DNA of 32,000 bases from Chloroflexota bacterium (lineage in GTDB: Bacteria; Chloroflexota; Dehalococcoidia; JACQUA01). Made by a program: the position numbers and the translations under genes. Shown here one piece after another: positions 1-32,000 of the stretch. The DNA lies in NCBI GenBank assembly GCA_016210565.1, contig JACQUA010000037.1, positions 1 to 32,000 of the forward strand, written 5' to 3'. The notes under the pieces are model-generated. The model was not told where the DNA came from. It made no database searches and saw only the letters and a list, made by a program, of their open reading frames with translations. Position 1 is the first letter of the stretch. The number at the start of each line of letters is the position of its first letter.

Positions 1-102
1 AATGTTTGGATTGATAACCTGGATGAAATCTATATCCGATTCAAGCATAAGATCGACCACTGGTCGAAAGACAAAATTAAGCAACTATGTATAATTAATT
101 AA
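1..102 (+). CDS. C-terminal fragment of an unidentified gene cut by the window edge
   Basis: Frame 1 is open from nt 1 to TAA at 100-102 (..NVWIDNLDEIYIRFKHKIDHWSKDKIKQLCIIN*). It is too short for the ORF track. It is visibly AT-rich relative to the rest of the window. No motif recognised. Confidence 0.25.
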   Translation, partial: NVWIDNLDEIYIRFKHKIDHWSKDKIKQLCIIN

Positions 103-119
103 TGCGTTCGTATTAGTTG

Positions 120-240
120 TCACGGGCAAGATGCCCGTGCTACTGTGCCCGTGCTACCGCTGCGGTACAACGGGCATCCCTGCCGGTGGCTGGCGTTGGC
201 ATAGGTCCGGCCCGTCACGGGCAAGATGCCCGTGCTACTG
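120..240. repeat. Two perfect 26-bp direct copies (120-145 and 215-240) of a hairpin-forming REP-like unit TCACGGGCAAGATGCCCGTGCTACTG
   Basis: Exact repeat read directly. The core CACGGGC-aaga-GCCCGTG is self-complementary. A degenerate partial copy GTGCCCGTGCTAC lies at 145-157. Translation of these repeats explains the spurious N-terminal extension of ORF 117..1103. Confidence 0.8.
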
Positions 241-254
241 ATGGTGTAACGATT

Positions 255-1103
255 ATGATTAGAGTTCTGGCTCCGGCCAAAATAAACCTGACCCTGGAGG
301 TGCTGTCGCGCCGTCCGGACGGCTACCACGAGATTTGCAGCGTGGTACAGGCGGTGGGTTTGTACGACGAACTAACGTTTGAAGGGGCTGAAGATATCAC
401 GCTCACCTGCGAAGGGTTGGACCTGCCCCCTGAAGACAATCTGGTGGTGAAATCTGCGCGCCTGCTGGGCCGGCAGACTGGGGCGGCGGTGGGGGCAAGG
501 ATAACTCTCAGGAAAGGAATCCCGGTGGGGGCGGGGTTGGGAGGAGGTTCCAGCGACGCCGCGGCGACTCTCACGGCTCTGAACGAGTTGTGGCAACTGG
601 GACTGTCCCGGGAGAGGCTCGCCGCACTGGCCGCCGGGGTCGGCTCGGACGTGCCCTTTTTTATCTACGGGGGGACCGCCCTGGTAAGGGGCAAGGGGGA
701 GACAGTAACACCCCTGGGGCCTGTTTCTCCGGCCTGGGTGGTGCTGCTCGACTCCCTGTTGAACGTGCCGGCGGGCAAGACCGCCATAATGTACAAAAGT
801 TTAACAGCTACCGACTTTACAGACGGGCATTATACGGTTAGAATGGTACAGGAAATAAGAGAAGAAAAGCGTATTGATGAAGACCTGCTTTTTAATGTTT
901 TCGATAGAGTAGCCACAGTCCTGTTTCCTGACCTACAGACCCAGAGGAGTCTGATGCAGAATGAGGGGAATGGGAAGGTGACGCTGGCCGGTTCCGGGCC
1001 GGTTTTGTGTTCGGTTTTAAGCCAAGAAACGGACGCGAGAAACTTGTATGGTAAACTGTTGTCGAGAGGAATAAAGGTCTATCTAGCGAAGACCTTGAAC
1101 TAA
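255..1103 (+). CDS. ispE: 4-diphosphocytidyl-2-C-methyl-D-erythritol kinase (MEP pathway, GHMP kinase)
   Basis: From ATG 255 the protein starts MIRVLAPAKINLTLEV, a typical IspE N-terminus. It carries the GHMP ATP motif PVGAGLGGGSSDAAA. At about 282 aa the length fits IspE. ORF-track residues 1-46 are repeat-derived. Confidence 0.9.
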   Translation: MIRVLAPAKINLTLEVLSRRPDGYHEICSVVQAVGLYDELTFEGAEDITLTCEGLDLPPEDNLVVKSARLLGRQTGAAVGARITLRKGIPVGAGLGGGSSDAAATLTALNELWQLGLSRERLAALAAGVGSDVPFFIYGGTALVRGKGETVTPLGPVSPAWVVLLDSLLNVPAGKTAIMYKSLTATDFTDGHYTVRMVQEIREEKRIDEDLLFNVFDRVATVLFPDLQTQRSLMQNEGNGKVTLAGSGPVLCSVLSQETDARNLYGKLLSRGIKVYLAKTLN

Positions 1104-1104
1104 G

Positions 1105-1731
1105 ATGAACGGCATTGTTGAAATCCTGTCTGAAATGATCCCCAAAGAAAGGGACCGGAAAATAAGGACGGTGTGGTTCTTGCTCGCCCTGGTGGGAGCG
1201 ACCCTGGTGGTATCCTTTCTGGTACTGCTGCTCATCGTGCGGTTGCAGCCCCTGCTGTCGAGGCCGCTGCAAGAATACGCGCTCTATGCCTACCTCGGTG
1301 TTTTCTTCATCACGGTGCTCAATAGCTCCACTATCATCTTTCCCGCCCCCGGGATGGCGCTGGTCCTGGCTGCGGCGTCGCGCTGGGACCCGGTTTGGAT
1401 AGCGATCGCTGCGTCTATGGGAGGCTCTCTCGGCGAACTGACGGGGTATTTGATCGGCCGCGCCGGCAAGACGGTAATCGTGGCGGACCAATCCGAGGTC
1501 TACAAGCGTGCGGAAAGGTGGATGCGCCACTACGGCGCCTGGGTAGTATCGTTTCTGGCGGGAATACCGTTGATGCCCTTTGACATAGTTGGACTGGTGG
1601 CCGGCGGTCTGAAGTATCCGGTAGGGAAGTTCCTGCTGTTCTGCTGGTTTGGCCGCATCCCCCGGACGTTTGTGGAGGTGTTTGGCGGCGCCATGCTGCT
1701 GAAATGGGTACTCCATTTCCTGTTCAGATGA
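1105..1731 (+). CDS. VTT/DedA (YqaA-like, SNARE-associated) family integral membrane protein
   Basis: 208 aa with several hydrophobic helices. Has the family-typical G-x-L-x-G-Y-x-x-G-R (GELTGYLIGRAGK) and PLMPFD..G..AG segments. Starts 1 nt after the ispE stop, so it is probably co-transcribed. Confidence 0.7.
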   Translation: MNGIVEILSEMIPKERDRKIRTVWFLLALVGATLVVSFLVLLLIVRLQPLLSRPLQEYALYAYLGVFFITVLNSSTIIFPAPGMALVLAAASRWDPVWIAIAASMGGSLGELTGYLIGRAGKTVIVADQSEVYKRAERWMRHYGAWVVSFLAGIPLMPFDIVGLVAGGLKYPVGKFLLFCWFGRIPRTFVEVFGGAMLLKWVLHFLFR

Positions 1732-1852
1732 TAGTCTATGTGGAATGAGAAGAACCAGACAGTGGCCATTAGCAAAATAAGTCAGCGTCTCAAGTCCCAG
1801 GATTCACAGGCACGGTGGCCTGTGGTACCGGATCACAGAAGATAACAGCTCA

Positions 1853-4696
1853 GTGGGAGAAGTACTGGTATCCCTGGACCTGGAGACGACAGGCCTTGAC
1901 CCTCAGAGCGCCCGTGTCATAGAAATCGGCGCTGTCAGATTCGATGGCGAACAAATCATCAGCCGTTTCCAGACGTTTGTTAATCCTGCCTGCCCGCTTC
2001 CCCTTTCGGCGCAGCGCCTGACCGGAATCGTTCTCTCGGACCTCGCCGCCGCCCCCTCGATTGGTGAAGCTCTCTCAAAGCTGCTTCCCTTCATCAAGGG
2101 TTACTCTCTTGTAGGGCACAGCCTCCGTTTCGACCTGGCTTTCCTGGAAGCCGGTGGAATCAAGATCCCCAACCGAGTCTATGATACGTTTGATCTGGCC
2201 GGTCTTCTTCTGCCCGAAACCCCGGACTTCAGCCTGGCCACCGTAGCCAGGGTACTTGGCGTCGAGGTAACTTCGGGCCACCGCGCTCTGGCTGACGCCG
2301 AAACCTCCATGCGGGTCTTCAATTGCTTGATGGCGCGGGCATCGAAACTGCCTCCCGGGGTCATCAGCGAGTGCCTCCGGCTGACAGAAGGCATCGACTG
2401 GCCCTACCGGCCGTTCTTTGCGGAGATTGCGGAGAGGCGGAGTGTGCTATCCGGCGGACCAGACCCCGACAGCGTGGTCGGATGGCTGCTGCCTTTCAGC
2501 TCCGAGGATAAATGGGCAAAATACCCCCCGCTCCAGGCCAATAAGAAGGTGGTGCCTATCGACGTCGAAAAGACAGGGGCCATGCTGGGTCCCGGGGGGG
2601 AGCTTACCCGGAGTTTCAGTGGTTTCCAGTGCCGGGGAGAGCAGATTACGATGGCCAAAGCCGTGTCTGCGGCCTTTAATGAAGGCCAACACCTCATCGT
2701 GGAGGCCGGGACCGGCACGGGCAAGTCCATTGCCTATTTGTTGCCGGCGGCCCTCTTTGCCCGGGAGAACCAGAGCCGTGTTGTTATTTCCAGCAATACC
2801 ATAAACCTCCAGGAACAGCTTATCCAGAAGGACATCCCGAGCTTGAGGGAGTGCCTGGGGTGGGATGAGGAGGCATTCCGCGCGACCCCCCTCAAGGGGA
2901 GGAACAACTATGTTTGCCTGCGCCGGTGGAATCACTTCCGCCAGGCCGCGGATATGTCTCCCGAGGAGACGAAGATATTCCTTCGGACGCTGGTCTGGGT
3001 GGGGGCGACGAGCACGGGCGATAGGGCGGAACTGCGCTTGCTCAACTCTGAAATGCGTCTGTGGGGGGAGGTGTGCTCGGAAGAGGAGACCTGTCTGGGA
3101 AACAAGTGCAGCTATAACCGCCGGGGAAGCTGCTTTCTCTACCGGGCCAGGAAGAGGGCGGAGAAAGCCCATCTCATCATTACCAACCACGCCCTGACGC
3201 TTTCGGACCTGGCCGTAGGCAACCAGGTCATCCCGGAATACCGGCGACTGATCGTCGACGAGGCCCATCATCTGGAGGAAGAAGCCACCGAACAGTTCAG
3301 CTTTGCTATCAATGAATCTCTCTTTAAGGACCATCTGAACCACCTCAGCGTCCGCACGACCGGCAAGGTTTACTCGGGCCTGCTGTCGGAGATTAAGGGC
3401 CGGCTCCGGCGCGTCAGACCGGCCAGGCCGCAGCGGACGGGGCCGGTGGAGACGCAGATAGATAGCCTGCAACTCACCGCGGAAATCTGCCAGCGCAGCA
3501 GCGAACGGTTTTTCGCCAGGCTGGCTGAATTCATGGGGGGGCAGGGGGCTGACGAGGGGGATTTCGAGAAACGCCTCCGGCTGACGCCTTCTCTGCGGAA
3601 GACTTCCGGCTGGGCGCGGGTTACAACGGATGGAGAGCCTCTCCTCAAGGACATGAAAGAACTCGCCGACGGCCTGGGCAAGCTGTATTCAGCCCTGGAG
3701 GGATTCGAGGACAACCCTTTCAATGACTACCAGGACATGATGGCTGAGCTTCTGTTCAGGGTGAGGAATGGCGAGGAGTTGACCCAGAGGCTCAGCTCCG
3801 CCGTGTTCAATCCGGAAAACGGCATGATCTACTGGGGCGTCCTGGAACGACAAAAGGCGGCTGCCAGCCTTTGCGCCGCTCCCCAGCACGTGGGTGAGCT
3901 GCTCCAGAAGTCCCTTTTTAGCGAGAAAGATTGCGTGGTGCTCACCAGCGCCACGCTGAGCACCGACAGCAATTTTGCCTTTGTCCGGGGCCGGCTGGGG
4001 TTGGACGAAGCGAGAGAACTTCTTATCGGAACGCCTTTCGACTATCTGAAGTCGACGTTGCTTTATGTTGTCAAGGACATGCCGGAACCCGATCAGCCCG
4101 GCTACCAGCAGACCCTGGAGAAACTACTTGTGGAGAGCTGCCGCGCCACCCGTGGCAAAACGCTGGTGCTCTTCACCTCGCACCGGGCGTTGAAGCGGAC
4201 CTACGAGGCAATCAAACCGTCCCTGGAGGGGGAAAGCATACTGGTCCTGGGGCAGGGCGTTGACGGTTCTCCGAAGAGACTGCTCGACACGTTTAAGACC
4301 AACGAGCAGAGCGTCCTGCTGGGGACCAGTTCTTTCTGGGAGGGGGTGGATGTGGTGGGCAAGGCCCTGAGTGTGCTGGTCATCGCCCGGCTGCCTTTTT
4401 CGGTCCCCAACGACCCGATCATCAGCGCGCGGTGCGAGGAGTACGCCTCACCTTTCTACGAGTTCATGGTGCCGCAGTCCATAATCCGGTTCAAACAGGG
4501 TTTCGGACGTTTGATCAGAAGCCACAACGACCGGGGGGTGGTGATAGTAGCGGACTCCCGGATCAAGAACCGCCCTTATGGCCAGACCTTTATCCAGTCC
4601 CTGCCCCAGTGCCAGCTAAAAATAGAGGCCGGGCGACACCTGGTGACCGAGCTCAGGAAGTGGCTGCCGGAGGAGACGGGCGGGGACGGTTCGTAA
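1853..4696 (+). CDS. dinG: DinG-family ATP-dependent DNA helicase fused to an N-terminal DnaQ-like 3'-5' exonuclease domain
   Basis: GTG start. DEDD exonuclease motifs: DLETTG near residue 9 and HRALADAE. SF2 helicase motifs: Walker A AGTGTGKS and DEAHH. A Cys-rich insert (YVCLRR ... VCSEEETCLGNKCSYNRRGSCF) is consistent with the XPD/DinG 4Fe-4S domain. The C-terminal part has SFWEGVD and GRLIR motifs. Confidence 0.9.
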   Translation: MGEVLVSLDLETTGLDPQSARVIEIGAVRFDGEQIISRFQTFVNPACPLPLSAQRLTGIVLSDLAAAPSIGEALSKLLPFIKGYSLVGHSLRFDLAFLEAGGIKIPNRVYDTFDLAGLLLPETPDFSLATVARVLGVEVTSGHRALADAETSMRVFNCLMARASKLPPGVISECLRLTEGIDWPYRPFFAEIAERRSVLSGGPDPDSVVGWLLPFSSEDKWAKYPPLQANKKVVPIDVEKTGAMLGPGGELTRSFSGFQCRGEQITMAKAVSAAFNEGQHLIVEAGTGTGKSIAYLLPAALFARENQSRVVISSNTINLQEQLIQKDIPSLRECLGWDEEAFRATPLKGRNNYVCLRRWNHFRQAADMSPEETKIFLRTLVWVGATSTGDRAELRLLNSEMRLWGEVCSEEETCLGNKCSYNRRGSCFLYRARKRAEKAHLIITNHALTLSDLAVGNQVIPEYRRLIVDEAHHLEEEATEQFSFAINESLFKDHLNHLSVRTTGKVYSGLLSEIKGRLRRVRPARPQRTGPVETQIDSLQLTAEICQRSSERFFARLAEFMGGQGADEGDFEKRLRLTPSLRKTSGWARVTTDGEPLLKDMKELADGLGKLYSALEGFEDNPFNDYQDMMAELLFRVRNGEELTQRLSSAVFNPENGMIYWGVLERQKAAASLCAAPQHVGELLQKSLFSEKDCVVLTSATLSTDSNFAFVRGRLGLDEARELLIGTPFDYLKSTLLYVVKDMPEPDQPGYQQTLEKLLVESCRATRGKTLVLFTSHRALKRTYEAIKPSLEGESILVLGQGVDGSPKRLLDTFKTNEQSVLLGTSSFWEGVDVVGKALSVLVIARLPFSVPNDPIISARCEEYASPFYEFMVPQSIIRFKQGFGRLIRSHNDRGVVIVADSRIKNRPYGQTFIQSLPQCQLKIEAGRHLVTELRKWLPEETGGDGS

Positions 4697-4850
4697 GGTT
4701 TATAAGGTTTATAAGGTTAGAAAGTTAGAAGGTTGGAGGGTTCGTTGAGTTGATCGAGTTCTTTGAGTTATTGAGTTATTGAGTTCCTCCTCCCCTCCCC
4801 GACTGCCGACTGACAGACTGCTTGGCTGGTCACTGCTCGACTGCTTGACT
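4694..4850. repeat. Left arm of a composite inverted repeat built from consecutive short tandem-repeat blocks
   Basis: Starts at the dinG stop codon. Block order: (AAGGTTTAT/AAGGTT-like)n, CGTTGAGTT, (TTGAGTTAT)n, C-run, (GACTGCC)n, (GACTGCTT/GGTCACTGCT)n. The inner end overlaps the last roughly 7 codons of ribK. Its reverse complement recurs at 5258-5460. Confidence 0.85.
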
Positions 4851-5246
4851 ATCGACTTCGATTTCCACTTCGTCCCCATCCTTGATGTTAAGGGTGTCTT
4901 TTAACTTCACGGGGGCCAGGATTTCCACGATGTTCTTGCCGTGGATGCGGGCCTTTTCTTCGGGGGCTACGAGGGCGGCTGGTATCTTCCCGATGCGGAC
5001 CTTCCAGCACCGGCCTTCGCAAAAGTTCTTGTCCGGGGGGACGATGCAGATGCCTTCGCTGCGGAGCAGCCTTTCCAGGGCCGGCGCATCTTCTTCCCGG
5101 ATGTCCAGGTTCAGCGTACCGGGCCACGGTTCAAATCCCAGCGCGGCGCGGCATTGCTCCTTGACCCAGTCCAGTCCGGCGAAAAACGCCCCCTGCCCCA
5201 CCCCGCTGATGACTTTGCCGCGGAAACTGTCTTTAGCCAATTTCAT
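4830..5246 (-). CDS. ribK: CTP-dependent riboflavin kinase, archaeal type (COG1339 family)
   Basis: 138 aa. Matches the Methanocaldococcus MJ0056-type kinase as I recall it: GKVISGVGQGAFF, LGFEPWPGTLNL, and the C-terminal IVEILAPVKLKDTLNIKDGDEVEIEV. Confidence 0.85.
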   Translation of the reverse strand: MKLAKDSFRGKVISGVGQGAFFAGLDWVKEQCRAALGFEPWPGTLNLDIREEDAPALERLLRSEGICIVPPDKNFCEGRCWKVRIGKIPAALVAPEEKARIHGKNIVEILAPVKLKDTLNIKDGDEVEIEVDSQAVEQ

Positions 5247-5257
5247 ACTCCGTCAAA

Positions 5258-5460
5258 ACAGTCTAAACTGTCAAGCAGTGACCAGTCAAGCAGTGACCAG
5301 TCAAGCAGTCTAAGCAGTCAAGCAGTCTGTCAGTCGGCAGTCGGCAGTCGGGGAAGGGGGGAACTCAATAACTCAATAACCCAATAACCCAATAACTCAT
5401 TAGCTCAATAACTCAACGAACCTTATAAACCTTATAAACCTTCCAACCTTCGAACCTCTT
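5258..5460. repeat. Right arm of the composite inverted repeat (reverse complement of 4694-4850)
   Basis: Same block order in inverted orientation: (AAGCAGTC/CAGTGACCAGTCAAG)n, (CAGTCGG)n, G-run, (AACTCAATA/ACCCAATA)n, AACTCAACG, (AACCTTATA)n, AACCTTCC. The outer end encodes the last codons (..RRLEGL*) of the cca-like gene. Confidence 0.85.
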
Positions 5461-6691
5461 CAATGAGTTCCCTCGCCAGTTCTTCCTCCCCTGCCGTGTC
5501 CTTGATCAGCCCATCCAGCCGGGCCATGTGCAGGTCGTGCAATATCTTGCCCATAGCCGGCCCCTGGGGCGCGCCGAGGGCTTTAAGCCGGGCGCCGTCC
5601 GTTTCCACCTTCACGCCGCGGATGACGTCCAGGAACAGTCTCAGGTAGCCGGCGGCCAGCGGGTCATCCGCTGCTGTGATGTTGACCTGGATGGCGTAGG
5701 GGAGAAAACGGGCCAGCAGCCGGTAGACTTCGCTGTTCTTCATCCCCGGCCTGAAATCCCCCAGTTTCTGCTTCAGACGCAGCGTATCCCTCATGACGCG
5801 CCCCGTCCGTCCCGGGAAATTCAGCCGTGAACTGAGCTCCTCGTTCTGGGCGAGGGTGAGATTCCAGGCCAGGAGCGAAAGGTACACCGAAACGGGCGGC
5901 TGCTTCGGCTGGAACTCCTCCCGCGCCTCGCGGAACTTCCGGGCCAGCCAGTCGTCTCCCTTCAGCCGGGGGTGCAGTTGGGTCAGGATGCCCAGCTCCC
6001 CGGCGCGTTGCAGGATCGTTTCAGGTTCGTTTTCAGCCAGGACAAGCTCCATCTCGTGCCGCAGCCGGTCGCCGCTGATGGTCTGAACATAGCCGGCGTC
6101 CCGTTTGGCGAGCGCCTCCGTCCCAGGTTCCAGCTTGAATCCCAGGCGGCTCTCGTACCGGACGGCGCGGAACAGCCTGGTTGCGTCATCAATGAAGCTC
6201 CGGTCGTGCAGGATGCGAATGAAGCGATGTTCCAGGTCGGCCCTTCCGCCGAAAGGGTCGCTGAGTTCCCCGGGGCGGGGCGGCGAAAGTCCCAGGGCCA
6301 TGGCGTTGATGGTGAAATCGCGGCGCCCGAGGTCTTCCTGGATGGTACCCGGCCTGACGACCGGCAGCGCTCCCGGCTTCTCGTAAGTTTCCGACCGCGC
6401 AGTGACCAGGTCCAGGTGAAATCCGGCATAGGCCAGGCTGGAGGCGCCGAAGCGGTCGTGGGAGATGATTTTCGCGTCCAGCTTTTCGGCGAGGCTCCTC
6501 GCCAGAGCCGGGGCGTCGCCTTCCACCACCAGGTCGAGGTCGATGTTAACCCTTCCCAGGAGTAGGTCTCTCACTGCCCCTCCCACCAGGTAAAGGGCCT
6601 GTCCCCTGTCTGCGGCGATATCTCCCGCCATTCTCACCACGGCCATCAAACGGGGTGCGATGCGTTCTTCAAGCTTCTTGAGTAGTTCCAT
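5432..6691 (-). CDS. cca: Class II tRNA nucleotidyltransferase (CCA-adding) / poly(A) polymerase family protein
   Basis: 419 aa. Has the GGAVRDLLLGR..DLDLVVEG nucleotidyltransferase head motif and the RRDFTINAMA motif. CCA-, CC- or A-adding specificity cannot be told from sequence alone. Confidence 0.85.
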   Translation of the reverse strand: MELLKKLEERIAPRLMAVVRMAGDIAADRGQALYLVGGAVRDLLLGRVNIDLDLVVEGDAPALARSLAEKLDAKIISHDRFGASSLAYAGFHLDLVTARSETYEKPGALPVVRPGTIQEDLGRRDFTINAMALGLSPPRPGELSDPFGGRADLEHRFIRILHDRSFIDDATRLFRAVRYESRLGFKLEPGTEALAKRDAGYVQTISGDRLRHEMELVLAENEPETILQRAGELGILTQLHPRLKGDDWLARKFREAREEFQPKQPPVSVYLSLLAWNLTLAQNEELSSRLNFPGRTGRVMRDTLRLKQKLGDFRPGMKNSEVYRLLARFLPYAIQVNITAADDPLAAGYLRLFLDVIRGVKVETDGARLKALGAPQGPAMGKILHDLHMARLDGLIKDTAGEEELARELIEEVRRLEGL

Positions 6692-6831
6692 GGTTCAATT
6701 CGTGCCACAGGCGTCACGCCTGTGAGGACGCTGTTTTCATCCGTGATGGTCCCGACTAGTCGGGATGGCTGGTTGCTGGCTATTGTAGCACCCTTTGCCT
6801 GGCAGGTGGTAAACACGTGCGTGGATACGTA

Positions 6832-6860
6832 TTGACAGCGAATGCCCGCCTGACTAAACT
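6832..6860 (+). promoter_or_regulatory. Candidate sigma-70 promoter for the protease gene (TTGACA-17 nt-TAAACT)
   Basis: Perfect -35 hexamer at 6832-6837. The hexamer at 6855-6860 matches TATAAT at 4 of 6 positions. It lies about 140 nt upstream of ATG 7003. Pattern match only. Confidence 0.3.
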
Positions 6861-7002
6861 ATGATGTGCTCCAGGGCATAAATGCCGGAGCCTGTAATCT
6901 TTGTAGAATCGATTTCAACATAGAGTCCCTTGTCATTCGTCTCAAATCGGCGCCCCGGTCAGCGTCTGGCGAGCGGCTTGGCTGGTTGAAACGGGGTATG
7001 CC

Positions 7003-10000
7003 ATGAAACAATCAATCCGCCTGGTGAGTCTGGCATGTGCGGTTTTTGTGCTGTTTTCGTTTTTTCCGCCCCTCCTGGACCATGCCGTCGCCCAGGGGCC
7101 GGTGGCGCCCTCGAAGATCAGCAGCCGGCTGGACATGCAGCTAAAAGAAAAGGCGGTGTACATCGCAAGGGGCGGCAGGATGCAGCCGGAGGAGGTCACG
7201 CTCCCTCAATTGATTGGTAGACCGCTGGAGGAAGCTTCCCGGCAGAAAGTGTTCATCCATAGCGCGGAGCGGCCCGGTCCGGCCCAGCTAGCCGAATTGC
7301 GGGCTATGGGCATCGCCGTTTACCCAGATTCCTGGATACCCCCTGTCGGCCGTCACCCCACCGGCTTCTTCTACGCCGAGTCGCCGGTGGACCAGATCCA
7401 GGTCCTGGCGGCCAGGGACTACGTGTCCCGTGTAGAGACTGCGGAGATGGCCAGCAAACCACTCAACGATCTCGCGGCCCAGGCCACCGGGGCCAACCAG
7501 GTGTGGAACCTGGGCTACCGGGGCGCGGGGGTCACGGTGGCGGTCCTCGATTCAGGGCTGGACACGAACCATCTCGATTTCCCGGTCCCGGTTGTCAAGA
7601 AGGACTATTCGGCTTACCCTGTGGTGGATGAAACCGTCGCTAACACGGTGACCGGGCACGGCACCCACGTCGCGGGTACCGCCGTGGGTCGGGGTACCCG
7701 GTCGGGAGGGACCTATAAGGGGGCGGCGCCGGAGGCCAGCCTGGTGTTTATTAAGATCGGCCGCGACAGCGATAGCGCGGCCCCCTCCGCCGGCGAGGTG
7801 GCAGCCATCAGAGACGCCGTGGACCTGTACGGGGCCCGGGTCATCACCATGAGCTACGGAAGCTGGAGCGACTACCACGACGGGTCTGGCAGTGTGGCGC
7901 AGGCGGTGGACTACGCGGTCAGCCGGGGCGCCGTATACTTCGGCTCGGCGGGCAACTCCGCTAACGACGGCGAGCATTACTCGGGGACCGTCAGCGCCGG
8001 AGGTACCACCGGCTTTGTCCAGGTCAACGCCACCAATACCAGCGGGACTTCCGCCACCAATACTACGGTCCTGTCTTTCAACATGGTCTGGTTCGACGGC
8101 CCCGGCATACGTAATGATCTCGTGCTGGAGTATTACGACTCGGCATTTCAACTGCTGGCCTCTACCAATGGCACTCAGTCCCAGGGATCGAGGGGCACCG
8201 AGAGCGAGGTTTCCAGGATGAACGGCTGGCTTCCCTATCTCCCCTCCCTTGCTACCAGCACCTGGTACGTCAGGGTACGCAACAACTCGGCGACCGACCA
8301 GCTATTTCATCTCTACTACGACGACTATTATAACAGCTCCTCGGCGGTAAGAGTGACCTTTCAAACACCTGACCCCTTCTATACCCTCTCCTCACCCGCG
8401 GAAGCCGATGGCGCCATTGCCGTGGGCGCCTACGTAACCAGGAAGATCTGGACCGACTACCAGGGAGGCATGTGGCAGTCGTCCGAAACAGTGGGCACGA
8501 TTGCATCATTCAGCAGCCGGGGGCCCCGGGTGGATGGCGGGGCGCCGGGCGCGCCGGGCAAACCGAACCTGGTAGCGCCGGGTTCACGCATCGTATCGGC
8601 CCGGGACGCCGTGGTCTATCCATGGCCCAATACCAACTACAACCGTTATGTAATTGACAATGACGGGCAGTTCCTCAACGGGTCGGGGCCCGCGGACTAC
8701 TACCTGATGCAGGGAACGAGCATGGCGGCGCCCCACGCTGCGGGAATTGCTGCCCTTCTCTTGAGCAAGAACCCGTCGCTGACGCCGGCGCAGGTCCGTA
8801 CCTATTTGGAAAGCACTGCCACGGACAAAGGCGACCCCGGCCGGGATAATACCTACGGTTGGGGGCTGATCAATGCCCTCGCCGCCATCAACCAGGTCCC
8901 GGCGGCCGTGCCGCCGGTGGCCGGCTTCACCAGGGTACTCAATCCCGCGAACGGGGTGGCGCCGGTTACGGCAAACTTTACCGATACTTCGACCAATTCG
9001 CCGACAAGCTGGTCCTGGAACTTCGGCGATGGCAGCGGCAGTTCTTCCCAGAACCCGAGCAAGACCTACAGCACCCCGGGCAACTACACGGTGACTCTGA
9101 CGGCGGGCAATATCGCAGGGTCCAGCTCTGCATCCCAGACGGTGAATATCTACAGCATCCCTGTGGCCGGGTTCACCAGGACACTGAATCCCGCGAACGG
9201 TGTGGCGCCGGCTTCAGCGACCTTCACCGATTCTTCCACTGGCAATGTTACGACCTGGTCCTGGAGCTTCGGCGATGGCACGGGCAGCTCCTCCCAGAAC
9301 GCGGTGAAGATTTACAGCGCCGGGGGCAACTACACGGTGACGCTGACCGCTAGCAACCCTGCCGGATCGAGATCGACTTCACAGATTGTCAGCGTATACG
9401 GCGCTCCGGTAGCCGGTTTCAGCAAGAGCGCTTCCATTGGCCTCGTCCCGCTGACGGTTAACTTTGCGGATACTTCCAGCGGCAATGTCACCGGCTGGTC
9501 GTGGAACTTCGGCGATGGCGCCGGCAGTTCATCGCAGAACCCATCCCGGACCTACGCCAGTTCCGGGAATTACACTGTAACCCTGACGGCGACTAACCCG
9601 GCAGGGTCCAACTCCACCTCCCAGGCGATTGCTGTCTACAACTTGCCCGTGGCCGGCTTCACGAAGAGCCTTAGTCCGGGGAACGGCGTGGCGCCGGTCA
9701 CTGTCAGTTTTACTGATACTTCCACCGGGACTCCGGTAACGTGGTCCTGGGACTTCGGCGACGGGACCGGCAGTTCTTCCCAGAACCCGGTGAAGATTTA
9801 CAGCGCGGCGGGTAACCATACCGTAACGTTGACTGTTACCAACCCCCCCGGCGGGGTTGGGTCTGTTTCCCAGGCAGTGAGCGTGTACAGCATGCCTGTA
9901 GCCGGCTTCACCGAAAATGTTTCCAGCGGGATAGCGCCGCTGACGGTGAACTTCACCGATACCTCGGCGGGCAACATCGTGAGCTGGCTGTGGAGCTTCG

Positions 10001-11034
10001 GCGACGGGACGACCAGCTCGACAAAGAACCCGGTCAAGACCTATAGCAGCTCCGGCAACTACGCGGTGACGCTGACGGTGACCAATCCGGCTGGGAGCAG
10101 TTCGGCCACGGCGGTCAAGCGGGTGTACAGCATGCCTTCGGCGAACTTCACGGTCTCGGCGACCGGGGCCAACCCGGGGGGGGTGCTTTATTTCACCGAC
10201 CAGTCCAGCGGGAACGTTACCGGATGGTCATGGAGCTTCGGGGACGGGACGGGGAGTTCGTCCCAAAACCCGTCCAAGAGCTACGCCTCGACGGGCAACT
10301 ACAGCGTATCACTGACGGCCTCCAACCTGGCTGGCAGCAACACGCTTAGCCGGACGGGCTACGTCACGGTGACTTCTTCAGCCCTGAGTCTTACGGCGGA
10401 GACGGCCCTGGTACCGGACGTGTCCGGCGGGTACGCCGTCATCCGCGCCCGGATCAACCGGCTCAAAAACGGGGCAGAGGTCTTTGCCATCGGCGACGGG
10501 ATAGGGTCCTATGATGCCTATGTGACATACGTTGCCGCCGGGGTGACGGTGGTGGGGGTGGACATTGAAGCGCCCTTTGGCAGCCCCACGGTCACCGCCG
10601 GCACCGGGAGGACGGATTTCAACGCGTCGCAGGCGGGTGGGTCGCCGGCGCCGATGCTGGACGTGGCCCGGTTGAGGGTGCGGCTGCCGGGGAGCAGCGA
10701 ATTCCCCTATACCGTGACGCTGAATTTCAATAGCATCGCCAGGGTGAGCGGTGGTGGGACGGTAGAGCAGGCGGGTCCTGCCGGGGCCGTGTTTCGCAGG
10801 GGCGACGCCAATGGCAACGGGGTTGTGGACATGACCGATGCCCTGTTCATTGCCCAGTACCGGGTGGGCATCCGCGGCCTGGGTACCGACGCGCTGAGCG
10901 TTAACCCGGTCAGCGCTGCCAGCGTGAAGCCGGATGATGATGGGACCGGGGACAAGATCGACATGAATGACGCTCTGTTCATCGCCCAGTTCCGGGTGGG
11001 CATCCGGAATGCTTCTTTTCAGTGGACAGCGTGA
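7003..11034 (+). CDS. Secreted subtilisin-like (S8) serine protease with six PKD repeats, a cohesin-like module and a C-terminal dockerin
   Basis: Signal peptide MKQSIRLVSLACAVFVLFSFFPPLLDHAVA/QG. Catalytic triad contexts VAVLDSGLD, HGTHVAGTA and GTSMAAPHAAG. Six PKD repeats of 80-83 aa (W.W.FGDG..SS.QNP..Y...GNYTVTLTA.N.AGS). Two dockerin Ca-binding segments: GDANGNGVVDMTDALFIAQYRVG and DDDGTGDKIDMNDALFIAQFRVG. Confidence 0.95.
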   Translation: MKQSIRLVSLACAVFVLFSFFPPLLDHAVAQGPVAPSKISSRLDMQLKEKAVYIARGGRMQPEEVTLPQLIGRPLEEASRQKVFIHSAERPGPAQLAELRAMGIAVYPDSWIPPVGRHPTGFFYAESPVDQIQVLAARDYVSRVETAEMASKPLNDLAAQATGANQVWNLGYRGAGVTVAVLDSGLDTNHLDFPVPVVKKDYSAYPVVDETVANTVTGHGTHVAGTAVGRGTRSGGTYKGAAPEASLVFIKIGRDSDSAAPSAGEVAAIRDAVDLYGARVITMSYGSWSDYHDGSGSVAQAVDYAVSRGAVYFGSAGNSANDGEHYSGTVSAGGTTGFVQVNATNTSGTSATNTTVLSFNMVWFDGPGIRNDLVLEYYDSAFQLLASTNGTQSQGSRGTESEVSRMNGWLPYLPSLATSTWYVRVRNNSATDQLFHLYYDDYYNSSSAVRVTFQTPDPFYTLSSPAEADGAIAVGAYVTRKIWTDYQGGMWQSSETVGTIASFSSRGPRVDGGAPGAPGKPNLVAPGSRIVSARDAVVYPWPNTNYNRYVIDNDGQFLNGSGPADYYLMQGTSMAAPHAAGIAALLLSKNPSLTPAQVRTYLESTATDKGDPGRDNTYGWGLINALAAINQVPAAVPPVAGFTRVLNPANGVAPVTANFTDTSTNSPTSWSWNFGDGSGSSSQNPSKTYSTPGNYTVTLTAGNIAGSSSASQTVNIYSIPVAGFTRTLNPANGVAPASATFTDSSTGNVTTWSWSFGDGTGSSSQNAVKIYSAGGNYTVTLTASNPAGSRSTSQIVSVYGAPVAGFSKSASIGLVPLTVNFADTSSGNVTGWSWNFGDGAGSSSQNPSRTYASSGNYTVTLTATNPAGSNSTSQAIAVYNLPVAGFTKSLSPGNGVAPVTVSFTDTSTGTPVTWSWDFGDGTGSSSQNPVKIYSAAGNHTVTLTVTNPPGGVGSVSQAVSVYSMPVAGFTENVSSGIAPLTVNFTDTSAGNIVSWLWSFGDGTTSSTKNPVKTYSSSGNYAVTLTVTNPAGSSSATAVKRVYSMPSANFTVSATGANPGGVLYFTDQSSGNVTGWSWSFGDGTGSSSQNPSKSYASTGNYSVSLTASNLAGSNTLSRTGYVTVTSSALSLTAETALVPDVSGGYAVIRARINRLKNGAEVFAIGDGIGSYDAYVTYVAAGVTVVGVDIEAPFGSPTVTAGTGRTDFNASQAGGSPAPMLDVARLRVRLPGSSEFPYTVTLNFNSIARVSGGGTVEQAGPAGAVFRRGDANGNGVVDMTDALFIAQYRVGIRGLGTDALSVNPVSAASVKPDDDGTGDKIDMNDALFIAQFRVGIRNASFQWTA
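8911..10374 (+). repeat. Six tandem 240-249 bp coding repeats (PKD domains) inside the protease gene
   Basis: Repeat starts (V/S of the VAGFT motif) are at 8917, 9163, 9409, 9649, 9898 and 10138. The similarity is recognisable at DNA level (e.g. TGGTCCTGGAACTTCGGCGATGGC variants). Confidence 0.9.
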
Positions 11035-11039
11035 GCGAT

Positions 11040-11097
11040 GTAGGGTGGGTTAAGCCCAACCGGGTGGCGCCGGTGGGTGGGGTTGGGCGAACCCACC
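11040..11097 (+). repeat. 58-bp REP/MITE-like element, family A (GTAGGGTGGGTTAAGC...GCGAACCCACC)
   Basis: Termini are shared with copies at 17397-17454 (+), 12372-12417 (-) and 17784-17842 (-), and with a degenerate copy near 22090-22118. Confidence 0.8.
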
Positions 11098-11297
11098 ATC
11101 CTCCATGGAAGCTCCTTTCTTCGATGTTCCCTTAGTGCTCTCGCGCAGGTGGATTCGCACAACAGGCTGGCTCGCTTTGACGTGCGTATCCCGGTTGGTG
11201 GCTTTCTGTCACATGGGGGCGTTGCCCGGAATTTTGGCCGGCTCCGGGGATGTACAGCCCTCGCAGGCACGGAGGCCTGCGGTACCGGGCTTCTAAC

Positions 11298-11327
11298 TTG
11301 ACATGCCAGCTTTGAGTGGGGTATGCT
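11298..11327 (+). promoter_or_regulatory. Candidate sigma-70 promoter upstream of rnc (TTGACA-18 nt-TATGCT)
   Basis: Perfect -35 at 11298-11303 and a -10-like TATGCT at 11322-11327. This would give a leader of about 125 nt containing the hairpin CCTCTCCC-atcaa-GGGAGAGG (11411-11431). Confidence 0.35.
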
Positions 11328-11458
11328 CATGGGGCCGATGGCGAACAACGCAAAGAGGGGACCCGGGTCTGCCCTGCGGGTACCCGCGGTGCTTTCACCC
11401 TCTCTTTAGCCCTCTCCCATCAAGGGAGAGGAGACTTGCTGAAAGGCCCTCCTCCGAT

Positions 11459-12169
11459 TTGAACGAAGTCCTCCTCTTAGAGGAAAAACTGAATGTCAGT
11501 TTCCGCGACAAGGCCCTCCTGGAGCAGGCCCTGGTTCACAGTTCCTTCCTCAACGAGAACCCCCAGGCCACCGCGGCTTCCAACGAACGGATGGAGTTCC
11601 TTGGCGATGCTCTGATAGGACTGGTGGTCGCTCGCGAGCTCTATTTGGGCTATCCCGATTTGGCCGAAGGGCAGATGACCCGCCTGCGGGCTTCGATCAT
11701 CAATGGAGAGGTCCTGGCGGGGCGGGCCAAAGCCCTGGGCGTGGGAGACTGCCTTATCCTGGGAAAGGGAGAGGAGCTGGACGGTGGGCGGGACAAAGAA
11801 AGAAACCTGGCGGGGGCTTTTGAGGCGGTCATGGGGGCCTTGCTCGTGGACCAGGGACTCGAGGTTGCCAGCGAAGCCGTGGTGAGGCTGCTGGACGAGG
11901 AAATCAAGAATGCCGTAGAAGGCAGGACCGGCGTTGATCATAAGTCGGAGCTTCAGGAGCTGGTGCAAAAAGTGTACCGGATGACTCCGAGTTATCGCGT
12001 GGCGGCGGCGGATGGGCCGGAGCACCAGCGGCGCTTCACTGCCGAACTATTCGTCGGCGAGGATTTGCTGGGGACCGGGACCGGGCCGAGCAAACACAAG
12101 GCAGAGCGGGAGGCGGCAAGGGCCGCACTGGAGAAGCTGAAAGGGGAGGGAGTAGGGAGTAGGGAGTAG
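11459..12169 (+). CDS. rnc: Ribonuclease III
   Basis: RNase III signature NERMEFLGDALIGLVVA. The C-terminal dsRBD has DHKSELQELVQ ... GPEHQRRF ... GTGPSKHKAEREAARAALEKL. The start is placed at in-frame TTG 11459 (MNEVLLLEEKLNVSF..) with GAAAGG upstream. The ORF-track start 11303 would add an implausible repeat-derived N-terminus. The exact start is uncertain. Confidence 0.88.
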   Translation: MNEVLLLEEKLNVSFRDKALLEQALVHSSFLNENPQATAASNERMEFLGDALIGLVVARELYLGYPDLAEGQMTRLRASIINGEVLAGRAKALGVGDCLILGKGEELDGGRDKERNLAGAFEAVMGALLVDQGLEVASEAVVRLLDEEIKNAVEGRTGVDHKSELQELVQKVYRMTPSYRVAAADGPEHQRRFTAELFVGEDLLGTGTGPSKHKAEREAARAALEKLKGEGVGSRE

Positions 12170-12257
12170 GAAGGGTAGGAAGAGTAGGAAGGGTAGGAAG
12201 GGTAGGAAGGGTAGGAAGGGTAGGAAGGGTAGGAAGAGTAGGAAGAGTAGCAAAGTA
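12147..12257 (+). repeat. Short-period tandem array (AGTAGGG)x2 then about 9 x 9-bp GTAGGAAGG/GTAGGAAGA units, overlapping the rnc stop codon
   Basis: Read directly. TAG occurs in every unit, and the rnc stop TAG (12167-12169) is one of them. The sense strand is essentially C-free. GGG runs at 12191, 12200, 12209, 12218 and 12227 have 6-nt spacers. Confidence 0.95.
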
Positions 12258-12371
12258 GTTAGAGCAAGCAGTTAGCCGAGCGGGTGGGTAAGCATCCCGA
12301 TGCAATCGGGATGGGAACCCAGCAGAGCAAGGGGCACCAGAACGAAGCTGTGCAAGCCGTCCGAGAACAAC

Positions 12372-12417
12372 GGTGGGTTCGCGTCCCGATGTCATCGGGA
12401 CGCTTAACCCACCCTAC
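12372..12417 (-). repeat. Family A REP/MITE-like element (short variant) carrying an internal GTCCCGA..TCGGGAC hairpin
   Basis: The reverse complement reads GTAGGGTGGGTTAAGC-GTCCCGATGACATCGGGAC-GCGAACCCACC. Confidence 0.75.
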
Positions 12418-12463
12418 GGAACCGACTGCTGAATGCTGATAGCTGTTACCGAAAGGAGATAGC

Positions 12464-13990
12464 ATGGTCGAGAGGAACATCACGAGCCTGAGAGGCGCCC
12501 TGGACTATTTGAATTCCATCGGGGAACTATCTGTGGTGAAGGGAGAGGTGAGCCCTATCCTGGAGATTTCGGGCATCCAGAAGGCCCTGGAAAACGGGCC
12601 AACCCTGTTGTTCGAGAACATTCAGGGCTATCCCTGGGTCAGGGATGTGGGGAACATCTTCTCCCGCCGGGAGAGGGTAGCCAAACTCTTTGGCGCGGAT
12701 GATTACAAGCAGGTCAAATTCAAGTGCCAGGAGGCAATCCGCCATCCGCTGCCGGTGAAAGAGGTCACCGAGGCGCCTTGCCAGGAAGTGGTCATCGACC
12801 GGGACATAGATGTCATGGGGACCCTGCCCATATTGAAACATACCGAAAGGGACGGCGCCAGGATTCTGGGCGGGGGCAACACGTTGATCAGCGGCAAGTT
12901 CTTCCGGGGCGGCACACACATTTCTTTCAACCGGATGAGTTTTCGGGGAAAGGACTGGGGGACCATCTCTTTCGGCTCCGGCAATCACGCGGAATGGGTA
13001 ACCTACATCGAGCACCGTTCGGAGACGATTCCGGTGACCATCAACATCGGCAATCCGCCGGCGGTGACCGCCGCCGCGGCAGCCGGTTTCCTCCATCCCA
13101 TTGTGCCCATCGGCGCCGACGAGCTGGGGTTTTCGGGCGCGCTCCAGGGGTCGCCGGTGGAACTGGTTAAGGCGAAGACCGTGGACGCTTATGCCATCGC
13201 CCAGGCGGAATGGGTTATCGAGGGCTGGGTGAACAGCAAGGAGCGGGCCTGGGAAACCGAAGAGGCGGAGAAACTGGGTCGGATCGGGGTGGCGCCCTTT
13301 TTCCCGGAGTGGACGGGATACCTGGGAAGGGCCTACCGTCTACTGAAGTTCCACGTCACCGCCATCACGCACCGGCGTAACCGTCCCATCTTCTTCTCCC
13401 CCCTGGCCAATGGTTTCGAGACTGACATCGGCGGATCGCTGTTCCGTGAAGCCTGCTTCCTGGAACTGGCCGACCGCATGAGGCCCGGGCTGGTCCAGGA
13501 CGTCAATACGTTCGAAGGGGTGGCGGGGTGGGCGGGGCACGTGGTCTTCCAGGTGAAGAAAGCGCGGCGGGCCGATGAAGGCCACCAGAGGAACCTTCTG
13601 AGCGCGGCGCTGGCGGCGGCCCAGGGGCAGCGTCTGGTGATAGTGGTGGACGAGGATGTGGACATCTACAGCCCGGAGGACGTGCTCTGGGCTTTGACCA
13701 CCCGGCTGAATCCCGGCACGGGCCTCGTGCGCATAGCGGCGGGCGGCATGGGACAGGCGCTGATGCCGATGGAAAGATCAGGGATCGCCGTTCAGTCCAG
13801 CGAAGAGATCCGGCACGAAGGCGGCCTGGGTTTGGACGCTACCGTTCCCTTTGACGGCAAATGGAATTTCGAGAGGGCCAAACATCCGGGAGACAAGGTC
13901 GACCTGAAGAGATGGTTTACGGCTGAGGAGCTCGCCCGGATCAGGGAACAGCAGAGTCCCTATGCCCGGCTGATGGCGGTGAAGGGGTAG
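12464..13990 (+). CDS. UbiD-family (prFMN-dependent) decarboxylase/carboxylase, divergent subgroup, paralog 1
   Basis: 508 aa with a good SD (AAGGAG, 6 nt upstream). UbiD N-terminus LRGALDYLNSIGELSVVKGEVSPILEISGIQKALENGPTLLFENIQGYP. Motifs NRMSFR, GNH, GADELGF and AEWVIEG. Has APFFPEWTGY in place of the canonical E-G-P-F-G-E-x-T-G-Y. Confidence 0.9.
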   Translation: MVERNITSLRGALDYLNSIGELSVVKGEVSPILEISGIQKALENGPTLLFENIQGYPWVRDVGNIFSRRERVAKLFGADDYKQVKFKCQEAIRHPLPVKEVTEAPCQEVVIDRDIDVMGTLPILKHTERDGARILGGGNTLISGKFFRGGTHISFNRMSFRGKDWGTISFGSGNHAEWVTYIEHRSETIPVTINIGNPPAVTAAAAAGFLHPIVPIGADELGFSGALQGSPVELVKAKTVDAYAIAQAEWVIEGWVNSKERAWETEEAEKLGRIGVAPFFPEWTGYLGRAYRLLKFHVTAITHRRNRPIFFSPLANGFETDIGGSLFREACFLELADRMRPGLVQDVNTFEGVAGWAGHVVFQVKKARRADEGHQRNLLSAALAAAQGQRLVIVVDEDVDIYSPEDVLWALTTRLNPGTGLVRIAAGGMGQALMPMERSGIAVQSSEEIRHEGGLGLDATVPFDGKWNFERAKHPGDKVDLKRWFTAEELARIREQQSPYARLMAVKG

Positions 13991-14126
13991 GGGGCGAATA
14001 ATCCCGTAGCGGCAGGACTTGCCCCTGACGGGGCAGGGCGAGGATGGGTGGTCCGCCGCCGCGGCGATGTCGGCAGGGCGCGGTGACCTCAGCCGACAGG
14101 CTGGAAAGCCTGTCGTACCGGGGGAG

Positions 14127-14156
14127 TTGACGGGGCCAGCCGAAATCCTGTATAAA
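14127..14156 (+). promoter_or_regulatory. Candidate sigma-70 promoter upstream of ligase 1 (TTGACG-18 nt-TATAAA)
   Basis: Hexamers at 14127-14132 and 14151-14156, about 65 nt upstream of ATG 14222. Pattern match only. Confidence 0.3.
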
Positions 14157-14221
14157 TTACCAGTTACGCGACCCCTTCTGGAAACCAGCATCGGAGGGAT
14201 TCGACGAAGGAGAATTTCTAA

Positions 14222-15871
14222 ATGGCGATTCCGGCGCGGTACACTCCACAGATGATGGAGGAATACCTGAAGACTGGCCAGTGGAACCCCGTTCCCTGGC
14301 CGGAGGTCTGGGACAATAACGCCAGGGATTTCCCGAACCATGAGGCTATTTGCGATGCCAGGACCCGCTTGACCTGGGGCCAGGCGAAAGAGTGGATCGA
14401 CCGGTTCGCTCTGGGGTTTCTGGAGATGGGTTTCAAAAGAGACGAGGTCATGGTTATCCAGCTACCCAACTCGGCGGAGCTGGCCCTCCTCCGCCTCGCC
14501 TGTGAGAAAGCAGGAATTCTTTGCGCTCCCGTTCTGCGCACCCTGCGGCACAAAGAGATGGAGTACATCCTCAGCTTCACCGGCGCCCGGGGTATCATCA
14601 TCCCGCTGGAGTTCCGCGGTTTCAATTATCTTCAGATGGTACAGGAGATCCGTCCCGTCCTGCCTGGTCTGAAAGACGTCTTCGTCGCCGGGGATGTGGC
14701 GCCCGCCGGGTGCGTCTCGATCAAAGAGATGCTGCAGAAACCCCTGGAAAAGAAATATCCCCCAGGCTATTTGAAGAAGTTCACCTATGATGCCAGGGAG
14801 ACTTCCTGGATCAGCCACACCAGCGGCAGCACGGGCTTTCCCAAGTTTGTCCAGATACCAGCGGTGGCACGGCGCAGCCTCTGCGAGGGCCAGGTGCATG
14901 TCCTGAAACTGACTCAGAAGGACGTCGTCGGGGCCCTTTCCCCGGCCACCGGCGGGCCGAACATCATCACCTACTGGGCGGCGGCGATGGTGGGCGCCAG
15001 GGTGGTCATGATGGAGCATTTCGAGGCCGAAGAGGCGATGCAGCTTATCCAGAAAGAGAAAATAAGCGTGGCAGGGCTGGTCCCCACCATGCTGACCGGC
15101 ATACTGCGTCATCCCAACCGGCACAAGTATGACTTGAGCTCGATGCGGGCCTGGTACTGCGCTGCCGGGACCCCGCCATTTCAATTGGTCAAGGAGCTTG
15201 AGGAGACGGTGGGCGGGAAGGTGATCCAGGCCTATGGAGCCGTGGATTACGGTTGCGCCACCAATGCCGGGCTGGACGACTCGATGGAAGTCAGGGTGCT
15301 CACGGCCGGCAAGCCGTGCTGGGGCGCCCGCCTGAAGATAGTCGATGACAATGGCAACGAGTTGCCCCGGGGGGAGGTGGGAGAGGTGTGGGGGACCGGC
15401 CCCGGAGGCGTCGGCGGCTATTACAAAGATGAAAAGGCTACCTGGGAAGCCTGGACCAGGGACAACTGGTACCGCACCGGGGACCTGGGAAAGATCAATG
15501 AAGACGGCAACCTGCTCATCGTGGGGCGGAAAAAGGAGATGATCAAACGGGGCGGACAGAACATCTACCCTATCGAGGTAGAGAAATTGCTGATAACCCA
15601 TCCCAGGGTGAACGACGTGGCTGTGGTGGGCATGCCGGACCCGGAGATGCTGGAAAGGGCCTGCGCCTACGTGGTCCCCAAGCCGGGGCAGAAATTTCTC
15701 TTTGACGATATGTCGGAGTTCTTGAAAGAAAAGGGCCTGGCGCCTTTCAAAATCCCGGAGAGGCTGGAAATCCTGGAAAAGATGCCCATGCTGGCGGCCG
15801 ACCAGAAGATCGACAAGAAGGTCCTGAAGGCGGACATTGTCGAAAAGCTAAAAGCCGAGGGTAAGGTCTAG
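14222..15871 (+). CDS. AMP-forming acyl/aryl-CoA ligase (ANL superfamily, EntE/DhbE-like aryl-acid activating type), copy 1
   Basis: 549 aa with SD GAAGGAG. Motifs: A3 HTSGSTGFPKFV, A5 YGAVDYG, A7 YRTGDLG, A8 GRKKEMIKRGGQNIYPIEVE, and a C-terminal lysine region DQKIDKKVL. The N-terminus (Y..G.W......W ... VIQLPN..E) resembles 2,3-dihydroxybenzoate-AMP ligase-type enzymes. Confidence 0.9.
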   Translation: MAIPARYTPQMMEEYLKTGQWNPVPWPEVWDNNARDFPNHEAICDARTRLTWGQAKEWIDRFALGFLEMGFKRDEVMVIQLPNSAELALLRLACEKAGILCAPVLRTLRHKEMEYILSFTGARGIIIPLEFRGFNYLQMVQEIRPVLPGLKDVFVAGDVAPAGCVSIKEMLQKPLEKKYPPGYLKKFTYDARETSWISHTSGSTGFPKFVQIPAVARRSLCEGQVHVLKLTQKDVVGALSPATGGPNIITYWAAAMVGARVVMMEHFEAEEAMQLIQKEKISVAGLVPTMLTGILRHPNRHKYDLSSMRAWYCAAGTPPFQLVKELEETVGGKVIQAYGAVDYGCATNAGLDDSMEVRVLTAGKPCWGARLKIVDDNGNELPRGEVGEVWGTGPGGVGGYYKDEKATWEAWTRDNWYRTGDLGKINEDGNLLIVGRKKEMIKRGGQNIYPIEVEKLLITHPRVNDVAVVGMPDPEMLERACAYVVPKPGQKFLFDDMSEFLKEKGLAPFKIPERLEILEKMPMLAADQKIDKKVLKADIVEKLKAEGKV

Positions 15872-15873
15872 CT

Positions 15874-15894
15874 TTGCAAGGGGTCCCCTTGCAA
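15874..15894. promoter_or_regulatory. Perfect 21-bp palindrome TTGCAAGGGG-T-CCCCTTGCAA between ligase 1 and ubiX
   Basis: 10+1+10 perfect dyad read directly. Begins 3 nt after the ligase stop and ends 20 nt before the ubiX ATG. No T-run follows, so it is not a canonical intrinsic terminator. It could be an operator or an RNA hairpin. Confidence 0.5.
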
Positions 15895-15913
15895 ATGTGA
15901 AGGGCTGACAAGA

Positions 15914-16477
15914 ATGGTACTCATCATCGCCATCACCGGCGCCTCCGGCGCCATCTATGGAATCAGGTTGCTGGAAGTGCTCAAACAGGCCGGGGACGTG
16001 GAAACCCACCTGGTCATTTCCGAGGCCGCGGCGCGTACCATCGAGTACGAGACCACCTACACCGTGGCCGGGGTCATGAAACTGGCGCACCACTGCTATG
16101 ACAACAAAGATGTCGGCGCGGCGCTGGCCAGCGGGTCCTTCCGCCGCGACGGCATGGTGGTCATGCCGTGCTCGGTCAAAACCATGGGGGCCCTGGCCCA
16201 TTCTTATTCGGAGAACCTGATTATCCGCGCCGGAGACGTGACTTTGAAGGAGCGGAAAAGGCTGGTGCTGGTGGTCAGGGAAACGCCGCTGCATCTCGGC
16301 CACTTGAGAAACATGGTGCAGCTTACGGAAATGGGCGCCGTGATCCTGCCGCCGGTGACCAATTTCTACAGCAAGCCGAAAACCATCGATGACCTGATCA
16401 ACCATATCGTCGGCCGCACGCTCGACCTTTTTGGCATCGACCATTCCCTGGTGAAGCGGTGGAAGGGGGAGGGGTAG
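15914..16477 (+). CDS. ubiX: Flavin prenyltransferase UbiX (prFMN synthase)
   Basis: 187 aa. Has MVLIIAITGASGAIYGIRLLEVL, MVVMPCSVKTMGALAHSYSENLIIRAGDVTLKERKRLVLVVRETPLH and GAVILPPVTNFY, all typical UbiX/Pad1 signatures. Confidence 0.95.
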   Translation: MVLIIAITGASGAIYGIRLLEVLKQAGDVETHLVISEAAARTIEYETTYTVAGVMKLAHHCYDNKDVGAALASGSFRRDGMVVMPCSVKTMGALAHSYSENLIIRAGDVTLKERKRLVLVVRETPLHLGHLRNMVQLTEMGAVILPPVTNFYSKPKTIDDLINHIVGRTLDLFGIDHSLVKRWKGEG

Positions 16478-16590
16478 TGATGTGGGGTTTGAAGGTTCAT
16501 AAGGTTATAAGGTTGGAAGGCTCGAAAGTTTGGCGGTTGAAAAGAGTAGAGGGTGATAGCTGACAACTGACCTCTGATAGCTACCCCAGA
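16478..16590 (+). repeat. Low-complexity short-repeat tract directly after the ubiX stop (AAGGTT-type units, then TGATAGC-type units)
   Basis: Sequence: TGATGTGGGGTTTGAAGGTTCATAAGGTTATAAGGTTGGAAGGCTCGAAAGTTTGGCGGTTGAAAAGAGTAGAGGGTGATAGCTGACAACTGACCTCTGATAGCTAC. It shares AAGGTT units with 4694-4742 and 5419-5457. Confidence 0.8.
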
Positions 16591-16624
16591 GGCTACCCCG
16601 GAGAACTCAAATAAGGAGGAGCGA

Positions 16625-17365
16625 ATGGCTACCGACTACGAGAACCTGCTCGACCTGGTGAGACGGAGGCGGAGCACCAGGCGCTACAAGCCGGACCCGG
16701 TGGCGGACGGGGACATCGAAAAGATAATCGAAGTGGCGCGGTGGGCTATGTCCGGGGCCAACGCCCAGCCCTGGGAATTCGTGGTGGTGAAAGACGGGAA
16801 TACCAGGGCAGAGATATTCGAACTGTACAAGCTACACCGGACGCAGACAGACGTGTTCAACAAGCTGCTGCCCCCGGAACTGAAGCATCCGGTCACGGGT
16901 ACGCTCAAGGCCGGCCAGCCTTCTTTCAGAGACGCCCCGGTGTTTATAGTGGTCTGCGGCGACAGCCGGACTCTGCTGGCCACCAGCCTGTCTGCGGAGA
17001 TAATGGGCTACGAACGCACAACGTATCATTTCAATCTGGCTAATGCCACGATGCTGGTCCACCTGGCGGCTGCTTCCTTGGGTCTGGGGACGCAGTGGAT
17101 CAGCACCAGCCCGATCTGGGAAGGGAAGCTGAAGACCCTTCTTGGCATACCCGACTGGTTTACGGTCCCGCATCTGGCGCCCCTGGGCTACCGCGATTAC
17201 ACGCCGCCACCGCCGTACCGGCGCGAGGTGTCCGAAATACTCCACCGGGAAGAATACGAACAGTCAAAATTCCGGACGGATGAGCAGGTCCTGGAGTACA
17301 TCGCGCTGGTAAGAAATCGGGCCAGGGCGGCGTACTACATTCCGCCCGAAAAAGGGAAGAAGTGA
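16625..17365 (+). CDS. Nitroreductase-family FMN flavoprotein
   Basis: 246 aa with a strong SD (AAGGAGGAG). Has RRSTRRYKPDPV...IIEVARWAMSGANAQPWEFVVVKD, typical of the nitroreductase fold. Confidence 0.85.
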   Translation: MATDYENLLDLVRRRRSTRRYKPDPVADGDIEKIIEVARWAMSGANAQPWEFVVVKDGNTRAEIFELYKLHRTQTDVFNKLLPPELKHPVTGTLKAGQPSFRDAPVFIVVCGDSRTLLATSLSAEIMGYERTTYHFNLANATMLVHLAAASLGLGTQWISTSPIWEGKLKTLLGIPDWFTVPHLAPLGYRDYTPPPPYRREVSEILHREEYEQSKFRTDEQVLEYIALVRNRARAAYYIPPEKGKK

Positions 17366-17396
17366 CAGAGAAATGAGATAGAGATAGAGAAGCCGC

Positions 17397-17842
17397 GTAG
17401 GGTGGGTTAAGCACAGTGGGGCCTGGGGAAGATGGGTGGCTGGGCGAACCCACCGTTCGACGCCAATTCCAATAACCAACCCCTGACTGAATCGGGGGCC
17501 AAAAGACTCCAACAACGAAATTCCAAATGAGAAAACCGACGGAGCCCTTTTGGGGGCTAGACCATTGGGATTTTCATATTGCTCCGAAAATGTCACCCTG
17601 AGCGCAGTCGAAGGGTCTTTCGTCCGGCGCCCCACCTCGAAAGATTCTTCGACTATCCCGATTCTATCGGGACTGCGCTCGCTTCGCACAGAATGACATT
17701 TTCATCGTTCATTGTCCCGACTCGTCGGGATGGCCGATTGTTGTTTGGAATTTGGCTTTTGGGATTTGGAATTTCGCGTCGTTGGTGGGTTCGCGCAACC
17801 ACCCCGGTCAGCACCGCCCCATTTGCGCTTAACCCACCCTAC
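17397..17842. repeat. 446-bp nested palindromic composite (MITE-like) with no coding capacity
   Basis: Family A copy (+) at 17397-17454 and inverted family A copy at 17784-17842. Just inside these are inverted AATTCCAA-type low-complexity blocks (about 17457-17528 and 17738-17781). At the centre is a 108-bp family B hairpin element (17591-17698, TGTCACCCTGAGCGCAGTCGAAGGG...CGCTCGCTTCGCACAGAATGACA) plus a GTCCCGA hairpin (17714-17731). Confidence 0.8.
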
Positions 17843-17885
17843 CCGTATTGTGTCCTTTATTGTTAGCGGTCGAAAGAGTGACGGC

Positions 17886-18518
17886 ATGGCAACGGGTAAT
17901 ATTTTGACGAGACTGGAGGACGTGGCATCCCCGGCGCATACGGCGCTGGTGGTCATCGACGTCCAGAATGACTTCTGCCACCCGGAGGGCGCCATCGGGC
18001 GCAGCGGCAACGACCTGGGCCTTGTCCAGCAGATACTGCCGGGACTGTCCGCGTTCCTGTTGGGCGCGCGCCGGCTGGGGGTGAAGCCCGTCTTTATCCG
18101 GAACGTTTACAGCGCCCGCTATGTTCCGGTGTCCATGAGGGAGGCCCTGGAACGCAGGGGGTCTAAACCGAACTGCCTGCCCGGTAGCTGGGGCGCCGGT
18201 TTTGTGGAAAGTTGCGGCCCGGAAAAGGATGAGCTGGTCTTCGAAAAGCACTGTTACGATGCCACTACCAACAGGCGTTTTACCAGCTTCCTGAAGTCAG
18301 GAAACTATAGGACCGTGGTGTACTGCGGGGTGATGACCAACGTTTGCGTGGAGACCACCGCCAGGTCGACGGCCATGGCTGGATACTATCTGGTCGTGGT
18401 GGAAGACTGCGTCGCGAGTTACGACCGCGAAAGCCACCGGGTTACGCTCCGGAACCTGGACAAATACTTCGGGAGGGTGGTAAAGTCGGCCGACCTGCTG
18501 GCTGGCTGGGCCAGATGA
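17886..18518 (+). CDS. Isochorismatase-like (cysteine hydrolase) family protein
   Basis: From ATG 17886 (210 aa). Has ALVVIDVQNDFCHPEG and the catalytic Cys context GVMTNVCVETTARSTA. ORF-track residues 1-58 are translated repeats. Confidence 0.85.
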   Translation: MATGNILTRLEDVASPAHTALVVIDVQNDFCHPEGAIGRSGNDLGLVQQILPGLSAFLLGARRLGVKPVFIRNVYSARYVPVSMREALERRGSKPNCLPGSWGAGFVESCGPEKDELVFEKHCYDATTNRRFTSFLKSGNYRTVVYCGVMTNVCVETTARSTAMAGYYLVVVEDCVASYDRESHRVTLRNLDKYFGRVVKSADLLAGWAR

Positions 18519-18547
18519 TGGCGGCAAACGATGAAGCTACGCGAAAG

Positions 18548-18556
18548 TGCTATAAT
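18548..18556 (+). promoter_or_regulatory. Candidate extended -10 promoter element TGcTATAAT upstream of UbiD paralog 2
   Basis: Exact TGnTATAAT match with no convincing -35. It lies about 150 nt upstream of the proposed start at 18707. Pattern match only. Confidence 0.3.
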
Positions 18557-18580
18557 ACAGTCTCCTTAGCCCAGGATTCC

Positions 18581-18647
18581 GTAGGGGCAGACCCGTCCCG
18601 ACTTGTCGGGACCCGCGTGGCGGGCGAACACCGGGGTTCGCCCCTAC
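18581..18647. repeat. 67-bp REP-like element with terminal inverted repeats GTAGGGGC...GCCCCTAC and an internal GTCCCGACTTGTCGGGAC hairpin
   Basis: Read directly. It explains the non-homologous N-terminal extension of ORF 18344..20224. Confidence 0.8.
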
Positions 18648-18706
18648 GGAGCGATTCGCAACGTGCGGTCTCTGGTCCGGGACCGAAACCAGAAGGGATA
18701 ACAGAT

Positions 18707-20224
18707 TTGTTGAAACCTCAGCTTAAGAACCTGCGGAGCACCGTACCCTATTTGAAGAGACTCGGTGACTTGATGGTGGTGAGAGGGGCGGTGGACCCCA
18801 TCTATGAAATCGCAGGCATCCAGAAAGCCCTGGACGGTGGGCCGGCCCTTCTTTTCGAAAACATCAAGGGCTATCCCGGGGTGCGCGATATCGGTAATGT
18901 GTTCAGCCAGAAGTCCCGGGCGCCTTTGCTGTTTGCGGTGGACGGCCCCCGGGAATTCAAGTTGCTCTGCCGGCAGGCGATCGCTAGGCCGCTGCGGCCC
19001 CGGGTGGTGAAGCAGGCCCCGAGCCAGGAAGTGGTCGTCACCGAGAAGCTGGATGTCCCGGCCACGTTACCCATCCTCAAGCATACCGACAGGGACGGCG
19101 GGCGCATCCTGGGGAGCGGGGTTATCCTGGTGGGCGGGGAGTTCTTCAAAGGGGGAAGGGAACTATCCTTCAAACGCATGAACTTCCGTGGCAAGGACTG
19201 GGGCAGCATCAAGGCCCTCCGGGGCACGCACTTCGGCGACCTGGCCCTGAAGGAGCACCGCGGCGCAACGATTCCCCTGACGGTGAATATCGCCCCTCCT
19301 CCGGCGGTGCTGGTTGTGGCCGGAGGCGGCTCACTCCATGCCATCGTGCCCGCCGGCGCCGATGAGCTGGCCATCGCCGGCGGACTTCAGGACTCGCCGG
19401 TCGCCCTGGTCAAAGCCCGGACCGTGGATGCCTACGCCATCGCCGAAGCCGAGTGGGTGATCGAAGGATATGTGGATACAAGGGAGAGAGTCTGGGAGAC
19501 CGACGAGGCGGAGAAAACGGGGAAGTTCGGCGCCGCGCCCTTCTTCCCGGAATGGGCCGGCTACATGGGCTGGGCGGTGCGCACGCTCAAGTTCCACGCC
19601 ACGGCCATTACCCATCGCCGGGACGGGCCTATCTTTTTCAGTCCGTTGGCCCGCTCTTTCGAAGGGGATAACCTCGTGGCCATGCTCCGGGAGGCCTGTT
19701 TTTGGGAGCTGGCGGAGCGGGAGTATCCGGGATTCGTCCAGGATGTGAACATCCTCCACGGAGTCACCGCTTCCAGCGGCGTCGTTTTCCAGGTGAGGAA
19801 GGGTGGCGCTGAAGAAGGGTTCCAGCGCAATCTTATCGGCAGCGCCTTTGCCGCCTCGCCGACCATGCGAATGGTGGTGGTGGTGGACGAGGATATCGAC
19901 ATATACAGCGCCGAAGATGTGCTGTGGGCGATCACCACCCGGTGTCAACCGGGTAGCGGGGTCATCAGAGGCCCGGGCGGGCGGAGGATTGTGATGTTCC
20001 CTTCGGACACCCTGGGCGCCACCGGAGAGGATGGGGACTTCCTGGTGGAAGCCGGTATCGGCTTTGATGCTACGGTACCCCTGCCGGCAAAGGTCCACTT
20101 CGAGAGACCCCATTTCCCCGTGGACAAAGTCGATCTTAAACGCTGGTTCACCGAGAGGGACCTCGTCAAAGCCAGGTTGAAACAGAGTGAATACGGTAAG
20201 GTACTGGGCCTCAACGGGTGGTAA
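18707..20224 (+). CDS. UbiD-family protein, divergent subgroup, paralog 2
   Basis: Homology to paralog 1 begins at LRSTVPYLKRLGDLMVVRGAVDPIYEIAGIQKALDGGPALLFENIKGYP. The start is placed at TTG 18707 (or 18710) with GAAGGG about 10 nt upstream, giving about 505 aa against 508 and 511 aa for paralogs 1 and 3. Motifs KRMNFR, GTH, GADELAI and APFFPEWAGY. Confidence 0.88.
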   Translation: MLKPQLKNLRSTVPYLKRLGDLMVVRGAVDPIYEIAGIQKALDGGPALLFENIKGYPGVRDIGNVFSQKSRAPLLFAVDGPREFKLLCRQAIARPLRPRVVKQAPSQEVVVTEKLDVPATLPILKHTDRDGGRILGSGVILVGGEFFKGGRELSFKRMNFRGKDWGSIKALRGTHFGDLALKEHRGATIPLTVNIAPPPAVLVVAGGGSLHAIVPAGADELAIAGGLQDSPVALVKARTVDAYAIAEAEWVIEGYVDTRERVWETDEAEKTGKFGAAPFFPEWAGYMGWAVRTLKFHATAITHRRDGPIFFSPLARSFEGDNLVAMLREACFWELAEREYPGFVQDVNILHGVTASSGVVFQVRKGGAEEGFQRNLIGSAFAASPTMRMVVVVDEDIDIYSAEDVLWAITTRCQPGSGVIRGPGGRRIVMFPSDTLGATGEDGDFLVEAGIGFDATVPLPAKVHFERPHFPVDKVDLKRWFTERDLVKARLKQSEYGKVLGLNGW

Positions 20225-20249
20225 AAGAAGATCAAAGGCCGAAATGGAA

Positions 20250-20338
20250 TGTCACTGCGAGCGAAGCGAAGGAATCCCCCAGTTGGCTCTACATCCGGGG
20301 GATTGCTTCGTCCCGAATAAATCGGGACTCGCAATGAC
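20250..20338. repeat. 89-bp hairpin element, family C (TGTCACTGCGAGCGAAGCGAAGGAATC...GACTCGCAATGAC)
   Basis: Terminal inverted repeats with internal hairpins CCCCCAG..GGGGG and GTCCCGAATAAATCGGGAC. The core is related to the 41-bp units at 31330-31487. Confidence 0.75.
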
Positions 20339-20364
20339 GGTCAATAACTCAAGGAACTCATCCT

Positions 20365-22008
20365 ATGGCTAAGCCAGTGCGCTTTACCCCTGAAATGATA
20401 AAGCACTACCAGAGCCTGGGAATCTGGACCTCTGACAGGCTTTCCGAATACTGGGACAAGAACGCCGCGGAACGTCCGGACAGGGAAGCCGTGGCAGACT
20501 CGCGGGGCAGGCTGACCTGGGCGCAGGCAAAGCAGTGGATCGACCGCATGGCCCTGGGACTGCTGGGACTCGGCTTTACCAGGGATGACATGCTGGCGGT
20601 GCAACTCCCTAACTGTGTCGAGCTCATGCTGCTCCGGATAGCCACGGAAAAGGTCTGTGTGCTGTGCCTGCCCGTCCTGAGGACCTTCCGCCAACAGGAA
20701 ATGGAATATATTCTGAAACGGACCGGGGCGGTGGGGCTGGTCGTCCCGTGGCGCTATCGCGGCTTCGATTATTTCCAGATGGTACAGGAAATAAGACCGG
20801 CTCTGCCGAACCTGAAACACGTGATCTCAGCCTGGGACGACATCCCTCCGGGTACGATTCCGCTAAAGGGCATCGTCGAGAAGCCTTCGGAGCGGGACTA
20901 CCCCGGCGACTATCTGAAGAAGACCACCTGCCCCCCCGTGGAGTACTCTCTGGTATTGACCACCAGCGGAACGACGGGATTCCCCAAGTTCGTGGAACAC
21001 CCGGTGTGCAGCCGCATCTATATCGGGAAGGTCTACGCCAAGGGCTGGAAGATCACCGAGAGCGACGTGATCGGCGTACTGGGTCCGGCCGCCACAGGCC
21101 CCAACCACGCCGCTTACTGGTCGGCCCCCTTGGTGGGCGCCCGGTGCGTCATGCTGGAGCATTTCGAAGCGGAGGCCGCCCTGCGACTGATTGAAAAGGA
21201 AAGAATAACGTTTACCGGTTTTGTCCCGGCGCAGCTCGCCCTTCTGCTGCGGCACCCCAATTTCGACCGCTACGACCTTAGCTCGCTGAGGTGCGTTGTG
21301 TGCACCGGCGCTCCTTTGAGCTACAAGCTGGGCGTTGAGGCTGAGGCGAAGCTGAAATGTCCCATCGTCCAGTCGTACGGCTCGGTAGACGCCGGCGGCT
21401 CGATGATGCACTACCCCGAAGACTCCCAGGAAGTCCGCCTTCTCACGGCAGGTCGCCCCATGCCGGGTGTGGAAATGAAAATAGTTGATGACTCCGGCCG
21501 GGAGGCGCCCAGGGGGGCGGTGGGCGAGGTCTGGGTCCGCGGTCCAACGTTCGTTTCCGGCTACTACAAAGACCCGGAAGCTACCTCCCATGGCTGGACG
21601 CCCGATGGCTGGTTCCAGATGGGCGATCTCGGGAAGTGGAATGACGGCAACATCATGATTGTCGGACGCAAGAAAGACATGATCATCCGGGGCGGCCAGA
21701 ATGTCTATCCCGTGGAGATTGAGAACTTGCTGGTACTGCATCCCAAAGTGGCCGGCGTCGCCGTCGTGGGTATGCCCGACCCGGTCATGGGAGAACGGGC
21801 CTGTGCCTTCGTCGTGCCCAGGCCGGGCGCGGAGTTCACTTTTGAGGAGATGGTCTCATTCCTGAAGGAAAAGAACATCGCCATGTTCAAAATTCCGGAG
21901 CGCCTCGAACTGCTGGAGCGTTTCCCGATGGTGGCCGCCGACCAGAAGGTAGACAAGAAGGTCTTGCAGCAAATCATCCGCGACAAGCTGGCCGGCGAGG
22001 GGAAGTAG
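20365..22008 (+). CDS. AMP-forming acyl/aryl-CoA ligase (ANL superfamily), copy 2, paralog of 14222..15871
   Basis: 547 aa, colinear with copy 1 and identical at roughly half of positions by eye. Motifs TTSGTTGFPKFV, YGSVDAG, FQMGDLG, GRKKDMIIRGGQNVYPVEIE and DQKVDKKVL. Confidence 0.9.
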   Translation: MAKPVRFTPEMIKHYQSLGIWTSDRLSEYWDKNAAERPDREAVADSRGRLTWAQAKQWIDRMALGLLGLGFTRDDMLAVQLPNCVELMLLRIATEKVCVLCLPVLRTFRQQEMEYILKRTGAVGLVVPWRYRGFDYFQMVQEIRPALPNLKHVISAWDDIPPGTIPLKGIVEKPSERDYPGDYLKKTTCPPVEYSLVLTTSGTTGFPKFVEHPVCSRIYIGKVYAKGWKITESDVIGVLGPAATGPNHAAYWSAPLVGARCVMLEHFEAEAALRLIEKERITFTGFVPAQLALLLRHPNFDRYDLSSLRCVVCTGAPLSYKLGVEAEAKLKCPIVQSYGSVDAGGSMMHYPEDSQEVRLLTAGRPMPGVEMKIVDDSGREAPRGAVGEVWVRGPTFVSGYYKDPEATSHGWTPDGWFQMGDLGKWNDGNIMIVGRKKDMIIRGGQNVYPVEIENLLVLHPKVAGVAVVGMPDPVMGERACAFVVPRPGAEFTFEEMVSFLKEKNIAMFKIPERLELLERFPMVAADQKVDKKVLQQIIRDKLAGEGK

Positions 22009-22060
22009 CCAGTAGTGAGTAGCGAGTAGTGAGTAGGCAGTAGCCAGTAGCCAGTAGCAC
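22004..22060 (+). repeat. About eight 7-bp tandem units (AGTAGNN: AGTAGCC/AGTAGTG/AGTAGCG/AGTAGGC) overlapping the ligase 2 stop codon
   Basis: Read directly. TAG occurs in every unit, and the gene's stop TAG (22006-22008) is the first of them. Confidence 0.9.
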
Positions 22061-22230
22061 AGACGTCCCGCCTGTGACAGCGATCAGTAGTAGGTCGGGC
22101 TGGCTGCGCGAACCCACCGAACCCGGTACGACGGGCTTCCAGCCCGTCGGCTTCGGTCTCGTCCCTGCGGGCGGGACGCAGGGAATCGCTACGGGCAGGA
22201 CGCCCGTAATACTTTTAGTTAGGAGAAGAA

Positions 22231-23766
22231 ATGCCCTCTCGAAACAAGAACGAAGCTATCAGGAGCTTGAGGAGCACAGTCGACTTGCTGGAGCAGAGTG
22301 GGGAGTTGCTGAGAATAAAGGGTGAGGTGGACCCTATCTATGAAATATCGGGTATTCAAATGGCCCTGGAGTCCGGCCCGGCCATACTTTTCGAAAACAT
22401 CAAGGGCTATCCCCACGCCAGGGACATCGGCAATGTTTTCGCCCGGCGGGACAGGATCGCGAAGATGTTCGGGACCGACGACCACCGCCAGTTGAAGTTC
22501 AAGTGCATCGATGCCATGACCAACCCCATAAAGCCCAGGGTTGTGGAGCGCGCCGCCTGCCAGGAAGTGGTCATCAAAGAAAACATCGATGTCCTCAACT
22601 ATTTGCCCGTGCTGAAGCATACCGTCAAGGACGGGGGACGCATCATCGGCGGCGGCAACATGTTCATCAGCGGCAAGTACTTCAAGGGCGGCACCCACGT
22701 GTCCTTCAACCGGACCCATTTCCAGGGGAAGGACTGGGCCAGCATGCAGGCCTTTGTCGGCACCCACCTCGGGGACAGCTTCTTTGTCCACCGGGGCGAA
22801 CAGGTGCCGATGACCATCAACATCGGCAATCCGCCGGCGGTGACTTTCGTCGCCGGCGGCACGGTGATGCACACCCTGCTCCCCCGGGGGACCGACAAGC
22901 TGGGCATCGCCGGGGCGTTGCAGGGCTACCCGGTAGACATTGTGCCGTGCAAGACGGTGGATGCTTTCGCCATTGCCGAGGCGGAATGGGTGATCGAAGG
23001 CTACATGGACACGACTGAGCGGGTCTGGGAAAGCCCCGAAGCCAACAAGGTGGAAGCCTACGGCGCAGCGCCCTTCTTCCCGGAGTGGCCGGGTTACATG
23101 GGACGGGCCATGAAGACATTCAAGTTTCAGGCTACGGCCATTACCCACCGGAAAGACCGCCCCATCTTCTTCAGCCCGCTGGCCCATTCCTATGAGGGGG
23201 ATATTCTGTGCGCCATGCTCCGGGAGGCCTGTTTGTACGAGCTGGTTGACCGGCTGATACCGGGTCTGGTGAAAGATGTCTACATCCTGGACGGCGTCGG
23301 GCCGCGCGCCCACGTCATCTTCCAGGTGGAGAAAAGAAGGCCTGGCGACGAGGGCTACTCGAAAAACATCATCACCGCCGCTTTTGGCGCCACCCAGGGC
23401 CTCTACCTGGTCGTGGTGGTCGACGAGGACGTCGATATCTACAGCGCGGATGACGTGATGTGGGCCATCATCACCAGGTTGAACCCCGAGACGGGCATTC
23501 TGCGTGGCACCGTGGGTGGGCGGGGCTCGCCGATGATGCCCCTGGAGAGAGTCGGCTTGAGCGGCAAGGTGGTGGGTGAGTTCCATTATCCGGGCGGCCT
23601 CGGTCTGGACTGCACCGTTCCTTTTGGCGAAAAGTGGGCCTTCGACCGGGGGAGATACCCGGTGGACCGCGTCGATTTGAAGAGATGGCTAACGGACGAG
23701 CAGATTGCGGCCGTCAAGGCCGTCCAGCCTGACTTTGCGAAACTGATGGCAAAGAGGGGTGGTTAG
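22231..23766 (+). CDS. UbiD-family protein, divergent subgroup, paralog 3 (key catalytic/metal positions substituted)
   Basis: 511 aa with SD AGGAG. Colinear with paralogs 1 and 2 (LRSTVDLLEQSGELLRIKGEVDPIYEISGIQMALESGPAILFENIKGYP). Motifs NRTHFQ, GTH, GTDKLGI and APFFPEWPGY. Confidence 0.88.
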   Translation: MPSRNKNEAIRSLRSTVDLLEQSGELLRIKGEVDPIYEISGIQMALESGPAILFENIKGYPHARDIGNVFARRDRIAKMFGTDDHRQLKFKCIDAMTNPIKPRVVERAACQEVVIKENIDVLNYLPVLKHTVKDGGRIIGGGNMFISGKYFKGGTHVSFNRTHFQGKDWASMQAFVGTHLGDSFFVHRGEQVPMTINIGNPPAVTFVAGGTVMHTLLPRGTDKLGIAGALQGYPVDIVPCKTVDAFAIAEAEWVIEGYMDTTERVWESPEANKVEAYGAAPFFPEWPGYMGRAMKTFKFQATAITHRKDRPIFFSPLAHSYEGDILCAMLREACLYELVDRLIPGLVKDVYILDGVGPRAHVIFQVEKRRPGDEGYSKNIITAAFGATQGLYLVVVVDEDVDIYSADDVMWAIITRLNPETGILRGTVGGRGSPMMPLERVGLSGKVVGEFHYPGGLGLDCTVPFGEKWAFDRGRYPVDRVDLKRWLTDEQIAAVKAVQPDFAKLMAKRGG

Positions 23767-24066
23767 GCTGTGGAGAAGTTAATGCAGACGCACTACATTG
23801 ACCCGGATTACGCATCAGGCCGGCGGGGTTGTAGCCGCAGGTCTTTAGCCTGCGGGGGTGGGGAAAAGTGAAGCCCACGAATAGTTCATGTATAGAATAT
23901 TGTGTCATCTCATCGTCTCTGTGTTCTCGGGTGTCTCTGTGGTGAAAGCTCACGCTTTTCGTTGGCACACCGCACGTTGCTCGGGCGTGACTCGCTCATC
24001 TTCATCCTTGAATATTGCCGCTGATAGCCGAAAGCTGATAGCTGTTAACTTTTCGATGGAGGAAAC

Positions 24067-25683
24067 ATGGCTTACTACAAAGACCTCAGGGAACACATCA
24101 AGGCATTGGAGGCGGCGGGGAAGCTGGTCCGGATAAAGAGACCGATCATCAAGGAAACTGAACTTCATCCCCTGGTCCGGTGGCAGTTCCGGGGATTGCC
24201 GGAAGAGGAAAGGAAGGCCTTCCTGTTCGAAAACGTCGTCGACGTCAAGGGGAAGAAATATGACATGCCGGTGCTGGTGGCCTCGCATGCCGCCTCTCGC
24301 CAGGTTTACGCCATCGGGATGATGTGCAAGCCGGAAGAGATCATGGACCGGTGGTCCAACGCCGAGCTTCACCAGGTGGACCCGGTCACGGTATGCACGG
24401 GGCCGGTCTGCGAAGAAATATTCAAAGGAGACAGGCTGATGGAGCGCGGGTGTCTGGAGGAGTTTCCCATACCTATCTCCACACCAGGCATGGACAACGC
24501 GCCCTACCTGACGGCGGCCAACTGGGTAACGAAAGACCCCGAGACCGGCATCCCCAATGTCGGCAACTACCGCGCCATGTTGAAAAGCCCGACGCGCCTG
24601 GGCATCTGCTCCCTGGCCACGCAGCATCTCAGGGAACACTGGGACCGCTGCCGGGCGAAGGGGATTCCTTTGCAGGCGGCTATTGTCATGGGTGCTTCCC
24701 CCGCGGTAGGATACGTGGCCACGGCCAAGTTGCCCTACGGGACAAACGAGTTCAGAGTGGCCGGAGGGATTGCCGGAGCGCCACTGGAGATGGTCAAGTG
24801 CCAGACGGTCGACCTGGAAGTTCCCGCCACTTCTGAAATCGTCATCGAGGGAATAATGCCCACCGACTTCCAGGAGCGGGAAGCGCCGTTCGGCGAATAC
24901 ACAGGTTACATGGGCATGGAAGCGATCAACCCGGTATTGAATGTGACCTGCGTCATGCACCGGAAGAACCCCATTTACAACGCTTTCCTCAGCCAGTTCC
25001 CGCCCAGCGAAAGCAGCAAGCTGCGCCAGATTGGCACTGAGGCCGTCTTCTACAAGTTCTTGAAGCATGACTGCAACATTCCCGGCATCCTCGGCGTGTC
25101 CATCCATGAAAGCAGCGGCGCCGCCGAGTACATTGTCATCAGCATGAAGAAGACCCATCCCTCCCAGGCCTGGCAGGCTCTGAACGGCGCCGCGGCGTTC
25201 ATACCGAACGTTGGTAAGATCATCATTGTCGTGGATGAAGACATCGACCCGGCGGACCCGGACTCGGTGAACTGGGCGCTGAGCTTCCGCATGCAACCCC
25301 ACCGCGATTTGAGGGTCAGTCATGGCAAGGTTTCGGGGCTGGACCCGTCCTCCGCTCCCATGACCGATCCCAACCGTCGCTATCCGGGCGTCCAGGGGGC
25401 GTCGGTCCTTTTGCTCGACGCGACGCGAAAATGGCCCTATCCGCCGACTTCGCTTCCCAAGAAAGAGTTCATGGAACACGCCCGGAAGATCTGGGAGGAG
25501 GAGGGTCTGCCGAAGCTCACCCCAAAGAAGCCCTGGTTTGGCTATAATCTCGGCTTCTGGAGCACGGAGTATGACGAGGAAGCGCAGCTAGCACTAAAGG
25601 GAGAGTATTTCAAAACAGGGGAAAAGCTGGCCAAACGCCGGATAACGGGGGAGGCAGCCAAGAGCATGGGCGAGGGAGGATAG
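24067..25683 (+). CDS. UbiD-family decarboxylase/carboxylase, canonical type, paralog 4
   Basis: 538 aa with SD GGAGG. Canonical motifs NVGNYR, QH, NEFRVAGG, SEIVIEG and EREAPFGEYTGYMG (the E-x-P-F-G-E-x-T-G-Y signature). Confidence 0.92.
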   Translation: MAYYKDLREHIKALEAAGKLVRIKRPIIKETELHPLVRWQFRGLPEEERKAFLFENVVDVKGKKYDMPVLVASHAASRQVYAIGMMCKPEEIMDRWSNAELHQVDPVTVCTGPVCEEIFKGDRLMERGCLEEFPIPISTPGMDNAPYLTAANWVTKDPETGIPNVGNYRAMLKSPTRLGICSLATQHLREHWDRCRAKGIPLQAAIVMGASPAVGYVATAKLPYGTNEFRVAGGIAGAPLEMVKCQTVDLEVPATSEIVIEGIMPTDFQEREAPFGEYTGYMGMEAINPVLNVTCVMHRKNPIYNAFLSQFPPSESSKLRQIGTEAVFYKFLKHDCNIPGILGVSIHESSGAAEYIVISMKKTHPSQAWQALNGAAAFIPNVGKIIIVVDEDIDPADPDSVNWALSFRMQPHRDLRVSHGKVSGLDPSSAPMTDPNRRYPGVQGASVLLLDATRKWPYPPTSLPKKEFMEHARKIWEEEGLPKLTPKKPWFGYNLGFWSTEYDEEAQLALKGEYFKTGEKLAKRRITGEAAKSMGEGG

Positions 25684-26144
25684 GAAGGGGGGGATGCGGG
25701 GGTGCCGGAAAGCGCTGAAATTATTTCCGCGACCAGATCAGTTTGAACAGCGCCTTATTATCCCGTCCTCTCCTCCTGGCATCTCGGGTCCCCCGTCGTT
25801 GAGACGAAGCCCGACGCCGGTCTACTCCCCCGCACACAACGAATATACTACGGAATGTGTTAAAAAGTCATAACAAACACCGCCCGAAATATCAAAACAT
25901 TATGACATTTAGCAAGCCGAATCGCCGTATTTGAGCCACGAATAAACGAGAATGAACACGAAAACGGTTTATCGGGGACACTCGAGTGAAAGTGCGCCGG
26001 CTTGAACGGTGACGACAGATAGGGCTCTGTTTTCCTCGAAAAAGGCTTTCTGGAGCGTATTCGCGGGAAATCGTGTTTATTTGTGGTTCCGTTTCCCTGG
26101 CGCTTGCCGCAGCGGCTCCTGACGGCACTTGGTACGGTAATTAG

Positions 26145-26720
26145 TTGACAGATGCTAAGAACAGCTCTGAGAGACCCGAGGCCGCCGCGGTAGACAGGCT
26201 TGTGGCGGAGCTGGCAGGCGAGGACGGCTTTGCCCGGGAGAGGGCCAGACAAGCCCTCGTGGATATAGGTGAGCCTGCCCTGGACAGCCTCATCAAGGCA
26301 CTGTCGGACAAGCGGAAACAGGTGCGGTGGGAGGCGGCGAAAGCCCTGCATGACATAGGGCATCTCAGGGCTGGTCCGGCCCTGGTAAGGGCGCTTGAGG
26401 ACAGGGAATTCGATGTCCGGTGGCTGGCGGCAGAGGGCCTTATTGTGCTGGGCAGGAGTGGCGCCATTCCCTTACTGGGGGAGCTTGTTGCCAACGCCGA
26501 CCGGTCCTGGTTGAGGCAGGGCGCCCATCATGTCCTGAACCACCTGGCGGGAGGGGATGTCAACGAACACCACATAATGGCCCATCCTATCGCAGAAGAC
26601 AAGGATCTCGGCGAAATACTGAAGCCCGTTGTGGAAGCGCTGGAGGATGTTGAGCCGGCGGTCAGCGCGCCGCTGGCGGCGAAGACTGCTCTGGATGCGT
26701 TGAGAAGCACCCGCGCGTAA
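26145..26720 (+). CDS. HEAT-repeat (PBS-lyase-like) protein
   Basis: 191 aa. Has repeated approximately 31-aa units (R..A..AL..IG.P.A...L+.AL.D....VR..AA.AL). The TTG start is taken from the ORF track and is uncertain. Confidence 0.65.
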   Translation: MTDAKNSSERPEAAAVDRLVAELAGEDGFARERARQALVDIGEPALDSLIKALSDKRKQVRWEAAKALHDIGHLRAGPALVRALEDREFDVRWLAAEGLIVLGRSGAIPLLGELVANADRSWLRQGAHHVLNHLAGGDVNEHHIMAHPIAEDKDLGEILKPVVEALEDVEPAVSAPLAAKTALDALRSTRA

Positions 26721-26784
26721 ACCTGGTCTTACCCTGCTTGGACGCAGGAGAAGGCCACTGTAGCCGTTGCCAGTGGCCGTAAAC

Positions 26785-26909
26785 TGTCACCCTGAGCGAA
26801 GCGAACGGGTCTTTTGTTCCTGAAAGCACACCAGCGAAGGGACCTGTCCTGAACGGATCGAAAGGATTCTTCGACTCGCTCGCTTGCGCTCGCTTCGCTC
26901 AGAACGACA
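26785..26909. repeat. 125-bp hairpin element, family B (TGTCACCCTGAGCGAAGCGAACGGG...CGCTCGCTTCGCTCAGAACGACA)
   Basis: Terminal inverted repeats are shared with 17591-17698 and 28015-28197. Confidence 0.8.
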
Positions 26910-27099
26910 TCCTTTGCCTAAATAGGGGGCAGAGGCAGGGGGATGCTCTGCCCCCAAGAAAAGTCGCCCGGCCAGTTGCAGCCCTTCCGGCTAGTAGAGG
27001 TTAGCCATCTCAGGCAGCGGCCGGTGCGACGGACCGCACTTGTATGGGCAAGTTCTCCCCCTTTTTCAAAGGGAGAAGAGGGGGTGGCGTGATGTGCAA

Positions 27100-27726
27100 C
27101 TAGACGAAAGACTGGAACCACTCGCCGACTTTCGGCCAGTTGACGATGTTCCAGAAGGCGTCGACGAACTTCGCCCGGTCGTTCTTGTAGTCCAGATAGT
27201 AGGCGTGCTCCCAGACATCGAGCGCCATCAGGAAAGGAAATCCGGCGGGGAAGTTAACGTTGTGCTTCTCAATCTGGAGGATTCCCAGTCTCTTCGAGTC
27301 GGTGCAATAGGTCAGGGCCGCCCATCCGGAACCCTCTACGCTGGTCGCGGTCACCGTGAACTCCTTCTTGAATCGCTCAAAACCGCCGAAGTCCCGGTTA
27401 ATGGCGTCAGCAAGAAGATTGTCCGGCTTACCTCCGCCGCCCTTGCCGGCGGGGGCCATGTTCTCCCAGAAAGTGGAATGCAGCGCATTGCCCCCGAGAT
27501 GGAACGACATTTCCTTGGCGACCGCCTTGTAGTCCAGATCAACGCCCTCTTTCCGGGCCTTCTCGAGCTTTTCGATGATTCCGTTGGCCCCGTTGACGTA
27601 GGCCTGATGATGCTTGGTGTGATGGATTCTCAGTTGCTCTTCGGAGATGTACGGGGCCAGGTCGCGGTAGCCATAGGGCAGTGGAGGTAGTTCGTAGAGT
27701 TTTGGCTTTTCCAGGGTTTTTTGCAT
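27100..27726 (-). CDS. Fe/Mn-family superoxide dismutase
   Basis: From ATG 27726 (208 aa) with SD GAGGAG. Has [27 protein letters not shown] and [15 protein letters not shown] (metal ligands). The ORF-track start 27795 adds 23 unsupported residues. Confidence 0.93.
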
Positions 27727-27787
27727 TAGTTCTCTCTCCTCTTCGCTGGGGGGCTGTCCTTGATTAAGTTGAACAATAAACCACGAA

Positions 27788-27845
27788 ATTAGCACGAGAT
27801 TTTCACAAGTGCATAGCCCTCATTTCACTTATTTCTCGTGCTAAT
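27788..27845. promoter_or_regulatory. 12-bp perfect inverted repeat ATTAGCACGAGA-34 nt-TCTCGTGCTAAT upstream of the SOD gene
   Basis: Arms at 27788-27799 and 27834-27845, read directly. This is 62-119 nt upstream of the SOD ATG on the minus strand. It is a candidate operator or leader hairpin. Confidence 0.4.
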
Positions 27846-28014
27846 CTGGTGAAATTCTGCGGTTACGTAAGCACTCCCCGGTCACGCTATTACTTAGCGC
27901 AGACCTCTTTTGCAGTGCAGCCTTCGATAAATGTTAACAGGGTGCAGGTAAAATTATCATAAAAAAGTAAGCAAAAACAATACAAATGTATGAAATCTTG
28001 CCACGAAAATGGGC

Positions 28015-28197
28015 TGTCACCCTGTCCCGACAGGTTGGGACTCTCGGAACAGAGCATGCTCCGTTTCGGAGAGCCGGAGCCCTGAGCAAAGCGAAGGGGC
28101 AGTCGAAGGGTCTCGCGACCGCGCCCCGCCTCGAAAGAACTCGTCCTGAGCGGAGCGAAGGATTGTTCGACTGCGCTCGCTTCGCTCAAGAATGACA
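28015..28197. repeat. 183-bp hairpin element, family B with internal insertion
   Basis: Termini TGTCACCCTG...GCTCGCTTCGCTCAAGAATGACA. The interior carries CCTGAGCAAAGCGAAGGGGCAGTCGAAGGG and CCTGAGCGGAGCGAAGGATTGTTCGAC sub-repeats. Confidence 0.75.
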
Positions 28198-28290
28198 CTT
28201 TTATCCTTGATGGTGCGCCAACGGCGCAGCGTGATTGATTCGAAGATTCCCCACCACAGGCGCGGAGACCGCGCCACCACGGATCGCTGA

Positions 28291-29592
28291 CTAGCGACTA
28301 TCGACTATTAACTCGCTTACCCTGTTGCCCAGCCGCACGCTGTAGTTGATGCCGCGGTCTTCGGGGTAAATCTGCGTGGTGTTTGCCAGGTAGAGACCGG
28401 CAATGGGTGTCTGGTGAGGAGGCAGCAGCCTGGAGTAGTTGACCGGAACAACCGGCTGGGCCGAGGGTTCACGGAAAAGGAAGCTCTGCTCCACCCAATC
28501 GTTCGTAAAGGCCGGGTTGAAGCGCGCCAGGAAGGGGGAAAACCGTTCCACGAGCTGCTTCTTATCCATTTGAAGCCAGGGACTGGAGCTGTCCAGGTAC
28601 TGGGGAAGGTAGACGATGTGCTTTCCCGCATAGTTTTCCGGGGGCATGAAATTGGTATGCTCCACCACCGCCAAGAAGGGCATCGATGGGTCGCCAACGT
28701 TTACCCAGTAGAACGGAGTCAGACGGTTCTTCAGCTTGAGCACCAGGCACTGGGCGGTCTGGTAGCTGACCGCCCGTAGCTTGTCGCGATAGTCCGGCGG
28801 CATTTCGGGTACCATTTCCGCGAAGCTATCGGAGGCTATCGTGGCGATCACCGCGTCGAAGGGCAGGCTGCCCTTGACGGTCTCGACCTCTGCCACCCGC
28901 CCGTCGCCAAGGGCAATTCGCTTTGCGGGGGTCGAAAGGGCTATCTTGCCCCCGCCTTCGTTTATCCGGCGGGCCAGACCGTCGGTGATTTGGCCGAAGC
29001 TGCCATCCAGGTAGCCCAGTACCTCATGCCGCATTCCTTCTCCCCGGGACCCAAGCCTGACATGGATCCTGCCCCAGAACCAGGCCATGGTGACCTCGCC
29101 GGCCTTTTCTCCGAACTTGCTCTGGAGGAGCGGCTCCCACACGACGCTATAGGCCCGCTTGCCGGCGTATTTCACGAGCCACTCGCGGGCGGGGATGCTT
29201 TCCAATGGTCGCCAGTTACGCTGGCGCTGCAAATACAGGGTGACCAGTCCCAGCCGCAGGCGGTCCAGGGGACTCAAAGGTGCGAAGCGGAGCAGGTCGC
29301 CGGGGGTAACGAAGGGATAGGTGCGTCCTGCGTGGTGGAAAGCAACCGTGGAAGGCAGCCATCGCAGACGTGGTCCCAGTCCCAATTCCTCGATAAGACC
29401 GATGACATCTTTGTCGCCCCGGAAGATGTGGTGGTAGAATCTTTCTAGGGGTGCGCCGTTGGCGTTGAAGGTAGCCAACTGGCCGCCGGGTTGGCTGTCC
29501 TTCTCGAAAACGGTGACCCTGACGCCTTGCCGGCATAGCCGGTAGGCCGCCGTAAGGCCGGCGATGCCACCGCCGATGATGGCCACTTCCAT
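28291..29592 (-). CDS. FAD-dependent oxidoreductase (amine oxidase / phytoene desaturase / protoporphyrinogen oxidase-like superfamily)
   Basis: 433 aa. N-terminal Rossmann motif VAIIGGGIAGLTAAYRL...VTVFEKDSQPGGQ. The start codon lies 2 nt downstream of the radical-SAM stop. Substrate unknown. Confidence 0.8.
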   Translation of the reverse strand: MEVAIIGGGIAGLTAAYRLCRQGVRVTVFEKDSQPGGQLATFNANGAPLERFYHHIFRGDKDVIGLIEELGLGPRLRWLPSTVAFHHAGRTYPFVTPGDLLRFAPLSPLDRLRLGLVTLYLQRQRNWRPLESIPAREWLVKYAGKRAYSVVWEPLLQSKFGEKAGEVTMAWFWGRIHVRLGSRGEGMRHEVLGYLDGSFGQITDGLARRINEGGGKIALSTPAKRIALGDGRVAEVETVKGSLPFDAVIATIASDSFAEMVPEMPPDYRDKLRAVSYQTAQCLVLKLKNRLTPFYWVNVGDPSMPFLAVVEHTNFMPPENYAGKHIVYLPQYLDSSSPWLQMDKKQLVERFSPFLARFNPAFTNDWVEQSFLFREPSAQPVVPVNYSRLLPPHQTPIAGLYLANTTQIYPEDRGINYSVRLGNRVSELIVDSR

Positions 29593-29594
29593 GG

Positions 29595-31076
29595 CTATCT
29601 TCTGATTTCGAACGCAGCGACCTTGCGGAAATGATAGCCGTAGATGGCGAGACAGATGAACCTGGGAAGCTTGCGGGGAGACGCCAGCAGCGTCGTAATA
29701 AGCAGGGTCCAGTAATGCCTTCTCCCCTTATCTCGTATTCCCAGGAACCACATCGATCGCAGGACCGCCTTGACGTCGTCGGTTCGCAGGATGATGCCTG
29801 TCTTTCGCTGGGGTCGGTATTCTTTCAGAAACGTTCTGACCCTCTGGTAAAACTGTCCGGGGGAGTAGATCGTCTCCAGGATGTGCCTGTAACCGTCAAG
29901 AAGTGTATCGTGATTCATCCTGGGGATGAAGTTGAGCGAGCAGTTGCCGCCGGTAAAGGAGCCGAGCACGCGGTTCTCCCGGGTCAGGCGTTGGTGCAGC
30001 CTGGTCCCGGGCGCCGCGCTCAGAAGACTGACCATGGCGGTCACGATGCCGCTCTTTTGAATCAGGTCTATCTGGCTCCTGAAGATCGAAGGCGGGTCGC
30101 TGTCAAAACCAACGATAAATCCGCCCTGTACTTCCAGGCCGCACTTTTGAATCCTCTTCACCGAGGCAACCAGGTCACGGTTGCGGTTCTGGGACTTGGC
30201 GCATTCGTCCAGGCTGCCCTCGTTGGGGGTTTCAATGCCGACAAAGACGGCATCAAAACCGGCTCTGGCCATCAACTGCATGAGCTCTTGGTCATCAGCC
30301 AGGTTGACCGATGCCTCGGTGGAGAGGATGAAGGGATGCCTCCTCCTGGCTCTCCAGTCGATTATCGCCGGCAGTATCTCGGTCTTCAGTTTGTTCTTGT
30401 TGCCGATGAAGTTGTCGTCAACCACGAACAAGTTGCCGCGCCAGCCTTTCTGATACAGCGCTTCCAGTTCGGCCACAACCTGTTCCTTGCTCTTGGTCCG
30501 CGGTCTGCGCCCGTTCAACACGGTGATGTCGCAGAACTCACAGTCGAACGGGCAGCCCCGAGAGTACTGAATGTTCATCGAGGAATACTGCTTCATGTCA
30601 ATGAGAGACCAGAGAGGCACAGGGGTGTTGCTGATCTCCGGCCATTCGTTGCAAGGATAGGCGTGGCGGGCGCATCCCTTCTTCAGGTCTTCGAGGAACA
30701 GGGGCAAGGTGACTTCAGCTTCCCCGAGCACAAGGTGGTCTACCGCGGTGAATTTTTCGTGTTCCGAAGTAAACAAGGGGCCGCCGGCGACGGTTTTCAC
30801 TCCCATCTCCCGGCAGCGGGTAATGACCTTTTCCGCCGGATCCCGCTGCACCGCCATGGCGCTGATGAAGACATAGTCGGCCCAGCGGATGTCGGCGTCC
30901 GAGAGCCTGTCCACGTTGGTGTCTACCAGCCGTTTGTCCCATTCCTGAGGAAGCATCGCGGCCACCGTCAGCAAACCCAGGGGCGGGAAAGCCGCCCTCT
31001 TCGATATGAACTTCAGGGCGTGTTTGAAGCTCCAGAAGGTATCAGGATATTGCGGATAAACGAGCAGTATTCTCAT
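29595..31076 (-). CDS. B12-binding-domain radical SAM protein (class B, DUF4070-type C-terminus)
   Basis: 493 aa. The N-terminus MRILLVYPQYPDTFWSF...PPLGLLTVAAML is typical of the B12-binding rSAM family. Radical SAM cluster motif SRGCPFDCEFCD (CxxxCxxC). Confidence 0.9.
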   Translation of the reverse strand: MRILLVYPQYPDTFWSFKHALKFISKRAAFPPLGLLTVAAMLPQEWDKRLVDTNVDRLSDADIRWADYVFISAMAVQRDPAEKVITRCREMGVKTVAGGPLFTSEHEKFTAVDHLVLGEAEVTLPLFLEDLKKGCARHAYPCNEWPEISNTPVPLWSLIDMKQYSSMNIQYSRGCPFDCEFCDITVLNGRRPRTKSKEQVVAELEALYQKGWRGNLFVVDDNFIGNKNKLKTEILPAIIDWRARRRHPFILSTEASVNLADDQELMQLMARAGFDAVFVGIETPNEGSLDECAKSQNRNRDLVASVKRIQKCGLEVQGGFIVGFDSDPPSIFRSQIDLIQKSGIVTAMVSLLSAAPGTRLHQRLTRENRVLGSFTGGNCSLNFIPRMNHDTLLDGYRHILETIYSPGQFYQRVRTFLKEYRPQRKTGIILRTDDVKAVLRSMWFLGIRDKGRRHYWTLLITTLLASPRKLPRFICLAIYGYHFRKVAAFEIRR

Positions 31077-31084
31077 AGACCACC

Positions 31085-31090
31085 ATTATA
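31085..31090 (-). promoter_or_regulatory. Perfect TATAAT hexamer 8 nt upstream of the radical-SAM ATG (possible leaderless or very short-leader transcript)
   Basis: The minus strand reads CGTATAATGGTGGTCTATG. There is no convincing -35. Pattern match only. Confidence 0.2.
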
Positions 31091-31329
31091 CGATAATTCA
31101 CCGTCTCCATGCCGATGCTGAAATGACGAATGACCAAACGAATGACGAATGGCGAATCAATCAACCATGCGCCTAGGGCCACGCCATGAACGATGAAAAC
31201 GGACTGTCTTTGCGAGTCCCGATCAAGATCGGGACGACGAAGTAATCCCCTCCGCTGAGCGAGAGTCCGCTTCGCTGCGCGAGAGTCCCGACAGGTCAGG
31301 ACAAGGCGGACCAGTTGTCTGAACAGACC

Positions 31330-31487
31330 GGGAGATTGCCGCGCTTCGCTCGCAATGACATGTTCGGGCCGGGAGATTGCCGCGCTTCGCTCGCAATGAC
31401 ATGTTCGGGCCGGGAGATTGCCGCGCTTTGCTCGCAATGACATGTTCGGGCCGTGGGATTGCCGCGCTTCGCTCGCAATGACATTTC
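31330..31487. repeat. Tandem array of 3 full and 1 partial 41-bp units (GGGAGATTGCCGCGCTTCGCTCGCAATGACATGTTCGGGCC)
   Basis: Units at 31330-31370, 31371-31411, 31412-31452 and a partial unit at 31453-~31487. They are head-to-tail without spacers, with 1-3 substitutions. The core is the reverse complement of the family C motif TGTCATTGCGAGCGAAGCGCGGCAATC. Confidence 0.9.
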
Positions 31488-31520
31488 ACTATTCGTCATT
31501 GTGGTTCAGGCCCCGTGGAG

Positions 31521-32000
31521 TTAGGGCAGGGGTGAAGGGGCCCGTTCCGCGGACACACCGGCTGAATGCCCGGACCACCTGGGGAAGCGAGACCCACGGC
31601 TGGCGACCGGATATCTGGCCCTCTCTCCGGGATCCACCGCGGGACGCCCCCGGAAATCGCGGGCGAGGCGGACGTCCCGGCTCGGAGCGGACGCCGCATA
31701 ATCGAAGCCCTGGATGGTGCGGCGCTCGACCTTAGTCTTGAGGATGCTTTCGATGTCCCGAACCATGTCCATGTCGGCGCTGGTTACAAATGTCAGCGCT
31801 TCGCCGGTCTTATTAACCCGACCGGTACGGCCGATGCGGTGGATGTAGGCATCGGTGTTTTGCGGCATATCGTAGTTGATTACGTGTGAAATGCGGGTGA
31901 TATCGATGCCGCGGGCGGCAATGTCCGTCGCCACCATTATCTTGCACCGGCCTTCCCTGAAGGCGTCGATCGCTGCCTGCCGCCTCGATTGAGGCATGTT
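31521..32000 (-). CDS. DEAD-box ATP-dependent RNA helicase, C-terminal part (5' end lies beyond the window)
   Basis: Helicase C-domain motifs MVATDIAARGIDI, HVINYDMP and YIHRIGRTGR, followed by an Arg/Gly/Pro-rich tail. The ORF is open to the window edge, so the M at 31997 is internal. Confidence 0.9.
   Translation of the reverse strand, partial: NMPQSRRQAAIDAFREGRCKIMVATDIAARGIDITRISHVINYDMPQNTDAYIHRIGRTGRVNKTGEALTFVTSADMDMVRDIESILKTKVERRTIQGFDYAASAPSRDVRLARDFRGRPAVDPGERARYPVASRGSRFPRWSGHSAGVSAERAPSPLP

Follow-up and report, generated by a model that had tools for sequence, protein, structure and literature searches.

A nine-gene Chloroflexi cluster with four UbiD genes, two CoA ligases and UbiX: a candidate multi-copy form of the ligase–phthaloyl-CoA decarboxylase logic

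In the sulfate reducer Desulfosarcina cetonica, an ATP-dependent ligase (PCL), phthaloyl-CoA decarboxylase (PCD) and UbiX operate together: the ligase forms a labile carboxyaryl-CoA, which is the substrate of the PCD-type UbiD enzyme, and UbiX is co-encoded (PMC13040137). Similarly, in Syntrophorhabdus aromaticivorans the ligase IPCL operates together with isophthaloyl-CoA decarboxylase (IPCD), again a ligase followed by a UbiD decarboxylase with UbiX (PMC9516798). Denitrifiers of the genera Thauera, Aromatoleum and Azoarcus use a decarboxylase of the same family (8oz5, 8p02, 8pmk) with a succinyl-CoA:phthalate CoA-transferase in place of a ligase. Several UbiD genes beside a ligase and UbiX also occur in the clusters for the putative benzene carboxylase (abcDA-bzlA-ubiX), the N47 naphthalene carboxylase and phenylphosphate carboxylase. 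There, however, the UbiD proteins belong to another, AbcA/PpcA-like clade, small subunits or ParA/MinD-like proteins are required, and the accompanying ligases belong to the benzoate-CoA or PaaK type (PMC12016498, PMC8388817).

The locus analyzed here is carried by a groundwater Chloroflexi metagenome-assembled genome (MAG), in a stretch of 32,000 nucleotides referred to below as the window. Nine genes follow each other on the plus strand between positions 12464 and 25683, and the domain content assigned to them in an earlier note on this DNA was confirmed with Pfam and NCBIfam:

12464..13990, plus strand: UbiD1, PCD-like prFMN decarboxylase, 508 aa (UbiD_N, UbiD and UbiD_C domains; PCD match; AlphaFold)
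14222..15871, plus strand: Lig1, ATP-dependent acyl/aryl-CoA ligase of the ANL superfamily, 549 aa (Pfam AMP-binding and AMP-binding_C)
15914..16477, plus strand: UbiX flavin prenyltransferase, which makes prFMNH2, 187 aa (NCBIfam PRK06029 and TIGR00421; Pfam Flavoprotein)
16625..17365, plus strand: nitroreductase-family flavoprotein, 246 aa (Pfam Nitroreductase)
17886..18518, plus strand: isochorismatase-family cysteine hydrolase, amidase-type, about 210 aa (Pfam Isochorismatase)
18707..20224, plus strand: UbiD2, PCD-like prFMN decarboxylase, 505 aa, TTG start (three UbiD domains; 38.4% identity to PCD)
20365..22008, plus strand: Lig2, ATP-dependent acyl/aryl-CoA ligase, 547 aa (AMP-binding domains)
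22231..23766, plus strand: UbiD3, PCD-like prFMN decarboxylase, 511 aa (best solved relative PCD)
24067..25683, plus strand: UbiD4, UbiD-family (de)carboxylase of a separate clade, 538 aa (TIGR00148 subfamily score; HmfF match)

The nine proteins have consecutive NCBI accessions (MBI4330029-037, Chloroflexi MAG) and only generic names. UbiD2 most likely starts at the TTG at 18707 rather than at the mechanical ORF start at 18344, because the resulting 505 aa agree with the NCBI protein (P0091), and the most likely start of the hydrolase is the ATG at 17886 (210 aa) rather than 17712.

UbiD1, UbiD2 and UbiD3 are 54–56% identical to one another and UbiD4 is only 25–32% identical to them, in line with the two types of UbiD recognized in the earlier note. 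For the first three, the best solved relative is PCD, with E-values of about 1e-104 to 1e-114 and 36–40% identity (UbiD1 against 8oz5/8pmk over the full length, E 1.2e-114 and 39.6%; UbiD3, E 1e-104 and 36.2%), the next best being AroY at merely E 1e-51. In a neighbor-joining tree, Thauera PCD is nested in the clade containing UbiD1–3, which lie on other branches of it, and the clade also includes UbiD proteins from Syntrophorhabdus MAGs (L046 and L056) with 47–49% identity to UbiD1. An insertion of ~13 residues ahead of the catalytic Glu and another of 5 residues are common to UbiD1–3 and PCD, but missing in UbiD4 and HmfF (2,5-furandicarboxylate decarboxylase). The PCD fold is likewise shared: the AlphaFold model of UbiD1 (pLDDT 93) fits PCD with bound 2-CN-benzoyl-CoA (8oz5) with a TM-score of 0.96 and an rmsd of 1.6 Å, whereas HmfF and AroY give just 0.75–0.80. 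None of 90 relatives deviates at the catalytic Arg/Glu/Glu or the metal-site Glu (R157, E249, E264 and E282 in UbiD1 numbering), and the metal-site His is conserved in at least 90%. UbiD1–3 are members of the PCD clade and not PCD orthologs, and given this level of identity and their position on other branches, phthaloyl-CoA is therefore not implied as their substrate. Nor are they of the benzene, naphthalene or phenylphosphate carboxylase type.

UbiD4 passes the TIGR00148 subfamily cut-off (258 bits vs 245) and reaches no NCBIfam equivalog. Among solved structures, HmfF (6h6x; E 3e-58) is nearest to it. UbiD4 has retained the catalytic Arg and a canonical E-x4-E motif, in the form EAPFGE, and on these residues it appears catalytically intact. 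Nevertheless, identity to HmfF is low (35.9%), UbiD4 is extended C-terminally by about 90 residues, it falls in another clade, and no hmf genes are present. Judging from sequence comparison, UbiD4 is a member of a separate, very large, uncharacterized clade of Chloroflexi and Desulfobacterales; more than 7,900 relatives were found at E ≤ 1e-20, and every named one among the 120 listed bears only a generic UbiD-family name.

The two ligases are 55% identical to each other. Lig1 reaches no NCBIfam equivalog (top matches, FadD-like, AliA and DhbE models), and the nearest solved relatives of both are DhbE, EntE and salicylate-AMP ligases, with DhbE (1md9, 231 bits) best for Lig1 and salicylate-AMP ligase and DhbE best for Lig2. 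On sequence criteria they are DhbE/AliA-like and neither benzoate-CoA-ligase-type nor PaaK-type, and they differ in this from IPCL, which is PaaK-type and of about 50 kDa as against about 61 kDa for the DhbE/FadD-like Lig1 and Lig2. The Lig2 family comprises more than 120 clusters at ≥51% identity, mostly from Chloroflexi and Desulfobacterales. As for UbiX, its identity is clear from both NCBIfam models (PRK06029, 268 bits vs a cut-off of 188; TIGR00421, 258 bits vs 109).

Gene order is conserved in related genomes. A groundwater metagenome contig (L001) has the same order of seven genes, minus the nitroreductase and hydrolase genes, at 75–89% protein identity and with Lig1 (81%) and UbiX (86%) in unchanged positions, and the UbiD2-Lig2-UbiD3-UbiD4 block is found in two more Chloroflexi MAGs, L170 and L171. 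This core is thus present in four Chloroflexi assemblies in total (74–90% protein identity). A UbiD2-Lig2 module occurs in addition in a MAG of another phylum, the Desulfobacterales MAG L017, at 75% and 71% identity. UbiD2 orthologs (L001, L017, L170 and L171; 75–80% identity) each adjoin a Lig-type ligase, and Lig2 orthologs (the same four and L007; 71–79%) always adjoin a PCD-like UbiD; Lig-type ligases adjoin UbiDs in 13 of 13 cases, a count biased by the retrieval of the loci with UbiD queries. UbiD3 orthologs (L001, L007, L170 and L171; 87–90%) are followed by UbiD4 (86–87%) in all but L007, which ends too early to show it. UbiD1 orthologs were found in L001, L004, L005 and L084. On a broader scale, 41 of the 65 PCD-like genes with adequate flanks have a CoA-activating enzyme (AMP-ligase, PaaK-type ligase, family III CoA-transferase or ADP-forming acyl-CoA synthetase) within 3 kb, and 13 of the 65 have parts of TRAP/TAXI or TTT carboxylate transporters within that distance; family III CoA-transferases occur at 13 PCD-like loci. 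The coherence of UbiX, the UbiDs and the ligases proposed in the earlier note is borne out by their joint conservation. The nitroreductase and hydrolase genes are non-conserved accessories specific to the window, missing from L001, L170 and L171; the nitroreductase-family gene is a singleton among 171 loci, and its protein has only generic nitroreductases as PDB matches. The two genes would represent a lineage-specific insertion outside the core.

We consider it fairly probable (roughly 0.6) that the locus encodes a catabolic route of the ‘activate, then decarboxylate’ kind, a multi-copy form of the anaerobic o-phthalate/isophthalate logic. Lig1 and Lig2 would use ATP to convert a ring-carboxylated (hetero)aromatic di- or polycarboxylic acid to its mono-CoA thioester, from which UbiD1, UbiD2 and UbiD3, with prFMN made by UbiX, would strip the remaining free ring carboxyl; the product, benzoyl-CoA or an analogous aryl-CoA, would then pass to degradative enzymes encoded at other genomic loci. 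With its three old paralogs and two ligases, the cluster most likely provides parallel or sequential routes for individual isomers or substitution patterns. Sequence alone names no substrate; it could be one or more of the phthalate isomers, terephthalate among them, or else polycarboxylated aromatics of natural origin. In the Hmf pathway, the free dicarboxylic acid is decarboxylated before CoA ligation. By analogy, our guess is that UbiD4 is probably a (de)carboxylase of a related free acid or, alternatively, of a different thioester from the same family of substrates. Several observations count against the preferred explanation: no characterized member activating an aromatic dicarboxylate was found in the ligase family, the residues of the ligases at the DhbE pocket positions are small and non-polar and offer a second carboxylate no obvious cationic partner, the window encodes no transporter, no regulator and no enzyme for later steps such as benzoyl-CoA reductase, and one UbiD1 ortholog, in L084, is solitary with no ligase nearby.

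The earlier note had left two directions of reaction, and of these the ligase-first one is clearly favored by UbiD1–3 being PCD-like rather than benzene, naphthalene or phenylphosphate carboxylase-like. In the opposite direction, one or more UbiDs would carboxylate an unactivated (hetero)aromatic and the ligase would pull the reaction by thioesterifying the product, as proposed for benzene, naphthalene and phenanthrene. The abcDA-bzlA-ubiX and N47 clusters have superficially the same layout of multiple UbiDs, ligase and UbiX (PMC12016498), UbiD enzymes are reversible in principle, and a relative of the uncharacterized UbiD4 (L089) directly follows a Lig-type ligase at a locus that lacks a PCD-like UbiD in the vicinity. 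The resemblance to these carboxylases seen in the earlier note nonetheless did not hold: besides the PCD-clade membership of UbiD1–3, all four UbiDs score 58–129 bits on the phenylphosphate carboxylase alpha/beta models, against cut-offs of 469–565, the window encodes no AbcD/PpcD/LpdD-like small subunit and no ParA/MinD-like ATPase, and the ligases are outside the types that serve benzoate, naphthoate and phenanthroate. We regard carboxylation as quite unlikely. It could also be that UbiD1–3, perhaps joined by UbiD4, form one multi-subunit enzyme for a single substrate new to the family. Phenylphosphate carboxylase alpha/beta and the roughly 750-kDa naphthalene carboxylase provide multi-UbiD precedents (PMC12016498), the four core genes are linked in four genomes, and at 23 of 80 PCD-like loci there is an additional UbiD that does not belong to the PCD clade. 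However, every paralog retains the full set of catalytic and cofactor-binding residues, none of them resembling a degenerate scaffold, and the solved PCD entries consist of one protein species in 6–12 identical chains. A UbiD1 ortholog stands alone in L084 and a UbiD2 ortholog forms a simple pair with a ligase in L017, and the 16 alignment columns fixed differently among the UbiD1, UbiD2 and UbiD3 ortholog groups fit separate specificities. A heteromeric complex is therefore unlikely, if the least so of the alternatives.

The kinship of Lig1 and Lig2 with DhbE, EntE and salicylate-AMP ligases, the JGI name ‘peptide arylation enzyme’ for relatives of Lig1 and Lig2, the isochorismatase-family gene between these two and the use of UbiD and UbiX in quinone biosynthesis could point to the synthesis of a quinone or of an aryl compound resembling a siderophore. 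Yet the window holds no carrier protein, NRPS, isochorismate synthase or dehydrogenase; the hydrolase, which has no carrier-protein domain, is closest among solved proteins to RutB and biuret hydrolase and matches EntB-type isochorismatase only at E 5.7e-5; at the DhbE specificity positions N235, Y236 and S240 the ligase residues are G, G and I; the scores of all the UbiDs stay below the equivalog cut-offs for UbiD and MqnL; and neighbors of the PCD clade elsewhere are catabolic (CoA-transferases, TRAP transporters, enoyl-CoA hydratases). A biosynthetic role is thus very improbable. Chance adjacency of uncoupled paralogs, for which one could invoke the many UbiD and ligase paralogs of Chloroflexi genomes and the solitary UbiD1 ortholog, is hardly credible given the order kept in four assemblies, the UbiD2-Lig2 pair retained across phyla and the short intergenic gaps in L001 (15–190 nt).

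Taken as an ‘activate, then decarboxylate’ cluster, the locus still has a composition absent from characterized pathways, as the earlier note had suspected. The PCL/PCD system has one ligase and one UbiD; the window cluster has two ligases, three deep UbiD paralogs and, from a different clade, a fourth UbiD, in a Chloroflexi host and with no transporter or regulator in the window. Unlike in the denitrifiers, activation would be by AMP-forming ligases, and, as the note had stated, the window contains neither a CoA transferase nor a benzoyl-CoA reductase. A wholly new system it is not: what is new is a multi-paralog variant of the known ligase/PCD/UbiX logic, together with one uncharacterized class of UbiD.

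The nine consecutive + strand genes that the earlier note had read between 12464 and 25683 were borne out by the ORF listing and by Pfam and NCBIfam scans, with corrected starts for the hydrolase and UbiD2.

Genes of the cluster (ORF listing and Pfam/NCBIfam scans, unless stated)
12464-13990, + strand: UbiD1
14222-15871, + strand: Lig1, AMP-forming ligase
15914-16477, + strand: UbiX, above curated UbiX cut-offs
16625-17365, + strand: nitroreductase-family protein
start most likely ATG at 17886 (corrected), + strand: isochorismatase-family hydrolase
start most likely TTG at 18707 (corrected), + strand: UbiD2, 505 aa, as in NCBI protein P0091
20365-22008, + strand: Lig2
22231-23766, + strand: UbiD3
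24067-25683, + strand: UbiD4, 538 aa

The nine proteins bear the consecutive accessions MBI4330029-037, with generic names throughout, in a 'Chloroflexi bacterium' MAG on a contig of 62,310 bp. Apart from the nine genes themselves, all ORFs of at least 150 aa are out-of-frame or antisense ORFs that overlap them, and the long antisense ORFs inside cluster genes (e.g. 22219-23586 and 23950-25479, - strand) were treated as high-GC artefacts. The GC content of the window ranges from 52 to 65% in 1-kb windows, with no compositional break around the cluster. The flanks are housekeeping genes, with RNase III, a PKD-rich subtilase, a CCA-adding enzyme and a DinG-like helicase upstream, and a HEAT-repeat protein, an Fe/Mn superoxide dismutase (SOD), an amine-oxidase-like flavoprotein and a B12-radical SAM enzyme downstream. 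Neither a transporter nor a regulator occurs among the window genes, whose content also agrees with the previous statement that the window holds no CoA-transferase and no benzoyl-CoA reductase. The subtilase (Peptidase_S8; 7003-11034) is a secreted-type protein of 1343 aa with six PKD domains coded by ~243-nt repeats, and PKD-rich surface proteins are also found near related clusters, e.g. at 1522-4992 of L085, a related locus from elsewhere. Lying 7 kb upstream of the UbiX/UbiD cluster, at 4830-5246 on the - strand, is a CTP-dependent riboflavin kinase gene of the archaeal, FMN-forming type (PF01982), here in Chloroflexi, which is flanked by a composite inverted repeat of short tandem units (~4695-4846 and 5265-5455).

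The division of the four UbiD genes into two types holds: UbiD1, UbiD2 and UbiD3 are mutually 54-56% identical, whereas UbiD4 shares just 25-32% identity with them. Placement by profile and phylogeny, which the earlier note had proposed as a check, assigned UbiD1-3 on sequence (and UbiD1 also on modelled structure) to the clade of phthaloyl-CoA decarboxylase (PCD), and UbiD4 to a separate unnamed clade. Each of UbiD1-3 carries UbiD_N, UbiD and UbiD_C domains above the Pfam gathering scores. When UbiD1 and UbiD3 were used as queries against all PDB sequences, both matched the Thauera PCD (8oz5/8p02/8pmk) over their full length, with 387 bits (E 1e-114) and 354 bits (E 1e-105), respectively, to 8oz5/8pmk, the next best relative being AroY at 177-185 bits (about E 1e-51). 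In a six-sequence alignment, identity to PCD was 39.6% for UbiD1, 38.4% for UbiD2 and 36.2% for UbiD3, and an insertion of ~13 residues immediately ahead of the catalytic (F/H)PEW Glu as well as a 5-residue insertion (GFLHP/GFDYA) were common to PCD and UbiD1-3 and absent from both HmfF, the furandicarboxylate decarboxylase, and UbiD4. A neighbour-joining tree of 90 UbiD sequences, rooted on HmfF, without bootstrap values and with few characterised outgroups, likewise places the Thauera PCD inside a clade with UbiD1-3, and UbiD4 elsewhere. An AlphaFold model of UbiD1 built from a 90-sequence alignment (pLDDT 93.2; a model from a 10-sequence alignment reached pLDDT 50 and was discarded) superimposes on 8oz5_A, which is PCD with the inhibitor 2-CN-benzoyl-CoA, with TM scores of 0.96/0.95 and an rmsd of 1.6 A over 510 columns; TM drops to 0.75-0.81 for the structures that follow, HmfF and AroY included. 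R157, E249, E264 and E282 (UbiD1 numbering) are invariant in 90 relatives and H175 is conserved in at least 90% of them; we take these residues to be the catalytic Arg/Glu/Glu and the metal ligands of the UbiD family. R157, E264 and E282 line up with the equivalent residues of HmfF. Orthology to the characterised PCD, which would have pointed to o-phthaloyl-CoA as the substrate, was not upheld, UbiD1-3 being 36-40% identical to it and on separate branches, and the three are therefore filed as members of the PCD clade and not named phthaloyl-CoA decarboxylases. The orthologs of each paralog form a group of their own in the tree, and the three groups have different fixed residues in 16 alignment columns. 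UbiD1-3 are old paralogs that probably differ in specificity.

In UbiD4 the canonical E-x4-E motif (EAPFGE) is intact, as is the catalytic Arg. Among solved structures its best relative is HmfF, at only 35.9% identity (E 3e-58); no hmf genes accompany it, and the generic TIGR00148 subfamily cut-off is the sole one that it exceeds. More than 7,900 proteins are related to UbiD4 at E <= 1e-20, and the named sources among the 120 relatives listed are mostly Chloroflexi, Dehalococcoidia and Desulfobacterales. UbiD4 is of an enzyme class apart from UbiD1-3, in a very large unnamed clade. At another locus (L089, 8280-11584), a ligase 52% identical to Lig1/Lig2 immediately precedes a gene of the UbiD4 family (65% identical), the pair being flanked by a cupin gene and an Amidohydro_2 gene. 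Since no PCD-like UbiD lies near that pair, the UbiD4 clade may partner the Lig-type ligase family independently. The database cluster at '90% identity' that contains UbiD4 (538 aa) has radical SAM/SPASM fragments of 52-56 aa as its other members, a grouping that seems to be an artefact of clustering within the collection and not biology.

The two ligases are 55% identical to each other and fit the ANL fold with its P-loop and C-terminal catalytic Lys motifs; they possess AMP-binding and AMP-binding_C domains (Pfam) and show T(S)SG(S/T)TGFPK. Their best solved relatives are DhbE and salicylate-AMP ligase (231-252 bits). Neither attains any NCBIfam equivalog, the top models being FadD-like, AliA (cyclohexanecarboxylate) and DHB-AMP ligase. 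At the positions taken to line the substrate pocket of DhbE, H234/N235/Y236/S240/V329/V337 of DhbE correspond to T/G/G/I/A/A in Lig1 in an alignment of ~30% identity; the residues of the 2,3-DHB/salicylate pocket (N235, Y236, S240) are not kept, which suggests a larger, non-polar pocket. No carrier protein is encoded in the window. The 60 best PDB matches listed for the ligase include no PaaK, and the only benzoate-CoA-ligase entries among them are malonyl-CoA-synthetase/benzoate-CoA-ligase chimeras. Because of the missing equivalogs, the matches to DhbE and salicylate-AMP ligase and the pocket differences, Lig1 and Lig2 fall outside the benzoate-CoA-ligase and PaaK types as defined in PMC8388817, to which the activators of benzoate, naphthoate, phenanthroate and isophthalate belong (PMC8388817, PMC9516798). 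The subfamily comprises more than 120 clusters at >= 51% identity, mostly from Chloroflexi and Desulfobacterales, and JGI labels its members 'peptide arylation enzyme'. In a metagenome scan with the ligase alignment, a weak negative control, all matches listed were at most 39% identical and none adjoined a UbiD gene.

The cluster encodes its own cofactor supply in UbiX, which scores 268 bits with PRK06029 (cut-off 188) and 258 bits with TIGR00421 (cut-off 109) in NCBIfam. The nitroreductase at 16625-17365 has generic relatives only and was found in this genome only, directly after UbiX. We considered it as a PhdC-like prFMN maturase and rejected this as homology, PhdC being an HpaC-like flavin reductase (PMC13040415); a role as redox helper for prFMNH2 oxidation, with neither homology to PhdC nor conservation behind it, is conceivable. 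The best solved relatives of the hydrolase are RutB, biuret hydrolase and cysteine hydrolases (E 1e-19 to 1e-15), EntB (2fq1) matching at only E 5.7e-5. These RutB-like relatives and the lack of a carrier domain (no ArCP domain is present in the ~210-aa protein) rule out an EntB-type isochorismatase. The three small intergenic ORFs tested had no Pfam match, in keeping with the initial view that an AbcD/PpcD-type small subunit is lacking, and a query resembling LpdD, a prFMNH2 chaperone (PMC10865409), gave nothing in the window (E > 0.3). Small genes of the LpdD type do occur at related loci: one (PF21758; prFMNH2-chaperone-like) lies between the UbiD3 and UbiD4 orthologs of L170, a Chloroflexi MAG locus, at 6981-7346, and others adjoin UbiX at the PCD-like loci L014 (10943-11290), L081 (469-738) and L082 (426-698).

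Gene order recurs in related genomes, an outcome that answers the earlier note's question on conservation. L001, a groundwater metagenome contig, shows UbiD1-Lig1-UbiX-UbiD2-Lig2-UbiD3-UbiD4 with short gaps and 75-89% protein identity to the window, followed by SOD on the opposite strand; the nitroreductase and hydrolase genes are absent from it. Two Chloroflexi MAGs, L171 (GCA_016189925.1) and L170 (GCA_041642995.1), carry LigX-UbiD2-Lig2-UbiD3-UbiD4 at 76-89% identity, where LigX is a further paralog of Lig1 and Lig2, the third, sharing about 50% identity with each. L171 also shares the downstream HEAT/SOD/amine-oxidase context of the window, and in GCA_041642995.1 the UbiD1 ortholog stands alone (L084). 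From comparison of the L001, L170 and L171 orders, the conserved core is UbiD2-Lig2-UbiD3-UbiD4, the upstream module is variable, and the nitroreductase and hydrolase are not conserved parts of the cluster. A UbiD2-Lig2 pair was also found in a Desulfobacterales bin (L017; 75% and 71% identity), but mis-binning is possible there since the contig is just 5 kb. No description of the cluster, or of PCD-type enzymes in Chloroflexi, was found among the open-access papers searched.

The intergenic gaps of the cluster are occupied by repeat elements rather than conserved regulatory motifs. A REP-like palindrome, TCCCGA-N4-7-TCGGGA, occurs eight times against 0.02 expected (6750, 12295, 12384, 17656, 17715, 18596, 20311 and 31217), in several cluster gaps and outside the cluster, and the 14-mer TTAACCCACCCTAC occurs four times as inverted pairs; both resemble intergenic repeats of the genome at large more than signals specific to the cluster. 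About 10 copies of a 9-nt tandem repeat, GTAGGAAGG, span the stop codon of RNase III shortly before UbiD1 (12148-12271), and a 41-nt tandem repeat in four copies (31287-31484) contains GCGCTTCGCTCGCAATGACAT, which is also found singly at 17674, 20249 and 26885. The sequence CTGATAGCT at 12436, 16553/16574 and 24021/24035 lies ~25-70 nt upstream of the UbiD1, nitroreductase and UbiD4 starts. It was considered as a shared operator, a reading that was dropped because the matching positions of L001 show no conservation, and it is probably repeat-derived. An Rfam scan revealed no RNA elements.

Beyond this cluster, 548 relatives emerged when one genome of each GTDB species was scanned, the best 80 of which belong to Dehalococcoidia, Desulfobacterales, Syntrophales, Syntrophorhabdus, Methylomirabilota/Rokubacteria, Clostridia and Alphaproteobacteria and include one Syntrophorhabdus MAG of terephthalate-reactor origin. 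Neighbouring ORFs were clustered and representatives checked against Pfam, and the genes recurring beside PCD-like UbiDs were AMP-ligases (28 loci), family III CoA-transferases (13; the kind by which denitrifiers activate phthalate), fused TRAP permeases and Amidohydro_2 proteins (10 each), enoyl-CoA hydratases (9), TAXI receptors and molybdenum hydroxylases (8 each), and PaaK-type ligases, ADP-forming acyl-CoA synthetases and TctC receptors (5 each). Flanks of at least 4 kb are available for 65 PCD-like genes, 41 of which have a CoA-activating enzyme within 3 kb, and a second UbiD from outside the PCD clade is present in 23 of the 80 loci. The primers used for cloning IPCL, the isophthalate-CoA ligase of Syntrophorhabdus (PMC9516798), match no related locus. 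L085 has two HGD-D proteins after a UbiD-ligase pair and an AFOR gene upstream; these neighbours were not counted as evidence for a downstream pathway, being below the benzoyl-CoA reductase cut-offs. Hydantoinase A/B pairs (acetone/acetophenone-carboxylase superfamily) are repeatedly found next to PCD-like or UbiD4-like genes of Chloroflexi and Desulfobacterales (L085 7011-21126, L006, L023, L088), and HGD-D (BCR/double-cubane-like, below cut-offs), AFOR, molybdenum hydroxylase and Amidohydro_2 genes likewise recur at those loci. Such neighbourhoods hint at larger aromatic-acid catabolic islands.

Anaerobes cannot decarboxylate phthalates directly and form a CoA thioester first (PMC13040137, PMC9516798), by means of a CoA-transferase in denitrifiers and an ATP-dependent ligase in Desulfosarcina and Syntrophorhabdus (PMC13040137, PMC9516798). 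A UbiD of the PCD type, or of the type of IPCD (the isophthaloyl-CoA decarboxylase of Syntrophorhabdus), with prFMN made by UbiX then yields benzoyl-CoA (PMC13040137, PMC9516798). Compared with this pathway, the cluster has all three functional parts, i.e. ligase, PCD-type UbiD and UbiX, in several copies. Because these parts are present together and in multiple copies, we infer, with a probability of roughly 0.6, that Lig1 and Lig2 would make carboxyaryl-CoA thioesters and that UbiD1-3 would decarboxylate them. UbiD4 could (de)carboxylate a free acid or thioester related to theirs.

The opposite direction, in which UbiD carboxylates an unactivated aromatic compound, had been among the possibilities first considered, together with a likeness to the benzene, naphthalene and phenylphosphate carboxylases. 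That likeness was not upheld, with UbiD1-3 assigned to the PCD clade, no accessory subunits and ligases of another type, and all four UbiDs scored only 58-129 bits against the phenyl_P_alpha and phenyl_P_beta models, whose cut-offs are 565 and 469, an indirect test where AbcA is concerned. With the clade placement against it, AbcD/PpcD-type or ParA/MinD-like proteins missing from the cluster and ligases of neither the benzoate-CoA-ligase nor the PaaK type, carboxylation of unactivated aromatics is quite improbable here. A heteromeric complex of several UbiDs is unlikely, since the catalytic set is complete in every paralog and orthologs are found singly too. Lig1 and Lig2, with DhbE among their best solved relatives, and the isochorismatase-family hydrolase might recall siderophore- or quinone-type biosynthesis; however, carrier and NRPS genes are absent, the unconserved hydrolase resembles RutB, and the ligases lack the specificity residues of DhbE, so that we give this explanation very little credence. 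Least credible of all is chance adjacency of paralogs, against which the synteny speaks.

As a more specific extension of the ligase-then-decarboxylase reading, the PCD-type paralogs, two ligases and UbiD4 might together form a funnel stripping carboxyl groups from benzene di- and polycarboxylic acids, a proposal that we make tentatively and hold to be doubtful. It could cover all three phthalate isomers or, alternatively, decarboxylate natural benzenepolycarboxylates from humic, lignin or black-carbon matter in a stepwise manner. If it is true, at least one paralog would be the long-sought terephthaloyl-CoA (or isophthaloyl-CoA-type) decarboxylase, and the wide and deep spread of the clade would show that 'xenobiotic' phthalate degradation goes back to an old natural pathway, from which it was recruited. 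The genetics and biochemistry of the anaerobic terephthalate route are still missing (PMC13040137), and the cluster, from an uncultured groundwater lineage of Chloroflexi, offers candidate genes for the missing terephthalate- or isomer-specific enzymes in the form of three old PCD-type paralogs with dedicated ligases. Should the substrates be ordinary, e.g. o-phthalate with redundancy, the cluster would be merely another member of a known pathway, and it is in any case a multi-module variant of known pathway logic, unsurprising in principle. It would also tie the very large unnamed UbiD4 clade to aromatic-acid metabolism and provide further prFMN enzymes and aryl-acid ligases for the biocatalysis toolbox. 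The accepted view of PCD-type decarboxylases is that they adapted recently to man-made phthalates. Members of the PCD-like clade occur in Chloroflexi, Methylomirabilota, Desulfobacterota and Syntrophorhabdus, at more than 500 loci in GTDB species representatives, and this depth and breadth argue for natural substrates predating plastics, suggesting that an old and widespread natural pathway gave rise to the 'xenobiotic' one for phthalate.

Follow-up and report, generated by a model that had tools for sequence, protein, structure and literature searches.

A Chloroflexota gene cluster encodes three UbiD paralogs of the phthaloyl-CoA decarboxylase clade with a predicted intact catalytic network and variant metal sites

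Three of the four UbiD-family proteins encoded together in a 32,000-nucleotide stretch of a Dehalococcoidia genome (contig JACQUA010000037.1, positions 1 to 32,000; hereafter the window) are members of the known phthaloyl-CoA decarboxylase (PCD) clade of this family. The three paralogs, P1, P2 and P3, are best read as independent aryl-CoA decarboxylases, and we assign a probability of about 0.6 to the proposal that they are separate PCD-clade enzymes with the catalytic network kept and that Lys-223 of P3 has assumed a cation role. They lie on the same strand in a 12-kb cluster with one ubiX, which is the single match above cut-off in the 6.5-Mb assembly, no second UbiX being detected there. 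The features of the region are as follows.

12464..13990, + strand: UbiD paralog 1 (P1), 508 aa, PCD-type "type A"; H152/R157/H175/E220/E264/E282, signature as in solved PCD
14222..15871, + strand: AMP-forming aryl-acid CoA ligase L1, 549 aa, paired with P1; 55% identity to L2
15914..16477, + strand: UbiX flavin prenyltransferase, 187 aa; NF004685 score 268 bits (cut-off 188)
16625..17365, + strand: nitroreductase-family flavoprotein, 246 aa; PF00881, weak BluB-like match
17886..18518, + strand: isochorismatase-family (cysteine) hydrolase, ~210 aa; PF00857, RutB and biuret-amidohydrolase matches below cut-off
18710..20224, + strand: UbiD paralog 2 (P2), ~504 aa, PCD-type "type B"; E151/K155/R156/H174/E219/E263/E281
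19160..19174, + strand: P2 codons E151 to K155; E151 is the Asn168-equivalent metal-ligand position, K155 is position -1
20365..22008, + strand: AMP-forming aryl-acid CoA ligase L2, 547 aa; closest solved relatives salicylate-AMP and 2,3-dihydroxybenzoate-AMP ligases
22231..23766, + strand: UbiD paralog 3 (P3), 511 aa, PCD-type "type C"; H156/R161/Q165/H179/K223/E267/E285
22711..22713, + strand: P3 R161 codon, the true Arg173 equivalent by alignment, kept
22897..22899, + strand: P3 K223 codon, at the site of the metal-bridging Glu (Fdc1/AroY Glu233)
24067..25683, + strand: UbiD paralog 4 (P4), 538 aa, canonical; N164/R169/H187/E228/E272/E277; TIGR00148 score 257.6 bits (cut-off 244.85)

All four ORFs scored above the cut-offs of PF01977, PF20695 and PF20696. 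The pairwise identity of P1–P3 is 54–56%, as against 28% to P4, in agreement with the initial annotation, which had set the three apart as a subgroup; this subgroup is part of the known PCD branch. Comparison with PCD (8oz5/8pmk) by phmmer yielded E-values from 1.2e-114 (P1) to ~1e-104 (P3), and the AF2 model of P3 (pLDDT 92.8) gave 8oz5_A as its top Foldseek match, with a TM score of 0.96 and an r.m.s.d. of 1.6 Å. PCD/PhtDa from Thauera chlorobenzoica and Azoarcus sp. PA01 (PDB 8OZ5, 8P02, 8PMK), the best solved relative of P1–P3, shares with them the x-F-x-P-E-W motif (FHFHPEW in PCD), a 13-residue insertion, an invariant W/Y-E-T glutamate and an N-R motif, at an identity estimated at roughly 45–50% or less (35% in the Foldseek structural alignment of P3). 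The signature of P1 is identical to that of PCD (H/R/H/D-E/E), whereas P2 has Glu and Lys for His and Asn at positions -5 and -1 from the catalytic Arg, and P3 has Gln at +4 and a Lys in place of the metal-bridging Glu. The next-closest solved family is AroY (3,4-dihydroxybenzoate decarboxylase; PDB 5O3M, 5NY5; E ~1e-50), whose residues D166/R171/H189/E233/E289 map one-to-one onto the paralogs. AroY resembles P1–P3 in having P-E-F for F-G-E and an insertion between the two glutamates (7 residues in AroY), and P3 in having Gln at +4, but it acts on a free acid, has no ligase partner and, unlike P3, keeps the metal Glu.

The motif strings cited in the initial annotation are all present (NRMSFR, GADEL and RIGVAPFFPEW in P1; KRMNFR, GADEL and KFGAAPFFPEW in P2; NRTHFQ, GTDKL and AYGAAPFFPEW in P3; NVGNYR, QH, NEF and EREAPFGEYTGY in P4). 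Most of the residue losses deduced from them arose because the hand alignment was shifted, at the Asn168, Arg173 and Glu277 positions (Fdc1 numbering), as judged by sequence and profile alignment and not by structural superposition. MAFFT, hhalign (a profile of 134 PCD-clade sequences compared with 76 canonical UbiDs from this genome) and phmmer against AroY agree in pairing the canonical N-V-G-N-Y-R with H152-I-S-F-N-R157 of P1, which places the true N-x-G-x-Y-R site (H-I-S-F-N-R) four residues upstream of the earlier assignment. Residues were counted in a 199-sequence alignment and tree composed of 192 PCD-clade sequences and outgroups. The Arg173 equivalent (R157 in P1, R156 in P2 and R161 in P3) is invariant in 199/199. 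The Gln formerly placed at the catalytic Arg of P3 is Q165 (codon 22723–22725) at position +4, where P3 and AroY have Gln and canonical UbiDs have Lys; likewise, the Lys thought to replace the Mn-binding Asn of P2 is K155 at position -1, and the Asn168 site itself holds E151. For P1, the metal Glu (E220 of GADEL) was correctly recognized and the Arg is indeed kept, albeit as R157, but the Asn is not, its site being occupied by H152. The first Glu of the network (Glu277 equivalent), described as absent from P1–P3, is present as E264 (P1 numbering), the Glu of W-E-T/S, in all 192 PCD-clade sequences; it aligns with the first E of the canonical E-x-P-F-G-E and with one AroY Glu, and the insertion downstream of it in P1–P3 is of 13 residues, not one. 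Retention of the acid-base Glu in all four paralogs was confirmed by the alignment, the Glu282 equivalent occurring in 198 of the 199 sequences. AroY Glu289, which equals Fdc1 Glu282 (PMC5656893), is the Glu of M-P-E-F and aligns with the P-E-W Glu of the paralogs. Judged from these alignments, P1–P3 all appear to retain a complete Arg-Glu-Glu network.

Among the active-site residues, the three paralogs are predicted to differ only at the metal/phosphate site, which is His/His/Glu in P1, as in PCD, Glu/His/Glu in P2, with a covarying Asn-to-Lys change adjoining the catalytic Arg, and His/His/Lys in P3. Across the PCD clade the Asn168 position is characteristically His, but many ligand combinations occur, with N, Q, E, D, C and T also found at this first position, which covaries with position -1 (H..N versus E/D..K). 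The Lys of P3 was rightly located at the metal-Glu position, since the segment aligns without gaps to AroY GYNELG, HmfF GVDELE, P4 GTNEF and PCD GCDEIG. With His at Asn168 in the clade, Glu there in P2 and Lys at Glu233 in P3, the fallback suggestion of an altered cofactor environment is supported. In UbiDs the prenylated FMN (prFMN) phosphate is bridged by two cations (PMC8988006), and PMC8379154 (citing Mergelsberg 2017) describes PCD as Fe2+/K+-dependent, oxidation of Fe(II) being thought to free the cofactor. The His/His/Glu site of P1 is consistent with this reported dependence. In P3, we propose, the ammonium group of Lys-223 probably stands in for part or all of the cation charge bridging at the prFMN phosphate, in which case the cofactor site would be less metal-dependent and P3 might bind prFMN free of metal. 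K+-independent pyruvate kinases carry a Glu117-to-Lys exchange near or at the cation site, where the Lys ammonium provides an internal charge and the cation requirement is gone; their fold and chemistry are unrelated to those of P3, and the precedent extends to the Lys-for-cation swap only. Lys-223 could also serve another purpose, such as contact with CoA phosphates.

It is conceivable, if doubtful, that P2 and P3 depend on metal in the usual PCD manner and that their substitutions tune metal preference or substrate (CoA) binding, with a water or another side chain completing the site and Lys-223 making its contacts elsewhere. P3 retains both His ligands, so a divalent metal may still be bound; P2 has three potential ligands; the variety of residues at the first position suggests plasticity of the metal site, and AroY, an active enzyme, has Asp there. 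This account is at odds with the loss of the second ligand as well in five of the seven Lys lineages of the tree and with an HmfF-like clade, considered below, whose ligand positions hold Gly, Pro and Lys, no plausible protein ligand set, next to a conserved catalytic triad.

The Glu233-to-Lys exchange occurs in 38 of the 199 tree sequences and requires seven changes by parsimony. Supported all-Lys clades have 16, 10, 3, 3 and 3 members, in a FastTree topology that is partly supported (0.16 for one two-member Lys clade). This recurrence is weaker evidence than it appears, because a single G-to-A transition suffices. Of the Lys-type sequences, 13/38 have also lost the other His ligand, compared with 4/161 of the Glu-type. 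Comparison of P3 with its ortholog in locus L004, where the P3–P4 adjacency is kept, gave a dN/dS of ~0.04, and that of P2 with its ortholog in a same-genus genome (G001), where E..K is kept, a value of ~0.12, suggesting that the P2 and P3 variants are functional states under purifying selection and not decay. An HmfF-like paralog in the same genome (G000:C387:25848-27200, minus strand) shares with P3 the Glu233-to-Lys exchange and an intact Arg/Glu/Glu triad. It differs in belonging to another UbiD branch (~45% identity to HmfF), in the replacement of all three metal ligands (Asn-to-Gly, His-to-Pro/Leu and Glu-to-Lys), in its canonical E-G-P-F-G-E loop and in its neighbor, a type-2 IPP isomerase and not a ligase. 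Its "G-R-P-K-E-E" signature is common to 112/112 aligned database homologues (down to 45% identity), a conservation that points to Glu-to-Lys as a stable state within UbiD enzymes; no description of this clade was found in the literature searched. Many of its members are annotated by JGI as 2,5-furandicarboxylate decarboxylase.

We consider it improbable that P3 and its Lys-type relatives are non-catalytic pseudoenzymes without prFMN that bind or sequester labile aryl-CoA or act as chaperones. P3 does lack the carboxylate to which both cations are bridged in UbiD structures, further ligands are lost in many Lys-type lineages, and phthaloyl-CoA is very labile, its capture being attributed to high decarboxylase levels (PMC13040137). 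However, every Lys-type sequence has kept the catalytic Arg and the two Glu without exception, which is not expected of a mere binder, the purifying selection on P3 is strong, and the Lys clade related to HmfF is both large and well conserved. In addition, alphaproteobacterial Lys-types without the metal triad adjoin ubiX in three MAGs (L064, L068 and L069), and no further UbiD-family gene was found in these 9.6–15-kb loci.

In other genomes, genes of the P2 type (L007, L014, L020, L066, L076) and of the P3 type (L004, L005, L008) are found singly, each accompanied by an AMP-forming ligase of its own, as is a variant-type gene elsewhere in this genome (C233), and no PCD-like or type A partner gene lies near these stand-alone genes. 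A single PCD-like gene is present in 77 of 80 related loci, and an AMP-ligase homologue in 34. The PCD entries in the PDB each hold one PCD sequence, as six identical chains. P1 and P2 each have their own ligase, and the paired paralogy of P1/P2 (56%) and L1/L2 (55%) resembles duplication of a two-gene module. Phenylphosphate carboxylase (PpcA/PpcB, alpha/beta) and other multi-subunit UbiD-type carboxylases likewise have several UbiD paralogs encoded together, but P1–P3 are interleaved with CoA ligases, their variant types are single elsewhere, and they score only 58–91 bits against the PpcA and PpcB models (TIGR02723, TIGR02724), far under the cut-offs of 565 and 469. The earlier proposal of a hetero-oligomer in which P1 is catalytic while P2 and P3 have degenerated to a structural or regulatory role, on the model of phenylphosphate carboxylase or of the benzene/naphthalene carboxylases that have been proposed, can draw on the three same-strand paralogs in 12 kb with a single ubiX, on the missing metal-bridging Glu of P3 and on an orthologous multi-paralog arrangement (P0001 and P0093) on one 22.9-kb contig of a related Chloroflexi MAG, but is very improbable because the catalytic network is intact and the variant types stand alone elsewhere. 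P1–P3 are most likely homo-oligomeric.

As three independent decarboxylases, P1–P3 would act on substrates prepared by a neighboring AMP-forming ligase (L1 or L2), which would convert a probably ortho-substituted aryl (di)carboxylic acid to its CoA thioester; the PCD-type enzyme with prFMN would then take off the ring carboxyl group, the cofactor presumably being supplied by the UbiX of the same cluster. Known phthalate clusters also encode a CoA-activating enzyme and UbiX alongside (PMC13040137), and activation here relies, like that of sulfate reducers, on an AMP-forming ligase and not on a succinyl-CoA transferase. From homology, our guess is that the substrates are phthalate isomers; a further hint comes from the salicylate-AMP and 2,3-dihydroxybenzoate-AMP ligases to which L2 is closest. 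The nitroreductase-family flavoprotein may be a flavin reductase, a cofactor helper or a substrate processor. The start of P2 is most likely the TTG at 18707/18710, 3' of a GAAGGGA ribosome-binding site, rather than 18344.

The four UbiD paralogs of the window lie in a single cluster, all on one strand, that runs P1-L1-UbiX, then P2-L2-P3 and finally P4. P1 to P3 are the divergent paralogs carrying PFFPEW, P4 is a canonical UbiD, and L1 and L2 are AMP-forming aryl-acid CoA ligases.

Genes of the UbiD cluster (window coordinates, strand, product)
12464-13990, +, UbiD paralog P1
14222-15871, +, AMP-forming ligase L1
15914-16477, +, UbiX
16625-17365, +, nitroreductase-family protein
about 17886-18518, +, isochorismatase-family hydrolase
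18710-20224, +, UbiD paralog P2
20365-22008, +, ligase L2
22231-23766, +, UbiD paralog P3
24067-25683, +, canonical UbiD P4

P1 to P3 share 54-56% identity with one another and 28% with P4, and the 55% identity between L1 and L2 indicates that a UbiD-plus-ligase module was duplicated. For P2 the reading frame is open from 18344 onwards, and a GAAGGGA ribosome-binding site is followed by TTG TTG at 18707/18710, a start that makes the P2 N terminus collinear with those of P1 and P3. Ahead of this likely TTG start the frame has no stop for 120 codons (18344-18709), a stretch that also takes in the end of the isochorismatase-like gene and a GC-rich hairpin repeat (about 18573-18650), and automatic calls may therefore add a false N-terminal extension to P2. 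A promoter and terminator scan of the cluster returned weak consensus matches only. Two further genes may bear on how FMN and the dimethylallyl unit, the precursors of prFMN, are supplied: a riboflavin kinase of the CTP-dependent, archaeal type (4830-5246, minus strand, PF01982), which makes FMN and lies 7 kb upstream of the cluster, and the MEP-pathway kinase IspE at the start of the window (117-1103, plus strand).

All four proteins match PF20695, PF01977 and PF20696 above the gathering cut-offs, the three-domain architecture of UbiD_N, UbiD rift domain and UbiD_C. The initial annotation had set P1 to P3 apart as a divergent subgroup, two of whose members had lost predicted metal-binding or catalytic residues; the motif strings that it quoted are all present in the window and the subgroup is real, but most of the residue losses dissolve under proper alignment. 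Among solved structures, P1 matches phthaloyl-CoA decarboxylase (PCD; 8OZ5, 8P02 and 8PMK, cryo-EM structures released in 2024) with an E value of 1.2e-114 and P3 with about 1e-104, in alignments over about 495 residues, nearly the full length; the next-best solved family, AroY, follows at about 1e-50. PCD carries the corresponding motifs (GRFHFHPEWAGYMG, NRMNFR and GCDEIG), so the PFFPEW subgroup is the PCD clade of the UbiD family. An AlphaFold2 model of P3 built from an 86-sequence alignment (pLDDT 92.8, pTM 0.92) superposes on 8oz5_A with a TM score of 0.96 and an r.m.s.d. of 1.6 Å over 509 columns, compared with TM scores of about 0.8 for AroY and HmfF, and Foldseek matched the model to at least 50 UbiD structures. 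P1 to P3 share with the clade a 13-residue insertion between two Glu residues and the motif x-F-x-P-E-W-x-G-Y, in which P281, E282 and W283 are conserved in 191, 191 and 173 of 192 sequences (PCD included), and, as is also a feature of the clade, a CoA-activating enzyme and UbiX are encoded alongside them. All three genes most likely encode working enzymes of the PCD family.

The register of the active-site residues was taken from three alignments: MAFFT (the four paralogs, and 199 sequences), hhalign, in which a profile of 134 PCD-clade sequences was matched to 76 canonical UbiD paralogs from the same genome, and phmmer of P3 against AroY. All three pair the canonical N-V-G-N-Y-R with H152-I-S-F-N-R157 of P1 and not with N156-R-M-S-F-R161. 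The columns chosen earlier by hand alignment would make P4 read Y..K instead of N..R, and this register was rejected. As a control, canonical UbiDs in the 199-sequence alignment read N..R..H..E..E and AroY reads D166/R171/H189/E233/E289; Glu289 (5NY5 numbering), the analogue of Fdc1 Glu282 (PMC5656893), is the Glu of M-P-E-F in AroY and pairs with the Glu of P-E-W. Arg188 of PMC5656893 fits AroY numbering, but 'Arg181' does not, residue 181 being Ser and the nearest arginines 171 and 177, and we treated it as a numbering slip in the text. The equivalent of Fdc1 Arg173 is R157 in P1, R156 in P2 and R161 in P3, and is invariant in 199/199 sequences. The Gln previously placed at the catalytic Arg of P3 is Q165, at position +4, which is variable (R in 180 sequences, K in 9, Q in 7, S in 2 and N in 1), with Gln in active AroY and Lys in canonical UbiDs; likewise, the Lys assigned to the Mn-binding Asn of P2 is K155, at position -1. 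Aligning motifs by eye can make a divergent UbiD paralog look, wrongly, as if it had lost catalytic residues.

The R-Xn-E-X4-(E/D) ionic network of UbiD enzymes corresponds to Arg173, Glu277 and Glu282 of Fdc1 (PMC5818171). As judged by alignment, P1 to P3 appear to retain the Arg and both Glu residues with a spacing of E-X17-E, not E-X4-E, so that the literal motif fails. Canonical UbiDs have 14 residues between VIEG and the acid-base Glu and the PCD clade has 27, an insertion of 13 residues (7 in AroY) and not of the single residue described before. The first Glu, formerly reported as absent from P1 to P3, is assigned to that of W-E-T/S (E264 in P1, E263 in P2 and E267 in P3), which is invariant in 192/192 clade members and, in the 199-sequence MAFFT alignment, shares a column with the canonical E of E-x-P-F-G-E and with an AroY Glu. 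In the P3 model it comes just after strand 253-266, with a short helix (269-274) and the strand carrying F-F-P-E (281-284) next in order, a predicted arrangement of the kind expected if the insertion were looped out between the two Glu residues. Since hhalign places the loop gaps differently from MAFFT, the assignment, which draws on the invariance and on the MAFFT and AroY alignments, is probable rather than proven.

We take Asn168, His191 and Glu233 of Fdc1 to be the ligands of the cations that bridge the prFMN phosphate. Signatures of this site were read from eight alignment columns.

Active-site signatures (columns -5, -1, Arg, +4, His191 equivalent, Asp, Glu233 equivalent, Glu282 equivalent)
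PCD and P1, H-N-R-R-H-D-E-E
P2, E-K-R-R-H-D-E-E
P3, H-N-R-Q-H-D-K-E
P4, N-Y-R-K-H-N-E-E

The Asn/His/Glu set is found literally in P4 (N/H/E) and not in P1 (H/H/E), P2 (E/H/E) or P3 (H/H/K); PCD itself is H/H/E yet active, and P1 to P3 miss Asn/His/Glu as a literal motif only. The clade-wide His for Asn would give a 2-His-1-carboxylate set, which would fit the reported Fe2+ of PCD rather than Mn2+; a dependence of PCD on Fe2+/K+ is cited in PMC8379154 and PMC13040137. In P2, Glu or Asp at -5 covaries with Lys at -1 (H..N versus E/D..K), and 45 of the 199 sequences are of the E/D..K type, for which the tree gives 9 parsimony changes. The Lys at the Glu233 position of P3 is robust, lying in an ungapped alignment flanked by conserved Gly and Ala-Gly. 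These substituted ligands support the altered cofactor environment that the initial annotation had offered as its fallback. Other metal-site variants in the PCD clade are Q-Y-R..H..D-E, Q-Y-R..Q..D-E and C-K-R..H..D-E (loci L038 and, in alphaproteobacteria, L054, L062-L065 and L068-L075).

Lys occupies the Glu233 position in 38/199 sequences, with 7 parsimony changes, and forms well-supported all-Lys clades of 16 (P3 included), 10, 3, 3 and 3 members. In every Lys-type sequence the catalytic Arg and both Glu residues are invariant. Substitution rates are those of retained genes as far as they can be read: between P3 and its same-genus ortholog (L004, 88.5% identity, same H-N-R-Q-H-D-K-E) dN is 0.072 and dS 1.62, and between P2 and its ortholog (L090, 80% identity, same E..K) dN is 0.129 and dS 1.11, with dS near saturation in both comparisons and dN/dS accordingly rough. 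In three alphaproteobacterial MAGs (L064, L068 and L069) a Lys-type PCD-like gene devoid of the metal triad (T/Q-Y-R..Q..D-K) adjoins ubiX and is the only UbiD-family gene found in its locus (9.6-15 kb). On this evidence the Lys is not a sign of decay. The His191 equivalent is lost from 13/38 Lys-type versus 4/161 Glu-type sequences and in five of the seven Lys lineages, counts that are not phylogenetically independent; the pattern suggests that, with Lys present, the remainder of the metal site may become dispensable. The Gln/Gln/Glu set adjoins the alphaproteobacterial Lys-types in the tree, so that in this lineage ligand loss may have come before the Glu-to-Lys change.

The same change is found in one of the 76 canonical UbiD paralogs of the genome, an HmfF-like gene on contig C387 (G000:C387:25848-27200, minus strand; L089:5848-7200), which has Asn-to-Gly, His-to-Pro/Leu and Glu-to-Lys replacements and keeps Arg/Glu/Glu. 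The pattern G/S-R-P-K-E-E is common to 112/112 aligned database homologues of this gene, down to 45% identity and across several phyla. In this genome the gene is divergently oriented to a neighboring type-2 isopentenyl-diphosphate isomerase (L089:7545-8588); a role as anhydromevalonate-phosphate decarboxylase, considered because of this neighbor, was dropped, as the window encodes IspE of the MEP pathway and a literature search gave nothing against which to test it.

Two cations normally hold the prFMN phosphate in UbiD enzymes (PMC8988006), and on that basis the most economical view is that the ammonium group of the Lys would stand in for the cation charge. Since P3 keeps both His residues, it may still bind a divalent ion and so represent an intermediate state. 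With a probability of about one in three, we propose that recurrent Glu-to-Lys replacement at the cation-bridging position defines natural 'metal-free' UbiDs, in which the Lys ammonium, and not Mn2+/Fe2+ plus K+/Na+, ties the prFMN phosphate; it would have arisen several times in the PCD clade, with P3 at an early stage (both His present), and become fixed in a large HmfF-like clade with all three ligands gone. If so, the cofactor would be held without redox-labile Fe2+, which could explain why such enzymes are present in lineages that meet oxygen or a shortage of metals, and for biocatalytic (de)carboxylation they would be sturdier scaffolds. In PCD, sensitivity to oxygen has been attributed to prFMN loss after Fe(II) oxidation (PMC8379154). 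No description of Lys for Glu at this UbiD position was found in the literature searched, and conserved Lys-types with an intact catalytic triad are a concrete, testable route to metal-independent prFMN binding.

The paralogs had also been interpreted as catalytic and degenerate subunits of a hetero-oligomer, as in multi-subunit UbiD-type carboxylases, where paralogous subunits are obligately co-encoded. The genomic distribution of types A (P1-like, H-H-E), B (P2-like, E-H-E plus Lys) and C (P3-like, H-H-K) speaks against this. The comparison covered 80 related loci, drawn from Dehalococcoidia, Desulfobacterota, Syntrophales, Methylomirabilota/Rokubacteria, Firmicutes, Alpha- and Betaproteobacteria and an Amycolatopsis. 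Only one PCD-like gene is present at 77 of the 80, an AMP-ligase homologue at 34 and UbiX at 13. Type B occurs with its own ligase in L007, L014, L020, L066 and L076, type C is the sole PCD-like gene in L004 (with a ligase), L005 and L008, and both occur without type A (loci of 10-17 kb); a second type C gene of this genome, on contig C233, has its own ligase and no PCD-like neighbor. The PCD entries in the PDB each contain one PCD sequence only, in six identical chains, and against the models for the alpha and beta subunits of phenylphosphate carboxylase, PpcA/PpcB (TIGR02723/TIGR02724), which in that enzyme type have small gamma and delta partners, the cluster paralogs score 58-91 bits versus cut-offs of 469-565. 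Single-gene loci, own ligases, one-sequence PCD entries and low PpcA/PpcB scores favor three independent enzymes and make mixed oligomers the less likely reading.

PCD converts phthaloyl-CoA to benzoyl-CoA; P1 to P3 may act on another aryl-CoA or heteroaryl-CoA. Among solved structures L2 is closest to salicylate-AMP and 2,3-dihydroxybenzoate-AMP ligases; these act on ortho-substituted benzoates, which by analogy fits putative phthalate-like substrates. Sulfate reducers combine an ATP-dependent ligase with PCD, a ligase of the PaaK type serves in the isophthalate system, and for terephthalate the route is described as unresolved (PMC13040137, PMC9516798); anaerobic isophthaloyl-CoA decarboxylation is reported from one organism only (PMC13040137). 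The 11 PCD-like genes of this Dehalococcoidia lineage form a pool of candidate enzymes, and several of them are paired with a ligase whose relatives act on ortho-substituted aryl acids.

The window lies on contig C384 of a 6.5-Mb Dehalococcoidia MAG (94% complete, 6.4% contamination) with about 90 UbiD-model matches, of which 11 are full-length PCD-like genes, 2 are fragments and about 78 are canonical; the only UbiX is that of the cluster (15914-16477). At least 89 matches were counted in a 3.5-Mb genome of the same genus and 39 in a 2.2-Mb genome of the same family, and the majority of the other genomes in the class gave no match. The lineage-specific expansion of UbiD is extreme, and one flavin prenyltransferase serves it. 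At the other PCD-like loci of the source assembly (L081-L088) the neighbors include hydantoinase/oxoprolinase A, a xanthine-dehydrogenase-family molybdoenzyme, aldehyde:ferredoxin oxidoreductase, a LUD-domain protein and a glutamate-mutase E-like protein, a set that suggests anaerobic aromatic or heterocycle catabolism and points to no specific substrate. Elsewhere in the window, 28291-31076 (minus strand), downstream of the cluster and on the opposite strand, encodes a flavin amine-oxidase-family protein and a B12-binding radical-SAM protein with DUF4070. At 7003-11034 (plus strand) lies a gene for a 1343-residue secreted subtilisin-like protease, assigned from its translation alone, with about seven PKD-like repeats that share a conserved 'W.F.FGDG..SS..NP' and with a C-terminal dockerin-like repeat pair.
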